Shown: positions 1-64,000 of the stretch, piece after piece | Layout: the number at the start of each line of letters is the position of its first letter | How positions within the stretch are numbered: the stretch's first letter is position 1 | DNA from: a virus | Direction: 5' to 3' (one strand) | IMG/VR virus record: IMGVR_UViG_3300029915_000005 | DNA length: 64,000 bases | Program-made: the position numbers and the translations under genes | The notes under the pieces: model-generated | The model's database searches: none | The model's input: only the letters and a program-made list of their open reading frames with translations | Told to the model about the DNA's origin: nothing

Positions 1-1
1 A

Positions 2-802
2 CAAAATTGTTATGCAATTCAATACATCGACAAGCCAAGCGAAGCTGTGCAACTGGCTGCTGTTCAACAAGATGGTTGTGCAATTAAATACATCGACAAA
101 CCAAGCGAAGCTGTGCAAATGGTTGCTGTTCAACAAAATGGTTGTGCAATTGAATACATCAGAAATCCAAGCGAAGCTGTGCAACTGGCTGCTGTTCAAC
201 AAAATGGTTATGCAATTCAATACATCGACAAGCCAAGCGAAGCTGTGCAAATGGCTGCTGTTCAACAAAATGGTTATGCAATTCAATACATCGACAAGCC
301 AAGCGAAGCTATGCAAATGGCTGCTGTTCAACAAAATGGTTATGCAATTCAATTCATCAACAAGCCAAGCGAAGCTGTGCAAATGGCTGCTGTTCAAGAA
401 ACTAGTCGGGCAATTTGCTACATCGACAAGCCAAGCGAAACTGTGCAAATGGCTGCTGTTCAACGAGATAGTTGGGCAATTGAATACATCGACAAGCCAA
501 GCGAAGCTGTGCAACTGGCTGCTGTTCAACAAGATGGTTGTGCAATTAAATACATCGACAAACCAAGCGAAGCTGTGCAAATGGCTGCTGTTCGACAAGA
601 TGGTTGGGCAATTTGCTACATCGACAAGCCAAGCGAAGCTGTGCAACTGGCTGCTGTTCAACAATATGGTTGTGCAATTAAATACATCAGCAAGCCAAGC
701 GAAGCTGTGCAAATGGCTGCTATTCAACAAGATGGTTATGCAATTGAATGCATAAAAAAGCCAACAATTAATGTCAAATTAGTGGCTAAATTGCTGTCTT
801 AA
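2..802 (+). CDS. 22-aa tandem-repeat protein (DUF4116-like), 5'-truncated by the window
   Basis: Frame open from base 2; at least 12 units of QxxxAIxYIDKPSEAVQxAAVQ (66-bp DNA unit); stop at 800-802. Confidence 0.8.
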   Translation, partial: QNCYAIQYIDKPSEAVQLAAVQQDGCAIKYIDKPSEAVQMVAVQQNGCAIEYIRNPSEAVQLAAVQQNGYAIQYIDKPSEAVQMAAVQQNGYAIQYIDKPSEAMQMAAVQQNGYAIQFINKPSEAVQMAAVQETSRAICYIDKPSETVQMAAVQRDSWAIEYIDKPSEAVQLAAVQQDGCAIKYIDKPSEAVQMAAVRQDGWAICYIDKPSEAVQLAAVQQYGCAIKYISKPSEAVQMAAIQQDGYAIECIKKPTINVKLVAKLLS

Positions 803-832
803 AATATTCAAAACAAAGCACTTATTTTTCTA

Positions 833-861
833 TTGACTTTTAAGTTTAGGTTTGATATACT
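833..861 (+). promoter_or_regulatory. sigma70-type early promoter
   Basis: TTGACT-17 nt-TATACT upstream of SD AAGGA and ATG 886. Confidence 0.7.
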
Positions 862-885
862 ATATTTGTAAGTAGAAAGGAACTT

Positions 886-1086
886 ATGAACACATTTTCT
901 GAACCAGTTATTGCTGAAGGACCTCATTCAATTGAAGCTATTGTTGTCGATCAAGTAAAGCATCTTACTATTGCCCGTTCTGGCGATTGTGAGCACATTA
1001 CTGTATGGATTGATAGCAAGTGTTTTCTAATCACTGCGTTTATCAATTCTGCCAATGAGCCGCAGATTAGGATTAAACAAGCTTAG
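886..1086 (+). CDS. small hypothetical early protein
   Basis: 66-aa ORF with SD and promoter. Confidence 0.6.
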   Translation: MNTFSEPVIAEGPHSIEAIVVDQVKHLTIARSGDCEHITVWIDSKCFLITAFINSANEPQIRIKQA

Positions 1087-1126
1087 GATTAAACAAGCTT
1101 TGGTTTAAGAAAGGAGAAAATAGTTC

Positions 1127-1155
1127 TTGACAAATTAGGTTAAACTTGATAACAT
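1127..1155 (+). promoter_or_regulatory. sigma70-type promoter facing an ORF-free segment
   Basis: TTGACA-17 nt-TAACAT, with TG just upstream of the -10. Confidence 0.5.
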
Positions 1156-1299
1156 AATAATAGATAATGTAAATATCAATCAGTAGTGAGTGTATTAGTT
1201 AAGCTAGTCTAATAGAAGCGTTGAAAGGACGCCAAAATATGACCTGACAATAGTGAAAACTTATGGGTTACAAATTATAAAAAACATCAATTAGTAGTG

Positions 1300-1345
1300 G
1301 AAAATCCCAGCGGAGCCAAATATTGGCGTAGATGCTGGGATTTTC
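1300..1345. terminator. long hairpin / probable terminator between convergent units
   Basis: GAAAATCCCAGC...GCTGGGATTTTC 12-bp stem with inner GCCAA/TTGGC stem. Confidence 0.55.
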
Positions 1346-1389
1346 ATTTGATTTCTCTTACCCGCGAACTGCATAATTATTTATCAAAA

Positions 1390-2898
1390 TTATGACAATT
1401 TGAAATTTATTTTTCCACCTGGTTTACTATTCGCGTAAAAATTCTTATGACATTGGAATTTTATTTCACCTTCAAAACTTGGTGGCCAGATAACACTAAA
1501 ATCAGTATATGATGCGCCGTCTCCACTCACTGTCATTTTTGTTTTTATTTGAATCATATCACAACGAGATAAAATTTCTTTAAAAAATCCAGTTACAATA
1601 GATGTTTTTTCATTCAATTTCTCAGTCACAAGATATGCGATAGTTGCAAGCAAGTGTAATCCAAAACAATAATTAGGATTCTTTAGATTTGGCTTATATA
1701 CTGGATTAGTTAATACCTTTTGCAGTTTTTTAGTGACATCTTTTTTGGTTGCATTCGGATCATCGATTAATTCTTTAATTTTTTTCTGATCTGCTTTATC
1801 GATAAAATCGAACAGCACTCCCAATTCTAATACTCCATCTACTGCTGATTTGACTTTCAATAAAGTCAACACATTGAATAAATATTTGTATTTTTTCTGA
1901 CTGAGCAAATCAGAATATCTTTCTGGATTTTTTTCAATAGCAGTTGTTAAACTAACTACACTAGCTGCTGCCCCACCTTTACTATTCTTGGAACTTACTG
2001 CTAATTTGGTAGAATTATTAATATGTAAATAACTATCAACTAATTGTTCATTTCCTGCCATTGGAAATGAACAATTTTTTATTTTGGCCCAACTTGATCC
2101 CATTGGTTTAAGTAATTGATCTTCAACTTGTTTATATGCTCCAGAAATAAAATGACCTGTAAGTAGAGCAATTGGAGCAGCAGTCTCCCCAAGATCAACT
2201 TCATATGAATTGAAATGTTTTGCTGCGTTCGCCACTGGTTCAGAAAATCCAGCCCTAATATTATTTAATAATTTTGGAATTTGTGTAATTACTTCTTCTG
2301 GCAATTCAGTATGAGTAGCAATGTTTGTAGTAACTTGCTCAAGTAATCCATCAACATCAAAAAAATTATTTACTCCAACAACAGTAGATGGTTTCAAATT
2401 AAGATCAGCCTTTTGCTGTGCTACATTTTCAATTGCATAATCAGTGTCTCTTGCAAAATCTGAATTAGCCCAAAAAAATGGAACTGAGTTTAAACTTTTG
2501 GTGTTGAATAGTTTTACAAATGCTACAACTTGTTTTTGTTCATTAGTCCATAGCGTCACCAATGCCGCTCTTCCAGTATTATTAACAATGTGCCAATTAT
2601 TATTGGAAATTTTTGCTTGAATCTTATATTGCTCAAGTGCTTCCATTACTTTTTGCTGGCCAGTTTTAAGTAATTTTTTTTGATCTGCAAGTGGCAATCT
2701 TTTTGCGGCAGGAGGAAGCATATTTACAGTATCATTTTCATAATACATACCATTTTCAGGAAACACAACATTTCCCATAGCAGTTATGGTTTTTCCTTCT
2801 GGACTTTTAAAAACAATCAATTTTCCAGCAGCGGCTTCTTGACAACGCACATACAATCCCCTACTCCCCGCCTCTTTAATTATTTCGTTATATCTCAT
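1390..2898 (-). CDS. hypothetical protein with PD-(D/E)xK nuclease-like C-terminal half and capsid-tag-like N-terminus
   Basis: MRYNEIIKEA start; GE..APIA, FP..GNE.LVDS, VSSK motif spacing; TAAATA-5 nt-ATG. Confidence 0.5.
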   Translation of the reverse strand: MRYNEIIKEAGSRGLYVRCQEAAAGKLIVFKSPEGKTITAMGNVVFPENGMYYENDTVNMLPPAAKRLPLADQKKLLKTGQQKVMEALEQYKIQAKISNNNWHIVNNTGRAALVTLWTNEQKQVVAFVKLFNTKSLNSVPFFWANSDFARDTDYAIENVAQQKADLNLKPSTVVGVNNFFDVDGLLEQVTTNIATHTELPEEVITQIPKLLNNIRAGFSEPVANAAKHFNSYEVDLGETAAPIALLTGHFISGAYKQVEDQLLKPMGSSWAKIKNCSFPMAGNEQLVDSYLHINNSTKLAVSSKNSKGGAAASVVSLTTAIEKNPERYSDLLSQKKYKYLFNVLTLLKVKSAVDGVLELGVLFDFIDKADQKKIKELIDDPNATKKDVTKKLQKVLTNPVYKPNLKNPNYCFGLHLLATIAYLVTEKLNEKTSIVTGFFKEILSRCDMIQIKTKMTVSGDGASYTDFSVIWPPSFEGEIKFQCHKNFYANSKPGGKINFKLS

Positions 2899-2902
2899 AT
2901 CT

Positions 2903-3991
2903 TTATTTATTCAAATTAGCTCTTCCTTTAATATATCCAGCCACTTTATATTTTTCCCACTCTTCTTTTTTAATAGTTTTGCTTATATTTTTCTCAACAT
3001 TAGAAATCCACATATAATCACGAGTATTACTTAGCAAATGACCTTTTATATACCCCATTTGATTGTATAGAATAAAGTCTACTGGAAAAATTCTTTTAAC
3101 ATCTTTAATAATTAAATTGGTTATCCATATTTTTCCAATTGTTTTAGACTTAATTATTCCTCTAATCCATCCCAAATTTTTATATTTTAACCAATCACAT
3201 TTTTTAATTCTAATTTCTTGTTTCAACTTTAAATTTTTAATAAAAATAGTATCTTTCCATAAATTTGATTTTTCTTTTTTCAAATCATCAGACATTTTAT
3301 ACATCATTCCTTTTGAATATCCTGACTTTAAATACTTTTCTAAATCATTTTTAGAAATTAATATTTCTTCTGATCCATTATTAACCCATATTTTTCCAAT
3401 ATTTTCTTTTGCATTTTTACGTAATGTTTGAAATACTTTTTCTGGAGATCCTTTAATATATCCTTTCAATTCATATGAAGAAAGTTCTTTAATATTAATC
3501 ATTTTTCTATTTCCAGTTAAGGAGTTATAAATATGAATTTGGTCTTTCTTATTAGAAATCATTCCTTTCTTAAATCCCAAATTTTCAAATTTAGAAAAAT
3601 CAATTGGTAATATTTGTTTTTGACAATCTCCATTATTAATCCAGATTGTTCCTACGCTACTTCTAAAAGACTTAGAACCTACATGCAAATTATACCAAGA
3701 ATCATTATTGATTGCTTTAACTCTATAAAGAAATTTACTTTCATGCTCAACACATTTTTTCTTAGAATCAAAAATTCTACAAATCTTGATATCAAATATA
3801 TCTTTTCCTTCATTATCAATAATGTTTTTAATTATTTTGCTTGACGTAAAATAAATAGTCCATAAATCCTCAGGTTTGCATCCTTTTGCAAATCTGCATC
3901 CATAATATTTCTTTTTAGTTATTTTGTGAGTAATACAATATGTAAAAGGAGTTCTATCAATTGCAGTAAAAGTTGATGGATAAATATTCAT
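2903..3991 (-). CDS. GIY-YIG-type free-standing homing endonuclease with repeated WI(N/T)NG DNA-binding modules
   Basis: FTY-x9-YYGCR, YFTSS, E..FL, WYN; repeated IWINNG...GFKKG units. Confidence 0.75.
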   Translation of the reverse strand: MNIYPSTFTAIDRTPFTYCITHKITKKKYYGCRFAKGCKPEDLWTIYFTSSKIIKNIIDNEGKDIFDIKICRIFDSKKKCVEHESKFLYRVKAINNDSWYNLHVGSKSFRSSVGTIWINNGDCQKQILPIDFSKFENLGFKKGMISNKKDQIHIYNSLTGNRKMINIKELSSYELKGYIKGSPEKVFQTLRKNAKENIGKIWVNNGSEEILISKNDLEKYLKSGYSKGMMYKMSDDLKKEKSNLWKDTIFIKNLKLKQEIRIKKCDWLKYKNLGWIRGIIKSKTIGKIWITNLIIKDVKRIFPVDFILYNQMGYIKGHLLSNTRDYMWISNVEKNISKTIKKEEWEKYKVAGYIKGRANLNK

Positions 3992-4058
3992 GGCTGATTG
4001 CCTCCTGTGGCATTAGAGTGGTTAGAGATGGGAGTCTCGTGAACCACATTATTATTTA
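3992..4058 (-). promoter_or_regulatory. late promoter plus conserved structured 5' leader, copy 1
   Basis: TAAATA ataat GTGGTT cac GAGA ctccca TCTC t AACCAC tctaa TGCC acagga GGCA atcagcc ATG. Confidence 0.8.
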
Positions 4059-4078
4059 TCTTGATAAATATCTGTATC

Positions 4079-5041
4079 ATGAGAATATTTGAATTATTAA
4101 TGGAAGGCGGAAATGTTTTTGCAGGAAAGACTGCTTCTATTAAACGCGAAAATATTGAACCAACCATATCTGCCTATTTCAAAGAATTGAAAAAATTGTT
4201 TCCAAAGAAAGCTAATATTTTCAACTCGCAACATTTTGTACCACTTGGATCAGTTGGGAAGAAAGCAGTATCTGGCGATATAGACTTAGGAATAAGTGCA
4301 TCAGATATTTTAGATAAAACAATGAGTGATGCATCCATCTCTTTATGGGGTATTGATCCACTTGCTGTTCATAATGAAGCTCTATCTTTGGAAAAGAGAG
4401 CTAGAACAAGTGGACCTGAACGATTGAGAATGAAGGCTTTTTTAAAAATTCTTACTGCATACATTAATTCTAAAAATTCTGATTTATCATGTAATGAGAA
4501 GAAAGTTACTGATGGGAATATTTTTGGTTTGTTTCCACAGTTTGATGAATCAAGAAATAATTTAGGAATTGGAGTTCAAATCGATTGGATGATTGGAGAT
4601 TTAAACTGGCTTAAATTTTCTTATTTTTCATCTGCATATCCAGAAGGGTCAAATGTAAAAGGGCTACATGGCAGCGAACTATTGGCATCTGCTTTTCAAG
4701 TTGCAAATTTAATGTTTAGTCATATAAATGGTATCAAAGATAAAACAACAAATAAGTATATTTCTCATGATCCGCAAGAAGCATTAAATATTTTAGGAGA
4801 TCGTTTAGGAGTTATAATTCCCAGATCAGAAGTTGAAGATTATTACAGGCTTCATTCTTTATTGAAAAGCAAAATGCGTCCAGAAGATTATAATACATTA
4901 TTAAATGTTTATTTCAAAATCCTAGATTCAACTCACGGAGATATTCCTGATAACTTACAAAAAGAATGGTTAAAAAGAAAAAATTCTTTGGGATTAACTG
5001 GAAAATTTCTCCCAGATAATTCTGCTCTGAAGAATAAATAA
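4079..5041 (+). CDS. Pol-beta-superfamily nucleotidyltransferase with capsid-tag-like N-terminus
   Basis: MRIFELLME start after TAAATA; LGS-x6-SGDIDL and VQIDWM catalytic Asp pattern. Confidence 0.7.
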   Translation: MRIFELLMEGGNVFAGKTASIKRENIEPTISAYFKELKKLFPKKANIFNSQHFVPLGSVGKKAVSGDIDLGISASDILDKTMSDASISLWGIDPLAVHNEALSLEKRARTSGPERLRMKAFLKILTAYINSKNSDLSCNEKKVTDGNIFGLFPQFDESRNNLGIGVQIDWMIGDLNWLKFSYFSSAYPEGSNVKGLHGSELLASAFQVANLMFSHINGIKDKTTNKYISHDPQEALNILGDRLGVIIPRSEVEDYYRLHSLLKSKMRPEDYNTLLNVYFKILDSTHGDIPDNLQKEWLKRKNSLGLTGKFLPDNSALKNK

Positions 5042-5045
5042 TTTC

Positions 5046-5074
5046 TTGACAAATTATATTAAATTTGTTATCAT
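5046..5074 (+). promoter_or_regulatory. sigma70-type promoter, leaderless arrangement
   Basis: TTGACA-17-TATCAT-6 nt-ATG(5081), no SD. Confidence 0.7.
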
Positions 5075-5080
5075 TTTTAT

Positions 5081-5920
5081 ATGAATATAAAATTATTCCA
5101 AATTTGTTATGCTCCTGAACACTTCACTAATATAAAAGTTCCTTTTGAAGTTTGGGATAATTCTGAAAATCTTACTCCCAAACTTTGTGAGTTTCCAATA
5201 TTCAATAAAGTTTATGATTATGCGACTGAAAATAATATAGACTATTGGGGAGTATTGAGTCCAAAGTTTGAATACAAAGCTGGAATATCAGGCCAACAAT
5301 TTTACGATTGGATTGAAAGGGAAATTACTAATTCACCAGCCAAACCAGATGTTCTTTTTATAAATCCAACTCCAATCAATGAAAGTTTATCCTCAAGCGT
5401 AATTAGCCAAGGAGAAAACTGCCATCCTGGTTTGATGAATTTAATGCAACGAGTTTTACAACGTATGAATATTAATTTGATATTAGCCACTTTATGGAAT
5501 TATGATACTTTTGCATTATGCAATTATTTCGTTGGTAATAAGGTTTTTTGGACTAAATATTTAAATTTTGCAAACCAATTTATTGCTGAAGCTTCATCTG
5601 ATCCAAATGATTATAAAATGATGTTTGAAACTGGGGCCAATTACGGGCTTAACAGCGCATTGCCTTACTATACGTTTGTGTTAGAAAGATTATTCAGTCT
5701 GTTTCTTATAATATATCCCGAAATTAATCATTATGAAGCCAAATATTCCAGAGAGCAACTCTTCAAAAAAACAAAATTACCTTTGGAAATTGTTGATGAA
5801 ATTCGAGCACTTTCATATATAAAGCATCTTGGAATTAATGATCCAGAACTACTCAGGCACTGGATATTTTTAAGAAATAAATTTGCTCAACAAAATCCAA
5901 ACATATTCAATGTGGAGTAA
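5081..5920 (+). CDS. hypothetical protein, possibly glycosyltransferase-like
   Basis: 279-aa ORF; YWGVLS, CNYFVG, FVLERLF motifs; function weakly inferred. Confidence 0.45.
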   Translation: MNIKLFQICYAPEHFTNIKVPFEVWDNSENLTPKLCEFPIFNKVYDYATENNIDYWGVLSPKFEYKAGISGQQFYDWIEREITNSPAKPDVLFINPTPINESLSSSVISQGENCHPGLMNLMQRVLQRMNINLILATLWNYDTFALCNYFVGNKVFWTKYLNFANQFIAEASSDPNDYKMMFETGANYGLNSALPYYTFVLERLFSLFLIIYPEINHYEAKYSREQLFKKTKLPLEIVDEIRALSYIKHLGINDPELLRHWIFLRNKFAQQNPNIFNVE

Positions 5921-5921
5921 T

Positions 5922-6638
5922 ATGAAACCATTATTTATTATTAGCAGTGCTATTAGAACAAAACACGGAAAATTTTCTGCTACAGAACGATTACAGCAAA
6001 CTATTGAGACTTTAAAAAGTATTAGAGATAGAATTCCAGATGCAAAAATTTTAGTTAATGAAAGTTCAGGAGAGCAATCAATAACTCAAGAAGAAAATAA
6101 TAAATTATCACGTTATGCAGACTGGATTGAAAACTATTCTAGTGATCCGCAGGTTCAAGAAATATATAAAAGCACAAACAATTGGGATATTGTAAAAAAT
6201 TATACTGAAATGTTGGTTACAGCGAAATCTTTATACATTTTAGAAACATATTCTCCAGAAAGTTCTCGAATTTTTAAACTAAGTGGAAGATATCAGTTAA
6301 CGAATGATTTTGATTTAAATAAATATGATGATCCGAATTTAACTAGTAAATATATATTTTCTGCCAGAAGAAATAGCCAATTTCCCACTAATGTAACAAA
6401 TGGATTAACTCATCAACTAATGAGTAGATTGTGGTCATGGCCAACCAATAAATCTGATTTGGTATTGGCAAGATATAAAATAATGTTGGAAGATTTTACC
6501 AACTCACTAAATCAAAATAACTATCGTGATATTGAACATTTATTATTCAAATATTTTGAAGGCCCAAATCTATTTGAATTTCCCATTATTGGTGTCACTG
6601 GCCAACTCGGTCCTACTGCTCGACAAGTATCAGATTAA
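5922..6638 (+). CDS. hypothetical protein, possibly GT-A-like
   Basis: SD GGAG before ATG 5922; FIISSAI, ERLQQT..T..SI, FKLSGRY. Confidence 0.45.
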   Translation: MKPLFIISSAIRTKHGKFSATERLQQTIETLKSIRDRIPDAKILVNESSGEQSITQEENNKLSRYADWIENYSSDPQVQEIYKSTNNWDIVKNYTEMLVTAKSLYILETYSPESSRIFKLSGRYQLTNDFDLNKYDDPNLTSKYIFSARRNSQFPTNVTNGLTHQLMSRLWSWPTNKSDLVLARYKIMLEDFTNSLNQNNYRDIEHLLFKYFEGPNLFEFPIIGVTGQLGPTARQVSD

Positions 6639-6646
6639 GGAGAATT

Positions 6647-7444
6647 ATGAGAAATAATTACTGGCGTTGTTCTAAATTCGCAGATTTTATTCGTGGATCA
6701 AAAACACTTCATGCATTATCTGGCAAAGAATGGAAGGAATGGCATCAAAAAGAAAAAACAATACATCCATTTCGTTATTGGCTTGCAGAAGAGGCTTTGG
6801 GTTCTATCCAGAATTTTATTAATTGGCCATTGGATAAATATCATAACATTAAGTGGTATTTAAATAATCGTTTCATATCACAATCTCATCAATTAACTGC
6901 TAGTGCCAAACATATTAAGCGCGGGCAATGGTGCGATATTACTGAAAGAATACTTCCTTGCTTATTTGATACACTAGTTGATTATGTAGAAATTGAACTG
7001 GCTCATATTCAATGTTGGAATAATCGAAAATATAAATGGAAAAACGGCCGATGCCAAAAAGCTGGACGTGACAATTTGTATTGGCAAGAATCTTTGGTAT
7101 ATAATGAAGATAGTGGAGTTTATCCTGGAGATAAATTGTATGGGAAATTAACAAAACAAGCAATTAATGCCAAAGAAATACACGACTTGTATGTATGGTG
7201 GACTGAAATTTATTCTAACAGGCTTGAACCCATGGATGAATCTGGTTGGTCTGAATTTTGTTCCAGAAAAAGAACTTCTGGTGATGGATTTATGGATTTT
7301 CTGGATGCAGATGAAACTACTGAACATAGAAAAGAATCTAAAAGAATTTTATCGAAACTAAATAAACTTGAAAAGAAATATCATAATGAAGACACAAATA
7401 TGATGATTAGATTAATCAAAGTGCGTGATTCTTTGTGGACCTAG
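6647..7444 (+). CDS. hypothetical Trp-rich phage protein
   Basis: 265-aa ORF with SD AAGGAG. Confidence 0.7.
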   Translation: MRNNYWRCSKFADFIRGSKTLHALSGKEWKEWHQKEKTIHPFRYWLAEEALGSIQNFINWPLDKYHNIKWYLNNRFISQSHQLTASAKHIKRGQWCDITERILPCLFDTLVDYVEIELAHIQCWNNRKYKWKNGRCQKAGRDNLYWQESLVYNEDSGVYPGDKLYGKLTKQAINAKEIHDLYVWWTEIYSNRLEPMDESGWSEFCSRKRTSGDGFMDFLDADETTEHRKESKRILSKLNKLEKKYHNEDTNMMIRLIKVRDSLWT

Positions 7445-7446
7445 AA

Positions 7447-7510
7447 TACTAATAACACATAAAAAATAGGAGCCAATTAATTGGCTCCTATTTTTTATGT
7501 GTTATTAGTA
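7447..7510. terminator. perfect 64-bp palindrome, bidirectional terminator
   Basis: 7447-7478 is the exact reverse complement of 7479-7510; A6/T6 tracts; lies between convergent genes. Confidence 0.8.
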
Positions 7511-8254
7511 ATCTCCAAAAATTTTAAGAACTTCAGACACAACTGGGTGTCTTTCTATATCTTTATGGTCAAATTCAATACTAGCTATATATTTCGCTTC
7601 ACCATATTTCTCTAACAGATTTTTAAATCTTAATAATCCATTTTCTCCAGTTCTCTTATCTGTCTGATCATTATCTCCTGTAACGACCAACTTTGACCCA
7701 TCACAAAGGCGCGTAAATACAGCCTTTATCTGGTTTTGTGTTGCATTTTGGCTTTCATCAACAATTACAAAAGTATTTCTAATATTTCTCCCTCTCATAA
7801 AACCAATTGGAGTTATTTCAATAGTATTATTTTCCAACAAATTATCAATTTCCTTTTGGCTATAATACTCTGATAAAACATCAAATAATGGAATTAACCA
7901 TGGAGCTAATTTTTCTTTTAAATCTCCAGGTAAAAAACCCACGCTTTCATCGTCCACTCCAACCAAAGGTCGGCATAAAATAATTTTTTCAACAGTTTTT
8001 TCTGATAATGCTTTAATAGCAGCGAGCATTGCAAGATATGTTTTGCCAGTTCCAGCACACCCAGAAGCCAAAACAATCATTTTTTCTACATCTAATAAAT
8101 ATTCCAAATACTCTTCTTGGTGTACATTTCTGGGTATAATACGAACTGCTTTTCGTATTCCTGTTTTTGTAGTATAATTTGCTTTTGCTGGTTGACTTTT
8201 CGTTGCGGTTAAATTTGATTCTTGTGGAGGGCGCTGTTTTTTAAGTCTCGACAT
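7505..8254 (-). CDS. phoH: PhoH-family ATPase
   Basis: GCAGTGKT, VGFLPGDL.EK, FMRGR, VDESQN, TGD..Q.D, RHP.V; SD AGGAGA before ATG 8254. Confidence 0.93.
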   Translation of the reverse strand: MSRLKKQRPPQESNLTATKSQPAKANYTTKTGIRKAVRIIPRNVHQEEYLEYLLDVEKMIVLASGCAGTGKTYLAMLAAIKALSEKTVEKIILCRPLVGVDDESVGFLPGDLKEKLAPWLIPLFDVLSEYYSQKEIDNLLENNTIEITPIGFMRGRNIRNTFVIVDESQNATQNQIKAVFTRLCDGSKLVVTGDNDQTDKRTGENGLLRFKNLLEKYGEAKYIASIEFDHKDIERHPVVSEVLKIFGDY

Positions 8255-8364
8255 GCAGTATCTCCTATAGTAGTTCATTAGTATTTATTGGATTAAAAAA
8301 TTTATTCCATATGATAAATACTTAGATGAGAATAGGAAAGCTAAATACTAATAGGTGATTCCAC

Positions 8365-8907
8365 ATGTCAGATATAAATATCGCAGCTATATTGGATAAT
8401 ATTAAGCAAGTTTCATTGTCTCCTTCAAGTATGGATATACTAAGAGAATTTGAAAGAGTTATTGATGAAAATGGTTGTTACGCTTTTCATCATTATAAAT
8501 CTTTAGAATTAGTAGAAGGACCAATTATATCTGCCTATAGAGTGAAATGCATTTTTATGAGTCCTCTCAAAAAAATGCCCGATCCTTCTGGAGCAGCAAG
8601 ATTGCTTCCATATGGAGTTAAAGTTAGTTATAAAAAAGCTTGGTTGAAATATCCAATTAAATTAAAATCTGAAAATGATTTTAGAGCAGGTATAAAAAAG
8701 CCAAAGATTGCCAAAACAGAAGTTTGGCTGGTATATATCGATATGCCAAAATACTTAATAAAAAATATTACTAGTGGTAGTAAAGAAATCATGGATAAAG
8801 AAATGGATATGAATGATATAGACGATGCATATGAAGAGGGGCTGGACTCTTATCGCGGAATAAAACAAGGAGAGCAAAAGCAAGAAGAAGAACATCCAGG
8901 ATTTTAA
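8365..8907 (+). CDS. hypothetical protein (late)
   Basis: 180-aa ORF; TAAATA boxes and SD AGGTG upstream. Confidence 0.7.
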   Translation: MSDINIAAILDNIKQVSLSPSSMDILREFERVIDENGCYAFHHYKSLELVEGPIISAYRVKCIFMSPLKKMPDPSGAARLLPYGVKVSYKKAWLKYPIKLKSENDFRAGIKKPKIAKTEVWLVYIDMPKYLIKNITSGSKEIMDKEMDMNDIDDAYEEGLDSYRGIKQGEQKQEEEHPGF

Positions 8908-8909
8908 AT

Positions 8910-9854
8910 ATGAAGAAATTGACTTTAAAAGAATTCATTGATAAAGCAAATATAGTTCATAATTTTAAATATGATTACATTAATAGCATATATATAAACA
9001 GTCGCTCAAAAATTATAATAAATTGCAAAATATGTAAAGTAAAATTTGCTCAAAATTCAAACAAACATTTGAGTGGAAAAGGTTGCCCTGCTTGTGGAGG
9101 AACTAAAAAAATTACCACAAAAGAATTCATTGATAAAGCAAATATAGTTCATAATTTTAAATATGATTACAGCAAATCCATATATGCAAATAATCATACC
9201 AAAATCATAATAATTTGCAAAAAATGTCATAATGAATTTACTCAAACTCCTAATAGCCATTTAGCAGGATATGGTTGCAAAAATTGTTTTTTCTATTCTT
9301 TAACATATAATATTGCTGAATTCATTGATAAAGCAAATATAGTTCATAATTTTAAATATGATTACAGCAAATCCATATATGCAAATAATCATACCAAAAT
9401 CATAATAATTTGCAAAAAATGTCATAATGAATTTACTCAAACTCCCCACAATCATTTAGCAGCAAAAGGATGCGCACAATGCTGTGAATCAAAAGGAGAA
9501 AAAATAATTAGAAAATATTTACTTGAAAATAACATTAATTTTGAAAACCAATTTAAAATTTCAAAATGTAAAAATAAAAGAATGCTATCATTTGATTTTT
9601 CAATTTTTGAAGCAGAAAAATTAATTGGATTGATAGAATTTCAAGGAATGCAACATTATAAATCTATTAAAAGCTGGGATGGCGAAAAAGGATTTATTCA
9701 AAGAAAATTTAGAGACTCTATAAAATCCAATTTTTGCAGAGAAAACAATATTCCTCTACTTATTATTCCATATTGGAATAAAAATAATATAGAAGAAATA
9801 TTAAATAATTTTATCATAAATATTAATAGGTGCAAATATGACGAAACTATTTGA
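8910..9854 (+). CDS. putative homing endonuclease: three Zn-binding DUF723-like repeats plus PD-(D/E)xK/Vsr-like C-terminus
   Basis: FIDKANIVHNFKYDY...CxxC...HL.G.GCxxC x3; SKGE, FDF, IEFQG.QHY, RD.IK, LLIIPYW. Confidence 0.75.
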   Translation: MKKLTLKEFIDKANIVHNFKYDYINSIYINSRSKIIINCKICKVKFAQNSNKHLSGKGCPACGGTKKITTKEFIDKANIVHNFKYDYSKSIYANNHTKIIIICKKCHNEFTQTPNSHLAGYGCKNCFFYSLTYNIAEFIDKANIVHNFKYDYSKSIYANNHTKIIIICKKCHNEFTQTPHNHLAAKGCAQCCESKGEKIIRKYLLENNINFENQFKISKCKNKRMLSFDFSIFEAEKLIGLIEFQGMQHYKSIKSWDGEKGFIQRKFRDSIKSNFCRENNIPLLIIPYWNKNNIEEILNNFIININRCKYDETI

Positions 9855-10404
9855 AGGATTTGAAGTAAGTGATTTGGTAAATGTATTGGAACCAAAAATT
9901 CATATAGACGAATTCAACTCAAAAATGGGAAAAGACGATGATATAATTGTTCTGTCTTTTTTGATTAATGACAAACAAGCAAGTATCGATTTTATTGATT
10001 TTATAGAAAGAGGATATAATTTCGTGCTGGACTGTGATATATCAGATAGCGAATTAAAGCCAGGTAGTTATTTAGTTTTCGTAGAATTATTAAGAAGACG
10101 ACGAGTTATTGATCAAATTTTTCAGTTGCTTTCTGATTTATCTGCTGCAAGTCAACTAAATATAAACGATTGGAAGTTTCGTTATATGAATTCAGAAAAT
10201 TACTATCCAGTGACTGCCAAAGAAATGAAACTACATATTCCGTTATATCCAAGAGCTTACAATGAAAAATATAATAAGCCAATTGAAGATGTAAAACAAC
10301 TTGCAGGTCTTCAAACTGAAAATTATTATTATAAAGATTCATTAATTGAACAATTACAATTTAATGCAGGTGTACACAATGTCAATAAAAACAGTAATCT
10401 CTAA
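9838..10404 (+). CDS. hypothetical protein
   Basis: 188-aa ORF, SD AGGTG; MTKLFE start; IDEFNSKMG.DDD. Confidence 0.7.
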   Translation: MTKLFEGFEVSDLVNVLEPKIHIDEFNSKMGKDDDIIVLSFLINDKQASIDFIDFIERGYNFVLDCDISDSELKPGSYLVFVELLRRRRVIDQIFQLLSDLSAASQLNINDWKFRYMNSENYYPVTAKEMKLHIPLYPRAYNEKYNKPIEDVKQLAGLQTENYYYKDSLIEQLQFNAGVHNVNKNSNL

Positions 10405-10525
10405 TTTATTTTCATCAAAATCTACGAGTCAACCAGTTCCTGAGATAAATAAAACTGAACCAATTACATTGGCAGCGCAGCCAATAATTACTAACACGTT
10501 AACCCTTCAGAAGGAGTCTATTAAT

Positions 10526-10969
10526 ATGTCAATCATTAAAGATATAGAATCATTTGCAAGCAAGTTTGAAGCTGAATTTACCAAGTTATGGGGCAAAGCT
10601 CCAACCGTTTCAACAATTGCATTAACAACCATAAAATTTGCTGCTCCATTAATTGAATCTGTTGTTGGTATTGAAGCTGGAGCAGGTGCAAGCACAGAAG
10701 TAACAGAAATATTAGATGATGTTGAGCACAGTCTTGTTGCTGCTGCTGGATTAGTAACAGCAGTAGGTCCAACTGTTTCTGTTACAAATCTAATTACTGG
10801 TATTTCCAACGATTTGACTGCACTTTTGGCTGCTGGACATGTAACTAACTCCACCAGTGTTTCAAATATTACTCTTGTAGTTAAAGAATTGGCTGCATTG
10901 CTTGGATCACTTCCAGCACCAGCGCCAGTGTCAACTGTTCCAGTTGTAGCAACTGTAGCAACTGTTTAA
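10526..10969 (+). CDS. Ala/Val/Thr-rich hydrophobic protein
   Basis: Strong SD AAGGAG before ATG 10526; an in-frame ATG at 10379 is an alternative start. Confidence 0.6.
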   Translation: MSIIKDIESFASKFEAEFTKLWGKAPTVSTIALTTIKFAAPLIESVVGIEAGAGASTEVTEILDDVEHSLVAAAGLVTAVGPTVSVTNLITGISNDLTALLAAGHVTNSTSVSNITLVVKELAALLGSLPAPAPVSTVPVVATVATV

Positions 10970-10982
10970 TTTTTATTAAACC

Positions 10983-11017
10983 AAAAAACCACTTGTAATT
11001 ATTACAAGTGGTTTTTT
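10983..11017 (+). terminator. intrinsic terminator
   Basis: AAAAAACCACTTGTAAT-T-ATTACAAGTGGTTTTTT. Confidence 0.8.
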
Positions 11018-11058
11018 ATTTCCTTTCTTCTTTGCATAAATATATCCAGTAGAGGTCA

Positions 11059-11802
11059 ATGATGTTAGAAAATAATATTTTGTTGTATTCAAAAATTGCT
11101 GCTTTTATAAGCCTGTTTCTGTTTTTTATTTCAATGAGCGTATTGGTTTGGAGTGGTCTTAAACTTCCCAATCAAATATCATCATTAATGTCTCAAACAC
11201 AAACTGATTTAGTCCAAACTCATATTCTATTGAACAATTTAAATGATACTATTACTAGAACTAACCTTACATTAGATTCTGTTAATAGACAGTGCGGGGT
11301 TTCTGAAAAACCATGCGGAACTTTAGCTGATATAAATAAAACACTGGGAACTATTCGCGGAACATTTGGTCAAATTGAAATCGCTGCAAATCATGAAGAT
11401 AAAAATCTTTATACACTAGATTCGCAAGAAACACAAATATTTAAAGATTCTCATCAATTAATTATCAACGGAAATACATCTTTATTCGCATTAACTTCTA
11501 CATTAAATACATTTAATAATGCTGAGAAGAATTTACCTGCGTTATTTAACGTTACTACTGGAACTATTACTGATTTGGATGGAGCAGTAAAACGAATAAA
11601 CAATAAATTAGATGATTCAAGGTTTGAATCTATTACTACTCATTTGGATAATATATCTGCTCATGTAGATGGAATGACTGCTGATACTCAATATAAAATG
11701 CATCAATTATTTCATCCAGATAAAGTTAAATTAACTTTCTGGTCTGGAACAGATGCTACGCTAATGTATATTCACTCTCACATTTTGCCACCATTATTTT
11801 AA
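11059..11802 (+). CDS. N-terminally membrane-anchored coiled-coil protein (spanin-like candidate)
   Basis: Single N-terminal TM segment, helical periplasmic-type body; directly upstream of lysozyme. Confidence 0.45.
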   Translation: MMLENNILLYSKIAAFISLFLFFISMSVLVWSGLKLPNQISSLMSQTQTDLVQTHILLNNLNDTITRTNLTLDSVNRQCGVSEKPCGTLADINKTLGTIRGTFGQIEIAANHEDKNLYTLDSQETQIFKDSHQLIINGNTSLFALTSTLNTFNNAEKNLPALFNVTTGTITDLDGAVKRINNKLDDSRFESITTHLDNISAHVDGMTADTQYKMHQLFHPDKVKLTFWSGTDATLMYIHSHILPPLF

Positions 11803-11845
11803 TAACCATATTTAACTTAAATAATTAAATTTAATCATAGAGGAA

Positions 11846-12253
11846 ATGATGGACATAACAGCAGGAATTGATTTGATAAAAGAATTTGAAGGATGTAGAT
11901 TAACTGAATATCAAGATATTGCTGGAGTTTTAACAATTGGTTGGGGACACAAGATTTTATCCAATGAAAATTTTTCCGATGGAATAACTCAAGCTCAAGC
12001 TGATATTATTTTAAACTCTGATTTGATAGTAATCAAAAAATACTTAGAATCTATACCAAACTTAACTGACAACCAAGCATCCGCTTTGGCTGATTTTGGA
12101 TACAATCTTGGGTTGGGAAGTTTAAAAACGATGGTTTTACATGGATTAAATAACGTCCAATCTCAAATTCTTCGTTGGAATAAAGCAGGAGGAGTGGTTG
12201 CTCCTGGTCTTGCTCGAAGACGACAAGCTGAACTTGCTTTATGGTCTTCATAA
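11846..12253 (+). CDS. GH24 phage lysozyme (endolysin)
   Basis: EG.RL..YQD..GV.TIGWGH (E-x8-D-x5-T), YNLG, RWNKAGG, GL.RRR.AE. Confidence 0.92.
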   Translation: MMDITAGIDLIKEFEGCRLTEYQDIAGVLTIGWGHKILSNENFSDGITQAQADIILNSDLIVIKKYLESIPNLTDNQASALADFGYNLGLGSLKTMVLHGLNNVQSQILRWNKAGGVVAPGLARRRQAELALWSS

Positions 12254-12255
12254 AA

Positions 12256-12287
12256 TAAAAAAGAGCTGGTATACCAGCTCTTTTTTA
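12256..12287 (+). terminator. intrinsic terminator (32-bp perfect palindrome)
   Basis: TAAAAAAGAGCTGGTA/TACCAGCTCTTTTTTA. Confidence 0.8.
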
Positions 12288-12314
12288 ATGAACTAAATAC
12301 TTTTGAGGAAATCA

Positions 12315-14561
12315 ATGTCCAATAAAAGAATGGGAAGTAAAAGTGCTCCATATATGAGAACAGACAACACTGGCCTTTTTCATAGCCCTGGACCATATAT
12401 TGCAATTGTAAAGAATAATATAGATCCCAGTCGTGCTGGGAGATTGCAAGTTTATATCCCACAATTTGGAGGAAGCGATGAAAATAATCCATCCAATTGG
12501 TTGACTGTTTCTTATGCTTCTCCTTTTGCTGGACAAACACGGCAACGAATTGACGTAAATTCATACGTTGATACCAACATAGACGTAACTAATCAATATG
12601 AGAATAGCTTTCAAAGTTATGGATTTTGGTTCGTTCCGCCTGATTTAAATGGTCGAGTGTTGGTTATTTTTGCTAACGGTGATCCATCACAAGGATATTA
12701 TTTTGCTTGTATTAGAGATTCTATGGATTCACATATGACTCCTGGAATTGGTGCCGTAAAAGCATCAAAAAGTGCAACAGATGGTGGCTATATTTGGCGT
12801 CCTACTGGGGCAAATGCTATAGCAACTCATACAATGCTGCAATCTTATATTGAATTAACTCAAAATGGTAAATCTGAGATTCCTTTTAGATTACCAGTAA
12901 GCGAACCTGTATTAATAGCTCAAGCAAATTCATCTCCTTCCACCCCGTTGCAAGTTCAAATGGTTCCGCAAGTTTATCAAACAAAACAATTAGGAATGCA
13001 AGGACTAGCTTTTGATTTTATTAGAGGGTCCACTAGCGCATCTAGTGTAAGGGAAAATCCTAGTCAAGTATTTGGTATTAGTACTCCAGGTAGATTAATA
13101 TCTTTTGCTAATGTAGCAACTAGTGCAAGTGTCATTTCACAAATTCAAGAATTTTTAAATTCTAATCAAGTAGAAATAGTTAGTAACAATCAAGAAAATC
13201 AAGATTCTTTAACAAAATCTCTTACTTGCACATATAGAACAGGAGGCCATTCATTTGTAATGGATGATGGCACCATCGATGGATTTGATCAAGGGATAAG
13301 AATCAGAACAACTTCTGGCAATGAAATTTTGATGGATGATACTAATGGGCAAATTTACATAATTAATAGCCAAGGAACAGCTTGGGTTGAACTTTCTCCT
13401 TCTGGGTATATTGACATATTTTCAGCTAATAATTTTTCTATTAGAAGTCAAGGTGATATTAATTTTCATGCTGATAAAAATATCAATATGAATGCAATTG
13501 GAAAAATTAAAATTCATAGCGGAGACACGACTCAAATTGATAGCATTGGCTCTTTAACTACCAGATCATCCAGTGATTTTACACTATACAGTACTGATTC
13601 AATACAATTAGGGACTTCTGGAACAGTAGCCATAGATTCAAAAGGAGCAGGAAGCATTCAAAGTGGAGATGTATTAAATATTAAAGGAACTAAAATAAAT
13701 TTGAATAGCGGAAGCGGAAAGAATGTTAAAGATCCTGGAATATTACAGCAAAGTAAACAAATTGATGTTATTCAATCTGATGGAAGTAAAGTATGGTGGT
13801 CCAATGGTAAATTTGACTCTATTTGTTCTCGTGCTCCTGCTCATGAACCTTGGCCAAATCATGAGATAAATGGTATCAAAACTACTGCGGCTCAAGGAAA
13901 TGATTCAGGCCAATCAATAGTTAGACCGCAAACAGGAACTACAAGTTCTGGAGTTCGCGGCACAACAACAGGAAAAACAATAAATGAATCTCAAATTGCT
14001 TCCCAGCCAGTAGTTGGAGTTTTATGCGGATTAACTGTTAGACAAACTCAAGCGTTATTGGCGCAAATTGGACAAAATGAAAATAGTGGAAATTATTCTG
14101 GTCAAAATTCATTGGGATTTGCTGGAAAATATCAACTTGGAGCAGATGCTCTCATTGATTGTGGGTTAATGAAACAAGGAAGTCATTCGTCTGGAACTAA
14201 TTTAACAGCAATAAATAATCCAGCTAATTGGACCGGAAATCCATGCAGTAGTGTTTCTGATTTCTTAAATAATCCATCTATTCAAGAACAAGCAATAATG
14301 TTATATACAAAAAAGCATTGCATATCATTACAAAAGGCAAAAGTTATAACTTCAGCATCTACACCAGAAGAAATTGGGGGTTATTTAATGGCTGCTCATT
14401 TAGTGGGAGTTGGAGGAGCAATCAAGTTATTTCAAATTCAAAATAATTTACAATCGTCGTCATCTGCTTTAACTAAAGATGCAAATGGAACAACAAGTAA
14501 TTACTATTTTGCTCAAGGCTCAAATGCAGTTGCTTTGGGAAGCAGTTCAGAAAAAGCATAA
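12315..14561 (+). CDS. gp5/VgrG-like baseplate spike: OB fold, beta-helix and C-terminal lysozyme-like domain
   Basis: GPYIAIVKNNIDP.RAGRLQVYIP, YGFWFVPPD, GHSFVMDD, IRIRT.SG; C-terminal ENSGNY..N.LG..GKYQ.G, AAHL.G. Confidence 0.8.
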   Translation: MSNKRMGSKSAPYMRTDNTGLFHSPGPYIAIVKNNIDPSRAGRLQVYIPQFGGSDENNPSNWLTVSYASPFAGQTRQRIDVNSYVDTNIDVTNQYENSFQSYGFWFVPPDLNGRVLVIFANGDPSQGYYFACIRDSMDSHMTPGIGAVKASKSATDGGYIWRPTGANAIATHTMLQSYIELTQNGKSEIPFRLPVSEPVLIAQANSSPSTPLQVQMVPQVYQTKQLGMQGLAFDFIRGSTSASSVRENPSQVFGISTPGRLISFANVATSASVISQIQEFLNSNQVEIVSNNQENQDSLTKSLTCTYRTGGHSFVMDDGTIDGFDQGIRIRTTSGNEILMDDTNGQIYIINSQGTAWVELSPSGYIDIFSANNFSIRSQGDINFHADKNINMNAIGKIKIHSGDTTQIDSIGSLTTRSSSDFTLYSTDSIQLGTSGTVAIDSKGAGSIQSGDVLNIKGTKINLNSGSGKNVKDPGILQQSKQIDVIQSDGSKVWWSNGKFDSICSRAPAHEPWPNHEINGIKTTAAQGNDSGQSIVRPQTGTTSSGVRGTTTGKTINESQIASQPVVGVLCGLTVRQTQALLAQIGQNENSGNYSGQNSLGFAGKYQLGADALIDCGLMKQGSHSSGTNLTAINNPANWTGNPCSSVSDFLNNPSIQEQAIMLYTKKHCISLQKAKVITSASTPEEIGGYLMAAHLVGVGGAIKLFQIQNNLQSSSSALTKDANGTTSNYYFAQGSNAVALGSSSEKA

Positions 14562-14602
14562 ATGGGAATGCATCCAAATAATGCTTGCCTGCTCTATCAC
14601 AT

Positions 14603-14740
14603 CTGGCTGCTCAAGAAATATGGAATCATAATGCTATAAAATCAAATAAAAATGGAATTGAATTAATAACTATTTGGGAAATAGATTGGAACAAAAATAA
14701 AGAGCAAATCAAACAAGACTTGCTCTGTAAATTAAAATAA
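14603..14740 (+). pseudogene. remnant C-terminus of a Vsr-like endonuclease
   Basis: Reads EIWNHNAIKSNKNGIELITIWEIDWNKNKEQIK with no convincing start. Confidence 0.45.
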
Positions 14741-14744
14741 TATT

Positions 14745-17627
14745 TTATTCATTAAAATTAAACGAAGTATATCCATTTTCTTTTGTAACAGTTAATACAC
14801 TATTACACTTACTTATCAATTCATCTTTATGACTAATAATCCAAACATCTCTGTTTTGCTGTCTAGACATATCTCTTAATAGTTTAATGGCTGATTCTGT
14901 TCCTGAAACATCAATGCCAGCATCAATCATTTCATCCAATCCCAAAAGATTAATTTTTTGATATAAGCTTTCGTGAACATCTCTGAAAGCAAATGATAGT
15001 CCCAATTGAAGTCTCGCCATTTCTCCGCGAGATAAATTTCCAGGGCTCAATTCTCTTCCCAATTCACTTATATTAACATCTAAATCATTTTGAAATATTA
15101 CTGTATGCGGAAGTCCCAATGCTGTTAGATAATAATCCAATCGAATATTTAAATAACTAAGATTTTGTTCAATAATCTTCTTTCTAATAAATGAGTCTTT
15201 ATTAGTCAATAACTTCATTAAAAATTCTTGATGGTCAACCAAACTTGAAAAAGCATTCATTGTAGATAAATCAATTGTTTCAATCGCAGTATTTTGCATT
15301 TCTGAAATCTGATCTTTATATGGGTCGATTTCATTATATTTTTGCTCATACTGTTGAATCAAAAGATTTAATTTATTTTTATGTTCATAAACGTCAGATA
15401 GTGCATTATATACTTTTTCTTTTGGTTTAATAACATTGGGAATTATACTAAAAGAAGCCAACACTTCATTTATTTTATCATACCATTGTTGAATATCTTT
15501 TTCGGTTTGATTATATTCTTTTTTTATCTTTAATAATAATTCTTTATGCACATCATCATGAATTTTTTGATGGCACGTTTGGCAACATTGATTTTCTAAA
15601 CTAAGCAAATCGTCATTTAACTTCATTAAAATTTTATTTTCTTTATTTAATGAAGTTTCATAATGTTTTTTCTGTTGTTCCAATTGCTCTTTATTAGCAG
15701 CAGCAGTGTTATACTCATCCCAACTTGAATGAATTTTTATTTCTTCTTCAATGTCAATTTTAGAAAGGAAATCAATAGATTTCTCCAATTTAATTAATTC
15801 TTCATTTTTAGAACGCTCCCACAACTTCTGCCTTCTAATTAAACTATTAATCTGATCTTGTATTCTCTTGTTGGCTTCTTGGACGCTTTTAATACGAATA
15901 TCTTCTTTTAACACATCTTCTTTTGCAATTTTAATTTCTTCTTTTAATTTTTCAGCTTTTTCGCTGAGTAAAGTAATTCCCAACAACTGTTCAATAATGG
16001 TTCTTTGGTCACTAACTTTTTGAAATAAGAAAGGCGTTGTATAAGTATTTAATGCAACAATTTGACAAAACATATCATGGCTCATATTCAAAATTGTTTC
16101 AATTTCTTTTTGAGTTTCCCGACTATCTCCTTGTGATGTATCGTTCAAATCTAAAGCAATATCTTTTTCTTCTTTCTTAATTCCATTTTCAAAAAATTCA
16201 AATACTCTTGGTTTTAAGCCTCGATTAATTATATATTCTTTGCCATCAGATTCAAATTCAATGGTGACTAACATATTTTTACCATTGGTTTTATTAATGA
16301 GATGTTCTTTCTTAATATTGGAAATGGGCCATGAAAATAATGCGTAACTCAATCCATTCATTATAGTAGTATTATGAGTTACAACAAAATTATCAGTAAC
16401 ATATAAATGCTCTGGATCATCAACCATGATGCACTGACATTCTTTTTTGCCAATAAATTCAATACTTTTTATTTGTGATCGCAACTGTGTTTCATATTGA
16501 TATTTTTTTGATAATCTTTCTCTTTTTCTGGGTAGAGATACGATGTTACGCATATTATAATATCTAATATTTACATTATAGGAATCTTTACAAGGAACAC
16601 GTTTTCCTTTATAACTATATGTTTTATTTTTTTTATGAAAAATTCTAGCTAACCCTCCAATACTACGAACAATATATGTAATATCATTTGCTAGTTGTCT
16701 GCTTGTTGTGCAAATAGAGAAGCCTCCATTTTTTCCAATATAACCATTAGTGTCCATTAATCCAGCAAGTAATTCTTCTTTTTGCCTTACACTAGAAGAT
16801 TTATAAATTTCTGGTATAAATTTAGTATCACTATGCGTTCCGCATAAATTCAATTGTTTTATAATTCTATTAAATTTATTTGGATTTTTTAAAACGTTAC
16901 TTTCATAATTATTATTACTAACAACTCTATAATCATATAAATTAGTCGAATTACCTTTATAACTTAACGAACAATTAAATTCAGAATTTAATTTTTCATT
17001 CATTTTATTTTTCATAAATTCATCAGCAGTAGTAAAAGTAACACTAGATGATACTGATAATCCTGCATAACCTAAAGTAGCTCCTAATAACCATGGATCG
17101 ATAGGTAAGCATATATCCGATATATTTTCTGGTTTAATTAATGGTGTGTAAATATAAGCTGAAGGATTTTTATTTTCATATTTTTTTAAATGTTCTATAA
17201 TTTCGCCTGTAGTTAAAATACTTTCTTTATTAATATATTTTTTTGATGTAAATTTATGGCTATAAGTTTTCCATAAATGATCATATGAAGCCTCAACTGT
17301 TCTTCCATCAACAAAAGTAATAAGATAAGTATCAAGCATCCCTTGACCATAAATACCTGTTACTTTAGCTTGTTTACCTTTTGGTGTTATAATCAAATCA
17401 TTTAAACATAAATCTCCCATTTTTTTCCAACCAGATTTTGTTAAAATATTAGATGTCAATGGTTGCGCCTTGCCGCATCCATTACGGCTTCCAGAATCTT
17501 CTCCACCCATATCTAAATTTTCTCCAAGAACCAATACTAACTCTTCTCGATTAAAATTTAATGTTTGCGGTGCATTGCCAATACTTAGAAAATTTCGTAA
17601 TGTCAAATTTTTAACTATTATTGCCAT
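14745..17627 (-). CDS. gp46/SbcC/Rad50-like recombination ATPase containing an intein
   Basis: NFLSIGN, NGCGK|TT Walker A, CxxC hook, LSRGE signature, LDEMID, ISH. Confidence 0.92.
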   Translation of the reverse strand: MAIIVKNLTLRNFLSIGNAPQTLNFNREELVLVLGENLDMGGEDSGSRNGCGKAQPLTSNILTKSGWKKMGDLCLNDLIITPKGKQAKVTGIYGQGMLDTYLITFVDGRTVEASYDHLWKTYSHKFTSKKYINKESILTTGEIIEHLKKYENKNPSAYIYTPLIKPENISDICLPIDPWLLGATLGYAGLSVSSSVTFTTADEFMKNKMNEKLNSEFNCSLSYKGNSTNLYDYRVVSNNNYESNVLKNPNKFNRIIKQLNLCGTHSDTKFIPEIYKSSSVRQKEELLAGLMDTNGYIGKNGGFSICTTSRQLANDITYIVRSIGGLARIFHKKNKTYSYKGKRVPCKDSYNVNIRYYNMRNIVSLPRKRERLSKKYQYETQLRSQIKSIEFIGKKECQCIMVDDPEHLYVTDNFVVTHNTTIMNGLSYALFSWPISNIKKEHLINKTNGKNMLVTIEFESDGKEYIINRGLKPRVFEFFENGIKKEEKDIALDLNDTSQGDSRETQKEIETILNMSHDMFCQIVALNTYTTPFLFQKVSDQRTIIEQLLGITLLSEKAEKLKEEIKIAKEDVLKEDIRIKSVQEANKRIQDQINSLIRRQKLWERSKNEELIKLEKSIDFLSKIDIEEEIKIHSSWDEYNTAAANKEQLEQQKKHYETSLNKENKILMKLNDDLLSLENQCCQTCHQKIHDDVHKELLLKIKKEYNQTEKDIQQWYDKINEVLASFSIIPNVIKPKEKVYNALSDVYEHKNKLNLLIQQYEQKYNEIDPYKDQISEMQNTAIETIDLSTMNAFSSLVDHQEFLMKLLTNKDSFIRKKIIEQNLSYLNIRLDYYLTALGLPHTVIFQNDLDVNISELGRELSPGNLSRGEMARLQLGLSFAFRDVHESLYQKINLLGLDEMIDAGIDVSGTESAIKLLRDMSRQQNRDVWIISHKDELISKCNSVLTVTKENGYTSFNFNE
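16371..17468 (-). mobile_element. 366-aa class-3-type intein with degenerate LAGLIDADG domain
   Basis: GK|AQPL...DHLW...CQCIMV...VVTHN|T; LLGATLGYA and LAGLMDTNG blocks. Confidence 0.88.
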
Positions 17628-18007
17628 TATTCCTCATTATCTTTTTCTTGAAAAGGTAACCATTCCAGCGGAAATATAACATTTTCAGATGCTCCTCTAA
17701 ACATTGGAGCAATTTGAAAATGACTATATCCAGCCAATCCAGTACCAACCGCAGTCAATATAAAAGTATCTTCTGAATGATTTCTTGCATACTCTAAAAA
17801 TATTGTAACATATTCTTTTATCTTATTCAACGGTAATGTTTTTATATATCTGTCTTTTGTTGGAATCGCATATGATCCACCATCAATTCCAACTCCTTGA
17901 ATTCCATGTCCACAAAATTGAATTGCTCCCCAATTTTTACGGGCTTCCAACGCAGCGCCTTTGCCATTTATTCCAGCTTCATTGCTTCCGTAAACAAAAA
18001 CGTTCAT
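17627..18007 (-). CDS. A1S_2505-family / macrodomain-like phage protein
   Basis: FVYGSN.AG..GKGAA, SYAIPTK, T.VGTGLAGY. Confidence 0.65.
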   Translation of the reverse strand: MNVFVYGSNEAGINGKGAALEARKNWGAIQFCGHGIQGVGIDGGSYAIPTKDRYIKTLPLNKIKEYVTIFLEYARNHSEDTFILTAVGTGLAGYSHFQIAPMFRGASENVIFPLEWLPFQEKDNEE

Positions 18008-18019
18008 TATATTACTCCT

Positions 18020-19039
18020 TTAAATCCCACGATATATTTCAAGTAACAAACTATTATCAAAAAACTGAGATTCTATAGCACCAAGTTGTGACTGAACAAT
18101 TGTATCAACTGACTGAAAAGCTACATTACCTCCATGCGCCAAGTCTTCTGAAAAAGTACTTTTTTTCATTGATATTAATGACATTTCTCTTAACGAATAT
18201 TCATCTACTAAAGTTTCTTTCAAATATGCAGCTTCTTCATATGACACTTCTGAATCTAACATTAATTTTATATAACCATTGATTGGTAAATATAATGATG
18301 GATCAACAACCAATTGGCTAATTTTAACTATTCTGTATTTTGGAGCTTTCGGCCAAGAAATATATTTCGGAGTTCCTCCATATGGCAAAATCATCATTCC
18401 TCGATCATCATCTCCAGAATCCCCAAAATTATGAGGGAATGCATTTCCTACATAATGAATATTATTCTGCTGCTGTCTCATATGAAAATGGCCAGAATAA
18501 ACTTCTTCAATTTGTTTTAACTGATCAATTTTTATATCTCCAACATCTGGCATCGGCACTCGACTGTTCATCATAAATCCAGGTAATTCCAAATGTCCAA
18601 ATATATATTTTGATCTAATATTTTCTATTTTAGAAAAATCTTGCTCATTTAGCCAAGGTAGAAAAGTAACATCATTTTCAGTATATATATCATTAACAAT
18701 TTCAATATTCGGAATATGTTCTGCCCAAGCAATACTATGAATGGTTCTATTGGATTTATAGTAATTATCATGATTGCCAGTAAGAACAATTACTCTATCA
18801 AAAGCATCACTGAGCAATCTTAATATTTGTAATCCATAATTTAACGAAATTAAATTTACATTATTTCTATTATTAAAAAAATCTCCCAAAAATATACAAA
18901 TATCACAGTTTTCTTCGCTAGATTTTTGTATGAACCATTCAACAAAATTTTTACAATCTTCCAAATGAACAAGACTGTTTGTTTTTAGTCCAATATGCAA
19001 GTCAGTAAAAATTGCTGCTTTTTTAAATAAATTGGTCAT
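18020..19039 (-). CDS. gp47/SbcD/Mre11-like nuclease
   Basis: TDLH, GDFF, GNHD, GH, SGHFH metallophosphoesterase motifs; start MTNLFKK at 19039. Confidence 0.92.
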   Translation of the reverse strand: MTNLFKKAAIFTDLHIGLKTNSLVHLEDCKNFVEWFIQKSSEENCDICIFLGDFFNNRNNVNLISLNYGLQILRLLSDAFDRVIVLTGNHDNYYKSNRTIHSIAWAEHIPNIEIVNDIYTENDVTFLPWLNEQDFSKIENIRSKYIFGHLELPGFMMNSRVPMPDVGDIKIDQLKQIEEVYSGHFHMRQQQNNIHYVGNAFPHNFGDSGDDDRGMMILPYGGTPKYISWPKAPKYRIVKISQLVVDPSLYLPINGYIKLMLDSEVSYEEAAYLKETLVDEYSLREMSLISMKKSTFSEDLAHGGNVAFQSVDTIVQSQLGAIESQFFDNSLLLEIYRGI

Positions 19040-19045
19040 ACTTCG

Positions 19046-19074
19046 ATGATAAGTCCTTTGTAATGTTTTGTCAA
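19046..19074 (-). promoter_or_regulatory. sigma70-type promoter, leaderless arrangement for the gp47-like gene
   Basis: TTGACA-17-TATCAT-6 nt-ATG(19039). Confidence 0.7.
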
Positions 19075-19076
19075 GA

Positions 19077-19144
19077 TAAATAATGTCAGTCACGATGTTA
19101 GCCCATCCACTGACTCTAATCATTCATGGAGGAACAATCAGCTT
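19077..19144 (+). promoter_or_regulatory. late promoter plus conserved structured 5' leader, copy 2
   Basis: TAAATA at GTCAGT cac GATG ttagcc CATC c ACTGAC tctaa tcaTTC atggag GAAc aatcagctt ATG. Confidence 0.8.
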
Positions 19145-20092
19145 ATGCGTATTTATACAACTACTGATTTCATATTATCGTCTATTTCTAAACATAATAA
19201 TGAATTGCTTTCTTATGAAAAAACTATTTTCACTAGTAAAAACTCCAAAGTAATTATTACTTGCAAACTTCACGGCGATTTTGAGCAAATAGCAAAAATT
19301 CATTTGAAGGGGCATAGTTGCCCTCAGTGCGGCCATAATTATCGAGCCAATTTAAATAGATTAACCACTGAACATTTTATTAATGATGCTAATAAAATTC
19401 ATAATTTTTTCTTTTCATATGATAATTCTTTTTATATTGGTAGAAATCGCAAAATAACTATTACTTGTCCCTTTCATGGTGAGTTTAATCAAATGGCAGG
19501 AAATCATTTAAATGGCTTTGGGTGTCCCAGTTGTTCTGGTTGCAAAAAATTAACAACTGAAGAATTTGTAAGAAAAGCCAATATTAAACATAATTTTAAA
19601 TTTGATTATAGCAAGTCAATTTATATAGGTGCTCATTCAAAAGTTATTATAAGTTGCCCAGAACATGGTGAGTTTACTCAGAAACCAAATTGTCATTTAT
19701 CTGGCGCTGGCTGTCCTGTGTGTAAAGAATCAAAAGGAGAACGAGAAATTCGCATAAATCTTAAAGAATTAAAAATGAATTTCAAATACCAATACTCTTT
19801 TAAAAATTGCAAAAATATAAAACCACTGCCATTTGATTTTGCATTATTTAATAATAAAAAATTAATTGGTCTAATAGAATATCAAGGTATACAGCATTAT
19901 AAAGTAGGTTCTTTTGGTAGTAAATCAAAATCAATAGAAGATAAAATTAAAGATTTATATGAAATTCAATCTAGAGACTTAATTAAACTAAATTATTGCA
20001 AAACAAATAAAATTCCTCTTTTAATTATTCCTTATTGGAATCTGAGTAATATCAAAAATATTTTGTCTAATTATTCATATCCACCATCATAG
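19145..20092 (+). CDS. putative homing endonuclease (DUF723-like Zn repeats plus PD-(D/E)xK), inserted antisense between gp55- and gp47-like genes
   Basis: C..HG.F.Q...HL.G.GCP.C x3; SKGE, LPFDF, IEYQG.QHY, LLIIPYW. Confidence 0.78.
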   Translation: MRIYTTTDFILSSISKHNNELLSYEKTIFTSKNSKVIITCKLHGDFEQIAKIHLKGHSCPQCGHNYRANLNRLTTEHFINDANKIHNFFFSYDNSFYIGRNRKITITCPFHGEFNQMAGNHLNGFGCPSCSGCKKLTTEEFVRKANIKHNFKFDYSKSIYIGAHSKVIISCPEHGEFTQKPNCHLSGAGCPVCKESKGEREIRINLKELKMNFKYQYSFKNCKNIKPLPFDFALFNNKKLIGLIEYQGIQHYKVGSFGSKSKSIEDKIKDLYEIQSRDLIKLNYCKTNKIPLLIIPYWNLSNIKNILSNYSYPPS

Positions 20093-20967
20093 CTATTAAT
20101 ATCTTTATTTGTGCGCGAATAGCTGGGATTCATAGAATTTTTTATAAGCAGATCATCTCGTATCTGCTGATTTTTCTTTTCAATATTTAGTATTCGTAAG
20201 AAAGAGTTATGACATATAGATGTAAAAAATGCAAAAGGATTGGCTGATTTTGATTCATCGAACTGAAGGGCTACTTGGCAAAGTTGCATTACTGCCTGAC
20301 CTTTAAATTCTTCAACATAAGAATAATTTCTCCAGTTTCCTTTACTCGCATATTTGTCTGTTAATTTCATAATCATTCTTGCCAAAGTATCTGTAAAATA
20401 TCCGTGAGTCTTGCAAAATTGTCCATTATCCAAATCTCCAATCCAATGACTTTTAGCAACTACACGCAAAATATTATTTTCATCAAATCTATAATTGTAA
20501 AACGGAGGGAAATTAATTCTAATATGGTCAGCTTTTAAATTACTCAGCGGCACAATATTTAAACTTTCCAAATCATCATCTTCATCTTCTAAAACAAAAT
20601 CATCATTGTCAATTACACTATCAAAAAATCTATCTATACTTTTTCCTGGAACAATTTCAGCCAACATCTTTTCTGATTTAGAAATTTTCGGAGGAAGCAT
20701 TGGTATGTGTTCCCAAGTCATAATTCTAAAAACTAAATTAGTTGTTGGTAAGTTGTCTATATTTACTTTTTCTCCAGTTTCTCTTAAAATTCTGGCTACT
20801 TTGTTTTGCTTTGCTAAAATAATATTTTGATAATTTATTTCTTTAGTGTCAAATAATATTATATCATATTGGTGATCAGTTTCTTTGTTTAGAAATGAAC
20901 AAAACGTATTCTTTGAAAGATGAATTTCTTTCATTATATCTCTATTATTTAAATAATTCTGTTTGAT
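20071..20967 (-). CDS. gp55-like late-transcription sigma factor (probable AUC start at 20967)
   Basis: NYLNNRD upstream of ATG 20934; NWRNYSY.EE, FDE.KS.NPFAFFT....NSFLR....EKK.Q. Confidence 0.85.
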   Translation of the reverse strand: MKQNYLNNRDIMKEIHLSKNTFCSFLNKETDHQYDIILFDTKEINYQNIILAKQNKVARILRETGEKVNIDNLPTTNLVFRIMTWEHIPMLPPKISKSEKMLAEIVPGKSIDRFFDSVIDNDDFVLEDEDDDLESLNIVPLSNLKADHIRINFPPFYNYRFDENNILRVVAKSHWIGDLDNGQFCKTHGYFTDTLARMIMKLTDKYASKGNWRNYSYVEEFKGQAVMQLCQVALQFDESKSANPFAFFTSICHNSFLRILNIEKKNQQIRDDLLIKNSMNPSYSRTNKDINSYDGGYE

Positions 20968-20983
20968 GGTGTCCCCCGAAAAT

Positions 20984-21231
20984 CTATTTAATTTTTAAAT
21001 TATTTGCCAATTCGTTATATATATTTTCAATTTCTTCTTTAGAAAGTTCTGGCTGATTATTCTTTTTTAATCTTTTATTATACCGGTCAATTATTTTTTG
21101 TGGGATATACTATATTCTTTTTTCAATTCTTCCAATTTTTCCGGTGCCAACGGAAAGTTACCTAATGTGCTTGCTACCATTCCTTCCATATTTTGTATTT
21201 TCGCTATGTTATATAGCCTTCTATTTCTCAT
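20984..21231 (-). pseudogene. small early gene, apparently frameshifted near 21105
   Basis: SD GAGGA and ATG 21231, stop at 21091; a second frame continues IPQKIIDRYN...LKIK to TAG at 20984; TTGACC-17-TATACT at 21299-21271. Confidence 0.4.
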
Positions 21232-21306
21232 AATTGTTCCTCATTTTGTTGCATAAATACTTATATAATAAGTATATATTTTCTATAGAAGGAGGTCAAG
21301 AAAAAA

Positions 21307-22221
21307 ATGAGTATTAATTCCAGCGCATCATTTACTGACCCATCTTCTTTACGACTCGATAGTTTAAATATGTCATCTGTTAATAAAATTGCACCCACAG
21401 TTACTTATTCTGGAAATAGTTTAAATGATAAAAGAGTTCGTATCAGTATGTTTCCAAATAGTCCGAAAATTTTTTATAATGATCCAAAAAATAATCTATT
21501 AAATATTTTGGCAGCAACAGGTGGTCTTGTATTTCCATTTCAACCAAAAGTTGATATTTCTTATTCTGCCAACTATGATAGTACAGAAGTAGTTCATAGT
21601 AATTTTGCATTCAAATCTTATAAAAATAGTGAAATGAAAGCAATTGATTTATCATGCAATTTTCCAGTTAGAACTCCTTACGAAGGGCAATATGTTATTG
21701 CTGCTATACATTTTTTGAGATGTTTAACTATGATGTTTACTGGAAATGATTCAGGTGACTCATTGGGAGTTTATAACTTAGGAGGTTCACCGCCATTAGT
21801 TGTAAGTCTTTCTGGAATGGGATTTGCAGGATTAGATAATATTCCTGTAGGCGTAACCAATATAACTGCTTCATATCCTGATAATGTTGATTATTTAACA
21901 ATTGCAATTCCAGGGTTAAATGGAGAACTAACTAAAATTCCAGCCCAAATGATTATTTCAGTAAATCTTCAACCAATGTTCAGTCGGGCGTATGCATCTG
22001 CTTTTGGTTTGAAGGATTTTTCATATGGAAAAACAAGATTACTTGGTCCAAATCCAACATTTCCAACTGCTAGTTCTGTTACTGAAACTCCAACTAATGC
22101 TGGGATAACTACCATACCACTACAACGAGATACCAGTTTAGATAATAATTTTCTGGAGACTACTCCATTACAATCTTTGCCATTATCAAGTAATAATTCT
22201 ACTGTGTCTCCTATAACTTAA
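21307..22221 (+). CDS. gp48/gp54-like baseplate-tail tube junction protein
   Basis: GLVFPFQP, YSANY....VHSN, AAIHFLR..TMM, GSPP; position before gp53-like gene. Confidence 0.6.
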   Translation: MSINSSASFTDPSSLRLDSLNMSSVNKIAPTVTYSGNSLNDKRVRISMFPNSPKIFYNDPKNNLLNILAATGGLVFPFQPKVDISYSANYDSTEVVHSNFAFKSYKNSEMKAIDLSCNFPVRTPYEGQYVIAAIHFLRCLTMMFTGNDSGDSLGVYNLGGSPPLVVSLSGMGFAGLDNIPVGVTNITASYPDNVDYLTIAIPGLNGELTKIPAQMIISVNLQPMFSRAYASAFGLKDFSYGKTRLLGPNPTFPTASSVTETPTNAGITTIPLQRDTSLDNNFLETTPLQSLPLSSNNSTVSPIT

Positions 22222-22318
22222 TCAGATGACCTTGCTATTGGATCATCTTGACAGGCAATTAATGCGAAGAAGCTCAACTGGAAGCTATTTTCCAGTATAA
22301 ATTTCATAGAGAATAATT

Positions 22319-22627
22319 ATGACTACCACATATTTGAGTTCAAGTGCTTATTATAACACGCAAATTAGTTCAACTGGAATCATGGGGATATGGAATCCAC
22401 GATATGTCCCTGCCAGCCCTTCAGATCAATTGATTTCCATTAGTCATGCTTATAATCTTCGACCAGATTTATTAGCCAATGATTTATATGGAGATCCCAA
22501 TCTATGGTGGGTTTTTGCTCAAAGAAATCCAAATATTTTGGCATCTGATCCTTTGGGAAATTTTGTATCAGGGATACAAATATATATTCCTGATGCGTCT
22601 GCATTAAAATCAGCGTTGGAGAATTAA
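22319..22627 (+). CDS. gp53-like LysM baseplate wedge protein
   Basis: YNLRPDLLA.DLYGD.NLWWVFA.RN, G.QIYIP. Confidence 0.85.
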   Translation: MTTTYLSSSAYYNTQISSTGIMGIWNPRYVPASPSDQLISISHAYNLRPDLLANDLYGDPNLWWVFAQRNPNILASDPLGNFVSGIQIYIPDASALKSALEN

Positions 22628-22630
22628 TTT

Positions 22631-25051
22631 ATGGCATTAACTCTGGAACAAAGAAAAGCTGCGACAGCGGCTGAAGTTGCTTCATTGGCCAATCCTCCAA
22701 TTAAAGCACCAGCAGCAAATCAAGATGATAAAAATCAAAAATCGCAACCAGTAGACAATACCACAGTGCCTTATTCTTTAAAACCAAATCTTTTAAAAGA
22801 ATATTCAAGTTTTACTCCTCTTGTTAGTTTTCAAGTAACTACTCCACAAAAATATAATAATATGATGTTGACTCAAAAATATAATCCAGCAGACTGGAAC
22901 ATAATTTGTCAATCTGGCGGAGTTGGTCCAATAAAAACTTCTGTTCCAGGTTCAGACACTAAATATTTTGCTCGTGATTTATTCATTGATGATTTTGAAA
23001 TGCATACTATTACAGGATTAAATCAACAAAATAGAGGAAGCAATGTAACTGATTTAAGTTGGACTATTGTTGAACCAAATGGAATGGATTTAATTGAAGA
23101 ATTATTTGATTTCTGCAAAGAATTGGGAGAAGATAATTATACCAAATTACCATATTTAATAAAATTATCATTTCGCGGGTATAAAGATGATGGAACATCA
23201 GATATAATTGCAGGAACTACAAAATATATTCCAATCATTTTATTAAATATGGAAATAAAAGCACAAAGCACTGGATCAACATATAAAGTAACAGCCGTTC
23301 CTTATAATGAAACTAGCAATTTTGAAGCTTGTGGTAGAGTAGATTCAAATATAGAAACTTGGGGAGCAACAGTCGCTGATTTCTGTGGATTTTTAACTTG
23401 GGCATTGAATGAACACCAAAAACAATATGTTAAAGACGGAACATATGAATTTGCTGATCAATATGAAGTAATTGGTATACCTATGATAAGCTCTGAAAAA
23501 AATGGCGGAACCATAGATATAGGATCTTATTTAGTTGTTAATCCTGTATGGTCAAATACTATTGTAGCTAAAGATTCAAAAATGGGAGATCCTGCCAGCA
23601 CTGGAACTCAAACTATTATCAACAATATAGCATCAAACATTGCAGGAAACCTTAATCCCAATACATTGAAAACAACTCAAGTTACTGAAAATCTTCCAGA
23701 TGGCACGACACAAACAGTTAACGTAACTTCAATTTCTGATAGCACTGATTCAGCAAATTTTTCAAATCAAGCAACAGTAGGTGGACAATTAACTGGGAAA
23801 AATGCAATTAGATTTAATGCGGGAAGTAATATAATTGATTGTATAAATGCAATAATAATTAATAGCAGTTATATTACTACACAAATTAAAACATATCAAT
23901 CAAAAATTGATAATATTATTACTCAAGCAAATAAAATAGGACCATCAGCAAAAGATGATTCTGATATTCAGTCACTAATCACACAATTAAATTATCCATT
24001 TCAATGGTTTATGATTATTCCTCAAATGCAATTTTTGCCAATACCAACAACTTCCAATGATGGCACTATAACTATTCCTTCCAGTGCGCAATATGATCAT
24101 AAAAGAGGATGTTATGCAGCGAAATATACATATTATGTTCAGCCATATATGATAGACAATGCAAGATTATTAGCTGTTCCAAATAATGATCCAAGATTAA
24201 GAGTAGTAAAAGAATATGATTACATTCTAACTGGAAAAAATACTGAAATTTTAGATTTCGATATGGATTTTAAATTTTCATTTTTGACGTATGCTCAGAG
24301 TAATATTAATACCAAACAGCAAGGGAGCGGATCACCCACACCTGCAAAAGATCAAGTTGCCCCCCAATCAACGCAAACTTCTGCAATGTTAGTTACTGGT
24401 AATACTCCAATTAATTCTCCAATTATTCAAGTTGCTGCTCCAAATAGTGCTAAAAATATTGGAACTGCTGGAGAACAAAGTCCAGAAAGAAATACAGCAG
24501 CAGATGTCGCAGCCACAATTTATGCTCCTGCTGAAATGATTCAATCAACTCTTAAAATAAACGGCGATCCAGATTATATTAAGCAAGATGGATTGTTTGT
24601 AAATCCTTCCGGTGGTTCTACATTATCTCCTTGGTTTTTAATTAACAATAATCAAGGAATACAATTTAATTGCGGGGAGATATTCATAAATTTAAATTTC
24701 TTAGTTCCAAGAGATTTAAATCAATCAACAGGATTAATTGAAAAGGTCGATAACACTACCACATCTTTTAGACGAAATGTATTTAGTGGACAATTTAAAA
24801 TAATTGATGTTAATAATAAAATTAATAAAGGAATTTTCACTCAAGAATTGCAGCTAATAAGAATTAATGATAGTCATAATTTAGAAATCGTTGCTCCAAA
24901 ACCATTAACACAATATCAGCAAGATGTTATTAATAGGCCAGGAGTTCCTGTACATTCAGCGCCACAATTAAATCCCATAACATCTTTGCACGCCACTGAA
25001 TCAACAGCTTCCAAAGATGTTACTTACTTGCCAATTTTTTATCCGCATTAA
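22631..25051 (+). CDS. baseplate hub-like protein
   Basis: IVEP.G, PYLIKL.F.GY, K.YDY..TGKN.EIL.FD, L.I.GDP.YI, FSG.F.I..V, FTQ.L; module position. Confidence 0.6.
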   Translation: MALTLEQRKAATAAEVASLANPPIKAPAANQDDKNQKSQPVDNTTVPYSLKPNLLKEYSSFTPLVSFQVTTPQKYNNMMLTQKYNPADWNIICQSGGVGPIKTSVPGSDTKYFARDLFIDDFEMHTITGLNQQNRGSNVTDLSWTIVEPNGMDLIEELFDFCKELGEDNYTKLPYLIKLSFRGYKDDGTSDIIAGTTKYIPIILLNMEIKAQSTGSTYKVTAVPYNETSNFEACGRVDSNIETWGATVADFCGFLTWALNEHQKQYVKDGTYEFADQYEVIGIPMISSEKNGGTIDIGSYLVVNPVWSNTIVAKDSKMGDPASTGTQTIINNIASNIAGNLNPNTLKTTQVTENLPDGTTQTVNVTSISDSTDSANFSNQATVGGQLTGKNAIRFNAGSNIIDCINAIIINSSYITTQIKTYQSKIDNIITQANKIGPSAKDDSDIQSLITQLNYPFQWFMIIPQMQFLPIPTTSNDGTITIPSSAQYDHKRGCYAAKYTYYVQPYMIDNARLLAVPNNDPRLRVVKEYDYILTGKNTEILDFDMDFKFSFLTYAQSNINTKQQGSGSPTPAKDQVAPQSTQTSAMLVTGNTPINSPIIQVAAPNSAKNIGTAGEQSPERNTAADVAATIYAPAEMIQSTLKINGDPDYIKQDGLFVNPSGGSTLSPWFLINNNQGIQFNCGEIFINLNFLVPRDLNQSTGLIEKVDNTTTSFRRNVFSGQFKIIDVNNKINKGIFTQELQLIRINDSHNLEIVAPKPLTQYQQDVINRPGVPVHSAPQLNPITSLHATESTASKDVTYLPIFYPH

Positions 25052-25075
25052 ACTAAATATTAATAGGTGATAAAA

Positions 25076-25411
25076 ATGAGAATTTATGAGTTATTTGAAG
25101 ACTTACCTGGCTTAATGAATATTCCAAAACTAGGAACCATGAAACCAACTGGGACTACTACTGCTAATACAAGTCAAGCAAATACACAACCAACTATAAA
25201 TTCTATTCCCCCAAACACACAACAACAATTTACTCGTGGAACTACTGTAACTGTACCAGAAGGTCCAGGAAATGTAAAAACTCAACTGAAAATTAATGCA
25301 GTGGATCCTATGAATAAAACTGTAACTGTAGTTAATCCACTTAAACCAAATGATCCTGGATTAACTTATAAACAAGCAGATTTTGCGAATGTAATGGCAT
25401 CGCACTCATAA
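25076..25411 (+). CDS. small Thr/Pro-rich protein with capsid-tag-like N-terminus
   Basis: MRIYELFED after TAAATA and SD AGGTG. Confidence 0.6.
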   Translation: MRIYELFEDLPGLMNIPKLGTMKPTGTTTANTSQANTQPTINSIPPNTQQQFTRGTTVTVPEGPGNVKTQLKINAVDPMNKTVTVVNPLKPNDPGLTYKQADFANVMASHS

Positions 25412-25423
25412 ACAAGGTGAATT

Positions 25424-25786
25424 ATGGCAATATATAGCGGATTTTCCACAGTTAATTCCAAGTCTCAAAAAAAATTTACATTGACTGGAAAAAATCTCAT
25501 AAAACAAGATTTAATGAATGCTCTCATGGCTAGAAGAGGGCAGAGAGTAATGCAGCCGAATTTTGGTTGCATTGTTTGGGAGAAGTTATTTGAAAATTTA
25601 TCTCCTACAGATGTTAATGATATTGCAGCAAATATTTCTCAAATTATAAACAGTGATCCAAGAGTTGTAGTTTTGAGTGTTGATGTGTCGCCATCGCAAA
25701 ATACTATAGTAGTCACTACCATAATTCAATATGTTGGGACAGATGAAACAGATCAATTAATTTTAAATTATAATACATCGCTTTAG
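25424..25786 (+). CDS. gp25-like baseplate wedge protein
   Basis: YSGFST, LIKQDL.N....RGQRVMQPNFGC, DPRV. Confidence 0.88.
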   Translation: MAIYSGFSTVNSKSQKKFTLTGKNLIKQDLMNALMARRGQRVMQPNFGCIVWEKLFENLSPTDVNDIAANISQIINSDPRVVVLSVDVSPSQNTIVVTTIIQYVGTDETDQLILNYNTSL

Positions 25787-25830
25787 AAATAATACCCAAA
25801 TTGAGTCGATTTTATAGCATAAATAATAAT

Positions 25831-28800
25831 ATGGCCACGTCATCTCAAATAACGACAAATTTTGGTGTTCAAGACTGGACAAAAATTTATCAGTCGTTCA
25901 GCAATCCTGATTTATCCAGTTATGATTTTGCAACATTAAGAAAATCATTCATAAATTATCTGCAAGCACATAATCCAGAGAATTTTAATGACTACATAAA
26001 TTCAAGCGAATATATTGCTCTTGTTGACCTCATAGCATTTATGGGTCAAAGCATGTCTTTTCGTTTTGATATGAATGCTCGTGAAAATTTTCTTTCTACT
26101 GCCCAAACAAGAAATTCAGTAAATTATCTTGCAAATTTAGTAAATTATCAACCTACTAGAAATTTAGAAGCAAATGGTTACTTAAAAATTAATAGCATTT
26201 CTATTAATGAAAATGTATATGATAGTCTGGGTAATAATCTAAATGGTATTGCTATTAATTGGAACGATCATACTAATACAAATTGGTTAGACCAATGGAA
26301 CAGCATTGTAAATGCAATATTGGTAAATTCACAAACTATTGGAAATCCAGGCAATTCAAATATCATAAATGGAATAAATTGTTCTGAATATGGGGTATCT
26401 ACATCAACTGGCCAAATTCCTCCATATACATTCAATGCAATAATTGACAACGACAGTATGAATTTTGAAATTGTAAACCCAACATCTGTTGGCCAATCAT
26501 ATATTTATGAAGTTGACCCAGAAAATTCATCTCAATTCAATTTATTATACGAAACTGATGGCTTGGGATATAGTAGTGTTAATACTGGTTTCTTTTTATA
26601 TTTCAAACAAGGTAGTTTAACATCACAATCATTTAACATAGCTTCTCCACTGCCAAACACTACCATTAGTTTGGCAGCAACTGGAATCAATAACTCAGAT
26701 GTTTGGTTATATCAGTTAAATTCAGACGGAAGTTTAACTTTATGGTCACAAGTCCCAGCAATATATGGAGAAAATACTACATTTAATAATTTACCAACAA
26801 CTGAACAAACAATCTATTCTATTACAAATAATACAAATGATGCAGTAACATTGGTGTTTGGTGATGGAGTATTTGGAGCAATGCCTATTGGAACTTTTAT
26901 ATGTTTTACTAGAAGTTCTAATGGTTTGACATATAGAATTAATCCAAGCGAAATGTCAAATATCACATTATCTATTCCATATAATAGTAAAACCAATAGA
27001 AACCAATTATTTACAGTCAGAGCTAGTTTACAATATACAGTAGGAAATAGTGCTGGAACTGAAACTTTGGCTAATATAAAATTAAAAGCCCCACAAAGTT
27101 TTTATTCTCAAAATAGAATGGTGAATGGACAAGATTATAATTCTTTTCCATTTACTCAATTCAGCAATTTATTGCAAATCAAAGCTGTAAATCGAACATC
27201 CAGCGGAGTTAGCAGATATTTAGATGTTATTGATCCTACTGGCAAATATAGTAGTACAAATATTTTTGGTGATGATGGATTTATGTATTTGGATTCCAGT
27301 ATTATAACTAATAATTATACTTATTCAAATATTAATAATTTAGCTTCCATCATAGAAACACAAATTGCCAATATAATTTCTGGTAGCAGCACATTGAATT
27401 TTATTCTAAATAATTATCCTTTAATTTCACCAACAGATAATATCATATGGAATATGGTGCTAACTGATAACACATCCAGTAGCGGATGGTTAAGCAATGC
27501 TGCAACTGGAAATTTAATAACTCTGTCTGATCCAACATTTAATGGATATTTAAACACTTCTCTTGGAAATATTTTGCAATTTACTGCTCCTGGACCATCA
27601 GCACTATTTCCTTTTGGGCAAGCGTTTGATACTAATAATAATATCGTTGCCAAAACATCATCCACATTATCATTTAATCAAAAAGCATATATTTATGCAG
27701 CCATAACTGGAAATCCAGTAAATAATGGTATTGGAAATGATATTAGTATGAATGGTGTAAATGTTGACGGCACTGGAGCAATATTATTGACTCAAAAAAT
27801 TCCATTAGGCGCAGTATTAAGCAATATTTTGCCATTCTTTAGTCCATTTCTTCCGCAAAATGTAATTCAAAATATGATTAATTATATAAATGCTGGTAAT
27901 GCATTTTCATTGGAATATCATCCTGAAAATATAATTAATAATCAACCATCATTTTGGGTTATCAATCAAGGATTGCCATTAAATTTTAATCCAGCAATTT
28001 ATGGATCAAGTTTTATTGCTCCAACTGCTGTTGGTGCTACTGTAACTAATAGTTGGACTTTAGCATTTGTTCCTGGCACATCACCAAATAATTTTACAGT
28101 TTATCAACGACAAAATACATATTACTTTGGAAGTCAGATACAAACATCATTCTATTTTGATTCTAATGCAAAAGTTTATGATCCCATTAATTCAACAACA
28201 TTAACTGATACTATAACTGTTCTTCAAACAAATAGTGCTCCTGTAAATACATTAAATCTCGGCCTAACTCAAGATATACCAGTTGATGTTTCAGCAACAG
28301 TTAACGAAATAAATGGCACTGTTGATACCAGTCGCGTTGTTATTGAATCATCTGGTATAGAATCTACTGGTATACCAATAAATCCATTTTTCTTTAATGA
28401 TTGTGTAGGAAATAATAATTTTATATTTTTGGTAACTGATAATTCGCAAAATACTACCACTTTAATACCATCTGGAACTACTCAAGTTGTAATTGTTACT
28501 TCCCCTTCTATTATTAATAACAATTTATATTCTTATGCTGATGGAACTATTGTTTTTTCATCATCTAACCAAGCATTTTATAAAATTTCTAGAAGCGGGG
28601 CAGTTGCTTCTAAAACCATGTTGAACAATCCAGGAGACACATTAACTTATTCATATTATATTGGTCGCCAGAATTTAAAATTTCAATATCAGCACAATGC
28701 AGCAGATTCACGAAGAATTGATCCAAGTCCTGCAAATATTATTGATATGTATTGCTTGGAAGCAAGTTATGCAACCGCTTATCAACAATATGTTACTGAC

Positions 28801-29289
28801 CAAACTGGTCAAATATCAAAACCAACTCCACCAACAACTGATACATTAAGTAATGATTTTTCAACGCTTACTAATTTCAAAATGATTTCAGATGAGCTTA
28901 TATTTAACTCCGCTCAGTTCGTTCCACTATTTGGGAGTAAAGCAGACTATTCACTTCAAGCAACTTTTGTTGTTGTAGCAAATCAAAATATTTCTATTGG
29001 TTCTGGAGAAATTGCAAGTCAAGTCATTAATAATGTCAACAACTATTTCTCTATTGGTAATTTTAGCTTTGGTCAAACTTTCTATTGGGCACAATTAAGT
29101 AATTATATTTTAAGTCAAATGGGAAATATTATTAGCGCAATTCATTTAGTTCCAAGTGCTGGCAACTTGTCTTATGGTGCTCTTGAACAAATTTTATGCA
29201 ACCCATATGAAATATTTATAAGTTCTGCAACTGTTCAGAATGTATCAGTTGTTGCTTCTTTAAACAATTTGAATTTGAGGATTAGCTAA
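25831..29289 (+). CDS. gp6-like baseplate wedge protein
   Basis: YDF.TLR, FNDY..SSE, ARENFL.TA..R.SV, FGDG.FG, QNRMV.GQDY. Confidence 0.85.
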   Translation: MATSSQITTNFGVQDWTKIYQSFSNPDLSSYDFATLRKSFINYLQAHNPENFNDYINSSEYIALVDLIAFMGQSMSFRFDMNARENFLSTAQTRNSVNYLANLVNYQPTRNLEANGYLKINSISINENVYDSLGNNLNGIAINWNDHTNTNWLDQWNSIVNAILVNSQTIGNPGNSNIINGINCSEYGVSTSTGQIPPYTFNAIIDNDSMNFEIVNPTSVGQSYIYEVDPENSSQFNLLYETDGLGYSSVNTGFFLYFKQGSLTSQSFNIASPLPNTTISLAATGINNSDVWLYQLNSDGSLTLWSQVPAIYGENTTFNNLPTTEQTIYSITNNTNDAVTLVFGDGVFGAMPIGTFICFTRSSNGLTYRINPSEMSNITLSIPYNSKTNRNQLFTVRASLQYTVGNSAGTETLANIKLKAPQSFYSQNRMVNGQDYNSFPFTQFSNLLQIKAVNRTSSGVSRYLDVIDPTGKYSSTNIFGDDGFMYLDSSIITNNYTYSNINNLASIIETQIANIISGSSTLNFILNNYPLISPTDNIIWNMVLTDNTSSSGWLSNAATGNLITLSDPTFNGYLNTSLGNILQFTAPGPSALFPFGQAFDTNNNIVAKTSSTLSFNQKAYIYAAITGNPVNNGIGNDISMNGVNVDGTGAILLTQKIPLGAVLSNILPFFSPFLPQNVIQNMINYINAGNAFSLEYHPENIINNQPSFWVINQGLPLNFNPAIYGSSFIAPTAVGATVTNSWTLAFVPGTSPNNFTVYQRQNTYYFGSQIQTSFYFDSNAKVYDPINSTTLTDTITVLQTNSAPVNTLNLGLTQDIPVDVSATVNEINGTVDTSRVVIESSGIESTGIPINPFFFNDCVGNNNFIFLVTDNSQNTTTLIPSGTTQVVIVTSPSIINNNLYSYADGTIVFSSSNQAFYKISRSGAVASKTMLNNPGDTLTYSYYIGRQNLKFQYQHNAADSRRIDPSPANIIDMYCLEASYATAYQQYVTDQTGQISKPTPPTTDTLSNDFSTLTNFKMISDELIFNSAQFVPLFGSKADYSLQATFVVVANQNISIGSGEIASQVINNVNNYFSIGNFSFGQTFYWAQLSNYILSQMGNIISAIHLVPSAGNLSYGALEQILCNPYEIFISSATVQNVSVVASLNNLNLRIS

Positions 29290-29341
29290 GCAAATATAAT
29301 TATATTCTTGATATACGGTATTTTCAATCATAAATACTATT

Positions 29342-32300
29342 ATGGCAACCACATCTACATTTCTTCCTCCATATTTAAATACGATACCCAATAAGAGATT
29401 CCTTAATGGTACTCTTGATCTACTGACCAGCGCCCCTCAACTAGCAAGGTTTGATGGATTTATCGGTCGTCAATTTAATAATGGTAAATTATTGGAAGGA
29501 TCATATCTATTAGAATCCACTGCGCCAAGGCAAAATTATCAATTAGAACCTGCATTTGTAACTTATGATTCAAATAATAACATTACAAATATTTCAAACT
29601 TCATTGATCTATTAAATACTTGCGCCAACAAAGAATCAATTACAAGCTCTTGGAATAGATTGCTTACATCTGGAGTGTATAGCTGGAAAGGATTTACAGA
29701 TACAGATAAAATCATCAATTATCAAAATTATTGTTGGATGGGAAAATCACTTGCAGCAAATAATGATTGGTATTGGACTAGCAATATTGCAATCAATGAT
29801 ATATCAACCAATGTTATTGGAAAAACAAATTACACTACATTAAATGGAATAAAACTATTAAATGGCATGATTGTTTCATTTAATGATACTTCAGAACCTG
29901 CAATTGTTGAAGGTATTGGAGAAGAAATTATACTCATACCTTTATCAAATATAATTATTCCAACATTTGCAAATGATCAAAATAATCCACCAGATTATAT
30001 AACCATTAATCGTTCTGCGGTAGATTTAAATTTATGGTCCAGAAGCAATTTATGGGTTCACAAAGACACTCTGAATGCAATTATTTCAATATTATCTATC
30101 ACGAATAACTCTGAATTTCAATTTGCAGTTAGACCAATCTTAGAATTCATACCAATGGTATTATTTGGCCATGGAAAAGTAGGTTTAACTCCTGCAACTT
30201 ATTATGATGCTTATACTCCTGATGCAATATCCATAATTCAAGGAACAACTAATTTTACAGTAGATGGATTTCAATTAAATGATGGAGATTCTGTAATATT
30301 TGCTGCTGATAAAAATCAAACAGTTAGAGATGCAATTTACGATGTAAATTTCGTCGATCCTTCTATTACTACTCAACTTTCAAGACTTTATCCAGTTCAA
30401 GCAGCAACTACATCCAATATTATTGCTTTTGGATCACAAACTATAGATGGGTACATAACATCTGTTGGAGATAGAATTCTTGCTGTTAATCAATCTAATA
30501 TTCCAAACGGAATTTATATTGTTACTAATGAAGATTGGAAACTAGCTCCTGACTTCATTTCAATTAATCCAAATGAAAATGAAATAGGGGTACTAGTGTT
30601 GTCAGGTCTTTCTTTGAAAGGAACTTATTTTATTTGGATTCCATTCACACACAATTTTACAATCGCTACCAATATTCCAGTAATTCAACTTACTCAAAGA
30701 GAAATACCAACAAATAACAATTGTGTTCTTATAACCAGCGGAAATACTTATGTAGATAATACTGTTTCATGGGGAGGATCATACTGGAAAATTGATTCTC
30801 AAATTAAAACAGCAATAAATCAATCACCATTGTTTGATGTTTTTGATTTAAATAATATTAGTTTTAGTAATATATCTGTTTATCCTGAATCCAGTTTTGC
30901 TGGAAGCAAATTATTTTCTTACGAAATTGGGGTAGGCCCCAATGATCCAATTTTAGGTATGCCGCTTACTTACGGACCAATTGGAAATTTAAATGATGTG
31001 ATATTTAATAACAATTATTTTACTGATTCTTTTTCATTTACTACTTCTGAAAATGTTCCAGAAAGTATTGTGTCTGGAAGAGCACATATTATCGATGGTA
31101 TAACCAAAATAGAAAATGTTTATGACACATGGCAATATATTAATAGTAATTTAGAATTATATCAAAACTTGGTTGCAGTTGGGTCCAATGTAATTAATTT
31201 TACTGGAAAGTTACTTATAAAAAGCACCCCAAATGCTTTTCAAACACAAGTTTTCGTTGATGGAATTCAACTTTCCTCTGATGAGTTTTCTGTGGCTGAA
31301 TCTAACGGAATTGTTACTGTCACAATATCATCATCAATAACAGCGACCAGTTTGATTTTTATAAAAATATTGTGCTCTACTCCTATTGCCAATGCATGGT
31401 ATGACGTTCCTCCCTCATTTGAATCAAATTCATTGGGAGAAAATTTACAATCATTTAGCATGAGTGATATAAGAAATCATGCAACAACTTCTAATATAAA
31501 TTCAAATAATACTTCAGATATAATAAATCTTCAATTAAATGAATTTCAAGGAACACCAGGAAGCATATTATTCAATGAATCATTAAGCATATTACCAACT
31601 TTATTATTAACTAATAATAATTTTGATATTGATCAAGCCATTAAAGTTGCTGGAAATGCATATATTATATTCAAACAGAAATTAATTAATGTATTTTCTC
31701 AAATATCAAATATTCAAAATCTTAATAATAAGCAAGCAGTTGATCAAGCATTGCAACAATTAGCTCTTGGTTATACAAATTCTCAACCGTGGAATACTAG
31801 TGATATGTGTTTCTGGGGAGGAAATGTTCAAAATGTAACCATTTCTAGTATTAAAAAAGTTAATTTCAATTTACAACAAACTTATATTTGGGATCAACCA
31901 AATTATCTAGCACTACAAGTATATTTAAATTGCTCTCAGCTTATTAATAACATTGATTACTATACTGCTGGAAATATTTTGACCATCACTCATGCTCTTA
32001 ATACTGGTGATAATTTATCAATCTATGAAATTCCAAATACCACTGGTTCTTTTATTCCTGCAACACCCACCAAACTTGGATTATCTGCTGCGTATGTTCC
32101 GCAAATTTATGTAGATAATACATATCAAATTCCTCGTAATGTTTTACAAGGTCACGATGGTAGCATAACTGAATGCTTCAATGATTATCGTGATAATCTT
32201 TTATTGGATTATGAAATAAGAGTTTACAATAACTTAAAGGTTAATAATCAATTATTAACTGATATCATACAAACACATGTTCCTCAAAATGGTAGATTCA

Positions 32301-35300
32301 GAAATGAATTAGCATATGATTTTTCTCCGTATTCTCCTTCTGAACAATTAACTATTTCTCAAAGAATGTTTTTTGAATGGGCAGCACAATATAATATAAA
32401 TTATACCAATTTCTACGATGCCAATAATATGTTTACTTGGAATTGGAGTAGTAGTTTAGATAAATTTTCAGATAGCCAACCATTATTGGGATACTGGCGC
32501 GGAATTTATAATTGGTTTTATGATAGCGAAAATCCAAATACTCGACCATGGGAAATGTTAAACATCTCTGTAAAACCAGCTTGGTGGGATTCAATTTATG
32601 GACCAGGCCCATATACTGGAGGAAACTTAATTCTATGGAACGATATTGCAAATGGAATTATAAGAAATCCATCAGGAATAACAACAAGCAGTTATGGTAT
32701 TAGATATTATAATACCAATTCAGTTTTATCAGTTATACCTGTTGATTCATATGGAATTCTATTAAATCCAAATCAAAGTATTATTGGGACTTATAATGAT
32801 TCTGCTGCTGAAAATAGTTTTGTTTTTGGCGACAGCGGCCCTGTCGAAACTGCTTGGAAGCGCAGCAGTATATACCCATTTTCAAAGTTAAGATCAAAAA
32901 TTTTACAAAATCCTTTGTTCATGCTTGGCACTTTATGGGATACCAATAATTATCTTCCAACAGTTGAATTAAATCAATTTAGATTTCAAAATGGATTATT
33001 GGGAAGCATTAAACAAGTTGCACTTAATAGTGTAGATAATAATGGATTGGCTCAAATAAATAGTATTCTTAATTATTCAATTGAATATCTTAGAAATGAA
33101 GGAAAAGATCCTTCTTTACTAAGAACTGCCATCGATAATACTAATGTAAATCTTGTATATAATTTGGGGGGATATGCAGACGCAAATAATTTGACTGTGT
33201 TAGCAACTCCAAATAACCCAAATGACGTTGGAGCTGCTGAATTAATTTCCAATGAGGATTACTCTCTTTTCCTAAATGAAAGTTCTCCAGTTGGTGTTCT
33301 AACATATAGTGGTATAATAATTACAACGGCTGCAAATGGGCAAGGATATCAAATTTCTGGGTATGATAAGGGAAATCCATATTTTATGATATATCCTGCG
33401 CTATCATTTGTTTCTGGACCAACTATTGGCATATCTCCAAATTTATTTACTTACCCCAAACAGTTTGATTCTAACCCTAGCATAGTCTCATATAACACTA
33501 TCTTTGGGACACAACAAGAAGTAATTAATTTTATTGCTGGCTATGAACAATTTTTAATTTCCAATGGGCTAAATTTTAATACAAATCCAACTCAAGATAA
33601 AATTGATTATGCTGCTGCTGCTTTGCAATTTGTTAAGTGGAGTTTAGTAAATTGGAACAATTCTCAAAATATATCACTAATTATAAATCCAGCAGCTTCT
33701 ATCATAGAATATGATGCATTAACTGGAACATTACATGATTTAACTGATTCAACTTCTAGCTTATTATTGGATGTAAATGGAAACATTATTGATGGAAAAT
33801 ATTTAGATGTTTTTAGAGACATAAACACAGTAACTATTACTCATCAAGGTGGAGGAGTATTTTCTTGCATTCGTGCAAATATTATAAATTATGAACATAG
33901 ATTTACAATTAACAATATATCTTCGTTTAATGATACTATCTATGATCCAATAACTGGAAATAGACAATTGCGTTTGAAAATATCTGGACAAAAAACTGCA
34001 AATTGGACTGGTTCATTAGATTTTCCAGGATTTTTGATTTGCACAAATCAAGTCAATCTTTGGAATCCAAATCAAGATTATTTGATTGGGTCTATCGTTC
34101 AATGGAAAAATTCAAATTATGTAGCTACAACAAATATTATTGGATCATCAACTTTTCAATATTCACAATTTAGTTTAATAACTACAAAATTTACAAATTC
34201 TATTTTACCAAATCTCTCATTAAAAGCGACTGATTATAGTCACGCGTATGATCCAAATTACCGTCCATATATTAATGATTTGGTTTCTCTTCGCAATAAT
34301 ACTATTGGTTATATTGAGAGAGATTGGCTTAATTCTTTGAATATTGATTTGTCAGCGCAATCTAATTTTTATAGAGGATGGATTAAAGAAAAAGGAACTC
34401 TAAATTCATTGAACAGTTATAGTAGAGGATCTACTCCTGGATTAAATACGCAAGTTATTCTTAATGAAGAATACGCTATGAAAGTTGGAGAGTATGGTTC
34501 AGATAGTAGAACTGGATATGGAGAAGTGAGTTTGCCGCCTACTGTAAATTCTCAAAATCCATTAGTTATTTCTTTTGTATCTTCTCCCAATTCTGAAGAC
34601 ACTACAACAACTCAAATAGTTCCTTTTAATTTATATGAAAAATCTATAAATTGGACCAACGATTTTATTCAAAATTTTGGGAATTTAAAAGCAACCACTT
34701 CTTCATTTGAATCTGCTGGTCCTGTTATTCCTAGCAGATTAATAACTCAATCTTATCAAAATATTCCTGGTTTTGAAAAATCAGATGAAGATTCATTATT
34801 TTTTTCTAATGTGCAAACTCTGATAAACAGCACATCTCAAAATAGTATTATAAAAATAGCTGAAAATAATGGTTCTTTTTGGTTAGAAACAAACCAAATA
34901 TCTGCTGGCCCAAATCAGTGGGATATTATTACTTTTTCTCCTGCAATCACTAATATTTTATCTATAACTCAACTTAACCCACAAACATTAAGTTTTAATT
35001 TAACATCAAATATAAATGCGATTATTAATAGCGTTATCATTATCGATCATGTTGATCCATCTGCAAACATATCAATACAAGGATCTTTTATAGTTTCAGA
35101 TTATTTCTTGCAAAATGGTTACGCAAATTTAATTGTTGCCACTAGCAATAATATATTAAATGGAAATATTATCACTTATAATCCTGCATGGAATTCAACT
35201 TCGATCTATACAAGCAAAAGTTTGCGAAGCAATTCTATTGCAGAAAGCAATATTTCATTATCAGATACTACTCGATATGTGGATAAAGATAACATTACTT

Positions 35301-38300
35301 GGGCTGAATATGAATTAATTGCTCCATATACTAATCAAATAACTTATCCAGATGTTGCTTTTCAATTACCAATTACGTCTGTTGCGTATGATGATATTAA
35401 TCAACTATTATGGTCTGGAAAACCTTCAGCTATAGGAAATAATGGATTAGTAGAACTTAGACAATTGACTGAAAATATATCTTCCACTGATATTTTGGTA
35501 TCTGTTATTGGTGGAAGTGTCTATGATATTGAAACTATTAGGCCAGATACTGCTCTTCTTGGATCAGCAGTAGTGTGCGCTAACGGATTTGCTGTAGCAA
35601 CAGCAACCAGTTCTAATGCTACTGCTAATATTAATAATATTGGTCAAATATATATTATCAAAAATAATACAAATGGATTATACCCAGAAATAACTCAAAT
35701 TCTTAGCGCAGACGCTGTTCCAGCGATATATTTAAATGGTGCAAATTTTGGAAAGAATTTAGCCATAAGCGATGATGGAAATTGGCTGTATGTAGTTATT
35801 GATAATTTTGATGGTACAGGACATGGGGGAATCAATGCGTATCAATTAAAAACTAACGCTAATGCTTCTTCATATACATTGGCAGAGCCTCCAAATAATA
35901 CATTAATTAAAGTTACTACACCAATCTTTAATGCTGATTCGTACAGCATTACTGTAACAGTGTCAGTTCCAAACGAAATACCAATTATATTAATACCTCA
36001 TATGGATTATTCTGTTAATCCTTTCGACCCAACTGATATTTTCTTATTTGGAAATCCAATTCCGAATATTGTGGGTACTACTGTTTCTGTCGAAGGTCTT
36101 TCTCAATATTATGCTTGGGTTGATACATTGGTAACTCCGTTGGGATCAAATACCAATTTCGGAGCGTCAATATCTTGTGATGCAACTGGAGAAGTAATAA
36201 CAGTTGGAGCACCTGATTATAATAATGGTGCAGTTATTATATACAGAAGAATTATTGAAAACTTATATAATCCGACAACTGGTGTATACACTCAAACATT
36301 TCCATCGCTAAATTCATTAAAATTTGAGTTATCTCAAATTTTGAACGCACCAAATTCATATGATTCTCAATTTGGTGCTTCTGTTGCTATCCAAAATAAT
36401 CAATTATTGGTGGGAAGTCCTAATAGCACAATAAATAATAAACTCAATAAAGGAGTTATATATTGCTATTCATTAGACACCCAAGTTCAAACTCAAAAAA
36501 ATGTACCAGTAGCAAATTTAACTTTTCCAATTTTACCTTTTAGAATTAATAATTGGATAACAACAAATACCTCTTTGGATATTTCATCATTACTAACAAA
36601 TATAAATTCATTATCTAATTATTCTGGAGTTACAGCGACTCTAATAAATTCAAATATTATATTGACTATAAATGAGACGTTGCATACTTCAGGTTTGACT
36701 CCAGCTTTAATTTTTTGGAATATAGATTCTCCATTATTTAATAATGGACCATTATTCAGTGAATTCACATTAACAAATACTTTATATTCAAATTCAATTA
36801 ACTCCACCAATTTTGGTCAAAATATAAAATGGATTGCATCTGACTTATTCGGAGAAATTGAAAATATTGGATTTAATCAAGTAAATACCCCTGATTCCAC
36901 TGATGGCACTTACTATGATGGCGGAAATACTAATTTCAATGAAACAACCAATCAATATTCTCAGAATTTAAAAATTTATCAAGTTTTGAAATCCAATCGA
37001 TCTTGGATACATTCAAATTCTGATTTGTTGCAACCAATTGTTGTTTTTACAAAAACAATATCTGGTATAAACTATCCATCTATAATATATGCCGCAGATA
37101 TTACAAATCTGTTTGTGATAGATAGTAACAATCCAACAAAATCAGTTGAAGTATTTAACAATGAAAATTTTGCTCATGGCTGGACTGTAGCAACCGCTCA
37201 AGAATTTCCAATTGATTCTACTAGCATCAGTAGAGCATGGATTTATGATTCTATTACAAATATTAAACTTTCTGATTTAGAAATAGTTGATTTAAATGCT
37301 GGAATTTTACCAGGAGCAATTGCCAGCGATCTGGATTTTATTTGTGATAATGATCCTGCTAATTATAATACACAAAAATGGAATCCTGGAACATTATATA
37401 ATATGGGAGATAGAGTTATATACAATAACCAATTGTATGCAGCATTATTTTCTGGAAAAAGTGGCAGCATATTTAATTCTTCTTTATGGGAATTATTGAG
37501 TCTTCAAAAAACATTTGAAGCTTTTGGTCCATCTTTATGGGGATCGCACCAAAAAGGCATGACATGGTTCAAAACTAATAATTTAAAAACTGTAAATGCA
37601 CAATTGGGAAATATATCTGAACGCGCTGCAAATTGGAATACTTGGTTTCCAAATTCAAATATTGAAGTTTATGAATGGGTTACAAGCTCTGTTCCTCCCA
37701 ATTCATATATATCCAATGACACAAATGGATTCATCATAGATATTAATTGCCCATATACATTTGATAATTCAACAAAAATATATGGCTTCTGGGTTTATAA
37801 TAAATCCATACCTGGTTCTTTGCATACAGTTTCTACCAATCAGCTTATATCATCATTATCTGATATTCAAAATTCTGGAATTCCCATGATTACTGCTATT
37901 GATAATAATGTTATATCTATTTGGAATATCAATCAATTTATTTCCAATAATACAGCAATTCTCCACATAGATTATGTTGTGGCAAATGGAAATAATCAAT
38001 TACATAATGAATTCGCCCTTATCAGCAATGATGGGAAAAAATCTTGGTATAAAACTCCAATCTATTCTAAATTCATTGATAGTTTGAGTGGCATGACTGA
38101 TTTAAATCAATTAGTACCAGATATTACTTTACCAATAAATCAGCAAACAGGAATATTAATAAATCCTCAACAATCTATTTTTGTTGATAGAATACAAGCA
38201 GCAAATATATATTTTACTGTAATAAATCAGAACTTATCAAATTTGGCAGTCGCATCATCATCAGTTATTTCTTTATTAAGTGCATCTGATCCTATTCCAA

Positions 38301-41300
38301 CTACTGGATTTTTGCAACAAATTCCAGACAGAGATGTTTTGAATGAATTAAATATTAATGATTATCCAGAACATTATAAAATTTTATTGACTACTGATGA
38401 TCTTCTATCTCCTGCTGGATGGTCAATAGTAGAAGCTATTAATGGAAATTGGGAATTTTTTAAAGTACAATTATATAATTTAACCAATAACTGGAAATAT
38501 GCTGATTGGTTTTCTTCAAACTATGTAAAGTCTACTCCAATGTTTGTTTTGAATAATATTGGAGAACTACCAAGCATAGTATACAATATAAATGATATTA
38601 TTCAGATTAATACCAATGGAAATAACAATAAAATAATTTATAAAGTTCTTTCCAATGAGTTAAATCCTGATATTTTGGAGTTAAATCCTATATTTATTCA
38701 AAACGGAACCATTCAATTTTTGTCGAATATTTATGATTTTGGATTTGACATTGACGCATTTGATACTACTCCTTTTGATGATGATCCATACATTGAACTT
38801 CGTATGATTACTCAAATACTAAATGATTATATTTTAACTGGAAGCAAAGATTTAACAACAGCAGCCGACGATGCATTTTATGCAGTGTTACAATATGTCA
38901 TTCATGAAAATAAAAATCTTGATTGGTTATTTAAAACTAGTTTTATTACTGTCAATTACATTAATAGAAATTTAAATATTCAAGGATCATATGAACCTGA
39001 TAATCAATCTATTATTGAAGACTTTGTAAATGAATCTACTCCTTTTCATACTCGTATCAGAGCATTTTATGATACTTACACTGCCAATGATTATGGAAAC
39101 ATTGGAACTGTAGATTTTGATTTGCCAGCACAGTATGATGAAAATTATGCCAATATTGTATTAAATTACAGCGATAATGTAAAACCAAACGGATTATTGC
39201 AATTAAGTCAATTTGGCCAAAATGTTGGAATGGCTGCTGATTTTGATTCTTTTTATATTACATCAACTGGCATTCCTATTATTTCTCAAAGTAATGATAG
39301 TATATCACAAGATTGGATTTTTGGATTTAAACAGCATGTGTATTCTGATTCTATTAATTTTAATACTGTTCCCAATAACATTGGGCCTATTGCTTCTGCA
39401 ATAGACGGTGTGCCATTCTACAGCGCAAATAGTGGAATTATGGAAACATTATACCAAACTGGAAACTTAATAAATTCACAAACATTTACAATTAATACTG
39501 TATGGCTAGATCAACAAAATAATATAGATACTGGTATAGGGCTACCAAATGAATTGGGAATTTGCCAATATCTATCAGATCCTTATTTATTATATAATAA
39601 AAATGTTTTAACACATAGTCCATTACTAGGATATGCTTGGGACGGAGTTCCTATATATGGTCCTTATGGATATGTAGAAAATAATGGAGACGGCGGAATT
39701 TTTATTAACACTAGCAGTTATAAGTTATTAACTACTCCTAGATTAGATAAAACTGGATTTTCAATTGTTAATGGTTTGCAATTGGCAAATTATAATATGC
39801 CAACTGGAGAATATATTGAAGATTATGAATATGTTCCTGGTTTTGGTAGTCTTGATCAAAATAATGGAAGATATTGCACAACACCAGAATATCCATTAGG
39901 AACATATGCATACTTTATTTCTGTCGATTCAATTTTTCTAAAACCAGTATATCCATATGTAATTGGGCCAACTTATTACGGAATTCCTTATGGATTAAAA
40001 TATTCATATGTTAATGGTATTAGTACACCAGTTTATCAAAATGGAAAAGTTGCTCTGCCTCAAATTAATATAGCAAATAGTGCCAATTTCATTAGAACAC
40101 CAGATGGTTCTGTTAGTTCTGATTCTTTAACTTTACAGAAACCAATTTATGCTCCTTGGAATGATAATTATATTAACAATAGTCAGTTGATTAGGCATCT
40201 CAATACCACAATAAGATTTGATAGAGTTAATAAAGAAATTGAATATTTAACTGCAAACACATCTTATCCAGCCAAAGAAGTATTATTTAATTCAAATTCT
40301 GGAATATTTATGCAATCGTTAGTTGCCAATGCCAACAGCGCAAATATTATAGATGCAAATATTTGGGGAGTAGCAAATTCAATGGCAATTGCAACTTCTA
40401 CAGCAATGAACCGAATAACAGCAGAATATTCGCCGTCTTCCAACATGTTTGCCAATCAAGCAAGATTACTAATGGACGGTATTGATTATTCTGGTGTAAT
40501 AGTAAAAAATGAAAATTTTGTTGATTCATATTCTGTTCCAACAGGTTCATTGTTTGATTTAGATGATTCTTTTGCAGCAAACACTTCATTAAATATTTCT
40601 TGGAGGCCAGGATTGATTACCAGTTCTGCATTATCCAGCGAAGTTTATAGATTTGGTAACTCATCTGGAGCATTCAATACCAAAACTAAACAATATATAT
40701 CTGCAAATTTAATGAGTGATGATATTTCTGCTCTGAGTATCAATTCTAGTAATTTTACATTGGAATTTTTCGTTAACTTCAGCAATTTAAATGCTGGCAA
40801 TATCATGGTTATGGTAGATACGAGAGATTATTACTATTCCCCATCTGGCTTAGTAATATATAAAAATAATGGCAATCTTTGTTTGGGATCAAATACTTCC
40901 ATGCCATTGTTATCATATAATTTACCACCATTACCACAAAATGAATGGCAATTTATTACTGCACAAGGATATACTACTAATATTAATGGAAATCTTTCTA
41001 GCAATCTATACATGTATTTGAATGGGCAATTAATAAATAGTATAATGCAATATTACAATTTTTCCGATTCAAATTTAACTTTAGGTGCTGATGTTATTGG
41101 AGGGAATGTATGTTGTGGATATATGGACGAAATCAGATTAACCAAAAATATTAATCGTTATGATTATAATGCTATAAATATTAATGTTCCATCCAGTCCA
41201 TTTCCAAGAGAGAATGATCCATATCTTAATATAATAGATACTCCTTTGTTGTTTGGATTTGAATCTTTTAATAATGAAGGTCCAGCGTCAATAACATTTA

Positions 41301-41443
41301 ATTCAATTAATTCGCAAACATTAATTAATGATTTATCATGGAATACTAAAACTCTAGAGCTTGTAAACTATAATGCTGGAAATGTTATTGTAGATTCTTC
41401 TCTAATAAACAATCAAAATTTTTCCGTAAAACTAAATCAATAG
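29342..41443 (+). CDS. giant gp7-like baseplate/virion structural protein (4033 aa)
   Basis: FLP, RQNYQLEP, INYQNY.W, N.WSR.N.W.H, RPWEML, FGD.GPVE.AW, WLFKTSF; FG-GAP-like, CBM-like, YHYH-like and LamG-like segments; follows gp6. Confidence 0.75.
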   Translation: MATTSTFLPPYLNTIPNKRFLNGTLDLLTSAPQLARFDGFIGRQFNNGKLLEGSYLLESTAPRQNYQLEPAFVTYDSNNNITNISNFIDLLNTCANKESITSSWNRLLTSGVYSWKGFTDTDKIINYQNYCWMGKSLAANNDWYWTSNIAINDISTNVIGKTNYTTLNGIKLLNGMIVSFNDTSEPAIVEGIGEEIILIPLSNIIIPTFANDQNNPPDYITINRSAVDLNLWSRSNLWVHKDTLNAIISILSITNNSEFQFAVRPILEFIPMVLFGHGKVGLTPATYYDAYTPDAISIIQGTTNFTVDGFQLNDGDSVIFAADKNQTVRDAIYDVNFVDPSITTQLSRLYPVQAATTSNIIAFGSQTIDGYITSVGDRILAVNQSNIPNGIYIVTNEDWKLAPDFISINPNENEIGVLVLSGLSLKGTYFIWIPFTHNFTIATNIPVIQLTQREIPTNNNCVLITSGNTYVDNTVSWGGSYWKIDSQIKTAINQSPLFDVFDLNNISFSNISVYPESSFAGSKLFSYEIGVGPNDPILGMPLTYGPIGNLNDVIFNNNYFTDSFSFTTSENVPESIVSGRAHIIDGITKIENVYDTWQYINSNLELYQNLVAVGSNVINFTGKLLIKSTPNAFQTQVFVDGIQLSSDEFSVAESNGIVTVTISSSITATSLIFIKILCSTPIANAWYDVPPSFESNSLGENLQSFSMSDIRNHATTSNINSNNTSDIINLQLNEFQGTPGSILFNESLSILPTLLLTNNNFDIDQAIKVAGNAYIIFKQKLINVFSQISNIQNLNNKQAVDQALQQLALGYTNSQPWNTSDMCFWGGNVQNVTISSIKKVNFNLQQTYIWDQPNYLALQVYLNCSQLINNIDYYTAGNILTITHALNTGDNLSIYEIPNTTGSFIPATPTKLGLSAAYVPQIYVDNTYQIPRNVLQGHDGSITECFNDYRDNLLLDYEIRVYNNLKVNNQLLTDIIQTHVPQNGRFRNELAYDFSPYSPSEQLTISQRMFFEWAAQYNINYTNFYDANNMFTWNWSSSLDKFSDSQPLLGYWRGIYNWFYDSENPNTRPWEMLNISVKPAWWDSIYGPGPYTGGNLILWNDIANGIIRNPSGITTSSYGIRYYNTNSVLSVIPVDSYGILLNPNQSIIGTYNDSAAENSFVFGDSGPVETAWKRSSIYPFSKLRSKILQNPLFMLGTLWDTNNYLPTVELNQFRFQNGLLGSIKQVALNSVDNNGLAQINSILNYSIEYLRNEGKDPSLLRTAIDNTNVNLVYNLGGYADANNLTVLATPNNPNDVGAAELISNEDYSLFLNESSPVGVLTYSGIIITTAANGQGYQISGYDKGNPYFMIYPALSFVSGPTIGISPNLFTYPKQFDSNPSIVSYNTIFGTQQEVINFIAGYEQFLISNGLNFNTNPTQDKIDYAAAALQFVKWSLVNWNNSQNISLIINPAASIIEYDALTGTLHDLTDSTSSLLLDVNGNIIDGKYLDVFRDINTVTITHQGGGVFSCIRANIINYEHRFTINNISSFNDTIYDPITGNRQLRLKISGQKTANWTGSLDFPGFLICTNQVNLWNPNQDYLIGSIVQWKNSNYVATTNIIGSSTFQYSQFSLITTKFTNSILPNLSLKATDYSHAYDPNYRPYINDLVSLRNNTIGYIERDWLNSLNIDLSAQSNFYRGWIKEKGTLNSLNSYSRGSTPGLNTQVILNEEYAMKVGEYGSDSRTGYGEVSLPPTVNSQNPLVISFVSSPNSEDTTTTQIVPFNLYEKSINWTNDFIQNFGNLKATTSSFESAGPVIPSRLITQSYQNIPGFEKSDEDSLFFSNVQTLINSTSQNSIIKIAENNGSFWLETNQISAGPNQWDIITFSPAITNILSITQLNPQTLSFNLTSNINAIINSVIIIDHVDPSANISIQGSFIVSDYFLQNGYANLIVATSNNILNGNIITYNPAWNSTSIYTSKSLRSNSIAESNISLSDTTRYVDKDNITWAEYELIAPYTNQITYPDVAFQLPITSVAYDDINQLLWSGKPSAIGNNGLVELRQLTENISSTDILVSVIGGSVYDIETIRPDTALLGSAVVCANGFAVATATSSNATANINNIGQIYIIKNNTNGLYPEITQILSADAVPAIYLNGANFGKNLAISDDGNWLYVVIDNFDGTGHGGINAYQLKTNANASSYTLAEPPNNTLIKVTTPIFNADSYSITVTVSVPNEIPIILIPHMDYSVNPFDPTDIFLFGNPIPNIVGTTVSVEGLSQYYAWVDTLVTPLGSNTNFGASISCDATGEVITVGAPDYNNGAVIIYRRIIENLYNPTTGVYTQTFPSLNSLKFELSQILNAPNSYDSQFGASVAIQNNQLLVGSPNSTINNKLNKGVIYCYSLDTQVQTQKNVPVANLTFPILPFRINNWITTNTSLDISSLLTNINSLSNYSGVTATLINSNIILTINETLHTSGLTPALIFWNIDSPLFNNGPLFSEFTLTNTLYSNSINSTNFGQNIKWIASDLFGEIENIGFNQVNTPDSTDGTYYDGGNTNFNETTNQYSQNLKIYQVLKSNRSWIHSNSDLLQPIVVFTKTISGINYPSIIYAADITNLFVIDSNNPTKSVEVFNNENFAHGWTVATAQEFPIDSTSISRAWIYDSITNIKLSDLEIVDLNAGILPGAIASDLDFICDNDPANYNTQKWNPGTLYNMGDRVIYNNQLYAALFSGKSGSIFNSSLWELLSLQKTFEAFGPSLWGSHQKGMTWFKTNNLKTVNAQLGNISERAANWNTWFPNSNIEVYEWVTSSVPPNSYISNDTNGFIIDINCPYTFDNSTKIYGFWVYNKSIPGSLHTVSTNQLISSLSDIQNSGIPMITAIDNNVISIWNINQFISNNTAILHIDYVVANGNNQLHNEFALISNDGKKSWYKTPIYSKFIDSLSGMTDLNQLVPDITLPINQQTGILINPQQSIFVDRIQAANIYFTVINQNLSNLAVASSSVISLLSASDPIPTTGFLQQIPDRDVLNELNINDYPEHYKILLTTDDLLSPAGWSIVEAINGNWEFFKVQLYNLTNNWKYADWFSSNYVKSTPMFVLNNIGELPSIVYNINDIIQINTNGNNNKIIYKVLSNELNPDILELNPIFIQNGTIQFLSNIYDFGFDIDAFDTTPFDDDPYIELRMITQILNDYILTGSKDLTTAADDAFYAVLQYVIHENKNLDWLFKTSFITVNYINRNLNIQGSYEPDNQSIIEDFVNESTPFHTRIRAFYDTYTANDYGNIGTVDFDLPAQYDENYANIVLNYSDNVKPNGLLQLSQFGQNVGMAADFDSFYITSTGIPIISQSNDSISQDWIFGFKQHVYSDSINFNTVPNNIGPIASAIDGVPFYSANSGIMETLYQTGNLINSQTFTINTVWLDQQNNIDTGIGLPNELGICQYLSDPYLLYNKNVLTHSPLLGYAWDGVPIYGPYGYVENNGDGGIFINTSSYKLLTTPRLDKTGFSIVNGLQLANYNMPTGEYIEDYEYVPGFGSLDQNNGRYCTTPEYPLGTYAYFISVDSIFLKPVYPYVIGPTYYGIPYGLKYSYVNGISTPVYQNGKVALPQINIANSANFIRTPDGSVSSDSLTLQKPIYAPWNDNYINNSQLIRHLNTTIRFDRVNKEIEYLTANTSYPAKEVLFNSNSGIFMQSLVANANSANIIDANIWGVANSMAIATSTAMNRITAEYSPSSNMFANQARLLMDGIDYSGVIVKNENFVDSYSVPTGSLFDLDDSFAANTSLNISWRPGLITSSALSSEVYRFGNSSGAFNTKTKQYISANLMSDDISALSINSSNFTLEFFVNFSNLNAGNIMVMVDTRDYYYSPSGLVIYKNNGNLCLGSNTSMPLLSYNLPPLPQNEWQFITAQGYTTNINGNLSSNLYMYLNGQLINSIMQYYNFSDSNLTLGADVIGGNVCCGYMDEIRLTKNINRYDYNAININVPSSPFPRENDPYLNIIDTPLLFGFESFNNEGPASITFNSINSQTLINDLSWNTKTLELVNYNAGNVIVDSSLINNQNFSVKLNQ

Positions 41444-41451
41444 GAATAAAC

Positions 41452-42903
41452 ATGAGCACACCAGGATATATTCGGGCTGCTGGGGACCAAAATTATAATT
41501 TTGGAAATAATGATTTCACTGTGGAATTTTTTGCAAGTACTATAAGCAATAACTATCCTCAGACATTATTTGAAATTTCAAATAATGAATCTTTTGCAGC
41601 CAATAATTATAATCAAACTCGTTTTATAACAGCTATAGAAAATGGCAATATCAATTCTTATGCTTTACAAACTAATAACAATTCTTTATTATTTTCCATA
41701 AATGGTAATGAATTTTCTCCAAATGTTACTCACTTTATAAGTGCAGAAAGAAAGAACAATAAATTTTATCTGTTTTTGGATGGAGTTTCTCAAAGTCAAC
41801 CCGTTAATGCTGCTATTCCAATTCCTGCACAATATATTATAAATAACTCGAATAGTATGCAATTACCAAGAATAAACAGCTCAGCATTGATTACAATAGG
41901 TGCTGATAAAAATGGGGCAAATACTTTCATTGGAAGTTTTGGAGATTTTAGAGTAACCAATGGAATTGCGCGTCATGTAAGAGAATCACAAGTACAAAAC
42001 AAAATCACCAGTGAATTTACTGATATTGTCTTAGGAACTAGAGCAGAAGATATCAATATTGCTGGAGGAAATTTTATAGATAGTATATCAAGTCATTATC
42101 CAGAAGAATTGGTGCCAGGGCAAATGTTTGATGCTTTAAACATATCTGTGTATCAAAATTCAAATTGCGCAAATTTAAGTTCCAATATAGCTAATATTCA
42201 AGCAATAACAACAAATACACCAAATCCATCATTTAATGCAAATTCAGTATTGCTTGGTTTTAGAATATTTAAAGATACAATAGAGATTGGACCAATTGGA
42301 GAATATAATTTTAACACTGAAAATTCTCTAGGAATCTTTCCAGTTCCATGGTCGTCGATATCTTCTGATTCTGGAACTGTATCAATAAATGGAAATATTA
42401 TTGATTCTTCTCTATGGAATATACAAGCCAATAAATTATATTTATATGTTACTGCTCCATTAAATAGCAATATACAAATTATTGCAACTGGACCAACTTC
42501 GTATTATAGTATTGGTGCCAATGCCATAACCACGTTATCTAAAAATTTATATTCAACTGATTCTCTAATTTCAGCGAGTAATGTGGCTGGATTTATAACT
42601 CCAAACCCTTTAACAAACACCCGCGGAAAATTGTTTATTAATGGAGAATGTATAACTTATCTATATATTGATAGAATTGGAAATACTTTATCAGGATTAA
42701 GAAGAGGAGTTAATGGAACAGGAGTTCCAAATATATACATAGCCAATGCTAATATTCAAGTTATAAGTGCATCATATGATCGGGAACTTCCTGGCAATCC
42801 AGGAGAATTTATTTGGTATAATAATTCAAATTCAAATTTGGCTGCTACCAATTCTAATATTTCAAATTTTTTAATTAATCAAGGGACTATTCCTCCAGTA
42901 TAA
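41452..42903 (+). CDS. virion structural protein with N-terminal LamG-like domain
   Basis: FG.NDFTVEF, LFLDG, DFRVTNG.AR; PEELVPG..FD, INGE.I.Y, L..LRRG..GT. Confidence 0.65.
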   Translation: MSTPGYIRAAGDQNYNFGNNDFTVEFFASTISNNYPQTLFEISNNESFAANNYNQTRFITAIENGNINSYALQTNNNSLLFSINGNEFSPNVTHFISAERKNNKFYLFLDGVSQSQPVNAAIPIPAQYIINNSNSMQLPRINSSALITIGADKNGANTFIGSFGDFRVTNGIARHVRESQVQNKITSEFTDIVLGTRAEDINIAGGNFIDSISSHYPEELVPGQMFDALNISVYQNSNCANLSSNIANIQAITTNTPNPSFNANSVLLGFRIFKDTIEIGPIGEYNFNTENSLGIFPVPWSSISSDSGTVSINGNIIDSSLWNIQANKLYLYVTAPLNSNIQIIATGPTSYYSIGANAITTLSKNLYSTDSLISASNVAGFITPNPLTNTRGKLFINGECITYLYIDRIGNTLSGLRRGVNGTGVPNIYIANANIQVISASYDRELPGNPGEFIWYNNSNSNLAATNSNISNFLINQGTIPPV

Positions 42904-42911
42904 ATACATAT

Positions 42912-43046
42912 ATGAATATGAAACCTGATGAATTTCCAGCAATATCTGTTACTGAACATTTAAAAATTAAAGTAACTGAAAAAAATAGTAACTCATCAAT
43001 TATAACTGAAAAAGTTTGCCTTAACAAGAGAGTGAAAAATGAATAA
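42912..43046 (+). CDS. small late protein (44 aa), absent from the ORF track
   Basis: TATAAATA-5 nt-ATG; MNMKPDE...EHLKIK; overlaps next start. Confidence 0.5.
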   Translation: MNMKPDEFPAISVTEHLKIKVTEKNSNSSIITEKVCLNKRVKNE

Positions 43047-43644
43047 ACAAATACCAATGAGTTTTGGTCATGTTAAAATTACAGATGCAATAACTAATGA
43101 AATTTTAGTTGAAAAAACCAACGCTATAAATTTTGAAAATTTATCTGTTGCTATTGCTCAAAGTTTATTATCAGGACCATTAAATGCAACTTCTGGTCCT
43201 GGATTTATTTATACTATGGCTTTTGGAAACGGAGGAACAACAGTTAGTAATACAGGAATTATAATATATAATTCACCAAATACTATCGGAAGTTCAGCAA
43301 CGTTATATAATGAAACTTATAGCAAAGTTATCAATAATTATTTTTCATCTAATTTGGATCCTATCAATAATAACATTGTTTATAATCACATTCCTGGAAA
43401 AGCATATACTGATATTGTAGTTTCTTGTCAATTAGATTATAATGAACCATCTGGGCAAACTGCGTTTGATAATGCAAGTAGTTTAAATAGTAGTCAATTT
43501 TCTTTTGATGAAATAGGACTTGTTAGCTTTAACGGGCAACTGTTGACTCATTGCATTTATTCTCCTGTGTTAAAAAGCGCCAATAGATTATACAATATTA
43601 CTTACACACTAAGAATTTCAACATTATCTTCATTAATCGCGTAA
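43039..43644 (+). CDS. baseplate/tail-fibre attachment protein
   Basis: GHVKI.D, NAI.FEN, MAFGNGG, LDY.EP.GQ, FDEIGL, LTH....PV.KSANR...I.YTLRI. Confidence 0.6.
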   Translation: MNKQIPMSFGHVKITDAITNEILVEKTNAINFENLSVAIAQSLLSGPLNATSGPGFIYTMAFGNGGTTVSNTGIIIYNSPNTIGSSATLYNETYSKVINNYFSSNLDPINNNIVYNHIPGKAYTDIVVSCQLDYNEPSGQTAFDNASSLNSSQFSFDEIGLVSFNGQLLTHCIYSPVLKSANRLYNITYTLRISTLSSLIA

Positions 43645-43654
43645 GGATTTAAAT

Positions 43655-45253
43655 ATGGCATATGAAATTTTAAAAACTAATGGAACAGTATTAACATCAA
43701 TCCCAGATGGTCAATTGGTATCTTCTTATGGCGGATTAACTCTAATGGGCCACAAATATCCTGCCATCGGTACTATATTAAATACTGACTTGGTTCATAT
43801 TGTAGAAAATTTTGCAAGCACTACTCCTCCAACAAATCCATTAATTGGTCAATTATGGTATGATAGTGTTTCAAATACTATTAATTTTTGGAATGGTAAC
43901 GAATTTAATTCCATTAGTGTGATTACCAGCGCAGAAACCGCTCCACTAAGTCCAATAGGAGGAGATGAATGGTTTAACACTATAACTAATCAACTTTATA
44001 TTTGGTCTGGAAATCAATGGATTCTTGTCGGCCCACCAGGAGCATCTGGTGGTGGGACTGAAGGTTTGGTAGTTCAATCCATTAATGTAAATGGTAATCA
44101 AATTTATTATATTGAATTATATGCAAATAATCAATTATTAGGTATTATATCAACTGAAGAAATATTACAACCAGGAATTGATGGTTTTGGGAATATTAGA
44201 CCTGGTTTAAATTTTGTAATTTCACCAACTTTAGGATTGGCTTCTGGTGGTATTTTTAACATAAATGAACTAACTATTGGAGATTCTGATCAAATTGATA
44301 TAACTTTAGATTCTAAAGATAATTTGGTTCTTGCTTTAAATGAAAATAATAATGGTGGCAATATTCTGATTGCTGCTACAAATGGAAACACTCCTTCAGA
44401 AATTTCTTCATTAATTGGAACTGTTTATGTTAATAATTTAGTAGCAATTGGAAGTTTATCAGGGAATGTGCCTGGGGCAGACGGCCATATATTATTCAAT
44501 AACCATGGTATAACTGATGCTTTATTAAATTTATATGCTTCAACTGATCGATCCAGTATAAATATTCCAACTATATTAAATGTAAATAATATTAATGCCA
44601 ATAGCGAAATAATTAATGGTCCATTATCTGTTTCTGGTAGTTCAACAACAAATACATTGACTGTTAATCTAACTGCAAATATTTCTACTTTAGATGTTAC
44701 TGGAACTACCACAACATCAACATTAGATGTTACTGGAACCACCACAACATCAACATTAGATGTTACTGGAAATGCTACAATTGTGGGACCAGCATCTTTT
44801 CAACATCCTGTTACATTTAATTATTCATCTGCAAATGCTTTCATTCTTCCGCCATCTGCTGGTATAATTGGGCAAGCAGTTACTTCAAATGGAAACGGAA
44901 CTACTTCTTGGAGTAATATAGCTGGAGCAAAGTCTTTATCTCCATCATCAACTTCATTTACTGGAACTAATACCACTGGATCAGTGGCAGGTTACCAAAT
45001 ATTACCTGGTGGATTAATTTTGCAATGGGGGACTGTTACTGGAAGTGGCGGATTCAGCACGCCAAACGGAAGTTTTAATTATTTAATTGCTTTTCCTAAT
45101 ACAGTACTATCAGTAATTGGATCTATTTTATCAGCAAGTCAAGATGGATTTGTGATGTTTTCTTCTTATTCTTCTTCTGCGGCCAATTTTAAACTTCATT
45201 TTGACGCTGATATATCAGGATGGACTTTCAATTGGTTTGCAGTAGGATTCTAA
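43655..45253 (+). CDS. tail fibre / receptor-binding protein
   Basis: MAY.I.KTNG, ENFA...PP.NP..GQLWYD; C-terminal GYQILPGGLILQWG...FPN...WFAVGF tip domain. Confidence 0.75.
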   Translation: MAYEILKTNGTVLTSIPDGQLVSSYGGLTLMGHKYPAIGTILNTDLVHIVENFASTTPPTNPLIGQLWYDSVSNTINFWNGNEFNSISVITSAETAPLSPIGGDEWFNTITNQLYIWSGNQWILVGPPGASGGGTEGLVVQSINVNGNQIYYIELYANNQLLGIISTEEILQPGIDGFGNIRPGLNFVISPTLGLASGGIFNINELTIGDSDQIDITLDSKDNLVLALNENNNGGNILIAATNGNTPSEISSLIGTVYVNNLVAIGSLSGNVPGADGHILFNNHGITDALLNLYASTDRSSINIPTILNVNNINANSEIINGPLSVSGSSTTNTLTVNLTANISTLDVTGTTTTSTLDVTGTTTTSTLDVTGNATIVGPASFQHPVTFNYSSANAFILPPSAGIIGQAVTSNGNGTTSWSNIAGAKSLSPSSTSFTGTNTTGSVAGYQILPGGLILQWGTVTGSGGFSTPNGSFNYLIAFPNTVLSVIGSILSASQDGFVMFSSYSSSAANFKLHFDADISGWTFNWFAVGF

Positions 45254-45254
45254 A

Positions 45255-45848
45255 ATGAAAATATTTGAAGTAATTGATCCTTTAAATTTCAACTCGATAA
45301 AAGAATTTATAGAAATCAATTGCTCAGATATACTTAAATTTTATAAAGAAACTGGAAATATGCTATATCGAGGCATAAAAAACAATAAACCATATTTAAT
45401 TAACAATCCTGTTAAATATAGAACACCAGTAGATACTCCTGTGAACATTCAATATATAGTAGATGTGAAACTTGAGGCAGCAGGATTTACAGCATTAAGA
45501 TCAAACAGCATTTTTTGTTTTGGAAATTCTTATAATCCCAAATTTTATGGTAGAGTATATATGGTTTTTCCTTTCAATGGTTTTTCATATACTTGGTCTT
45601 TAAAAATTAAAGATTTATATGACGACTATGCTAGTGTATCTATGTTTTCAGGTAAAGCAATTAAAGATATGGAAAATATGTCTCCAAAAGAAGTCGTTGA
45701 TATTTTTGATTTTGTTTCAACAAATTTAAAAACTGCTTGTAATACTCCCAATGAAATACTAATTCATGGAAAATGTTTATTAGTAAACGCTGAATTATAT
45801 GAAAATAAAATAAATAAATTTATCTCTTTTTATTATTATCCCAATTAA
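45255..45848 (+). CDS. ADP-ribosyltransferase-like protein, paralogue 1, tagged N-terminus
   Basis: MKIFEV; LYRG, RSNSIFC, YG.VY..FP, NEILIHG. Confidence 0.5.
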   Translation: MKIFEVIDPLNFNSIKEFIEINCSDILKFYKETGNMLYRGIKNNKPYLINNPVKYRTPVDTPVNIQYIVDVKLEAAGFTALRSNSIFCFGNSYNPKFYGRVYMVFPFNGFSYTWSLKIKDLYDDYASVSMFSGKAIKDMENMSPKEVVDIFDFVSTNLKTACNTPNEILIHGKCLLVNAELYENKINKFISFYYYPN

Positions 45849-45853
45849 TTATC

Positions 45854-45882
45854 TTGACATCTTTATAAAAATAAACTATAAT
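45854..45882 (+). promoter_or_regulatory. consensus sigma70 promoter, leaderless arrangement
   Basis: TTGACA-17-TATAAT-6 nt-ATG(45889). Confidence 0.8.
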
Positions 45883-45888
45883 TAAAGC

Positions 45889-47196
45889 ATGATTAAATTT
45901 GTATCAGCGTTGTGTGGATCAGGAAAGACAGAATTTGCATTAAATCTGTCAAAAGAACTCATTAAAAAGAAAATGAGAGTTCTTTTCGTTTGTCCATCCC
46001 TCGAATTACAAAATGAAATATCTAAAAGATTAAATAATACACCACATCGTATTATAAATTATAAAAATACGATTGCTGGCCAAGGAGTAGTAGGATCAAT
46101 TGAAAAATATCTGCGACGACCAGCAAAATATGAAATTTTAATTATTACTCATGCTTCATTTAAATCCATTTCTCATTTTCCAAATAAAAAAAATTGGACT
46201 GTATTTATAGACGAAGAGACAGAAATTTTTGATTTTATGTCTTTTAATTCTTGCGATGCAGCAAATTATGGGTATGGCAATGATCTAATTGAAGATATGT
46301 TAAAAATAAGCACATTCTCTTTAAATGAAGGCGGATTTACGTCAATACAACCCAAATCATTATCCAAATCAGATAAAGGTTATTTAAAATCAATTTCATA
46401 TGGCGGGAAAGATAGTACATATGTATATCCTCCATTTCAAAAATTTATTCAGCATTTATTAAATCCAAATATGGCACTATATGGCGATACTACAACAATG
46501 GTTGCTTTTCGTTTTGGAGACACAAATGCAGAAATGTGGGCTGAATTAGATACTAATATTTTTGAGGATTTCGCTGATTTATATTTAATGGGAGCAGAGA
46601 TTCAAAGAAGCAAATTGGCTGCATATTTAAATTTAAAAGGAATTAAAACTGAAAATTTATTAATATCAAAAAGGTTTGAAACTCACGATCAACCTATTAT
46701 AATTAAATGGATGACAACACATTCTCCATGGAGCAAAAATTATTATAATGAACCAAATAAAATTGAATCCACAGTTACTAATTTTGAATTATATGACATG
46801 TTGGTTGGTTTAACCATTGGAGAAGAAGAAATACTAGTGCAAAATAATATTGGAAATCCATTTAAGCATATAAAAAATATGATTCAAATGAATTTTGAGA
46901 TTAAGGGATTAAATAAATATAATAATTATGCTCACTATGCTGAGTCAGGTGCTTACAATGTCCCGCCAGCTTGCAATAAAAAAATGACAGATTTGGGTTT
47001 TGATATGGAAGAATTGCAGTTGCATCATGCATTATCTCACGCATATCAAGGATTTCTTAGGTCGAGTATTAGGAATAATATATTTTTAAATAATATTATG
47101 TTTCTTCCAACTGAGCAAATGGCAATGAATATGAGAAATATATATTTTCCCAATGCTGCTGTCTCACAAATAGAGGGAGCAAAATATTTTTTTTAA
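45889..47196 (+). CDS. SF2 helicase-like protein (possible origin-binding protein)
   Basis: ALCGSGKT, VCPS..LQ.E, IITH, FIDE, Q...RS.IR. Confidence 0.65.
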   Translation: MIKFVSALCGSGKTEFALNLSKELIKKKMRVLFVCPSLELQNEISKRLNNTPHRIINYKNTIAGQGVVGSIEKYLRRPAKYEILIITHASFKSISHFPNKKNWTVFIDEETEIFDFMSFNSCDAANYGYGNDLIEDMLKISTFSLNEGGFTSIQPKSLSKSDKGYLKSISYGGKDSTYVYPPFQKFIQHLLNPNMALYGDTTTMVAFRFGDTNAEMWAELDTNIFEDFADLYLMGAEIQRSKLAAYLNLKGIKTENLLISKRFETHDQPIIIKWMTTHSPWSKNYYNEPNKIESTVTNFELYDMLVGLTIGEEEILVQNNIGNPFKHIKNMIQMNFEIKGLNKYNNYAHYAESGAYNVPPACNKKMTDLGFDMEELQLHHALSHAYQGFLRSSIRNNIFLNNIMFLPTEQMAMNMRNIYFPNAAVSQIEGAKYFF

Positions 47197-47259
47197 TGTA
47201 TAGCAATTTTGATGTTTAGGTAGTATAAATAGAATTAATATGGAAGATACATGGCAAGT

Positions 47260-47367
47260 AACAATTACTTTTATGGCTTAAATTATGGTGAAGTAAACAA
47301 TTACTTTTATGGCTTAAATTATGGTGAAGTAAACAATTACTTTTATGGCTTAAATTATGGTGAAGTA
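47260..47367. repeat. 3 x 36-bp exact tandem repeat (iteron-like)
   Basis: AACAATTACTTTTATGGCTTAAATTATGGTGAAGTA at 47260, 47296 and 47332. Confidence 0.9.
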
Positions 47368-47809
47368 AACATGGCGAAATAATACAATTTGAGTAATAAA
47401 AGTAATCGACTTTCAAACTATGTCTTTTTAGTTTCGATTTCAGTGGTAAAGAATTACTAGGCGGGTCCAACCTTCAATAGTAGCTATCATGGCTTGAGTA
47501 AAGTGACAGAATAGAGTGGGAAAGAACATAAGATAATCTTCAATAACCCACAAAAATATATAATGTTAATGAGAACTGTTATATATTTTGCGCTGTTAGT
47601 AAAATTATTAATATAAGTCGTAATACAGGCTTTGAGGGATACAGGATAGCCATCCCAAAATTCAAAGAAGATACGCTGGGTTTATACACAAAAAGTGTCC
47701 AGTTTATAATGCAAATAGTATTATAAGACGGTTGTAATATCAGTGATCGTTGTGGAGTTTGAAATATTAAAATTCTCATATAATATATTATTTTGATATA
47801 TTATTTTTC

Positions 47810-48262
47810 CGCAAAAGACGCCCAATGGCGTTCTTGTCTTTAAATAAATCTAAATTTTTAAAGCGTTTTATTAAAAAATAATCATTATTAAAAAATTATT
47901 GAGTGCGTAAGCACGAAATAATTTTATTTATAATTAGTATTTTTTGTAGGCGAACAGAGCGAAGCGAATGTTCGCTCTACGACAAAATTAAATATATAAA
48001 CTCTAAAAATAAATAGTGTTCTTAAAAAGAAAGAACTGGCCATAATTATATCTCTAATTCAAGAGATTAAATATTTGTTTATATAAATGTTGGTATTATT
48101 TTTCTTGGACTTCGGCTTCGCCCTGTATTGCTTCGCAATACAGACAAAGGCTAAAGGAATTAACTCGTTTTTCCTTGGGCTCGTGTCGCTCCGCTCCACT
48201 GCGCCAGTCAAAACTCGTTTATTGGTTTGCTTCGCCCCATTTCTTTTTTTGAAGAACCAAAG
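47810..48262. other. hairpin cluster around an AT-rich core, putative replication origin
   Basis: GTGC-GTAA-GCAC and GCGAAGC on + strand left of the core; GCTTCGC/GCTCCGC x4 right of the core. Confidence 0.5.
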
Positions 48263-48291
48263 GTTTATTCTTTTTTTGTATAAATACTTAT

Positions 48292-48753
48292 ATGGAAATA
48301 GATATATTAGATACTGGTCATTGGATTGCCCCATGGAAATTTGATGTAAATAAATTTGTTGGATTTCAATATAGAATTACTCAAATCTCTACAAATAGAC
48401 AATATATCGGCAAAAAATTTTTTTATTCTATAACAAGAAAAATAGTCAAAAACAAAAAAAATAGAAAAAAAATAATTAAAGAATCAAATTGGAAAAACTA
48501 TTGCGGGTCGTGTAAGTGGCTTCTATCTGAAATAGAAAAGTGTGGAAAAGAAGATTTTATATTTCAAATAGAATCATTGTGTGAATCTCGATCAAATCTT
48601 GCATGGAGAGAAGTAGAACGATTAGTTAAAGAAAATGTGTTGAGAGAGAAATTACAAGATGGGAGTCCAAAGTACTTTAACGGAATCATTCCGCCAGTAA
48701 AATTTAAAATTTGTGAAGAAACCCAAAATGAAAAGGAATATAAAATTGATTAA
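48292..48753 (+). CDS. short GIY-YIG-family nuclease
   Basis: GFQY.IT...TNRQYIGKK, ESNW.NY.GS, Y.N; TATAAATA-5 nt-ATG. Confidence 0.75.
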   Translation: MEIDILDTGHWIAPWKFDVNKFVGFQYRITQISTNRQYIGKKFFYSITRKIVKNKKNRKKIIKESNWKNYCGSCKWLLSEIEKCGKEDFIFQIESLCESRSNLAWREVERLVKENVLREKLQDGSPKYFNGIIPPVKFKICEETQNEKEYKID

Positions 48754-48769
48754 AACGAGGTAAATTCTA

Positions 48770-49390
48770 ATGGCTATTTCAAATTCAACCCCACTATTAA
48801 ATAGCCAATTAAAAAGTGCTTATCGAATATTGGCCAAAGAATGCCATCCAGATGTTAATCCAAATGATCCTGAAGCGACTGAAAAATTTCAAAAATTACA
48901 AGAAAAATATAAAGATTGTTTGCAAGCCATTATTCAAAATAAAAAAATATATTGTGTAACAGTTATTATATCTTTACAAGATTCTATTTTGGGTTGTGAC
49001 AGATATTTTTCATCTAATGATGAAAAACGTAGATTCATATTAAAAATTCCACCTGGAATTATCAGCAATGACACTATAAAATATAGAAATATTCAGATGG
49101 AAGAAAATTCTTTAAGTGTTTTGGAAGTTAAAGTTATCGTTGACTTTCCACCAAACTACTTATATAAGAATGGAAAATTATTTAGGTCTCTATCAATTCC
49201 TTTTTGGAAATTGTTTTTCGGTGGAGAAAAAGTTTTTAATGGTCCAGATAATGCGAGAATCAGAGTCGTAATTCCACCCAAAACAAAATCTGGAACATTA
49301 TTCTATATCCCAAATGAAGGATTGCTGGATAAATTAACCAAAAAAAGAGAAATTTTATATATTAGAATTAAATCTTCAATATTTTGTTGA
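48770..49390 (+). CDS. dnaJ: DnaJ-family co-chaperone
   Basis: K.AYR.LA...HPD.N, F..LQE.Y; C-terminal ISL.D...G, IPPG, IPP.T.SG, IP.EG. Confidence 0.8.
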   Translation: MAISNSTPLLNSQLKSAYRILAKECHPDVNPNDPEATEKFQKLQEKYKDCLQAIIQNKKIYCVTVIISLQDSILGCDRYFSSNDEKRRFILKIPPGIISNDTIKYRNIQMEENSLSVLEVKVIVDFPPNYLYKNGKLFRSLSIPFWKLFFGGEKVFNGPDNARIRVVIPPKTKSGTLFYIPNEGLLDKLTKKREILYIRIKSSIFC

Positions 49391-49461
49391 CAATCACGCT
49401 ATATTTTGTTGACAATCGCGCCAAACAATGATAATATCTAAATATATCGAAAGGACAAAAC

Positions 49462-51714
49462 ATGCCAGAATTTAATAATCAATCATTTTTAATTAAGAAT
49501 ATCATTGATATGAGTTTTCAGTTGGCTATTGGTTTAAATCAAACCACTATCACTTCTGAACATATTTTATATATAGCAATTCAAAATTCTAAAGTAAAAG
49601 AATTTTTTAATAATCAAGGTATTGAAACTCAAAGTTTATTAAATGATATTTTTAATTACATCAAATCTCAATCCCATTTATTGAAAAATCAAATTTTTAA
49701 TGAAAATCCAGACGTTATGACTGGTCAAATTACTGCATCAGTTCAAATGATCATTGTTAATGCTGCAACTGACGCCCGAAAAAATAATCGTGAAATTTCA
49801 CATTATGATATATTTAACAATATTTTGAAAAATACTGAATCATATGCCAGTTATTTTATGACAAAATATGGAATTGATGAGGAAATGATTAAAAAAATGA
49901 ATGATGCTGTTGATATTAATAAATCAGCTTTGGATGAATTTTGTATTAATCTTAACGAAAAAGTAAAAAAGAATTATGATGTTCTTATTGGCAGAGAGAC
50001 AGAATTGTTCAGTATTGCTCATACTTTGGCAAAAAAGAAGAAGAGCAATGTTTTAATGATTGGCGATCCTGGAGTGGGAAAGTCGCAGATTGTGGAAGGT
50101 TTGGCACACAATATTAATATTGGAAAAGTACCCAAAATTCTAAAAGATAAGATTATTTTTAGTTTGGATGTGGGTGGTGTGCTGGCTGGTTGCAGATATC
50201 GCGGAGATTTTGAAGAAAAAATCAAAAATATTATTTCAGAATTAGTTGCAAATCCAAAAGCTATTTTATTTGTAGACGAAGCTCATCAGATGGATGCTGG
50301 TGAAGGAAAGAGTCAATCAGGTGTTGGTTTTTCAGCAATGTTGAAGCCAGAACTTTCTCGCGGAAACATTAAAGTTCTAGCAGCGACTACATGGGAAGGA
50401 TACCGTCAAACATTTGAAAAAGATTCTGCTTTGATGCGCAGATTTAGGGTTCTGAATATCGATGAGCCTTCTCATGAAGAAACTATTTTGATTCTTAATG
50501 GCAATAAACTTTCCATGGAGAAATTTCATCATTGCAAAATTAATCAAGATGCAATTAAAGCAGCCGTTGAATTAACTGGAAGATATCAAACTGATAGAAA
50601 ATTTCCAGATAAAGCAATTGATGTTATTGATAGCGCGTGCGCAAGAACTCAAGTTTTATCATTAAAAAATAAAATTGTTAATAGAGAATCTATAGTTGCT
50701 GAAGTTTCAGAAATCACTGGGATTCATATTAAAGATACTGATACAAAAACTTCAATGGATATTTTGACAATTGGAAGTATATTAAAAAATAAAGTATTTC
50801 ATCAAGATAACGCTATTGATTCTGTATCTGAAGGCTTGATTATTGCTCAATCTGGTCTGCGTGATCCAAATAAACCAATTGGAAGTTATGTATTTACTGG
50901 TCCTTCTGGCGTAGGAAAAACATTTCTCGCCAAGCAAATCGCTGCTCATATGAATATGTCATTACTTAAATATGATATGAGTGAATTTCAAGAAAAGCAT
51001 ACTCTTGCTCGTTTGATTGGAGCACCTCCTGGATATGTAGGGTTTGGTGATGGCGGGACAGGCGAAGGTCAACTTATTAATGATATTATCAAACATCCGA
51101 ATTCAGTAATTTTGTTCGATGAAATGGAAAAAGCACATCCTGATATTTTTACTATTCTTCTCCAATTATTAGATGATGGCAAAATTACAGGAACAACTGG
51201 AAAAGTAGCTGATTGCAGAAATTCAATTGTGGTAATGTGCAGCAATCTTGGCTCTAAAGAAAGTGAAAAATTGAATTTAGGATTCAATACCAATAATAGT
51301 GGAAAGAGTGAAACTTCAAAAGCAGTTGATTCATTTATGTTAACAGAACTTCGTGGAAGAATCACTGGTATTGTTGAATTTAACAAATTGGACGATATTA
51401 GCCTTCGTAGAATAGTTAATGAAAGAATTTTAGATATTGAATCTTTATTAAAGGATAAGAGCATTAAGCTCATCCCCAGTGAAAATTTAATAGATCATAT
51501 TCTTTCACTAAATACTGATAGTCAATATGGTGCTCGAAAGATTGCAAAAATTGTTGATTCAACAATTAAGTATCCTTTAAGCGTAAAATTATTAAATGGC
51601 GATATATCTAATAATTCAAATGTTCATTTGGATTGGTGTAATAATGTTTTAACTGTAAATCATTCTATTTCTACTGTTAAAATAATGAAAAAAGTTGCCC
51701 AACCAACAATTTAG
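49462..51714 (+). CDS. clpA: ClpA/ClpB-family double AAA+ chaperone
   Basis: GDPGVGKS, YRGDFEE, FVDEAH, DSALMRRF, PDKAID, GPSGVGKT, LIGAPPGYVG, DEMEKAHP, GAR. Confidence 0.88.
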   Translation: MPEFNNQSFLIKNIIDMSFQLAIGLNQTTITSEHILYIAIQNSKVKEFFNNQGIETQSLLNDIFNYIKSQSHLLKNQIFNENPDVMTGQITASVQMIIVNAATDARKNNREISHYDIFNNILKNTESYASYFMTKYGIDEEMIKKMNDAVDINKSALDEFCINLNEKVKKNYDVLIGRETELFSIAHTLAKKKKSNVLMIGDPGVGKSQIVEGLAHNINIGKVPKILKDKIIFSLDVGGVLAGCRYRGDFEEKIKNIISELVANPKAILFVDEAHQMDAGEGKSQSGVGFSAMLKPELSRGNIKVLAATTWEGYRQTFEKDSALMRRFRVLNIDEPSHEETILILNGNKLSMEKFHHCKINQDAIKAAVELTGRYQTDRKFPDKAIDVIDSACARTQVLSLKNKIVNRESIVAEVSEITGIHIKDTDTKTSMDILTIGSILKNKVFHQDNAIDSVSEGLIIAQSGLRDPNKPIGSYVFTGPSGVGKTFLAKQIAAHMNMSLLKYDMSEFQEKHTLARLIGAPPGYVGFGDGGTGEGQLINDIIKHPNSVILFDEMEKAHPDIFTILLQLLDDGKITGTTGKVADCRNSIVVMCSNLGSKESEKLNLGFNTNNSGKSETSKAVDSFMLTELRGRITGIVEFNKLDDISLRRIVNERILDIESLLKDKSIKLIPSENLIDHILSLNTDSQYGARKIAKIVDSTIKYPLSVKLLNGDISNNSNVHLDWCNNVLTVNHSISTVKIMKKVAQPTI

Positions 51715-51722
51715 GAGAATTT

Positions 51723-51893
51723 ATGGCAAGAATACATACGACTAAAATAGTGCTATCTTTGAGTACTATTTTGAAAGATAAAGAATCAGAGCCAGAAGAA
51801 ATGATATCTGTTGGAAAATTGATAACTCTTTTGGAAGCAGTTGAAGCAATAATTGACGATCAAAAAATTATTGTGGAAATGATAGCGGAATAA
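51723..51893 (+). CDS. small hypothetical protein (56 aa), absent from the ORF track
   Basis: SD AGGAG; MARIHTTKIVLSLS...IIVEMIAE. Confidence 0.65.
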   Translation: MARIHTTKIVLSLSTILKDKESEPEEMISVGKLITLLEAVEAIIDDQKIIVEMIAE

Positions 51894-51895
51894 TT

Positions 51896-52327
51896 ATGAC
51901 GGATTTTGGCAATGTGTTGATTTCAGGGTTGGATTATGATGGGGGTATTGGTACTAATACCACCAAAGTATCTAATTTTATTTCTCATCCAGTAAAAGGT
52001 GCAGGGTTAGTTAATAGATCAAATGGGCAACACACAATTCAAATTATTGCATCTAATCTTACTGCAAATGTTGCAATTGAAGCAACATTAAATAAATATC
52101 CAAATATTGGTCCTTGGATTCCAGTAGAATTGGTTAGTGGGATGGATGGAAGTTCTGTAAGTAATTTAGTATTTGATTACACTCCATTAGTTCCAGGTAT
52201 TCAAGAATCTGGCAAGCCTGTAGTCACAAATAAGTTTTTTACAATTACTGGCCAATATGCGTGGTTAAGAGCTAATGTAAGCAATATGAGTCATGGAATT
52301 ATTCAAAGCATAAAACTTAGTTTTTAG
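51896..52327 (+). CDS. hypothetical beta-rich protein, possibly structural
   Basis: G.HTIQ, IEATL..P, F..TG.YAWLRA. Confidence 0.6.
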   Translation: MTDFGNVLISGLDYDGGIGTNTTKVSNFISHPVKGAGLVNRSNGQHTIQIIASNLTANVAIEATLNKYPNIGPWIPVELVSGMDGSSVSNLVFDYTPLVPGIQESGKPVVTNKFFTITGQYAWLRANVSNMSHGIIQSIKLSF

Positions 52328-52334
52328 TTATTTT

Positions 52335-52375
52335 ACAAAAGATAAGTTAAGAAAAATCTTGACTTATCTTTTTGT
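52335..52375 (+). terminator. intrinsic terminator
   Basis: AAAAGATAAGTTAAG...CTTGACTTATCTTTTT. Confidence 0.65.
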
Positions 52376-52393
52376 TTGTGTTTAAATAAATGT

Positions 52394-52690
52394 ATGAATG
52401 TTGATATCATACAAAAAATTTCTGAAGCAAAAAATAAATTTAGAATTTTGAAAGATTGGATTATTATTCCCAACGATGAAGGAATATATTCTGGGCAAAT
52501 TTGCATAAATGAAAAGAAAAGAGTGGCAGAATTATTTCTGTGGATTAAAGATGATAATCCACCAGATGATTTTTATATACATGAAATGCTTCATGTTGCT
52601 TTTAAAGCTTTAAAAGCATTACCTAGAAAAAACAAATATGATGCTGAAGAAGAGCTAGTGCAAGATATTTGTAAAATTATATTAACTTGA
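52394..52690 (+). CDS. small HExxH metallopeptidase-like protein
   Basis: IHEMLHV followed by EE; TAAATA-5 nt-ATG. Confidence 0.55.
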   Translation: MNVDIIQKISEAKNKFRILKDWIIIPNDEGIYSGQICINEKKRVAELFLWIKDDNPPDDFYIHEMLHVAFKALKALPRKNKYDAEEELVQDICKIILT

Positions 52691-52697
52691 GGAAATT

Positions 52698-53243
52698 ATG
52701 AATAAACAAGAAATTGAAGCATATAAAAATGTTAGAGAAATAGCTGTAAAATTAACCACAGGACAGTTAATTCCTAATAATTGGCGTAAAATTCTTACTT
52801 ATGCAGATGAAGTAATGAGTTGTGGAGAATTTACAACAAATGAAGATCATAAACATGTTTATCACTGTGATATAGATTCTCCAATATCAGGTATACCAGT
52901 TTGTAATTGTGGAGAAACATACAAATACTCAGTAAAAGATGAAATAGGATTGATGGAACAATCTTCAACAGAATCAGAATCATTTAATAAGCAATTATCA
53001 AGATTGCTGAATAAATTTAGTTTAGAAAATACCTCCAACACACCTGATTTTATGTTAGCTGAATATTTGATCGATTGCTTAGTAGCGTACAATAAAATAT
53101 CAGTTTGGAACTATAAATGGCATTCAGTTGATGGTGTTCCGAAGAATGAAAGAGATGAAGGGCCATGCTTAGATAGACCATATAGTTCTAAGACAAAATA
53201 TAAAGAAGCACAAGAAATTTGTGATTTCTTAGATAGAAAATAA
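52698..53243 (+). CDS. hypothetical protein
   Basis: SD GAGGA; LLN..SLEN.SNTPDF.LAEYL..CL. Confidence 0.7.
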   Translation: MNKQEIEAYKNVREIAVKLTTGQLIPNNWRKILTYADEVMSCGEFTTNEDHKHVYHCDIDSPISGIPVCNCGETYKYSVKDEIGLMEQSSTESESFNKQLSRLLNKFSLENTSNTPDFMLAEYLIDCLVAYNKISVWNYKWHSVDGVPKNERDEGPCLDRPYSSKTKYKEAQEICDFLDRK

Positions 53244-53707
53244 TGAAAATAATATTTTTAGATATTGATGGTGTTTTGGTTATAACATCTGATTTTAAAG
53301 ATCGTGTTGGCAAATCAATGGTTGCTGACGAAAATTGCATCAAACAATTAAATAAGATAACAGAAGAAACTAAAGCAAAAATAGTTATCACTAGCTCTTG
53401 GAAATATTGTGGTCAACAAGAACTTTCTCTAATAATGAAATATTGGGGAATAACAGGTAAAGTTATTGGTTTGGCACCAGAGTTAAGTTCACATTGGGAA
53501 GAAGGAAAAGAATTTCATGCTGTTGATCGTGGTTTGGAAGTTCAACAATTTTTAGATATTAAAAAAGATGTAAAATCTTTTGTCATTATTGATGATTTTG
53601 ATATAAATCATTTAAAGTGTCATTTGATTAAAACAGAATTTAAAACAGGGCTAACAAAAGAATTGGCGAAAAAAGCAATTGAAATGTTGAAAGGAAACGA
53701 TGAATAA
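53243..53707 (+). CDS. HAD-family phosphatase (RNA-repair Swiss-Army-knife type)
   Basis: IFLDIDGVL, VITSSW, RG.EV, FVIIDD, GLT. Confidence 0.8.
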   Translation: MKIIFLDIDGVLVITSDFKDRVGKSMVADENCIKQLNKITEETKAKIVITSSWKYCGQQELSLIMKYWGITGKVIGLAPELSSHWEEGKEFHAVDRGLEVQQFLDIKKDVKSFVIIDDFDINHLKCHLIKTEFKTGLTKELAKKAIEMLKGNDE

Positions 53708-54080
53708 AGCAAGCGAGATATTTTGGGATGCTTTTGTAGATGGTGGCAGTATCGCCACTGAATGTTCTTGTGGGAGAACTCATTTTTCTTATTCAGAAGA
53801 TAATGATTGGGAAGAAAATGAATTGGAAGAACTTCTGGAAAAGCAGAAAGAATATCCAGATAAATATATTGGAACAGAAGATGATTGTGTGGCAGTCGCC
53901 ATGATTCAAGGAAATCCAGTTTGTTACAATTGCCCTTGTAATATCGCTGCAAAATATGAAAATTTTATTCTCCAACACGAAACAGAAATAATCAAATACT
54001 TTAAAATTAAAGCCTCTAAAGAATGGGCTAAAGCAACAAAATCTCAATCAGAATTGCAAAGTTTAGAATTGTTTAAGTAA
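53700..54080 (+). CDS. hypothetical Cys-containing protein
   Basis: 126-aa ORF; ECSCGRTHF, CxxCxC. Confidence 0.65.
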   Translation: MNKASEIFWDAFVDGGSIATECSCGRTHFSYSEDNDWEENELEELLEKQKEYPDKYIGTEDDCVAVAMIQGNPVCYNCPCNIAAKYENFILQHETEIIKYFKIKASKEWAKATKSQSELQSLELFK

Positions 54081-54083
54081 ATT

Positions 54084-54995
54084 ATGAAAGAAAATAATAC
54101 AAATCAATTTTATGTTTATCAATATATTAGAAAGAATGATTCTAAAAATGGATTAGCTGGAACTCCTTATTATATTGGTAAAGGAAAAAATAATAGAGCA
54201 TATCAAAGAGTGCATGGTAATAATGTTTCAGTTCCAACAGAACTATTCAGAATTCAAATAATTTCAGAAAATTTAACTGAAGAAGCAGCTTTTCAATTAG
54301 AAATTGAATTAATTAAAAAATATGGCAGGATAGATAAAAGAAATGGTTGTTTACAAAATAGAACATCTGGAGGAATGGGGTTTAAAGGAAAAATAAATTC
54401 ACCAAAATGTAGAAAGTTAATTTCAGAAAACAATTTAGGAACAATTGTAATAAGTAATGAAAAAACGAAAATATGCAAACGAATTAAACCAGAAAATTTA
54501 AAAATATATATGCAAAGAGGATTTAAACTTGGATATTTGAAAGAAAGTTCAGAAATTCGATCTAAAGCGTTAAAAGGAAAAAATATATGGACATCAAAAC
54601 AACTTTGGATTACTAATGGCTATATTGAAAAATTAATTAAATCAGAAAATAAAGAAGAATTTTTAAATAATAATTTTAAGTTGGGTAGATTGAAAAATTC
54701 AGAAGAAACTATTATTAAAAAATCAAATAATCAGAAAAATAAACGATGGGTTAGAAACGATAAAGAAGAAAAATTGGTTAATTTGGTTGAATATGAAACA
54801 TATTTATTGAATGGTTATATTAAAGGAAGATTTGCAATGAGAGAAGATACAAAGAAAAAGAAATCAATTATTACGCATACCAAACGATGGGTTAATGATG
54901 AAATTACAAATTTTTATATTAATGAATCATTAGTACCAGAATTCATTAATAAAGGATATAAATTAGGAATGATACATAAGGATAAAAATAAATGA
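54084..54995 (+). CDS. GIY-YIG homing endonuclease with WITNG-type repeats
   Basis: FYVYQY...PYYIGKG...RA, E..LI..YGR.D, N.T.GG. Confidence 0.82.
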   Translation: MKENNTNQFYVYQYIRKNDSKNGLAGTPYYIGKGKNNRAYQRVHGNNVSVPTELFRIQIISENLTEEAAFQLEIELIKKYGRIDKRNGCLQNRTSGGMGFKGKINSPKCRKLISENNLGTIVISNEKTKICKRIKPENLKIYMQRGFKLGYLKESSEIRSKALKGKNIWTSKQLWITNGYIEKLIKSENKEEFLNNNFKLGRLKNSEETIIKKSNNQKNKRWVRNDKEEKLVNLVEYETYLLNGYIKGRFAMREDTKKKKSIITHTKRWVNDEITNFYINESLVPEFINKGYKLGMIHKDKNK

Positions 54996-55879
54996 ATATA
55001 ACTCAAGAACAAATAGAGTTCTTACGCAAAGAACACATTCAATTTGCTATTCCATGTTTTGCGGGACTTGTTCATGAAGTAGTAATGACAAGTTTGATTA
55101 AGTTTGTAATTTATGCTCAAAGAATTGGTTTGCCGTTTAGTATTGACACAATGACAAACGAATCATTAATTACACGAGCTAGAAATCATTTGGTTGCAAA
55201 ATTTTTGGAAAATTCCGCAGCAACGAGGCTCATGTTTATTGACAGCGATATTGGGTTTGAACCAGAACATATTTTTAAATTAATATTACATGATAAAGAT
55301 TTAGTTGGAGGACTTTACCCAAAGAAAACTCTCCCCCCAGATTTTGTAGTTAACTGTAATCCAGAATGTGTGGATGAAAATGGACAAATAAAAGTGGCTG
55401 ATGGTATGATACCAGTTAGTAGATTAGGAACAGGATTCATGTTAATTAAACGAGAAGTTTTTAATAAGATGATGGTTGCATATCCACAAACAAAATTTAC
55501 CAACAATATTGGTCTTGATCCAAAGTATAACAAATATTGTTATGCTCTGTTTGATTGTGCTATTAGCCCTGATACTATGGAATATCTATCAGAGGATTGG
55601 CTTTTTTCGGCTAGGTATAGAGCAATTGGTGGTGAAATTTTTGCTGATCCAACAATTAGATTAAATCACTGTGGAACATTTACATTTCCTGGTGATCCAA
55701 CTGCTCTTTATAATTCAATGGGACTTTCAATAGAAACAAATCCACAGTTAAACCCAAAAATAGCAGTTAGGCCTGACGAAACAAAACACAAAGATTCTAT
55801 GTTAGCCATTAAACCAAATATGGAAGCATTAACTGAATATGAGGCTAAAAAGAAAGAAATTAATATTGAAATTAAATAA
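54992..55879 (+). CDS. GT-A glycosyltransferase
   Basis: NESLITRARN, MFIDSD, YPKK, GTGFMLIKR, LSEDW.F, H.G. Confidence 0.8.
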   Translation: MNITQEQIEFLRKEHIQFAIPCFAGLVHEVVMTSLIKFVIYAQRIGLPFSIDTMTNESLITRARNHLVAKFLENSAATRLMFIDSDIGFEPEHIFKLILHDKDLVGGLYPKKTLPPDFVVNCNPECVDENGQIKVADGMIPVSRLGTGFMLIKREVFNKMMVAYPQTKFTNNIGLDPKYNKYCYALFDCAISPDTMEYLSEDWLFSARYRAIGGEIFADPTIRLNHCGTFTFPGDPTALYNSMGLSIETNPQLNPKIAVRPDETKHKDSMLAIKPNMEALTEYEAKKKEINIEIK

Positions 55880-55902
55880 TTGTATTATGAGATACATAAC
55901 TT

Positions 55903-56118
55903 ATGAATATTTGCGCTGTCAGTAATAAAATTCCATTTACTTATCTTGTAACTCAAAAATCAACAGGAAAAAGATATTATGAATCAAAATATGGAAAAAA
56001 TTGTCATCCATCTGATATTGGAACAAAATATTTTACTTCGAGTAAAGAAATTAAAAAATTTAATATTTCTCCCAAAACTGTTAGAAATATAGTTAAAATA
56101 AAAACTTGGAAATATTGA
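55903..56118 (+). pseudogene. truncated GIY-YIG paralogue of 2903..3991
   Basis: PFTY....K.TGKRYY...NCHPSD...YFTSS then an abrupt HTH-like tail. Confidence 0.6.
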
Positions 56119-56129
56119 TAAATATCAAT

Positions 56130-56654
56130 ATGAGACTATATGAAATTAAAGAAGATCAAAAAATATACATTGATTTGGATGGAGTGCTTGTAGATTGTGT
56201 AAAAGCTGCCTCTGATTTCAATAATATTGATGTTCAAGATTTTATAGATTCTGGATATCATAATAAGTATTGGAAAAATTTTGTGGATCATGCAGATATT
56301 AAAAAAGAATTTACTAATATGGCTTGGGAAAGCAATGGTAAAAAAATATATCATTGGTTTACTCAGAGAGACATTCCAGTTACCATCTTAACTAGACCAG
56401 TTGGAGAACCACATACTAATGATTGTATTGCAGGTAAAAAATTATGGTTGAAAAAACATAATTTGGATATTCCTGTTATTTTTGAGAGAGATAAAGAAAA
56501 ATATGCTGGTGATGGTAATATTCTTATAGATGATGATAGTAGAAATATTGATGCGTGGAATAAAGCTGGTGGGGTGGGAATTCTCTATAAAAATGACAAA
56601 TATGAAGATGTAATTAAGAAATTGAATAAATTATTACAAAGCCACCCAATTTGA
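56130..56654 (+). CDS. 5'(3')-deoxyribonucleotidase-like HAD enzyme, tagged N-terminus
   Basis: MRLYEIKE; IDLDGVLVD, K..WL, K.KYA, LIDD...NI..W...GG.GI. Confidence 0.8.
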   Translation: MRLYEIKEDQKIYIDLDGVLVDCVKAASDFNNIDVQDFIDSGYHNKYWKNFVDHADIKKEFTNMAWESNGKKIYHWFTQRDIPVTILTRPVGEPHTNDCIAGKKLWLKKHNLDIPVIFERDKEKYAGDGNILIDDDSRNIDAWNKAGGVGILYKNDKYEDVIKKLNKLLQSHPI

Positions 56655-56691
56655 GTGGTTTTTCTTTTTGAATTAAATTATAAATATAAGT

Positions 56692-57210
56692 ATGAAGATT
56701 AATGAAGTCATTATCGATAATGAAAATGGATTAGGAGGAGTTTCATATAATCAAGAAATTGATTATCTTGGTCTTAGAGTGCTAATGTATCCATCCACAT
56801 TTTTAAGCCTAGCATATTATAGAAGTCGAAACGATTTAGGAAATGTTGACTATATAAAAAATTATATTAAAAATGGTGGGACTATTGGCGCTCCATTCCT
56901 TCAAATAAGTATTCCTAATAGATGGGAGAATGATGATTATTCTATTCCATCCATAGTTATTGGTCATGAAGGAAGAAATAGAATGATGGCACTCGATGAA
57001 CTTCAAGATGAAGGATTAGAACCTGATGTGCCAGTTGAAACTCATTTATTGTTTTATAAATATAGAGCCAGGCATTTAAAACCAGAATGGATAATACAAT
57101 TAAATAAACAACTTTATAATCAAAATACAGAATATGAATATCATTCTGGAGAAGTGGCTTATACAGATAGCCCTATAACCAAAGGGCCATTGTTTAAGGT
57201 TGTAAATTAG
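56692..57210 (+). CDS. ParB/Srx-like protein, tagged N-terminus
   Basis: MKINEV; I.APFL, GHEGRNRM.AL, VPV. Confidence 0.55.
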   Translation: MKINEVIIDNENGLGGVSYNQEIDYLGLRVLMYPSTFLSLAYYRSRNDLGNVDYIKNYIKNGGTIGAPFLQISIPNRWENDDYSIPSIVIGHEGRNRMMALDELQDEGLEPDVPVETHLLFYKYRARHLKPEWIIQLNKQLYNQNTEYEYHSGEVAYTDSPITKGPLFKVVN

Positions 57211-58100
57211 ATATAAAAGATTTTACTAAATTATCAATATTTTCTTTATTCCAATATGGAATTATTAATAATGGAATATTATTAATATTACAATAATTAT
57301 ATTTTATATAATCATTTTTCTTAGTAGATTCAAAATATTTTTGAAAAATAGGTTCATAATGTTGTTTTCCTTGGTATTCAATTAATCCTATAATTTTATT
57401 ATTTTTAATAATCCCTATATCAAAAGGTAATGGATATTTATTTTTGCATAATGTAATTCTTATTTGTTCATCAAATTCTATTGGTAATGATTCCAACGTT
57501 TTTATAATTTTTAATTCTCCAGAACTTCTTTTACATTTTGGACATTTTCTTCCCATTAAGTGTTTATTTGGGCTTTGCCAAAAAGAGCCATGCTTCTTAC
57601 ATATTATTTCAACTTTTTGGCGTGAAGTTAAATAATTTACATTATCATAAATAAATTCATTTTTGTGTATGATAATAGCTTTTGTTATAAATTCTTTTGT
57701 ATTGCTTGTTTTTGTTTTAGAAATACTGTTAAATCCACATTGTGGACAACCAATTTTTTGTAAATGCACGCCGGGGGCTTGTTTAAAAATTCCATGTTCC
57801 TTACATTTTATATCCATTTTCTTTTTGGCGTTGTAATAAGTTTTAGAAATATAAGAATATTTAAAATTATGAATAATATTTGCAGAGTTAACAAATTCTG
57901 TAAATGTTCTATTAAATCCACAGCATTTTGGGCAACCATTTCCTGATAAATGTGCATGAGAAGATTGCAAAAATTCTCCATGAATTGGGCAAATAATTAT
58001 TAATTTGTTTTTTGCATTAATGTATATAGATTTACTATAATTATATTTAAAATTATGAATTTGATTTTGATATAAAATATGCAGTAGTATAAATAGTCAT
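57194..58100 (-). pseudogene. DUF723-repeat/PD-(D/E)xK endonuclease, frameshifted near codon 14
   Basis: ATG 58100 gives MTIYTTAYFISKSNS*; shifted frame resumes IHNFKYNYSKSIY... into ORF 57194..57970. Confidence 0.72.
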
Positions 58101-58172
58101 AGCTGAATGACCTCCAGTGGTCTTTAGAGCGAGTAGATGTCGAAATCATCGTGACTCGCATTTGTATTTATA
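58101..58172 (-). promoter_or_regulatory. late promoter plus conserved structured 5' leader, copy 3
   Basis: TATAAATA caaat GCGAGT cac GATG atttcga CATC t ACTCGC tctaa aGACC actgga GGTC attcagct ATG. Confidence 0.8.
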
Positions 58173-58193
58173 TGAAAAAGAATAAATATAAGT

Positions 58194-61100
58194 ATGAGAT
58201 TACAAAATTTGTTTGAAGAAAAAATAAAACAAACAACTGCAACAATTTTTAGCGGTGGGTTTCACCCATTCCTTCCACAACATTTATATTGCTGGGAATA
58301 TTTGATTTCAAAATTTCCAAATGCACATCATTATATAGCTTCCACTAATAATATAAGTGAGCGACCATTTTCATTTAAGCAAAAACAATTTTTAGCAGTG
58401 CAAGCTGGCATACCTAAAAATGGATTTGTACAAGTAACAAGTCCTTATAAAGCATTGGAGATAACTAGTAAATATGATTCAAACAATACTATTGTTATAT
58501 TTGGTTTAAGTGAAAAAGATGCAGAAAGACTCGGACCAACGATAAAGAAAGATGGGACCCTGTCATTTTTACTACCATATCCTGGGCCTTCTACTCCACT
58601 AGAAACTTTGAATAAACATGCATATTATGTAATTATTCCTGTCCATAAGTATAGAGTTTTGGGACAAGAGATAACCTCTGCTTCTCAAATAAGAAAGATG
58701 TATACTTCTTCTAATGAAAGCGATAGATATACTATTATTCGAGAATTATATCCAAATTCTATGAAAGTTGGAGAGATTAAAAAAATATTTGATCAAGTTT
58801 TGCTTGCTCCAATAAATGAAGATATATATGACGTGATTTATAGACCAAAAAACGTTTATAATATAGAAGCGAATGAATATCCAGAATTTATGTTAGATGG
58901 GGATGTTCAACGTATGATATATGATTTGCACCAACAGGAAGAGATTGATGCTGGCTCTGATATTTGGGATAGAATGGATAGTGTCTGGTATAAGTTACAA
59001 AATGTTTCTATAAAAAAATTAGATAACATAAATGATTTAGATGAAGATGATGACCAATATTCTGATGAAATAACTCCTTTTCCTCCAATAGTATTAACAA
59101 AAAGAGGGGAAATATTAGATGGATTTCATAGGACTATTTCTGCTAAAATTCGTGGTGATAAAACAATTAGAGCATATGTTCCTTGCAAAAAACCAATTAA
59201 TGAATCTAAAGCTGGATTAGAATATAAATTAAAACTTGGAAACAAAAAATCTGTAATAGATTCAAGTGGCTGGCTATTTCCAGATAAAACTTTTGTTCCA
59301 CTTGTTCCAGGAACAACTCACGAAACAATGGCTACAAGATTGGGATATAATGGTTATGAAGGAATATATAAAATTGGATGTGTAAGAGTTTCCCGTCCAA
59401 TTTATGCTCCGGGTAAAATTTATATAGAAACAATACAAAAATTGAGTGATAGTACTTATAAGCTAATTATGAATATTATTCATAGAATAAAAGTGGATGT
59501 TAAAATAGATGTTACTGTTGGATCAGGTAATGGATATTTTCAACATTATAAATGGGATTTCAAAGATAGACAATTGCATAAAACAAATTTTTATGAGTCA
59601 GTTATAAATGAAGAACCTGATTTTAATTATACAAAATTTAATAATAGAGATGAAGAGCTTTCAAGATTAAAATTTGATTATTCAGTAATACCCAGTAATA
59701 ATGACGGAATTGGTGGATTTTGGATAATTGTAAATAACTCCTCTGGTGTTAGTGTGGCAGATATTGATTTGGTGGAAGTTAATTCAAAAACATTAGTAAT
59801 TTCTTTTATTAGAATTAATTTAAAATGGAAAGGTACTGGACTTGGGCAAATTCTGTATGACAAAGCGATTAAAAAAGCCAAACAATTAGGATATAAATAT
59901 TTTCGATCAGATACTGATAGATCAGCGGCTGCTGAAAAAGCGTGGAAAAGATTGGCAGCAAGATATACAGTTAAGTACAAAGAAGGCAAAGAATTTAATA
60001 AAGGGTATTATGAAATTGATCTAAGTAAAGTTCAATTAAAAGAATCATTTGATTATTCCTATAGAGCTAAATTATTTCAACTTAGACCACAAATGATTAA
60101 AGCTGCACAAAAAATATATGATAAATGGGAAGGAGGAGAAGTTGGTTTGTGTGATAGTATTGCAGAGTCAATTTCTGATTGTGTATTAAAAAATATAAAG
60201 AATATTGATTCATACGTGGTTGGCCATAAAAATCCAAAATTGCATGAACTTCATTTTTGGGTAAGAGTAGATTTTAATAATGGAGAAAAATATTATGATA
60301 TTGACTTACCATTTGGAAAATATGAAAGATATGATAATAAAAAACATTATTTTGTAAAAATACCAAATGTAAAATTTCAATTAAATGATTTATTAATATA
60401 TCAATCATCTTTAAATTATAATAAAGCTCCTTGGGAAATAAGAAATAGTTATACTCCACATAAATCAGATAGTTATTTTATCAGCGAATCTATTGCACAA
60501 GAAGTTATAAAAGTTGGTAAAAGCAATGATGAAATTATAAAATTAATCAAAGAAGCTACAAAATATAAATTATATGTTCCTACATTTACAGCGCAAAAAG
60601 AATTTGGTTGGATATTACAAACAGGAAATAAAGGTAAAATAAGTAAAATGGCTATGATGTATGTTAACAACATGCCTGTCGCTTGGATCATTTATTGGAA
60701 ACATGGAAGTTTTATGTCTGACTCTAATCCAAGAACAGAAAATGACAAATATTGGAGATTTACTAAAAAAGAATTTAGAAATATAGGTTATTATCATAAA
60801 TTAAAAAAAGCTTTATGGAATATAATTAATGAGGCACCAGATTTTGGCTACAAAAGTTTTAATGATAGAGATGAAGATATAAGCAAATTAAAGTGGGAAA
60901 TTGATAAAAGACCATTTAAAGATTGGAATAGTGATGAGGAACACCTAGGAATAATAATTAGGGCAAGAAATCCAGAAACTAATGAAGTAGAAGGTTTTAT
61001 AACTTCTAATGAGATAACCAAGAAAACATTAAAAATTTCAAGAAGTCAATTAACATCTAATCATAATTGGCAATCGACTGGTCTTGGACAAATGTTATAT

Positions 61101-61211
61101 GATAAACTTATTAACGTTGCAAAAGAATTAGGTTTTGATTATGTAGACAGTGATTATATTTTATCTGTGGATGCTAGAAAAGCTCTGAAAGATATCCAGT
61201 GCAAAAATTAA
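58194..61211 (+). CDS. multi-enzyme polyprotein: HIGH-type nucleotidyltransferase, ParB/Srx, unknown, GNAT, Cys-His-Asp papain/transglutaminase-like, GNAT-like, GNAT
   Basis: GGFHPF..QH/SASQIR; PPIVL...LDGFHR; WKGTGLGQILY; GLCD/HFWV/YDID; EFRNIGY; WQSTGLGQMLY. Confidence 0.7.
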   Translation: MRLQNLFEEKIKQTTATIFSGGFHPFLPQHLYCWEYLISKFPNAHHYIASTNNISERPFSFKQKQFLAVQAGIPKNGFVQVTSPYKALEITSKYDSNNTIVIFGLSEKDAERLGPTIKKDGTLSFLLPYPGPSTPLETLNKHAYYVIIPVHKYRVLGQEITSASQIRKMYTSSNESDRYTIIRELYPNSMKVGEIKKIFDQVLLAPINEDIYDVIYRPKNVYNIEANEYPEFMLDGDVQRMIYDLHQQEEIDAGSDIWDRMDSVWYKLQNVSIKKLDNINDLDEDDDQYSDEITPFPPIVLTKRGEILDGFHRTISAKIRGDKTIRAYVPCKKPINESKAGLEYKLKLGNKKSVIDSSGWLFPDKTFVPLVPGTTHETMATRLGYNGYEGIYKIGCVRVSRPIYAPGKIYIETIQKLSDSTYKLIMNIIHRIKVDVKIDVTVGSGNGYFQHYKWDFKDRQLHKTNFYESVINEEPDFNYTKFNNRDEELSRLKFDYSVIPSNNDGIGGFWIIVNNSSGVSVADIDLVEVNSKTLVISFIRINLKWKGTGLGQILYDKAIKKAKQLGYKYFRSDTDRSAAAEKAWKRLAARYTVKYKEGKEFNKGYYEIDLSKVQLKESFDYSYRAKLFQLRPQMIKAAQKIYDKWEGGEVGLCDSIAESISDCVLKNIKNIDSYVVGHKNPKLHELHFWVRVDFNNGEKYYDIDLPFGKYERYDNKKHYFVKIPNVKFQLNDLLIYQSSLNYNKAPWEIRNSYTPHKSDSYFISESIAQEVIKVGKSNDEIIKLIKEATKYKLYVPTFTAQKEFGWILQTGNKGKISKMAMMYVNNMPVAWIIYWKHGSFMSDSNPRTENDKYWRFTKKEFRNIGYYHKLKKALWNIINEAPDFGYKSFNDRDEDISKLKWEIDKRPFKDWNSDEEHLGIIIRARNPETNEVEGFITSNEITKKTLKISRSQLTSNHNWQSTGLGQMLYDKLINVAKELGFDYVDSDYILSVDARKALKDIQCKN

Positions 61212-61254
61212 AGCATGATGGAGAAAATTATTTAAGTATTGAATTGAGTAAAAT

Positions 61255-61524
61255 ATGAGAATAAGCGAAGTTAACAATTCGACGTTAGATATAACTAAAT
61301 TGAAGTGGAAAGGAGAACTTCAAAAGAAATCGTATCAATTGAGAGTTAGCGGAGAAGGATATGGCGAAGTTGGTATGTTTTTAACAACCAATAATAAAAA
61401 TGATTGGAAAATTTTTTATGTATTTGTAGATAATGATTGGAAGAATACAAATTTGAAACATATGATGTATGTAAAAATGAAAGAAATTGCTAAAAAATAC
61501 GGAGCAAAATTACATGCTGCTTAA
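61255..61524 (+). CDS. short degenerate GNAT-like protein, tagged N-terminus
   Basis: MRISEV; DITKLKW shared with polyprotein GNAT; VFVD.DWKNTNL..MMY. Confidence 0.5.
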   Translation: MRISEVNNSTLDITKLKWKGELQKKSYQLRVSGEGYGEVGMFLTTNNKNDWKIFYVFVDNDWKNTNLKHMMYVKMKEIAKKYGAKLHAA

Positions 61525-62191
61525 TGAATTTGACAAATCGAAAGGTTTTTCAGCTTATGTAAAAGAAGATGAGACTAAAATTTTAATATTCTTAAATAAG
61601 CATTGCAGTGAAATTATGTCTTTGTATAGAGAATATGGAAAAGTATTGTATCGCGGCATCACACGATATTTTGGCAGTAATATATATAATTTCAAAGATG
61701 GAGATGTATTTTTCGGAAAATCCCCATCTGATAGACACCCAATAGATATACCATCTTCAGTACAGAAGCAAATAGATAGTAAATTACAAAAAAGTGGGTT
61801 TGAAGCATTAAGATCAAACAGCATTTTTTGTTGTTCTTCTAAACTATCAGCGCAAAAATATGGTGACCTACATATTATATTTCCATTGGATGGATTTTCA
61901 TATACATGGTGTAATACTGCTATTGATTTATATGACGAATATGTAAGAGCTTTGACTCCCACTCCTTGGGGTGAGACACCATCACAAGAAGATATTAATA
62001 AAGCAGAAATATTTAAAGAAAATTTATATAAGCTTTCTTCAACTGATTTTATTAGAGATTATGGTTTCAAGAATACAGATTTAACTCATGCAATTATTAG
62101 AAATAATGAAATTTTAATTCATGGTGACTATATCGCAATGAGCGAGAAATTAGGAAATAAAATAATATTTAGTAATAGGAGAAGTATATAA
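61514..62191 (+). CDS. ADP-ribosyltransferase-like paralogue 2
   Basis: MLLNEF; LYRG, RSNSIFC, A..YG, NEILIHG. Confidence 0.5.
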   Translation: MLLNEFDKSKGFSAYVKEDETKILIFLNKHCSEIMSLYREYGKVLYRGITRYFGSNIYNFKDGDVFFGKSPSDRHPIDIPSSVQKQIDSKLQKSGFEALRSNSIFCCSSKLSAQKYGDLHIIFPLDGFSYTWCNTAIDLYDEYVRALTPTPWGETPSQEDINKAEIFKENLYKLSSTDFIRDYGFKNTDLTHAIIRNNEILIHGDYIAMSEKLGNKIIFSNRRSI

Positions 62192-62628
62192 TGAATAACT
62201 TAGAAATGAGTCTGAAAGTGGCGACTGCAACTGTTTTTCATTTAGGAATTAAATTTCATATTGGGCATTTTAATATAACTGGTCCAAGATTTTTCGAGTT
62301 ACATTTATTGCTTGAAAAAATATATCAAAATCTTGAAAGTAATTTTGACAGTATTGGTGAGCAACTTAGAGCATTGGATATATTTGTTCCATCGTCCGTA
62401 AATGAATTACTTAGTTTATCAGTTATAGAAGATTTTCAAGAAGTATTGCCAGCAAATGAAATGATTCATGAATTATTGATTGACAATGATAAATTATTGG
62501 AAATGCTAACTGAAGTTGATAAATTGGCAGTAAATCATATTGGTCTTCAAAATTATATTGAAGGATTAGCAGATCAACAAGAAAAGTTTGGTTGGTTTTT
62601 AAGAGCAACATTACAAGCAGTAAAATAA
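62191..62628 (+). CDS. dps: Dps ferritin-like DNA-protection protein
   Basis: HFNITGP.F.ELH...E.IY, D.IGE..RAL, EK..WFL. Confidence 0.85.
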   Translation: MNNLEMSLKVATATVFHLGIKFHIGHFNITGPRFFELHLLLEKIYQNLESNFDSIGEQLRALDIFVPSSVNELLSLSVIEDFQEVLPANEMIHELLIDNDKLLEMLTEVDKLAVNHIGLQNYIEGLADQQEKFGWFLRATLQAVK

Positions 62629-63228
62629 ATGAAAATATGTGAACTACATATCGATGCTTCTGCTTTTGAACAGCAAGGATTAATTCTTAAAAAAGCTTTG
62701 GAAGAAGTGTCAGTATTATGCTCAGAATTTTTAAAATTTTATGAAGAAGCTGGACCAATGTATCATGGATTTCAATCAGCACCAAGTAATATTTTTGTAG
62801 GGGAACCACATACAGATAGAAAACCATTATCGCTTACTTATAAAGAACAATATGAGATAGATAAAAAATTATCATTGGCAGGATTTCATCAATTGCGTGG
62901 CAATAGTTTGTTCTGTATAGGAAATATTACAACAGCATCTGAGTATGGTGCAGTTTATCAAATTTTTCCAAAGAATGGTTTTAGATATACTTGGAGTGAT
63001 TTTTGCGATTTAGTTACAGATATAAGATATACAGAAATGATGTATGATCTTCATTCTTTAAGTCCCAATGATTTTGCTGATAAGTATGAATTTAGGGAAA
63101 ATATGGGATTATCATTGGCTTTACAACAAGGAAAAGAAATATATCTTGGTGGAGAATTTATTGCAATATCAGAATTAATGGTAACTAGACATTCAAATAC
63201 ATATTTACAGTGGACAAAAACTTTATGA
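62629..63228 (+). CDS. ADP-ribosyltransferase-like paralogue 3
   Basis: MKICEL; MYHG, RGNSLFC, A.EYG.VY.IFP, KEIYL.G. Confidence 0.5.
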   Translation: MKICELHIDASAFEQQGLILKKALEEVSVLCSEFLKFYEEAGPMYHGFQSAPSNIFVGEPHTDRKPLSLTYKEQYEIDKKLSLAGFHQLRGNSLFCIGNITTASEYGAVYQIFPKNGFRYTWSDFCDLVTDIRYTEMMYDLHSLSPNDFADKYEFRENMGLSLALQQGKEIYLGGEFIAISELMVTRHSNTYLQWTKTL

Positions 63229-64000
63229 AAATAAACGAAATCAGTAAAAAAATAAAGATTGGAATGCATCCCTCAAATGAGCCAGAAGATAAAATTGTTC
63301 AGTTCATTAAGAAAAACTGTTCTCAAATTGTAAAAGTTTATGAAAACAGTCATAGTAATTTTTTATTCAGTGGGAAAGAGTCTTATAGTGATGTATTTTT
63401 TGGCAAACCTATTAATAATAGAGCACCACTGGGAACAGACCGCAAGATCAATAATAAATTAAATAGTGTTCTAAGACAAGTTGGATTTAAAGCACGACGA
63501 GATAATAGTATTTTTACTACTTCTATGGAAGTTACAGCGCAGGAATATGGCAAAGTATATATAATTTTTCCATTGAATGGTTTTGACTATTCGTGGTGTG
63601 CTCTTGCTGAAGATTTAACTATGGAGTTTGATATTGGCGAAAAAAAATATAGTGTCTCCAGAGAGAATAATGAATTTTACAATGATTTGATTACATTGCT
63701 GCCACAAGAGTTTGTTCAAAAATATCATTTTAAAAATAATGAAGGATTTGAATATGCATTGACAAATGGATTTGAAATTTTGATACACGGAAGTTATGTT
63801 GCAATTAGCGAAGAATCTTCTTTATTAGAAATAATATTACCATTTTATAGATTTAATGAAGATAACGATTTAGAAGAATCAGCATCGTGCGGATCAACTA
63901 GTTCTGGATCGATTGCAACTGTCAACGGAACAAACACTCCTCCATCTGGGCAATTTTTTGGTGGAGATCCTAATAGTTCAGTATATGGAAAAATTAAGAG
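63225..64000 (+). CDS. ADP-ribosyltransferase-like paralogue 4 with a fused downstream module; 3'-truncated by the window
   Basis: MKINEI; LFSG, RDNSIFTTS, A.EYG.VYIIFP, FEILIHG, then DLEE|SASCGSTSSGSIA; open to window end. Confidence 0.55.
   Translation, partial: MKINEISKKIKIGMHPSNEPEDKIVQFIKKNCSQIVKVYENSHSNFLFSGKESYSDVFFGKPINNRAPLGTDRKINNKLNSVLRQVGFKARRDNSIFTTSMEVTAQEYGKVYIIFPLNGFDYSWCALAEDLTMEFDIGEKKYSVSRENNEFYNDLITLLPQEFVQKYHFKNNEGFEYALTNGFEILIHGSYVAISEESSLLEIILPFYRFNEDNDLEESASCGSTSSGSIATVNGTNTPPSGQFFGGDPNSSVYGKIK

Follow-up and report, generated by a model that had tools for sequence, protein, structure and literature searches.

Accessory proteins of at least seven kinds, encoded by an uncultured T4-related giant phage, carry a short, putatively removable N-terminal tag that is modular, acts at the level of the protein and ends at a gp21-type site, and tagged proteins and their homologues are virion-associated in the cultured phage Atu_ph07. 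The shared N-terminus is probably a T4-like capsid-targeting propeptide, which would be cut by a gp21-type protease and whose cargo would leave the head together with the DNA. In the window (the whole stretch of 64,000 nucleotides analyzed here), all eleven tagged starts listed in a first-pass annotation were found with their ATG codons and peptides, each being the first ATG within its own ORF (Table 1).

Table 1 Tag carriers in the window (a slash within a peptide marks the end of the tag; aa, amino acids)
Feature	Coordinates	Strand	Tag	Context
ORF of 502 aa, phage-only family	1390..2898	-	MRYNEIIKE/AGSRG, encoded 2872-2898	TAAATA 5 nt before ATG
Pol-beta-type nucleotidyltransferase (NTase), 320 aa	4079..5041	+	MRIFELLME/GGNVF, encoded 4079-4105	TAAATA 8 nt upstream
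ORF of 111 aa, fold unknown	25076..25411	+	MRIYELFE/D, encoded 25076-25099	TAAATA and Shine-Dalgarno
ART-like paralogue 1, 197 aa, phrog_11975	45255..45848	+	MKIFE/V	
HAD 5'-3' deoxyribonucleotidase, 174 aa	56130..56654	+	MRLYEIKE/DQKIYIDLDGVL	TAAATA 5 nt upstream
Candidate ParB/Srx-like protein, 172 aa	56692..57210	+	MKINE/VIIDN	TAAATA 5 nt upstream
Multi-domain protein with GNAT domain, 1005 aa	58194..61211	+	MRLQNLFE/E	TAAATA 5 nt upstream
GNAT-unit-like ORF, 89 aa	61255..61524	+	MRISE/V	
ART-like paralogue 2, 225 aa	61514..62191	+	MLLNE/F	Overlaps end of preceding gene
ART-like paralogue 3, 199 aa	62629..63228	+	MKICE/L	
ART-like paralogue 4, continuing past window end	63225..64000	+	MKINE/I	ATGA overlap with previous stop
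Candidate twelfth carrier, ORF of 66 aa	886..1086	+	MNTFSEPVIAE/G	

The strict motif proposed for these starts, M-[KR]-[IL]-x-E-[ILVF], fits eight of the eleven and is not matched by MRYNEI, MRLQNL and MLLNEF. It starts 8 of the 60 genes, whereas 2 of the 2429 Met codons elsewhere in the six frames match it (p=3e-12, Fisher test); when paralogues are collapsed, it starts 6 of 57 genes (p=3e-9). In 20000 column shuffles of the 60 N-termini, a control of the kind suggested in the first-pass annotation, the strict motif appeared 0.57 times on average and at most 5 times. An [ILV]-x-E lies inside residues 2-10 of 11/11 tagged versus 2/49 untagged window genes. When scored with a PSSM trained solely on the tags of NTase homologues from other genomes, the eleven noted genes are exactly the top 11 of 60 in the window, with scores falling without a clear gap after rank 11; five-residue tags (MKINE, MKIFE) are by themselves too short to be distinguished from ordinary N-termini. 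The candidate twelfth carrier, absent from that annotation, has a start close to the T4 capsid-targeting sequence (CTS). The tag was found to be absent from the baseplate, recombination, PhoH, lysin and Clp-like genes of the window, in agreement with the claim that housekeeping and baseplate genes lack it.

Most tagged genes had also been placed behind TAAATA late promoters, which holds directly for six of the eleven, where TAAATA is immediately upstream, whereas the remaining five are downstream members of same-strand runs; in the window alone this association is not significant (p=0.17). In the relative G003, late promoters are located at 12/19 tagged versus 55/476 other genes (p=3.5e-7). 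Tag codons vary (AGA/CGT, TTA/CTA), and a tag may follow a Shine-Dalgarno site or TAAATA or lie within a protein, which places its action at the level of the protein and not of the RNA.

The eleven ORFs, originally described as unrelated, do possess several distinct bodies, but represent about seven independent families, since the four ART-like carriers are mutual paralogues and the 61255 ORF aligns with the last, C-terminal unit of the 58194 protein (E=2e-7). In four families the tags of homologues span 5-34 residues, start with M-[KRL]-[ILT]-x-[EQ]-hydrophobic and end in [ILV]-x-E right before the conserved body, start and end being conserved while the length varies. Among the other homologues, tagless orthologues start exactly behind the E, and fused polyproteins retain [ILV]-x-E where their parts join. 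The NTase, whose body was confirmed by Foldseek matches to Pol beta, lambda and mu (E about 3e-4), has 117 homologues, including 81 unique short tags (E at P1 in 78, L/I/V at P3 in 80), 10 tagless forms and 12 fused forms. Its homologue in phage immuto begins M/GGNVF with a stop codon just upstream, and the tag is unanchored in the AlphaFold model (AF2 pLDDT of 90.5 overall versus 31 at residues 1-10). For the 1390..2898 family, homologue tags include MRISELLNE/SAGG and MRAFEIIIE/SEGG, homologue P0249 has just Met-Ala ahead of the conserved RGL (MARGLAAR), and proteins of 1500-2200 aa include fused forms whose junctions read ..[ILV]xE/[AS]KG. The body of this ORF is possibly a PD-(D/E)xK-like nuclease, a lead provided by an Atlas score of 0.89. 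The 56692 protein is similarly a ParB/Srx-like candidate through Atlas leads (ParB_N, DUF6551, DndB, GmrSD_N), so that the nuclease and ParB/Srx bodies named at first pass are retained here as leads; its homologues are tagged (MRAKEFLKE/VTIDN, MKTFVEYISE/VNINN), nearly tagless (MEYRVDN, MDLVDN) or fused (..ALTE/DVEIDN).

The HAD nucleotidase and GNAT bodies were likewise corroborated, by a phrog_2643 match (5.5e-21) and a Pfam match (1.6e-8), respectively. Phage homologues of the nucleotidase align from residues 8-12 onward only; its orthologue is tagged in the relative G001 (MRAREFIIE/N) and untagged in G003, and an untagged HAD gene at 53243 begins directly at MKIIFLDIDGVL. The 58194 protein contains 16 [ILV]xE sites against 13 expected and thus displays no overall enrichment; its VINE/EPDFNYTKFN and IINE/APDFGYKSFN junctions are each located ahead of paralogous units. 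For the phrog_11975 paralogues, M1 and E5 are invariant in 18/18 family members, and the predominance of ADP-ribosyltransferase folds in the VIA-align list of the 45255 protein (Z of 3-5; AF2 pLDDT of 84) weakly supports the proposed ART-like body. The 45255 gene starts 1 nt past the stop codon of a tail-fibre gene, and in paralogue 4 the ART-like domain is followed by ..LEE/SASCGSTSSGSIATV. The 25076..25411 ORF is an accessory insertion within the baseplate module: in the relatives G001 and G003 its slot, from a large structural gene to gp25, is occupied by a gp5-like hub, and a search of cultured phages yielded no homologue. A ferritin-like gene is also present as a neighbour.

A gp21-type prohead protease (Peptidase_S77) was found in three of three large related contigs searched, within a head module of T4 order. 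Tagless orthologues are also present in protease-bearing phages such as immuto.

Virion mass spectrometry, which had been proposed as a check, was available as published data for Atu_ph07, whose virion proteins (Table S5 of PMC6102473) were assigned to ORFs through their exact molecular weights. Defining the tag as M[KR] plus an [ILV]xE ending at residues 5-10, a definition set after the MRWHQLxE tags of this phage were known, 21/33 tagged versus 86/793 untagged proteins were detected (odds ratio 14, p=3.5e-12), or 10/19 versus 74/722 clusters with paralogues collapsed (p=8e-6); with earlier-fixed definitions the enrichment is weaker (odds ratio 3-4, p about 0.015). All 14 Atu_ph07 members of the ART-like family were detected, including the homologues gp59-63. 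The virions were PEG-purified only, and the protein list also contains RecA-like, SSB and RNR proteins (1-3 peptides each) as well as gp65, an NTase homologue that is tagless yet present in virions. The same kind of tag predicts virion presence in this cultured relative. Proteins gp53-63 and others, listed there as hypothetical virion-associated proteins, include true homologues of the ART-like family and the NTase of the window; a shared tag is not mentioned in the text passages and supplementary tables consulted (PMC6102473). Virion-associated proteins of Atu_ph07 carry tags of the same kind (MRWHQLxE, MRLFQLLE, MKTLQDYLTE), their consensus differing from that of the window by W at position 3 and Q at position 5.

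According to the capsid-targeting explanation, the tagged accessory proteins (the Pol-beta-type NTase, HAD nucleotidase, GNAT units, ART-like paralogues, and the candidate ParB/Srx-like protein and nuclease) would be made late in infection, and their amphipathic M-[KR]-[IL]-x-E-hydrophobic start would attach them to the prohead's scaffolding core. The Peptidase_S77 protease would then cut after [ILV]-x-E, removing 5-9 residues or separating polyprotein domains, and the mature enzymes would be retained in the head, exiting together with the DNA when the next cell is infected. The earlier proposal of a portable, T4-CTS-like head-loading tag is favoured by the tagless and fused homologues, the resemblance to T4, the protease of relatives and the Atu_ph07 data, whereas the host-modifying or anti-defence roles it gave to the cargo are putative, suggested by folds only.

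All structural evidence would be accounted for equally well if the tag targets the prohead and is cut, with the cargo working inside the head (in scaffolding, DNA condensation or protection) or consisting of toxic late enzymes sequestered there, rather than forming an injected arsenal. Neither a dNMP nucleotidase nor a ferritin-like neighbour is an obvious effector, and the nucleotidase, as an odd choice of injected protein, counts against the preferred explanation. We nevertheless consider purely in-head functions unlikely: the ART-like, NTase, GNAT and candidate nuclease folds are those of enzymes, not packing proteins, and the T4 CTS cargo, IPI-III and Alt, reaches the host along with the DNA, IPI being required against the GmrSD restriction enzyme (PMC3012670, PMC5694885).

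Two further readings, in which the N-terminus has no role in packaging, appear less probable still. A degron or recognition helix at the N-terminus, read by an AAA+ machine (the phage Clp-like ATPase or host ClpXP) and timing or limiting the enzymes, would be served by the 750-aa Clp-like ATPase encoded at 49462-51714 (annotated as ATP-dependent protease, phrog_4871), and a ClpX N-terminal recognition motif bears a loose resemblance to M-basic-hydrophobic N-termini; this would, however, leave unexplained why [ILV]-x-E ends exactly at the body boundary and recurs at internal junctions of fused forms, why some tags are nearly identical to the T4 CTS, and why tagged proteins are enriched in Atu_ph07 virions. 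It is equally hard to credit that the motif is a by-product without a role in the protein, such as N-terminal codon bias, an element of translation start or of leaderless mRNA, or a cassette of promoter plus start that recombination has spread. The genome is AT-rich (30% GC), TAAATA lies exactly 5 nt ahead of the ATG in eight genes, four of them tagged, and an identical 13-nt string, AATAAATATAAGT, precedes both 56692 and 58194. Composition is nevertheless rejected by the column shuffles and internal-Met controls, and relatives at 38-39% GC are also tagged; the untagged genes 25831, 29342, 48292 and 52394 share the same TAAATA-plus-5-nt layout, while orthologous tags are specified by different codons behind ordinary Shine-Dalgarno sites and the motif recurs within polyproteins, away from any translation start.

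Among other head-cargo systems, the giant phages phiKZ, 201phi2-1 and SPN3US carry many proteins in the head, and cleavage by their gp21-related protease follows Glu (PMC5694885). These phages belong to a different lineage and differ from the window phage in their cleavage motif, (S/A/G/T)-x-E, and in propeptides mostly exceeding 100 residues, and a short shared N-terminal tag is not described for them. The Dar antirestriction proteins of P1 and the ejection proteins of P22 are packed in the head and delivered with the DNA, and to our knowledge have neither a common short cleavable tag nor gp21-type processing. The T4 system shares with the window phage a short N-terminal propeptide (6-10 residues, hydrophobic or aromatic positions, an (I/L)-x-E end), its portability across unrelated bodies, a T4-type head module with S77 protease (seen in relatives of the window phage) and, in Alt, a cargo that includes an ADP-ribosyltransferase-like enzyme. 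Alt modifies the host RNA polymerase early in infection, with which the product name in the T4 record agrees. In the T4 CTS, MKTYQEFIAE (PMC8442874), residues 4 and 7 serve targeting and residues 8 and 10 processing (PMC9026906); T4 gp24 starts with MAKINELLRE, and Alt with MELITE/LFDE, cut at ITE-6 (PMC5694885). Some homologue tags match the T4 CTS at 5-6 of their 10 residues, the four functionally mapped ones among them, as in the 10-residue tags MKTFVEYLTE and MKSFREFIVE (F at 4, F/Y at 7, I/L at 8, E at 10). Unlike T4, there are minimal tags of 5 residues and long tags of 12-34 residues, and the cut motif also occurs at the junctions of multi-domain polyproteins. T4 has four known cargo proteins, its IPs being small and basic, whereas the window alone contains at least eleven carriers of about seven families, known here from sequence and mostly enzymes. 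The principle is already known from T4, and what is new is its scale and its enzyme cargo.

The eleven N-termini reported by the first-pass annotation to share a short tag (genes 1390, 4079, 25076, 45255, 56130, 56692, 58194, 61255, 61514, 62629 and 63225, named by start coordinate) were all found, each representing the first ATG of its own ORF. Of the 60 gene starts, 8 show the strict form M-[KR]-[IL]-x-E-[ILVF], which begins at just 2 of the remaining 2429 Met codons of the six reading frames (p=3e-12). In the corresponding shuffled control, 20000 column shuffles of the N-termini averaged 0.57 matches with a maximum of five, against the eight observed. A PSSM trained solely on the tags of nucleotidyltransferase (NTase) homologues from other genomes ranked exactly the eleven claimed carriers as the top 11 among the 60 window genes, although the scores do not drop sharply after them. 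The tripeptide [ILV]-x-E occurs within residues 2-10 of 11/11 tagged vs 2/49 untagged genes; position 4 of the window tags is F or Y in 4/11, and the residue after the first E is hydrophobic in 10/11. The carriers had been described as unrelated, which is accurate only in part, since four of them (45255, 61514, 62629 and 63225) are phrog_11975 paralogues and 61255 resembles the last unit of 58194; independent carrier families number about seven, and the enrichment after collapsing paralogues is 6/57 (p=3e-9).

The window has a GC content of 30% and encodes T4-type baseplate proteins, these being a gp5-like hub with lysozyme, gp25, a 1152-aa gp6-like wedge protein (~33% identity to counterparts in Vibrio phage 2.275.O, the PA5oct group and the cultured Agrobacterium phage Atu_ph07) and a 4033-aa neighbour, together with gp46/47-like nuclease subunits, PhoH, an endolysin, a Clp-like ATPase and several homing endonucleases. 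Most tagged genes had been placed behind TAAATA late promoters: this sequence is directly upstream of 6 of the 11, the other five being located in same-strand runs, and its association with the tag has p=0.17 in the window, p=3.5e-7 in the related IMG/VR contig G003 and p=0.013 in a second such contig, G001. Four tagged and four untagged genes lack a Shine-Dalgarno sequence and have a TAAATA whose end lies exactly 5 nt ahead of the ATG; if such sites act as late promoters of the T4 type, transcription from them would yield leaderless or nearly leaderless mRNAs. The coordinates of these sites and of the other features discussed here are compiled in the table.

Coordinates of features in the window and in related phages (a slash marks a predicted cut)
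Feature	Record	Coordinates	Remark
Peptide (A/S)TSSGS(I/V)ATV, setting 1	Window	~63850-64000	C-terminal part of 63225 ORF after ART-like domain; LEE/SASCGSTSSGSIATV
Peptide (A/S)TSSGS(I/V)ATV, setting 2	G001	131207-132382	Predicted mature N-terminus of major capsid protein; YLGE/AATAGATSSGNVATL
Peptide (A/S)TSSGS(I/V)ATV, setting 3	G003	202423-202668	81-aa tagged ORF; MKIADLLE/AATAGATSSGSIATV
TAAATA-plus-5-nt sites	Window	2899-2909 (- strand), 56119-56129, 56681-56691, 58183-58193, 25820-25830, 29331-29341, 48281-48291, 52383-52393	
Possible twelfth carrier	Window	886-1086 (+)	66-aa ORF
gp5-like hub	Window	12315-14561	
gp5-like hub	G001	107200-109452	Adjoins gp25
gp5-like hub	G003	238493-239875	Adjoins gp25
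Small tagged ORF 25076	Window	25076-25411	Fills vacated gp25-side hub slot
Matches to PHROGs annotated virion structural	Window	9838-10404 (+), 8365-8907 (+)	TAAATA-TTAATAGGTG type leader, as 25076
Ferritin-like (Dps-like) gene	Window	62191-62628 (+)	Untagged; Pfam PF00210, 7.5e-11
HNH endonuclease paralogues	Window	8910-9854, 19145-20092, 57194-57970	43-47% identity
Second homing-endonuclease-like set	Window	2903-3991, 48292-48753, 54084-54995, 55903-56118	Scattered among phage genes
4033-aa ORF	Window	29342-41443 (+)	Comes after gp6-like wedge gene
gp65, tagless NTase homologue	Atu_ph07 (L066)	2054-2887	Starts MGGRAFDG

Among the untagged genes of the window, the ferritin-like gene is located within a run of tagged genes, and the 4033-aa ORF has same-position counterparts of 4270 aa in G001 and 3425 aa in G003. 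The ORF 9838, one of the two matching virion structural PHROGs, starts with MTKLFE/GFE, a possible further cut site. Two sets of endonucleases were also observed, namely three HNH paralogues and a second, homing-endonuclease-like group.

The earlier assignment of 4079 as a Pol-beta NTase was borne out by Foldseek matches to Pol beta, lambda and mu (probability 1.0, E ~3e-4, TM 0.35-0.43) and by a G-S-x(n)-D-x-D signature in which G57, S58, D67 and D69 are invariant; at the level of fold, the model is that of a predicted Pol-beta-type nucleotidyltransferase palm. Likewise, 56130 was recovered as a HAD deoxyribonucleotidase through a PHROG match, and 58194 does hold GNAT units according to Pfam. 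For the ART-like assignment of the four phrog_11975 paralogues, ADP-ribosyltransferase folds (Arr, exotoxin A, diphtheria toxin, DarT and PARPs) dominate the VIA-align list, but at Z of only 3-5, which is under the chance-excluding level. The corresponding AF2 model (pLDDT 84) gave no Foldseek match at E<=0.001; R56, N84-S85 and E167 are invariant in this family, and R82 falls within a conserved LRSNS stretch. The ParB/Srx and nuclease labels previously attached to 56692 and 1390 are reduced to ParB/Srx-superfamily leads and a weak restriction-endonuclease lead, respectively, and profile searches with these two families against PDB sequences returned no match. Pfam gave no match for six carriers, even at E<=5, and cultured phages contained no homologue of 25076 or 1390. 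The former is an accessory insert in the slot that is occupied by the gp5-like hub in relatives.

That the tag is a separable module is indicated by families whose members occur in tagged, tagless and fused versions. The body of NTase 4079 begins with GGNVF; its tagless homologue in the Flavobacterium phage immuto reads M-GGNVF, and so starts at P1', with a stop codon just upstream. Among 117 metagenomic NTase homologues, 10 are tagless, 12 are fusions of 386-554 aa, each with [ILV]-x-E at the junction (12/12), and 95 are tagged; the tags of the latter, 6-34 residues long, comprise 81 different sequences, in which P1 is E in 78/81 and P3 is L, I or V in 80/81. The 56692 family includes the tags MRAKEFLKE/VTIDN and MKTFVEYISE/VNINN, a near-tagless MEYRVDN and a fusion junction ..ALTE/DVEIDN. 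The tags of the 1390 family include MRISELLNE/SAGG, in P0249 Met-Ala alone stands ahead of the conserved RGL (MARGLAAR), and in giant proteins of 1500-2200 aa the domain is preceded by ..[ILV]xE/[AS]KG; orthologues of the HAD nucleotidase are tagged in G001 and untagged in G003. In the AlphaFold (AF2) model of the NTase, residues 1-10 have a pLDDT of 31 vs 90.5 for the whole model. These comparisons and this model indicate that the fold does not depend on the tag and that the tag can pass from one body to another.

The form of the tag recalls the T4 capsid targeting sequence (CTS), MKTYQEFIAE (PMC8442874), in which residues 4 and 7 serve targeting and residues 8 and 10 processing (PMC9026906). 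The 10-residue tags MKTFVEYLTE, MKTFAQYLAE and MKSFREFIVE preserve all four functional positions, and in the twelve 10-residue tags of NTase homologues position 4 is F and position 7 is F or Y in 12/12. The 66-aa ORF listed as a possible twelfth carrier starts with MNTFSEPVIAE/G, near the T4 CTS. The T4 record further contains the N-termini MAKINELLRE (gp24), MLKEQLIAE (gp22), MNEPQLLIE (gp21) and MELITE/LFDE (Alt), and since Alt is cleaved at ITE-6 (PMC5694885), these starts provide a precedent for five- and six-residue propeptides such as MKINE/.

A gp21-type prohead protease (Peptidase_S77), predicted to cut after [ILV]-x-E, is encoded by each of the three large relatives from IMG/VR (contigs of 230, 259 and 353 kb, the longest being 99% complete) and also by Atu_ph07 and immuto. 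The order in G001 is portal, an 80-aa ORF starting with MLLNEF, an acidic 320-aa ORF, the protease, a 362-aa ORF at the scaffold position (phrog_10922, a PHROG without assigned function) and the major capsid protein, where YLGE/AATAGATSSG precedes the conserved N-arm. The label of gp67 homologue for the 80-aa tagged ORF is purely positional, its sole match being to a PHROG of unknown function. The peptide (A/S)TSSGS(I/V)ATV was observed after an ..E/ site in three settings, and could be a mimic of the capsid arm.

Other explanations for the distribution of the tag were weighed. A feature acting at the RNA level is rejected, as the codons of orthologous tags differ and their upstream regions contain ordinary Shine-Dalgarno sites as well as TAAATA. 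Tagless orthologues might be attributed to loss of the gp21-type protease, an explanation that was rejected because immuto and the related contig G004 have the protease yet possess tagless NTases; in immuto, where the gene lies among primase, exonuclease and NadR genes, this context suggests that the NTase is probably an unpackaged early enzyme. The 58194 polyprotein contains 16 [ILV]xE sites vs 13 expected, and therefore displays no overall enrichment; the one suggestive feature is the placement of sites ahead of the repeated units.

Packaging was approached through Atu_ph07, where homologues of the ART-like family, tagged MRWHQLxE and MRLFQLLE, are clustered next to a tagless NTase homologue. 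For this purpose 138/140 proteins in Table S5 of PMC6102473 (virion ESI-MS/MS) were assigned to ORFs by exact molecular weight and gene order, detection being set at a minimum of 2 peptides. When a tag was required to start with M[KR] and to have an [ILV]-x-E whose last residue falls at 5-10, a definition drawn up after the tags of this phage had been seen, 21/33 tagged vs 86/793 other proteins were detected in virions (odds ratio 14, p=3.5e-12), and with paralogues collapsed 10/19 tagged clusters vs 74/722 (p=8e-6). With definitions fixed earlier the odds ratio was 3-4 (p ~0.015), and the strict regex and NTase-derived PSSM carry over poorly to this phage, which has W at tag position 3. The ART-like family was detected in full (14/14, gp59-63 included). 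The tagless NTase homologue gp65, with a stop codon 11 codons upstream, was likewise represented in virions, by 10 unique peptides. Packaging may not always be tag-dependent; alternatively, abundant late proteins may have been carried over in the preparation, which was purified by PEG only.

The proposal that a portable tag loads many enzymes, putatively host-modifying or anti-defence, into the head has held up well as a comparative result, with its counts corrected; packaging, cleavage and injection in the window phage are what we infer. It is in our judgement an evenly balanced proposition that a cargo code readable from sequence operates in a large clade of uncultured giant phages related to T4, with Atu_ph07 among its cultured members. 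By this code, any late protein whose tag fits M-[KR]-hydrophobic-x-[EQ]-hydrophobic...[ILV]-x-E would enter the head and be released there by the prohead protease, and single enzymes would be treated in the same way as multi-domain polyproteins cut at that motif. Under such a code, injected candidates would be predictable straight from metagenomes, and if the tag acts as in T4, sequence alone would tell which proteins many uncultured phages deliver into the host with their DNA.

A portable CTS on varied cargo is an established principle in T4, and T4 reviews (PMC3012670, PMC9026906) have put it forward as a device of evolution. The present analysis adds the count of carriers and their enzymatic character, minimal as well as extended tags, the motif as polyprotein punctuation, and its spread over a large uncultured clade with cultured members; a full-text literature search found no paper on such multi-carrier enzyme tags, polyprotein punctuation or clade-wide spread. 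The predicted cargo consists mainly of enzymes (ART-like proteins, a nucleotidyltransferase, acetyltransferases and a candidate nuclease); should the tag function as it does in T4, pre-made proteins would give these phages a much richer early takeover of the host, or counter-defence, than the T4 model implies. Should the cargo code be true, dozens of pre-made enzymes would be injected, many more than the few head-delivered proteins that have been characterised for T4.

Follow-up and report, generated by a model that had tools for sequence, protein, structure and literature searches.

The DNA analysed here is a stretch of 64,000 nucleotides from an IMG/VR virus record (IMGVR_UViG_3300029915_000005), and 'the window' refers throughout to this stretch at its full length. 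Its source is an uncultured jumbo phage from peat, and the 24 sequencing runs that hold the window are all DNA runs from peat metagenomes. Distant relatives of the phage are Salicola phage SCTP-2, PA5oct and Atu_ph07; a megablast search with positions 3000-9000 of the window against cultured phages returned no match. The window encodes a homologue of the late sigma factor gp55 along with gp46- and gp47-like genes. It also contains three copies of a short leader element, called the cassette below, each of which directly precedes a homing-endonuclease-like gene (Table 1).

The protein encoded behind copy 1 matches Pfam PF19835 (E = 1.8e-7) and PHROG 314, homing endonuclease. The copy 2 protein combines a DUF4379 treble-clef zinc finger with DUF723 and belongs to PHROG 559/9084, and a sequence search of the PDB with this protein found no relative. 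The preliminary description of this DNA had named a GIY-YIG gene behind copy 1 and DUF723/PD-(D/E)xK genes behind copies 2 and 3. The GIY-YIG and DUF723 assignments hold for copies 1 and 2, with PD-(D/E)xK a putative label for copies 2 and 3, and the copy 3 gene is a paralogue of the copy 2 gene (PHROG 559, E = 3.8e-52), but one that has been broken by a frameshift. Its ATG lies at 58100, the frame is lost after ~13 codons and a stop is reached 15 codons past the ATG, with likeness to copy 2 resuming in another frame from ~58042. A tblastn search of the copy 3 region with the copy 2 protein aligns residues 23-310 in frame 2 at 43% identity. The cassette of copy 3 is intact (55 bits) despite the frameshifted pseudogene behind it. 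The copy 2 gene, flanked by the gp55-like gene and the gp47-like gene, runs against a surrounding minus-strand block of gp55-like, gp47-like and gp46-like genes.

Table 1. Features of the three cassettes and related sites in the window; RNAs, hairpins and transcript starts are predictions
Copy	Feature	Position	Strand	Details
1	Cassette	3992-4058	-	
1	GIY-YIG (SegE-type) homing endonuclease gene	2903..3991	-	362 aa
1	Forward late-promoter box	4053..4060	-	GATAAATA; 5 bases, then first G of P1 at 4047
1	Predicted start of nuclease mRNA	4047	-	First G of P1
1	Predicted antisense RNA, 3' hairpin	4018..4047	+	Basis: fold, covariation, strand-limited wobble pairs; gene-strand reading: P1, CAC bulge, P2, loop, Y
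1	Predicted antisense RNA, 5' hairpin	3992..4017	+	Stem GCUGAU/AUUAG encloses P3; loop carries the ribosome-site complement; gene-strand reading: UCUAA, GGAGG hairpin, UCAGC
1	GGAGG (gene strand)	4001-4005	-	
1	Predicted start of antisense RNA	3992	+	
1	Backward-facing late box	3979..3986	+	GATAAATA; nuclease codons 2-4 (AAT ATT TAT)
1	Minimum free energy	3992-4062		Antisense -21.3, sense -16.1 kcal/mol
2	Cassette	19077-19144	+	
2	Homing-endonuclease-like gene	19145..20092	+	315 aa
2	Forward late box	19075..19082	+	GATAAATA; 2 nt to P1
2	Predicted antisense body	19085..19144	-	3' hairpin 19085-19114, 5' hairpin 19115-19142
2	GGAGG (gene strand)	19128-19132	+	
2	Backward-facing late box	19150..19157	-	TATAAATA, exact match; codons 2-5 (CGT ATT TAT ACA)
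2	Minimum free energy			Antisense -20.1, sense -12.5 kcal/mol
2	Flanking genes	18020-19039, 20071-20934	-	
2	Near-consensus sigma-70-type promoter	19046-19074	-	Before the gp47-like gene (likely ATG 19039)
3	Cassette	58101-58172	-	
3	Decayed paralogue of copy 2 nuclease gene	57194..58100	-	
3	Forward late box	58165..58172	-	TATAAATA; 5 bases, then first G of P1 at 58159
3	Predicted antisense body	58101..58159	+	5' hairpin 58102-58128, 3' hairpin 58129-58159
3	GGAGG (gene strand)	58111-58115	-	
3	Backward-facing late box	58088..58095	+	TATAAATA, exact match; codons 2-5 (ACT ATT TAT ACT)
3	Minimum free energy			Antisense -21.7, sense -18.3 kcal/mol
	ORF starts with box-N5-ATG	2898, 25831, 29342, 41045, 48292, 52394, 56130, 56692, 58194	2898 on -, all others on +	

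The elements of the cassette follow one another in the same order in all three copies. Read on the gene strand, a TAAATA box is followed by the stem P1, the trinucleotide CAC, the stem P2 with a loop of 6-7 nt, and one pyrimidine. The 3' half consists of TCTAA, a short hairpin with a GGAGG ribosome site, TCAGC and the ATG of the nuclease gene. The six base pairs of P1 differ in sequence between copies 1, 2 and 3 while the pairing is kept (GTGGTT/AACCAC, GTCAGT/ACTGAC and GCGAGT/ACTCGC), and the four base pairs of P2 read GAGA/TCTC, GATG/CATC and GATG/CATC. Sequence and alignment of the three copies thus bear out the shared architecture that had been described for these loci.

Simple patterns and a covariance model single out the same three sites. 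The pattern TCACGA-N14-24-CTCTAA has three matches in the 64 kb, namely the three copies, against 0.05 expected by chance, and TCTAA-N4-12-GGAG-N2-10-TCAGC likewise matches only these three, against an expectation of 0.00. When the window is searched with a covariance model and all filters are turned off, the three copies alone score 54-62 bits (copy 2, 54.1 bits; copy 3, 55.4 bits) and the next match reaches 10.6 bits. A search of the whole window against Rfam 15 at gathering scores gave no match, in keeping with the preliminary description, which could assign the element to no known family. With E values up to 10 allowed, the only hits at copy 1 were chance ones to models of eukaryotic snoRNAs and lncRNAs, at 9.6-13.3 bits where the thresholds are 37-90, and copy 2 had none. 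Literature searches found no description of the cassette motif, the only related items being T-even leader hairpins and the cyanophage RNA CfrI.

The family was then collected from IMG/VR with two pattern scans, one requiring matches in both halves of the element and the other in the 3' half only, and the listed matches were taken. Among these, model R1 recognised 44 + 119 leaders in 220/231 IMG/VR loci, giving at least 163 further matches (138-140 distinct) in phage contigs beyond the window. The IMG/VR matches listed and the three copies of the window were pooled into a set of 140 distinct sequences, in which the invariance of CAGC, CTCTAA and GGAG is partly imposed by the search patterns that gathered the sample. 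Single genomes can hold many cassettes: 13 are found in a complete 360-kb phage with terminal repeats, and another 13 in a 333-kb phage that is 92% complete.

The genes downstream of the cassettes are mixed. Among 129 distinct downstream proteins, NUMOD3 is present in 37, an HNH-type domain in ~31, GIY-YIG in ~14, a TnsA-like domain in two and Vsr in one. Judged by the genes that it precedes, the cassette travels independently of nuclease family, so the proposal that the module moves apart from its nuclease, first made from three loci, extends to a large family. Decayed stumps are headed by 8 of the 140 cassettes. Of 128 IMG/VR loci, 92 have an upstream ORF on the strand opposite the nuclease gene, and in the remaining 36 this ORF runs in the same direction as that gene.

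Two further collections were searched. A scan of GTDB genomes produced 20 pattern matches, all on contigs of metagenome bins, and these give no trustworthy clue to the host. A blastn search with the leaders against 50,697 phage records retrieved one diverged copy only, which precedes EVB91_137 in Rhizobium phage RHph_I1_18 (MN988519.1, ~80,290-80,380; L232 2500-2600). Its 5' half reads AATAAATA-N5-GTAGTT-CGC-...-AACTAC; in its 3' half CCTAGAAAC replaces TCTAAC and is followed by GGGAGC, CCAGC and a start that reads TTG ACT ATT TAT. This copy is below the threshold of model R1, which does not reach an E value of 0.01 on the record. The divergent neighbour of the Rhizobium phage copy, annotated as 'NAD synthetase', is probably another GIY-YIG gene, since PHROG 447 bears that name.

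The box at the 5' end of the cassette resembles a phage late promoter. The T4 late promoter, TATAAATA, is an 8-bp box that occupies positions -13 to -6, about one helical turn before the transcription start, and has no -35 element (Geiduschek and Kassavetis; PMC2988020). The cassette boxes are of the same type, and their presence together with a gp55 homologue in the window agrees with the link to late expression suggested in the preliminary description. Their family consensus, NATAAATA or NCTAAATA, differs from the T4 sequence, and it is from the likeness in type that we infer their activity here. Among 125 copies, the forward box is separated from P1 by 5 nt in 72, by 3 nt in 33 and by 4 nt in 12. 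In copy 2 a deletion makes the interval between forward box and P1 3 nt shorter than usual, which places the predicted start within P1. No TAAATA box precedes P1 in 15 of the 140 cassettes; several of these have GTCAA/TGACAA followed by an A-rich run (e.g. TGACAACAAGAAG), which may represent another type of promoter (flanks at L080 2841-2860 and 4350-4370, and upstream in L136, L130 and L182).

Boxes of this type also occur elsewhere in the window, where at least nine long ORFs have an ATG exactly 5 nt past a NATAAATA box. These include ORFs of 4033, 1152, 1005 and 502 aa, and the ORF at 4079(+) has a spacing of N8. The sequence supports the NATAAATA box as the late promoter of this phage. Because the T4 rule puts the transcript start at the A of the ATG, the ordinary late mRNAs appear to be largely leaderless. 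The nuclease cassettes, in contrast, carry a 60-nt leader and a strong GGAGG. A near-consensus sigma-70-type promoter (TTGACA-17-TATCAT, 11/12 positions) precedes the gp47-like gene and would again yield a leaderless mRNA.

A second box faces backward from within the nuclease gene. The hexamer TATTTA is found in codons 2-4, exactly in 115 of the 140 copies and with one base changed in 21 more, and in 73 copies it lies 5 nt past CAGC. Its offset from the start codon can be 3, 4 or 5, so that it is read in three frames (as MYL, MIF or MxIY). As TATTTA occurs in all three frames, the conserved ATT TAT is not a peptide signal. Read on the opposite strand, it is (N)ATAAATA, a late box of T4 type. 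The spacing of this backward box equals that of the forward box, with box-N5-start on one side and box-N5-G in 72 of 125 copies on the other. At the level of sequence, the backward box therefore qualifies as a putative opposite-strand promoter inside the 5' end of the nuclease gene. From the position of the T4 box at -13 to -6, its RNA would start at (A)GCUG, 0-2 nt before the ATG. Two other upstream features were considered as fixed parts of the cassette and were rejected: TGTCAA, the reverse of TTGACA, accompanies just 26 of 140 cassettes, at distances that vary, and an outward late box is present in only 23 of 125.

The covariation of P1 and P2 was evaluated on the sample chosen by the 3' half only, which is hence unbiased for these stems. 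P1 and P2 together are 97% paired, with 260 cells changed on both sides. None of 500 shuffles reached their score, and sliding the partners lowers pairing to 26-51%. The claim of a covarying functional RNA, originally based on the three window copies, is in this way strengthened by the larger alignment.

The set of 140 distinct copies indicates the strand on which the fold is selected. Counted over this set on the gene strand, P1 contains 822 Watson-Crick cells, 18 cells with A·C or C·A and none with G·T. The trinucleotide after P1, which had been taken for an invariant CAC bulge, is CAC in all three window copies, but the family as a whole has CRC and the middle base is paired. Its partner is the lone pyrimidine after P2, and the combinations are G-C in 76 copies, A-T in 30, A·C in 34 and G·T in none. 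The A·C state is found in 17 of 40 groups of differing P1 sequence and so must have arisen many times. For P1 and the middle pair taken together, the sole non-Watson-Crick cells are 52 A·C on the gene strand, and the reverse case is absent. Since each gene-strand A·C reads as G·U on the complementary strand, the selected fold is placed on the strand opposite the nuclease gene, where the standard pairs of P1 reach 100%. P2 and P3 show no clear wobble asymmetry and may have roles on both strands. P3, a stem of 3-4 bp that takes in just two or three bases at the 3' end of GGAG(G), covaries and is weak on the gene strand.

The 3' half of the cassette points the same way. Unguided RNAalifold on the antisense alignment A6 proposed a stem of GCUGA(U) with (G)UUAG, which are the reverse complements of UCAGC and UCUAA. 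This stem has one invariant G·U pair and two further pairs that vary, one between A-U (108), G·U (26), U-A (2) and G-C (1), and the other between U·G (98), C-G (22), U-A (9) and A-U (3). Its gene-strand version has two mismatches per five pairs, and the share of standard pairs is 99.1% on the antisense strand versus 61.2% on the gene strand. Over all 19 pairs of the fold, 97.4% of cells are standard on the antisense strand versus 85.9% on the gene strand, with 326 versus 26 G·U cells, and compensatory changes are seen in 16 of the 19 pairs of the antisense fold. The minimum free energy is lower on the antisense strand in 135 of 138 copies, with means of -19.1 versus -13.5 kcal/mol.

These results change the picture of the conserved bases. 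UCUAA and UCAGC had been regarded as unpaired invariants that, together with CAC, might form a binding pocket; the two segments instead pair with each other, on the antisense strand only, and what would have been the pocket becomes a G·U-bearing stem plus a single pair with a bulged G on either side. Two other structural candidates were also discarded. A K-turn at the CAC bulge does not fit, as the flanking pairs are Watson-Crick G-C and A-U and not sheared G·A, and the P2 loop was dropped as an anti-ribosome-site sequence, as CUCC occurs in copy 1 only and the loop is not conserved.

The elements are best accommodated by an antisense brake. Two convergent late promoters would probably produce, from one strand, the nuclease mRNA and, from the other, a ~70-nt two-hairpin cis-antisense RNA that covers the leader and the ribosome site. 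The unit would measure ~85 bp, with its two T4-type promoters facing each other ~75 bp apart. From the forward box (NATAAATA), the nuclease mRNA would begin with the first base of P1 and have a ~60-nt leader that carries a strong GGAG ribosome site. Transcription from the backward box would start at (A)GCUG and run back across the entire leader. By this layout the antisense transcript spans the whole leader, GGAG included, from its start 0-2 nt before the ATG.

In the 5' hairpin with which the predicted antisense RNA begins, GCUGA(U)/(G)UUAG forms the lower stem and the loop is complementary to the ribosome site. One linker A would join this hairpin to the 3' hairpin, which is composed of P1, one pair between two bulged G residues, and P2. 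The tail, A-Y-UUUUAUUU, is U-rich and is the reverse complement of the forward box; it resembles an intrinsic terminator and would end the RNA at ~65-75 nt. The tail consensus contains 5.9 U per first 10 nt, and the U tract begins 2 nt past the stem. The U-rich tail is, however, forced by the A-rich forward box, which leaves the 3' end of the antisense RNA uncertain. A simple terminator scan called none of the three window sites, a result of little weight because its rules demand an uninterrupted stem beside the loop.

Given its perfect complementarity to the leader and the ribosome site, the antisense RNA most likely pairs with the nuclease mRNA. Such pairing would occlude the ribosome site or make the duplex a target for cleavage, with lower translation or stability as the outcome, and the facing promoters would add mutual interference. 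The expected result is that a potentially harmful nuclease is kept low late in infection. A small antisense RNA that restrains the nuclease is accordingly regarded as the most likely product of the cassette, with both the firing of the two boxes and the repression itself being what we infer from this arrangement.

The preliminary description had placed the function on the other strand, in a leader that senses a protein or ligand and acts as a translational switch. In a sense-strand version the hairpins would act within the nuclease mRNA, where P1/P2, as a 5'-terminal hairpin, would stabilise the late transcript and P3 would partly mask the ribosome site, and a protein or ligand might bind the conserved bases. 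The forward box does set the predicted mRNA start exactly at the P1 base, and P1, P2 and P3 form standard pairs on the gene strand too (97.9%, 96.7% and 92%). P3, moreover, spans the AG of GGAG and covaries, and leader hairpins are known in T-even nuclease genes (PMC3014915). The wobble asymmetry nevertheless speaks for the antisense strand, both in the 326 versus 26 G·U cells of the whole fold and in P1 and the middle pair, which have no G·U and 52 A·C cells on the gene strand. UCUAA and UCAGC are unpairable on the gene strand but make a 99% standard stem on the other, the frame-independent TATTTA box would be left unexplained, and no riboswitch or other Rfam family matches at gathering scores. 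A sense leader is considered unlikely, though the sense fold may still have some role.

The backward box and the folded RNA could alternatively serve as the promoter and 5' leader of the flanking gene, offsetting the effect of the insertion, an arrangement that is also thought improbable. It would suit the 92 of 128 loci, and likewise all three window copies, in which the upstream neighbour lies on the opposite strand, but not the other 36, whose neighbours share the direction of the nuclease gene. The neighbours of copies 1 and 3, at 4079 (N8) and 58194 (N5), have a late box of their own beside the ATG and so have no need of a cassette transcript, and the gp47-like neighbour of copy 2 has its sigma-70-type promoter. 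These promoters of the neighbours sit past the terminator-like hairpin. As no ribosome site precedes the neighbour ATGs, an RNA that read through would be translated poorly, and a two-hairpin fold with an anti-ribosome-site loop has no evident role in the leader of a neighbour.

The antisense reading has a wider variant. In addition to each nuclease gene having its own cognate antisense RNA, with the variable stems as its identity, the RNAs could act in trans across the genome or on a co-infecting phage. The conserved 5' hairpin (GCUGAU ... GUUAGAG), with its loop complementary to the ribosome site, would then act on the other 3-13 cassettes per genome. This extension is held to be rather doubtful; if true, homing endonucleases would be subject to a dimmer that works genome-wide, or to an immunity network, and we know of no RNA layer of control described between selfish nucleases.

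Least probable is an element that works as DNA, in which a single-stranded fold of the kind known from integron attC sites and IS200/IS605 ends would be recognised for recombination, replication or cassette mobility: the strand-specific fold with conserved bulged bases, the stems that are free in sequence and kept in structure, and the placement before unrelated nuclease genes would all be compatible with it, but the promoter boxes flank the fold at the exact box-N5-start spacing that an RNA unit needs, no recombinase is associated, and the mobility of homing endonuclease genes relies on the repair of double-strand breaks, for which a site of this kind is not required.

Large phages commonly carry homing endonucleases as selfish genes, and to our knowledge how their expression stays harmless is understood for only a few T-even examples. 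The cassette represents an RNA family missing from the catalogues, which runs to hundreds of copies, covaries with unusual clarity and accompanies at least four unrelated nuclease families. Within about 85 bp it would combine late promoters that face each other, an RNA fold under selection on the antisense strand, and an antisense tail that is at the same time the forward promoter. Should the antisense brake prove correct, this would be the first widespread antisense RNA family in T4-like and jumbo phages. It would offer a marker by which free-standing nuclease genes and late promoters could be annotated in metagenomic phages, as well as a small portable regulatory part. For the discovery of RNA motifs in general, the case illustrates that wobble-pair asymmetry can reverse the strand assignment of a 'leader' motif.

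Three known systems are related to the cassette. The nuclease genes I-TevI, I-TevII, I-TevIII, mobE of Aeh1 and segB have a leader hairpin that hides the ribosome site (Gibb and Edgell, reviewed in PMC3014915). The 5' arm of this T-even hairpin contains a late promoter, so that late transcripts lose the mask (PMC3014915). Like these leaders, the cassette belongs to a homing-endonuclease gene and joins a late promoter to RNA structure at the ribosome site, presumably to keep the nuclease low and late. It differs in that its box lies upstream of the hairpin and not within a 5' arm, the ribosome site is not paired with P1, and every hairpin is predicted to remain in the late mRNA. Unlike the T-even leaders, the cassette also has a further late box that faces backward, and its selected fold is that of the opposite strand.

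A parallel in the type of RNA is CfrI of cyanophage S-PM2, an antisense RNA of ~225 nt that lies opposite a nuclease gene and psbA (Millard et al. 2010, summarised in PMC2984593). Like the predicted cassette RNA, it is an antisense RNA of a T4-like phage that lies opposite a homing-endonuclease gene, and it is reported as co-expressed with the gene. CfrI links the nuclease gene to psbA and is known from a single locus, and PMC2984593 does not present it as a multi-copy portable cassette with a covarying fold. The cassette RNA is predicted at ~70 nt, covers the leader only, and occurs up to 13 times per genome and with unrelated nucleases.

The closest system in logic is the RNA-OUT/RNA-IN pair of IS10/Tn10. 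An outward promoter in the first codons of a selfish gene there produces a small, stably folded antisense RNA, RNA-OUT, whose sequence is complementary to the mRNA over its 5' end and ribosome site and which keeps translation of that mRNA in check. The cassette displays the corresponding features, namely a promoter sequence on the opposite strand, a conserved antisense structure and complementarity over the ribosome site, although its function is deduced from sequence. RNA-OUT controls a transposase from a host sigma-70 promoter, whereas the cassette would control homing endonucleases from a phage late promoter. The cassette fold also differs in having two hairpins, and its terminator-like tail doubles as the forward promoter. 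On these grounds the cassette is provisionally classed as a new RNA family within the cis-antisense control of selfish genes, with RNA-OUT as its nearest counterpart.

Follow-up and report, generated by a model that had tools for sequence, protein, structure and literature searches.

The open reading frame at positions 58194–61211 on the plus strand of the window, i.e., the whole 64,000-nt stretch of IMG/VR record IMGVR_UViG_3300029915_000005 that was analysed, encodes a multi-module polyvalent polyprotein (P0001; 1005 amino acid residues plus stop codon) with a hydrophobic-x-Glu (h-x-E) motif at each module boundary. We propose, with a probability of about 0.6, that P0001 is a polyvalent effector polyprotein that enters the prohead and is then cleaved in trans by the head protease. 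The phage that carries this gene is best explained as a T4-like giant phage, of the same type as PA5oct/Rak2. An earlier note on this DNA had placed the end of the gene at position 61258, which overshoots the stop codon at which the reading frame closes (61211).

The seven motifs that had been noted before were all found in P0001 where they had been placed. The N-terminal leader motif LFE↓E (the arrow marks the predicted cleavage position) covers residues 6–9. The junctions, all on the plus strand, are PINE↓D (residues 206–210; INE at 58812–58820), PINE↓S (residues 334–338; INE at 59196–59204), VINE↓E (residues 470–474; INE at 59604–59612), QLKE↓S (residues 614–618; LKE at 60036–60044), FISE↓S (residues 762–766; ISE at 60480–60488), and IINE↓A (residues 877–881; INE at 60825–60833). 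The tripeptide I-N-E occurs four times in P0001 versus 0.36 expected, and this number was reached in 0 of 2000 shuffled sequences. The pattern [ILVF]-x-E-[ASDE] was also enriched (11 versus 3.7 expected, p about 0.001). The generic [IL]-x-E pattern was weakly enriched (15 sites versus 9.8 in shuffles, p about 0.05) and was also present within folded domains (residues 54, 105, 182, 526, 656, and 683). The junction codons vary between ATA, ATT, and ATC for Ile and between GAA and GAG for Glu. Because the codons differ and the P2 position varies widely, the constraint on the junctions acts on the protein and not on the DNA. Judged by sequence and structural model, the exposed L/I-x-E sites of P0001 are predicted sites of the kind found in gp21 substrates. 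The similar junction LEE↓SAS that the earlier note had reported in the open reading frame starting at 63225 was confirmed at residue 216 (nt 63870).

P0001 consists of seven modules with at least five distinct folds, as resolved by profile, model, and fold searches in a phage context. The 8-residue leader MRLQNLFE (58194–58217), which ends in h-x-E, precedes the first strand of the first fold. Module 1 (residues 9–209; 58218–58820) is a putative HxGH (HIGH-type) nucleotidyltransferase (NTase) with a Rossmann-like fold and the motif GGFHPFxxxH. Its modelled fold (pLDDT above 90) is consistent with this type of enzyme, its profile matched PPAT/NMNAT weakly (E about 0.006–0.009, across 55 residues), and the alignments of relatives to this module stop at residues 203–211. 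Module 2 (residues 210–337; 58821–59204) is ParB/Srx-like and contains the conserved motif ILDGxHR. One of its seven members matched ParB_N weakly (E 0.004), and its weak PDB profile matches include SbnI, a ParB nuclease, and sulfiredoxin. For the labels HIGH-type NTase and ParB/Srx, which these two units had been given previously, the motifs are thus in place and the profile support is weak. Module 3 (residues 338–473; 59205–59612) belongs to a conserved alpha/beta family with the pattern GW..PDG..H..R..W, for which no match was found in the PDB, Pfam, or the Protein Atlas. A feature search of the Protein Atlas yielded nothing informative for two of the modules.

Module 4 (residues 474–617; 59613–60044) is a GNAT acetyltransferase that opens with EPDFNY, and module 7 (residues 881–1005; 60834–61208) is a second GNAT, a paralogue of module 4 that opens with APDFGY. 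The sequence bears out the observation that these two paralogous peptides directly follow junction sites. Pfam model PF00583 matched P0001 in two stretches with 35.3 bits versus a cut-off of 20.7, and Foldseek matched the GNAT modules to many GNAT structures with a probability of 1.00. The label of these two units as GNATs therefore stands. The label "GNAT-like" for residues 766–881 does not, as module 6 (residues 766–880; 60489–60833) has no family assignment and no confident model (pLDDT 24–50). Among the proteins compared, this module has a single relative (residues 249–355 of P0021).

Module 5 (residues 618–765; 60045–60488) carries a Cys-His-Asp triad that is invariant in the alignment, in agreement with the label given to this unit before. 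In the AlphaFold model, the Cys is located at the N-terminus of a helix, and the His and Asp on adjacent strands. From this predicted fold, there is moderate support for a transglutaminase/papain-like thiol enzyme. Transglut_core clusters were at the top of the Atlas fold search (TM up to 0.49), structural matches to NAT, LapG, PMT-C3, and SseI had Z of about 5 (at most 5.6), and the weak structural matches also include deamidases and acyltransferases. Foldseek found no match of the model in the PDB at E ≤0.001, and a search for shorter relatives of this module returned none. A PDB profile match to 3f44 (E 0.001) was rejected because the catalytic Cys was not aligned. No Pfam model matched the HxGH NTase, Cys-His-Asp, and no-family modules, and P0001 contains no HEXXH (zincin) domain and no Pfam peptidase match.

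The comparison of motif positions with AlphaFold domain boundaries, which the earlier note had proposed as a check, placed the motifs between predicted domains, in low-confidence coil. In the model of full-length P0001, pLDDT fell below 50 at residues 207–221, 335–351, 466–482, and 751–776, and there was a coil dip at residues 610–620. A separate model of the Cys-His-Asp domain showed disorder at both flanking motifs. Residues 787–888 also had pLDDT below 50, but as this stretch is an unmodelled module, the site at residues 877–881 is not informative.

A search of 1.8 billion proteins returned 1648 relatives of P0001. Module order was compared in the best 150 of these 1648 relatives, which together with others made 159 proteins, and the alignment of internal modules was built on N-terminally anchored collinear relatives. 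The same modules were found in many orders and numbers in the 159 proteins. Of 50 internal GNAT-module starts, 39 were preceded by [ILVMF]-x-E at P3–P1, versus a background of 1.9% per position. P3 was hydrophobic at every GNAT junction with Glu at P1, P1′ was mostly Ser, and P2 and P4–P10 were variable. The same h-x-E motif directly precedes the Cys-His-Asp modules of relatives. In an all-against-all comparison, 47.5% of alignment breaks were located within 5 residues of h-x-E, versus 20% for random positions. Homologues therefore do exchange modules at the motifs, a possibility that the earlier note had put forward for checking. The positional orthologue in a syntenic 147-kb contig, P0009, has other modules joined by the same motif. 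The modules of relatives include PF18765 as well as two ART-type modules (PF18760 in P0010 and FYHGT in P0009). The Cys-His-Asp module is carried by about 11 of the 159 proteins, and proteins devoid of it, such as pure GNAT arrays and NTase-GNAT fusions, show the motif and leader to the same extent. A search of a phage collection with the P0001 gene at the DNA level gave no match, the corresponding protein search gave only three weak records, and a scan of viral contigs with the P0001 protein gave no match.

Relatives in which a GNAT, Cys-His-Asp, or NTase module comes first begin with a leader of 8–9 residues of the M-x-L-x-E-L-F-E type. In this first position, the h-x-E leader occupies the place of the junction, as in MKLCELFE↓SPDFGY. 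The leader of P0001 (MRLQNLFE↓E) resembles T4-type propeptides, which comprise about 7–19 residues and end in the cleavage motif. The adjacent 1153-residue protein retains a copy of such a leader internally (MRFSEIKE↓S). The association between leader and junction motif is weak: 65 of 76 family members without the leader still keep the junction motif, so the leader is not needed to explain the motif. The claim that one tag loads the whole cassette consequently does not extend to the family as a whole.

The window is linked to the cultured phages PA5oct, Vibrio phage 2.275.O, and Phosso by homology of the baseplate wedge and by synteny of the wedge with a giant protein. All three phages (3/3) encode Peptidase_S77, the T4-type head protease, and at least 569 metagenomic loci from the group contain it as well. 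The major capsid proteins of the three phages open with M-x-x-L-F-E↓S and carry three additional h-x-E sites downstream, and leaders of this kind and h-x-E sites are also present on protease, small core, and scaffold proteins of the relatives. The PA5oct capsid protein starts with MSNRLFE↓S, and its mature part is preceded by the three additional h-x-E sites. The PA5oct protease starts with MARQLYE↓Y, the small core protein with MKINDIITE↓G, and the scaffold contains 28 h-x-E sites in 368 residues. The pattern M-x-x-L-F-E↓S ... LLE↓G ... VLE↓N ... L-x-E↓S/A is kept in 48 metagenomic capsid proteins of the group. These data strengthen the connection to a head protease that the earlier note had drawn. 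For P0001 itself, this connection would run through relatives with about 32–35% sequence identity in a baseplate protein. Of note, a simple leader pattern also matches many small early open reading frames of PA5oct (in two of six genome chunks), and the pattern is therefore not specific to PA5oct virion proteins.

The following course of events is proposed. P0001 would be a chain of autonomous modules in the order HxGH NTase, ParB/Srx-like, no-family, GNAT, thiol enzyme, no-family, and GNAT, each preceded by a short, exposed linker that ends in hydrophobic-x-Glu, or, in the case of module 1, by MRLQNLFE. The leader would bring the precursor into the core of the assembling prohead, similar to the capsid-targeting sequence of T4. 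A T4-type serine head protease (Peptidase_S77, specific for L/I-x-E) would then cut after the Glu of each junction. The released enzymes would remain in the head, enter the host together with the DNA, and presumably act on host targets there. As each module has its own site, modules could be gained, lost, or exchanged there, as is seen in the relatives.

This proposal joins two known ideas, namely polyvalent proteins and the capsid targeting and gp21 processing of T4. In T4, gp21 cuts after L/I-x-E, 10-residue capsid-targeting sequences bring foreign proteins into the head, and the head carries and injects enzymes such as the ADP-ribosyltransferase Alt (PMC9026906). Like P0001, the T4 internal proteins (IPI–III) and Alt have a short leader at the N-terminus that ends in hydrophobic-x-Glu, and the ART-type modules of P0010 and P0009 are reminiscent of the Alt cargo. 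However, each T4 cargo protein is a single domain with its own leader, whereas here one polypeptide unites up to seven or more unrelated enzymes and has a site at each boundary. Furthermore, gp21 mainly trims terminal propeptides in T4, whereas the junctions of P0001 are predicted sites, recognized by their sequence. An Asp at P1 prevents processing in T4 but leaves targeting intact. In the giant phages phiKZ, 201phi2-1, and SPN3US, diverged gp21-like proteases (gp175/gp245) recognize a three-residue motif and cleave after its Glu, and many of the internal head proteins undergo processing and ejection (PMC9026906, PMC10052503). Their motif is S/A/G-x-E instead of hydrophobic-x-E, and the cleavage mostly strips long N-terminal propeptides, whereas the P0001 sites would part enzyme domains.

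Multi-effector virion proteins have already been published as polyvalent proteins by Iyer, Burroughs, Anand, de Souza, and Aravind in 2017 (PMC5512222), who also drew the analogy to viral polyproteins. Similar to these, P0001 is a phage polypeptide in which many catalytic domains of unrelated kinds are united and extensively shuffled. The GNAT, ParB-like, and NTase modules of P0001 fall within the polyvalent-protein repertoire of GNAT, ParB, nucleotidyltransferase, and ART domains (PMC5512222). Polyvalent effectors are predicted to be delivered with the DNA (PMC5512222), and the same is predicted here for P0001. Their release has been ascribed to embedded peptidase domains, zincin-like or other, and not to the head protease (PMC5512222). 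In contrast to the P0001 family, neither conserved inter-domain head-protease motifs nor a shared leader are described in that work.

It is conceivable, but unlikely, that P0001 stays uncleaved as a multi-enzyme protein, packaged or cytoplasmic, and that its h-x-E linkers and leader serve for binding or targeting. They could make contact with the scaffold or core, or they could act as a signal that recruits chaperones, like the N-terminus of T4 gp23, which reportedly has a role in GroEL targeting (PMC10052503). DnaJ and ClpB-like genes near P0001 (48770–51714) are in line with such a signal. The leader is common to the capsid proteins of the group and could serve their assembly or folding, and one polyvalent protein, the virion RNA polymerase of N4, is packaged without processing (PMC5512222). 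However, the conservation is limited to P3 and P1, which is the exact specificity of gp21, and does not extend over a wider binding surface. The motif is also present at every module boundary regardless of the fold, and it saturates the scaffold proteins of this group, which would be expected of a degradation signal.

The motifs could also be true processing sites for another protease, either the embedded Cys-His-Asp module or a cytoplasmic protease of phage or host, which we consider quite improbable. Release by an embedded peptidase is the published model (PMC5512222), and the papain/transglutaminase-like topology of the Cys-His-Asp module is shared by a group that includes the peptidases LapG and vasohibin. 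This module is nevertheless rare among the proteins examined (about 11 of 159), and proteins without it have the motif and leader just as often. Its structural matches are weak by Z and TM alike and extend to deamidases and acyltransferases, and related phages bear the same motif on their capsid, scaffold, and protease. An origin of the motif as a mere by-product of joining, through short-sequence recombination or AT-rich composition, is already disfavoured and appears very improbable. At the 30% G+C of this genome, Ile, Asn, Glu, and Lys are common, and the generic [IL]-x-E pattern is only marginally enriched in P0001. Such an origin is at odds with the retention of Glu at P1 and a hydrophobic residue at P3 while P2 and the codons vary, and with the frequency of the motif at GNAT junctions relative to background (39/50 versus 1.9%). 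It would also leave aside the presence of the motif at N-termini, where nothing is joined, and the consistent use of K-x-A by a second lineage.

Cleavage of a packaged P0001 by the head protease thus remains our preferred reading, and it may be extended, tentatively and with less confidence, to a large clade of T4-like giant phages. In this clade, the head maturation protease might double as a polyprotein processor, with a portable M-x-L-x-E-L-F-E leader, shared with the capsid protein, and h-x-E linkers providing a plug-and-play cargo of injected effectors. If this is true, the leader and h-x-E linkers constitute a sequence rule for the recognition of injected effector arsenals in uncultured giant-phage genomes and explain the cassette-wise assembly and exchange of counter-defence or takeover enzymes. 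The question of how polyvalent proteins are processed would then be answered by a trans-acting and not an embedded protease, and a natural modular tag-and-linker system would be at hand to load foreign proteins into phage heads.

The second lineage, which consistently has K-x-A in place of h-x-E, might follow the same logic, and this would imply co-evolution of linkers and protease. It consists of Tunturi_5-like proteins and giant proteins of 1900–5000 residues. Among the proteins of cultured phages, a single one was found to contain the same GNAT module (33% identity), namely gp273 of the Tunturiibacter phage Tunturi_5, a multi-module protein of 1489 residues annotated as MutT/NUDIX hydrolase. 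Its junctions are K-x-A↓S/A/T, in contrast to h-x-E in P0001. Searches of the Tunturi_5 genome gave no match to Peptidase_S77, S78, or a ClpP-type protease, nor to the HK97-type capsid family. The Gp23 family matched neither Tunturi_5 nor any of 14 control genomes, so its absence is uninformative. Genes next to that of gp273 are annotated as coding for minor head and minor tail proteins.

The P0001 gene is located outside the head module, in an island of enzyme genes. A T4 late-promoter box (TATAAATA) is present upstream of it at 58088–58095. However, TATAAATA occurs 20 times in the window versus 18.9 expected and is thus no commoner than by chance, and the box gives no indication of late expression. 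At 48770–51714, the window encodes DnaJ and ClpB-like proteins.

The polyprotein (P0001) is encoded on the plus strand at 58194..61211 and comprises 1005 amino acid residues; the end coordinate 61258 given in the earlier note lies past the stop codon. All seven boundary motifs that the note had claimed were found at their positions. The generic triplet [IL]-x-E occurred at 15 sites compared to 9.8 in shuffled sequences, which is a marginal enrichment, while I-N-E was observed 4 times (0.36 expected) and [ILVF]-x-E-[ASDE] 11 times (3.7 expected). Further [IL]-x-E triplets, at residues 54, 105, 182, 526, 656, and 683, lie within confidently predicted secondary structure. Because the codons vary from one junction to another, the constraint acts on the protein.

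The positions of the motifs were compared with a full-length AlphaFold model, built from an alignment of 31 collinear relatives (mean pLDDT 75.8). The low-confidence segments 207–221, 335–351, 466–482, and 751–776, and a dip in coil at 610–620, coincided with the claimed junctions. Residues 787–888 likewise had pLDDT <50, but they correspond to an unmodelled module without alignment depth. The leader (residues 1–10) has pLDDT 55 and lies ahead of the first strand (14–20). When the Cys-His-Asp domain was modelled alone (pLDDT 78), disorder was predicted at both of its flanking motifs. The peptide [SAE]-P-D-F-G-Y-x-x-F-N-N-R-D, which follows the GNAT junctions (59613–59650 and 60834–60870), is the best-conserved part of this module throughout the family; despite this conservation it was predicted with low confidence (pLDDT <50 at 476–482). 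If the junctions are cleaved, [SAE]-P-D-F-G-Y would form the new N-terminus of the GNAT module.

Both clear GNAT units proposed earlier are secure. The first module, a putative HIGH-type NTase, carries the signature G-G-F-H-P-x-x-x-x-H, and the ParB/Srx-like second module has an ILDG-x-HR motif, but profile matches of the former to PPAT/NMNAT and the matches of the latter were weak. Residues 338–473 gave no match in the PDB, Pfam, or the Atlas, and the label "GNAT-like" for residues 766–880 is without support. The triad of the Cys-His-Asp module is invariant, and in the model Cys is located at a helix N-terminus, with His and Asp on adjacent strands. Its closest fold neighbours were Transglut_core clusters (TM up to 0.49); neighbours at Z about 5 (arylamine N-acetyltransferase, LapG, the Pasteurella toxin C3 domain, SseI, and protein-glutaminase) include unrelated folds too.

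The junction motif is shared by relatives in which the modules are rearranged. A word-indexed search returned 18 such relatives, and an exhaustive search of 1.8 billion representatives returned 1648. Architectures were derived from 159 proteins (the best 150 of the 1648 together with the word-indexed set), which reach 5005 residues and include GNAT arrays, NTase-GNAT, and Cys-His-Asp-unknown-GNAT combinations. When [SAE]-P-D-F-G-Y, a conserved peptide, was used to mark the starts of GNAT modules, [ILVMF]-x-E directly preceded 39 of 50 internal starts, compared to a background of 1.9% per position. Wherever P1 was Glu at these junctions, P3 was hydrophobic; P2 and upstream positions were variable, and P1′ was mostly Ser. 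The same hydrophobic-x-Glu (h-x-E) motif precedes Cys-His-Asp modules and also occurs in leaderless family members. When a GNAT or Cys-His-Asp module comes first, the junction is replaced by a leader of 8–9 residues ending in h-x-E, as in M-K-L-C-E-L-F-E↓S-P-D-F-G-Y (arrow, presumed cut point), so internal junctions and N-terminal leaders are positionally equivalent. NTase-first proteins, including P0001, bear the same type of leader. The expectation that homologues swap domains at the motifs was borne out by all-against-all BLAST, which used no module definitions: 47.5% of alignment breaks fell within 5 residues of h-x-E, compared to 20% for random positions. P0009, a positional orthologue that occupies the corresponding place in a syntenic, related contig of 147 kb, contains other modules joined by the same motif.

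The window (30% G+C) encodes T4-like baseplate genes, a 4033-aa virion structural protein, SbcCD, DnaJ, and a ClpB-like ATPase. Its baseplate wedge protein shares 32–35% identity with its counterparts in Pseudomonas phage PA5oct, Vibrio phage 2.275.O, Sinorhizobium phage Phosso, and Rak2-like coliphages. The 4033-aa protein (29342–41443) is syntenic with PA5oct gp355 (3857 aa), NVP2275O_424 of 2.275.O, and Phosso gene 294, each located immediately 3′ of the wedge gene; this order of wedge and giant structural gene is common to the window and these three phages. All three phages also carry a gene for a Peptidase_S77 protease (T4 gp21-type), and relatives of this protease are encoded at ≥569 metagenomic loci. 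T4 gp21 cleaves after L/I-x-E; capsid-targeting sequences of ten residues direct proteins into T4 heads and are cut off afterwards (PMC9026906).

The PA5oct head module is T4-like. Its capsid protein begins M-S-N-R-L-F-E↓S, with three more h-x-E before the conserved mature part; the protease begins M-A-R-Q-L-Y-E↓Y, and a 73-aa virion protein M-K-I-N-D-I-I-T-E↓G. Between the protease and capsid genes lies unannotated gp330 (L096:5725-6831), a coiled-coil scaffold whose 368 residues include 28 h-x-E sites and which ends in E-E-L-R-R-L-A-G-I-K. The PA5oct record carries no ESI-MS/MS note for gp330, which fits the expectation for a degraded scaffold. Capsid proteins of this group from metagenomes (48 sequences) retain M-x-x-L-F-E↓S, L-L-E↓G, V-L-E↓N, and L-x-E↓S/A. 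Since these capsid proteins start with M-x-x-L-F-E, the polyprotein leader shares their L-F-E ending.

The most economical reading, to which we assign a probability of about 0.6, is that the junctions are where a T4-type head protease cuts. The precursor would enter the prohead by means of its leader, and cleavage at the junctions would leave separate enzymes in the head. This link is drawn from the protease and head genes of related phages. The case is weakened by the position of the gene in an enzyme island, by an upstream late-promoter box that is no more frequent than expected, and by junction motifs in family members that have no leader. Mechanistically, the precedents are the T4 internal proteins and Alt, yet these are single-domain, whereas P0001 is multi-module. 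The gp21-like proteases of phiKZ and SPN3US also cleave after Glu, mostly removing N-terminal propeptides, but at S/A/G-x-E (PMC10052503) rather than at h-x-E. P0001 also conforms to the polyvalent-protein concept put forward earlier, in which release is proposed to occur through embedded peptidases; inter-domain head-protease motifs and a shared leader are not described there (PMC5512222). It is improbable that the embedded thiol module, or another protease, does the processing, since that module is missing from most relatives that bear the motif. An alternative of somewhat higher, though still low, probability is that the protein stays uncut and that its leader and linkers act in assembly or in recruiting a chaperone. 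That the motif is a neutral by-product of module joining seems very unlikely.

In a second lineage (P0037, P0041, P0065, P0079, and gp273 of the cultured Tunturiibacter phage Tunturi_5), K-x-A↓S replaces h-x-E before the same GNAT module, and the junction is thus lineage-specific and separate from the GNAT fold. These proteins, in which K-x-A followed by S, A, or T joins the modules, include giants of 1891–5005 residues; gp273 lies at L005:2590-7059. No S77, S78, or ClpP-type head protease was detected in the Tunturi_5 genome. A search of it for HK97/Gp23-type capsid families found none, but the Gp23 search also matched none of 14 control genomes. These sequences hint that junction type may co-vary with the maturation protease.

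The polyprotein gene sits within an island of enzyme genes (56130–64000 and L002:6329-15702), several products of which are T7-kinase-like. Most island genes begin M-[KRLN]-[IL]-x-E-hydrophobic (MRISEV, MLLNEF, MKICEL, MKINEI, MLLREF, MRLDEY, MNLNEL, MKIDEI); the window's genes for replication and for chaperones do not have this start. Directly upstream of the polyprotein, on the opposite strand, is a DUF723 homing-endonuclease-like gene (57194–57970). The intergenic region contains TATAAATA boxes on both strands within 58088–58172 (58088 on plus, 58165 on minus), and the frequency of the late-promoter box upstream of the polyprotein gene was not above chance. About 6 kb past the window end, the same phage encodes a 1153-aa multi-domain protein (L002:10016-13477) with DUF4116 repeats, NUDIX, and GP88-like domains. 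Its internal leader copy, M-R-F-S-E-I-K-E↓S near residues 672–684, looks like a trace of gene fusion. The 147-kb contig (Logan ERR3200795_37364, L099-L102) has the same DnaJ/ClpB-like/polyprotein/ferritin synteny as this phage, and in P0009 an ART-like F-Y-H-G-T module follows the NTase. Farther along, this contig has Pfam matches to the anti-defence families Tad3 and Acb1, GTP cyclohydrolase I, and family B DNA polymerase.
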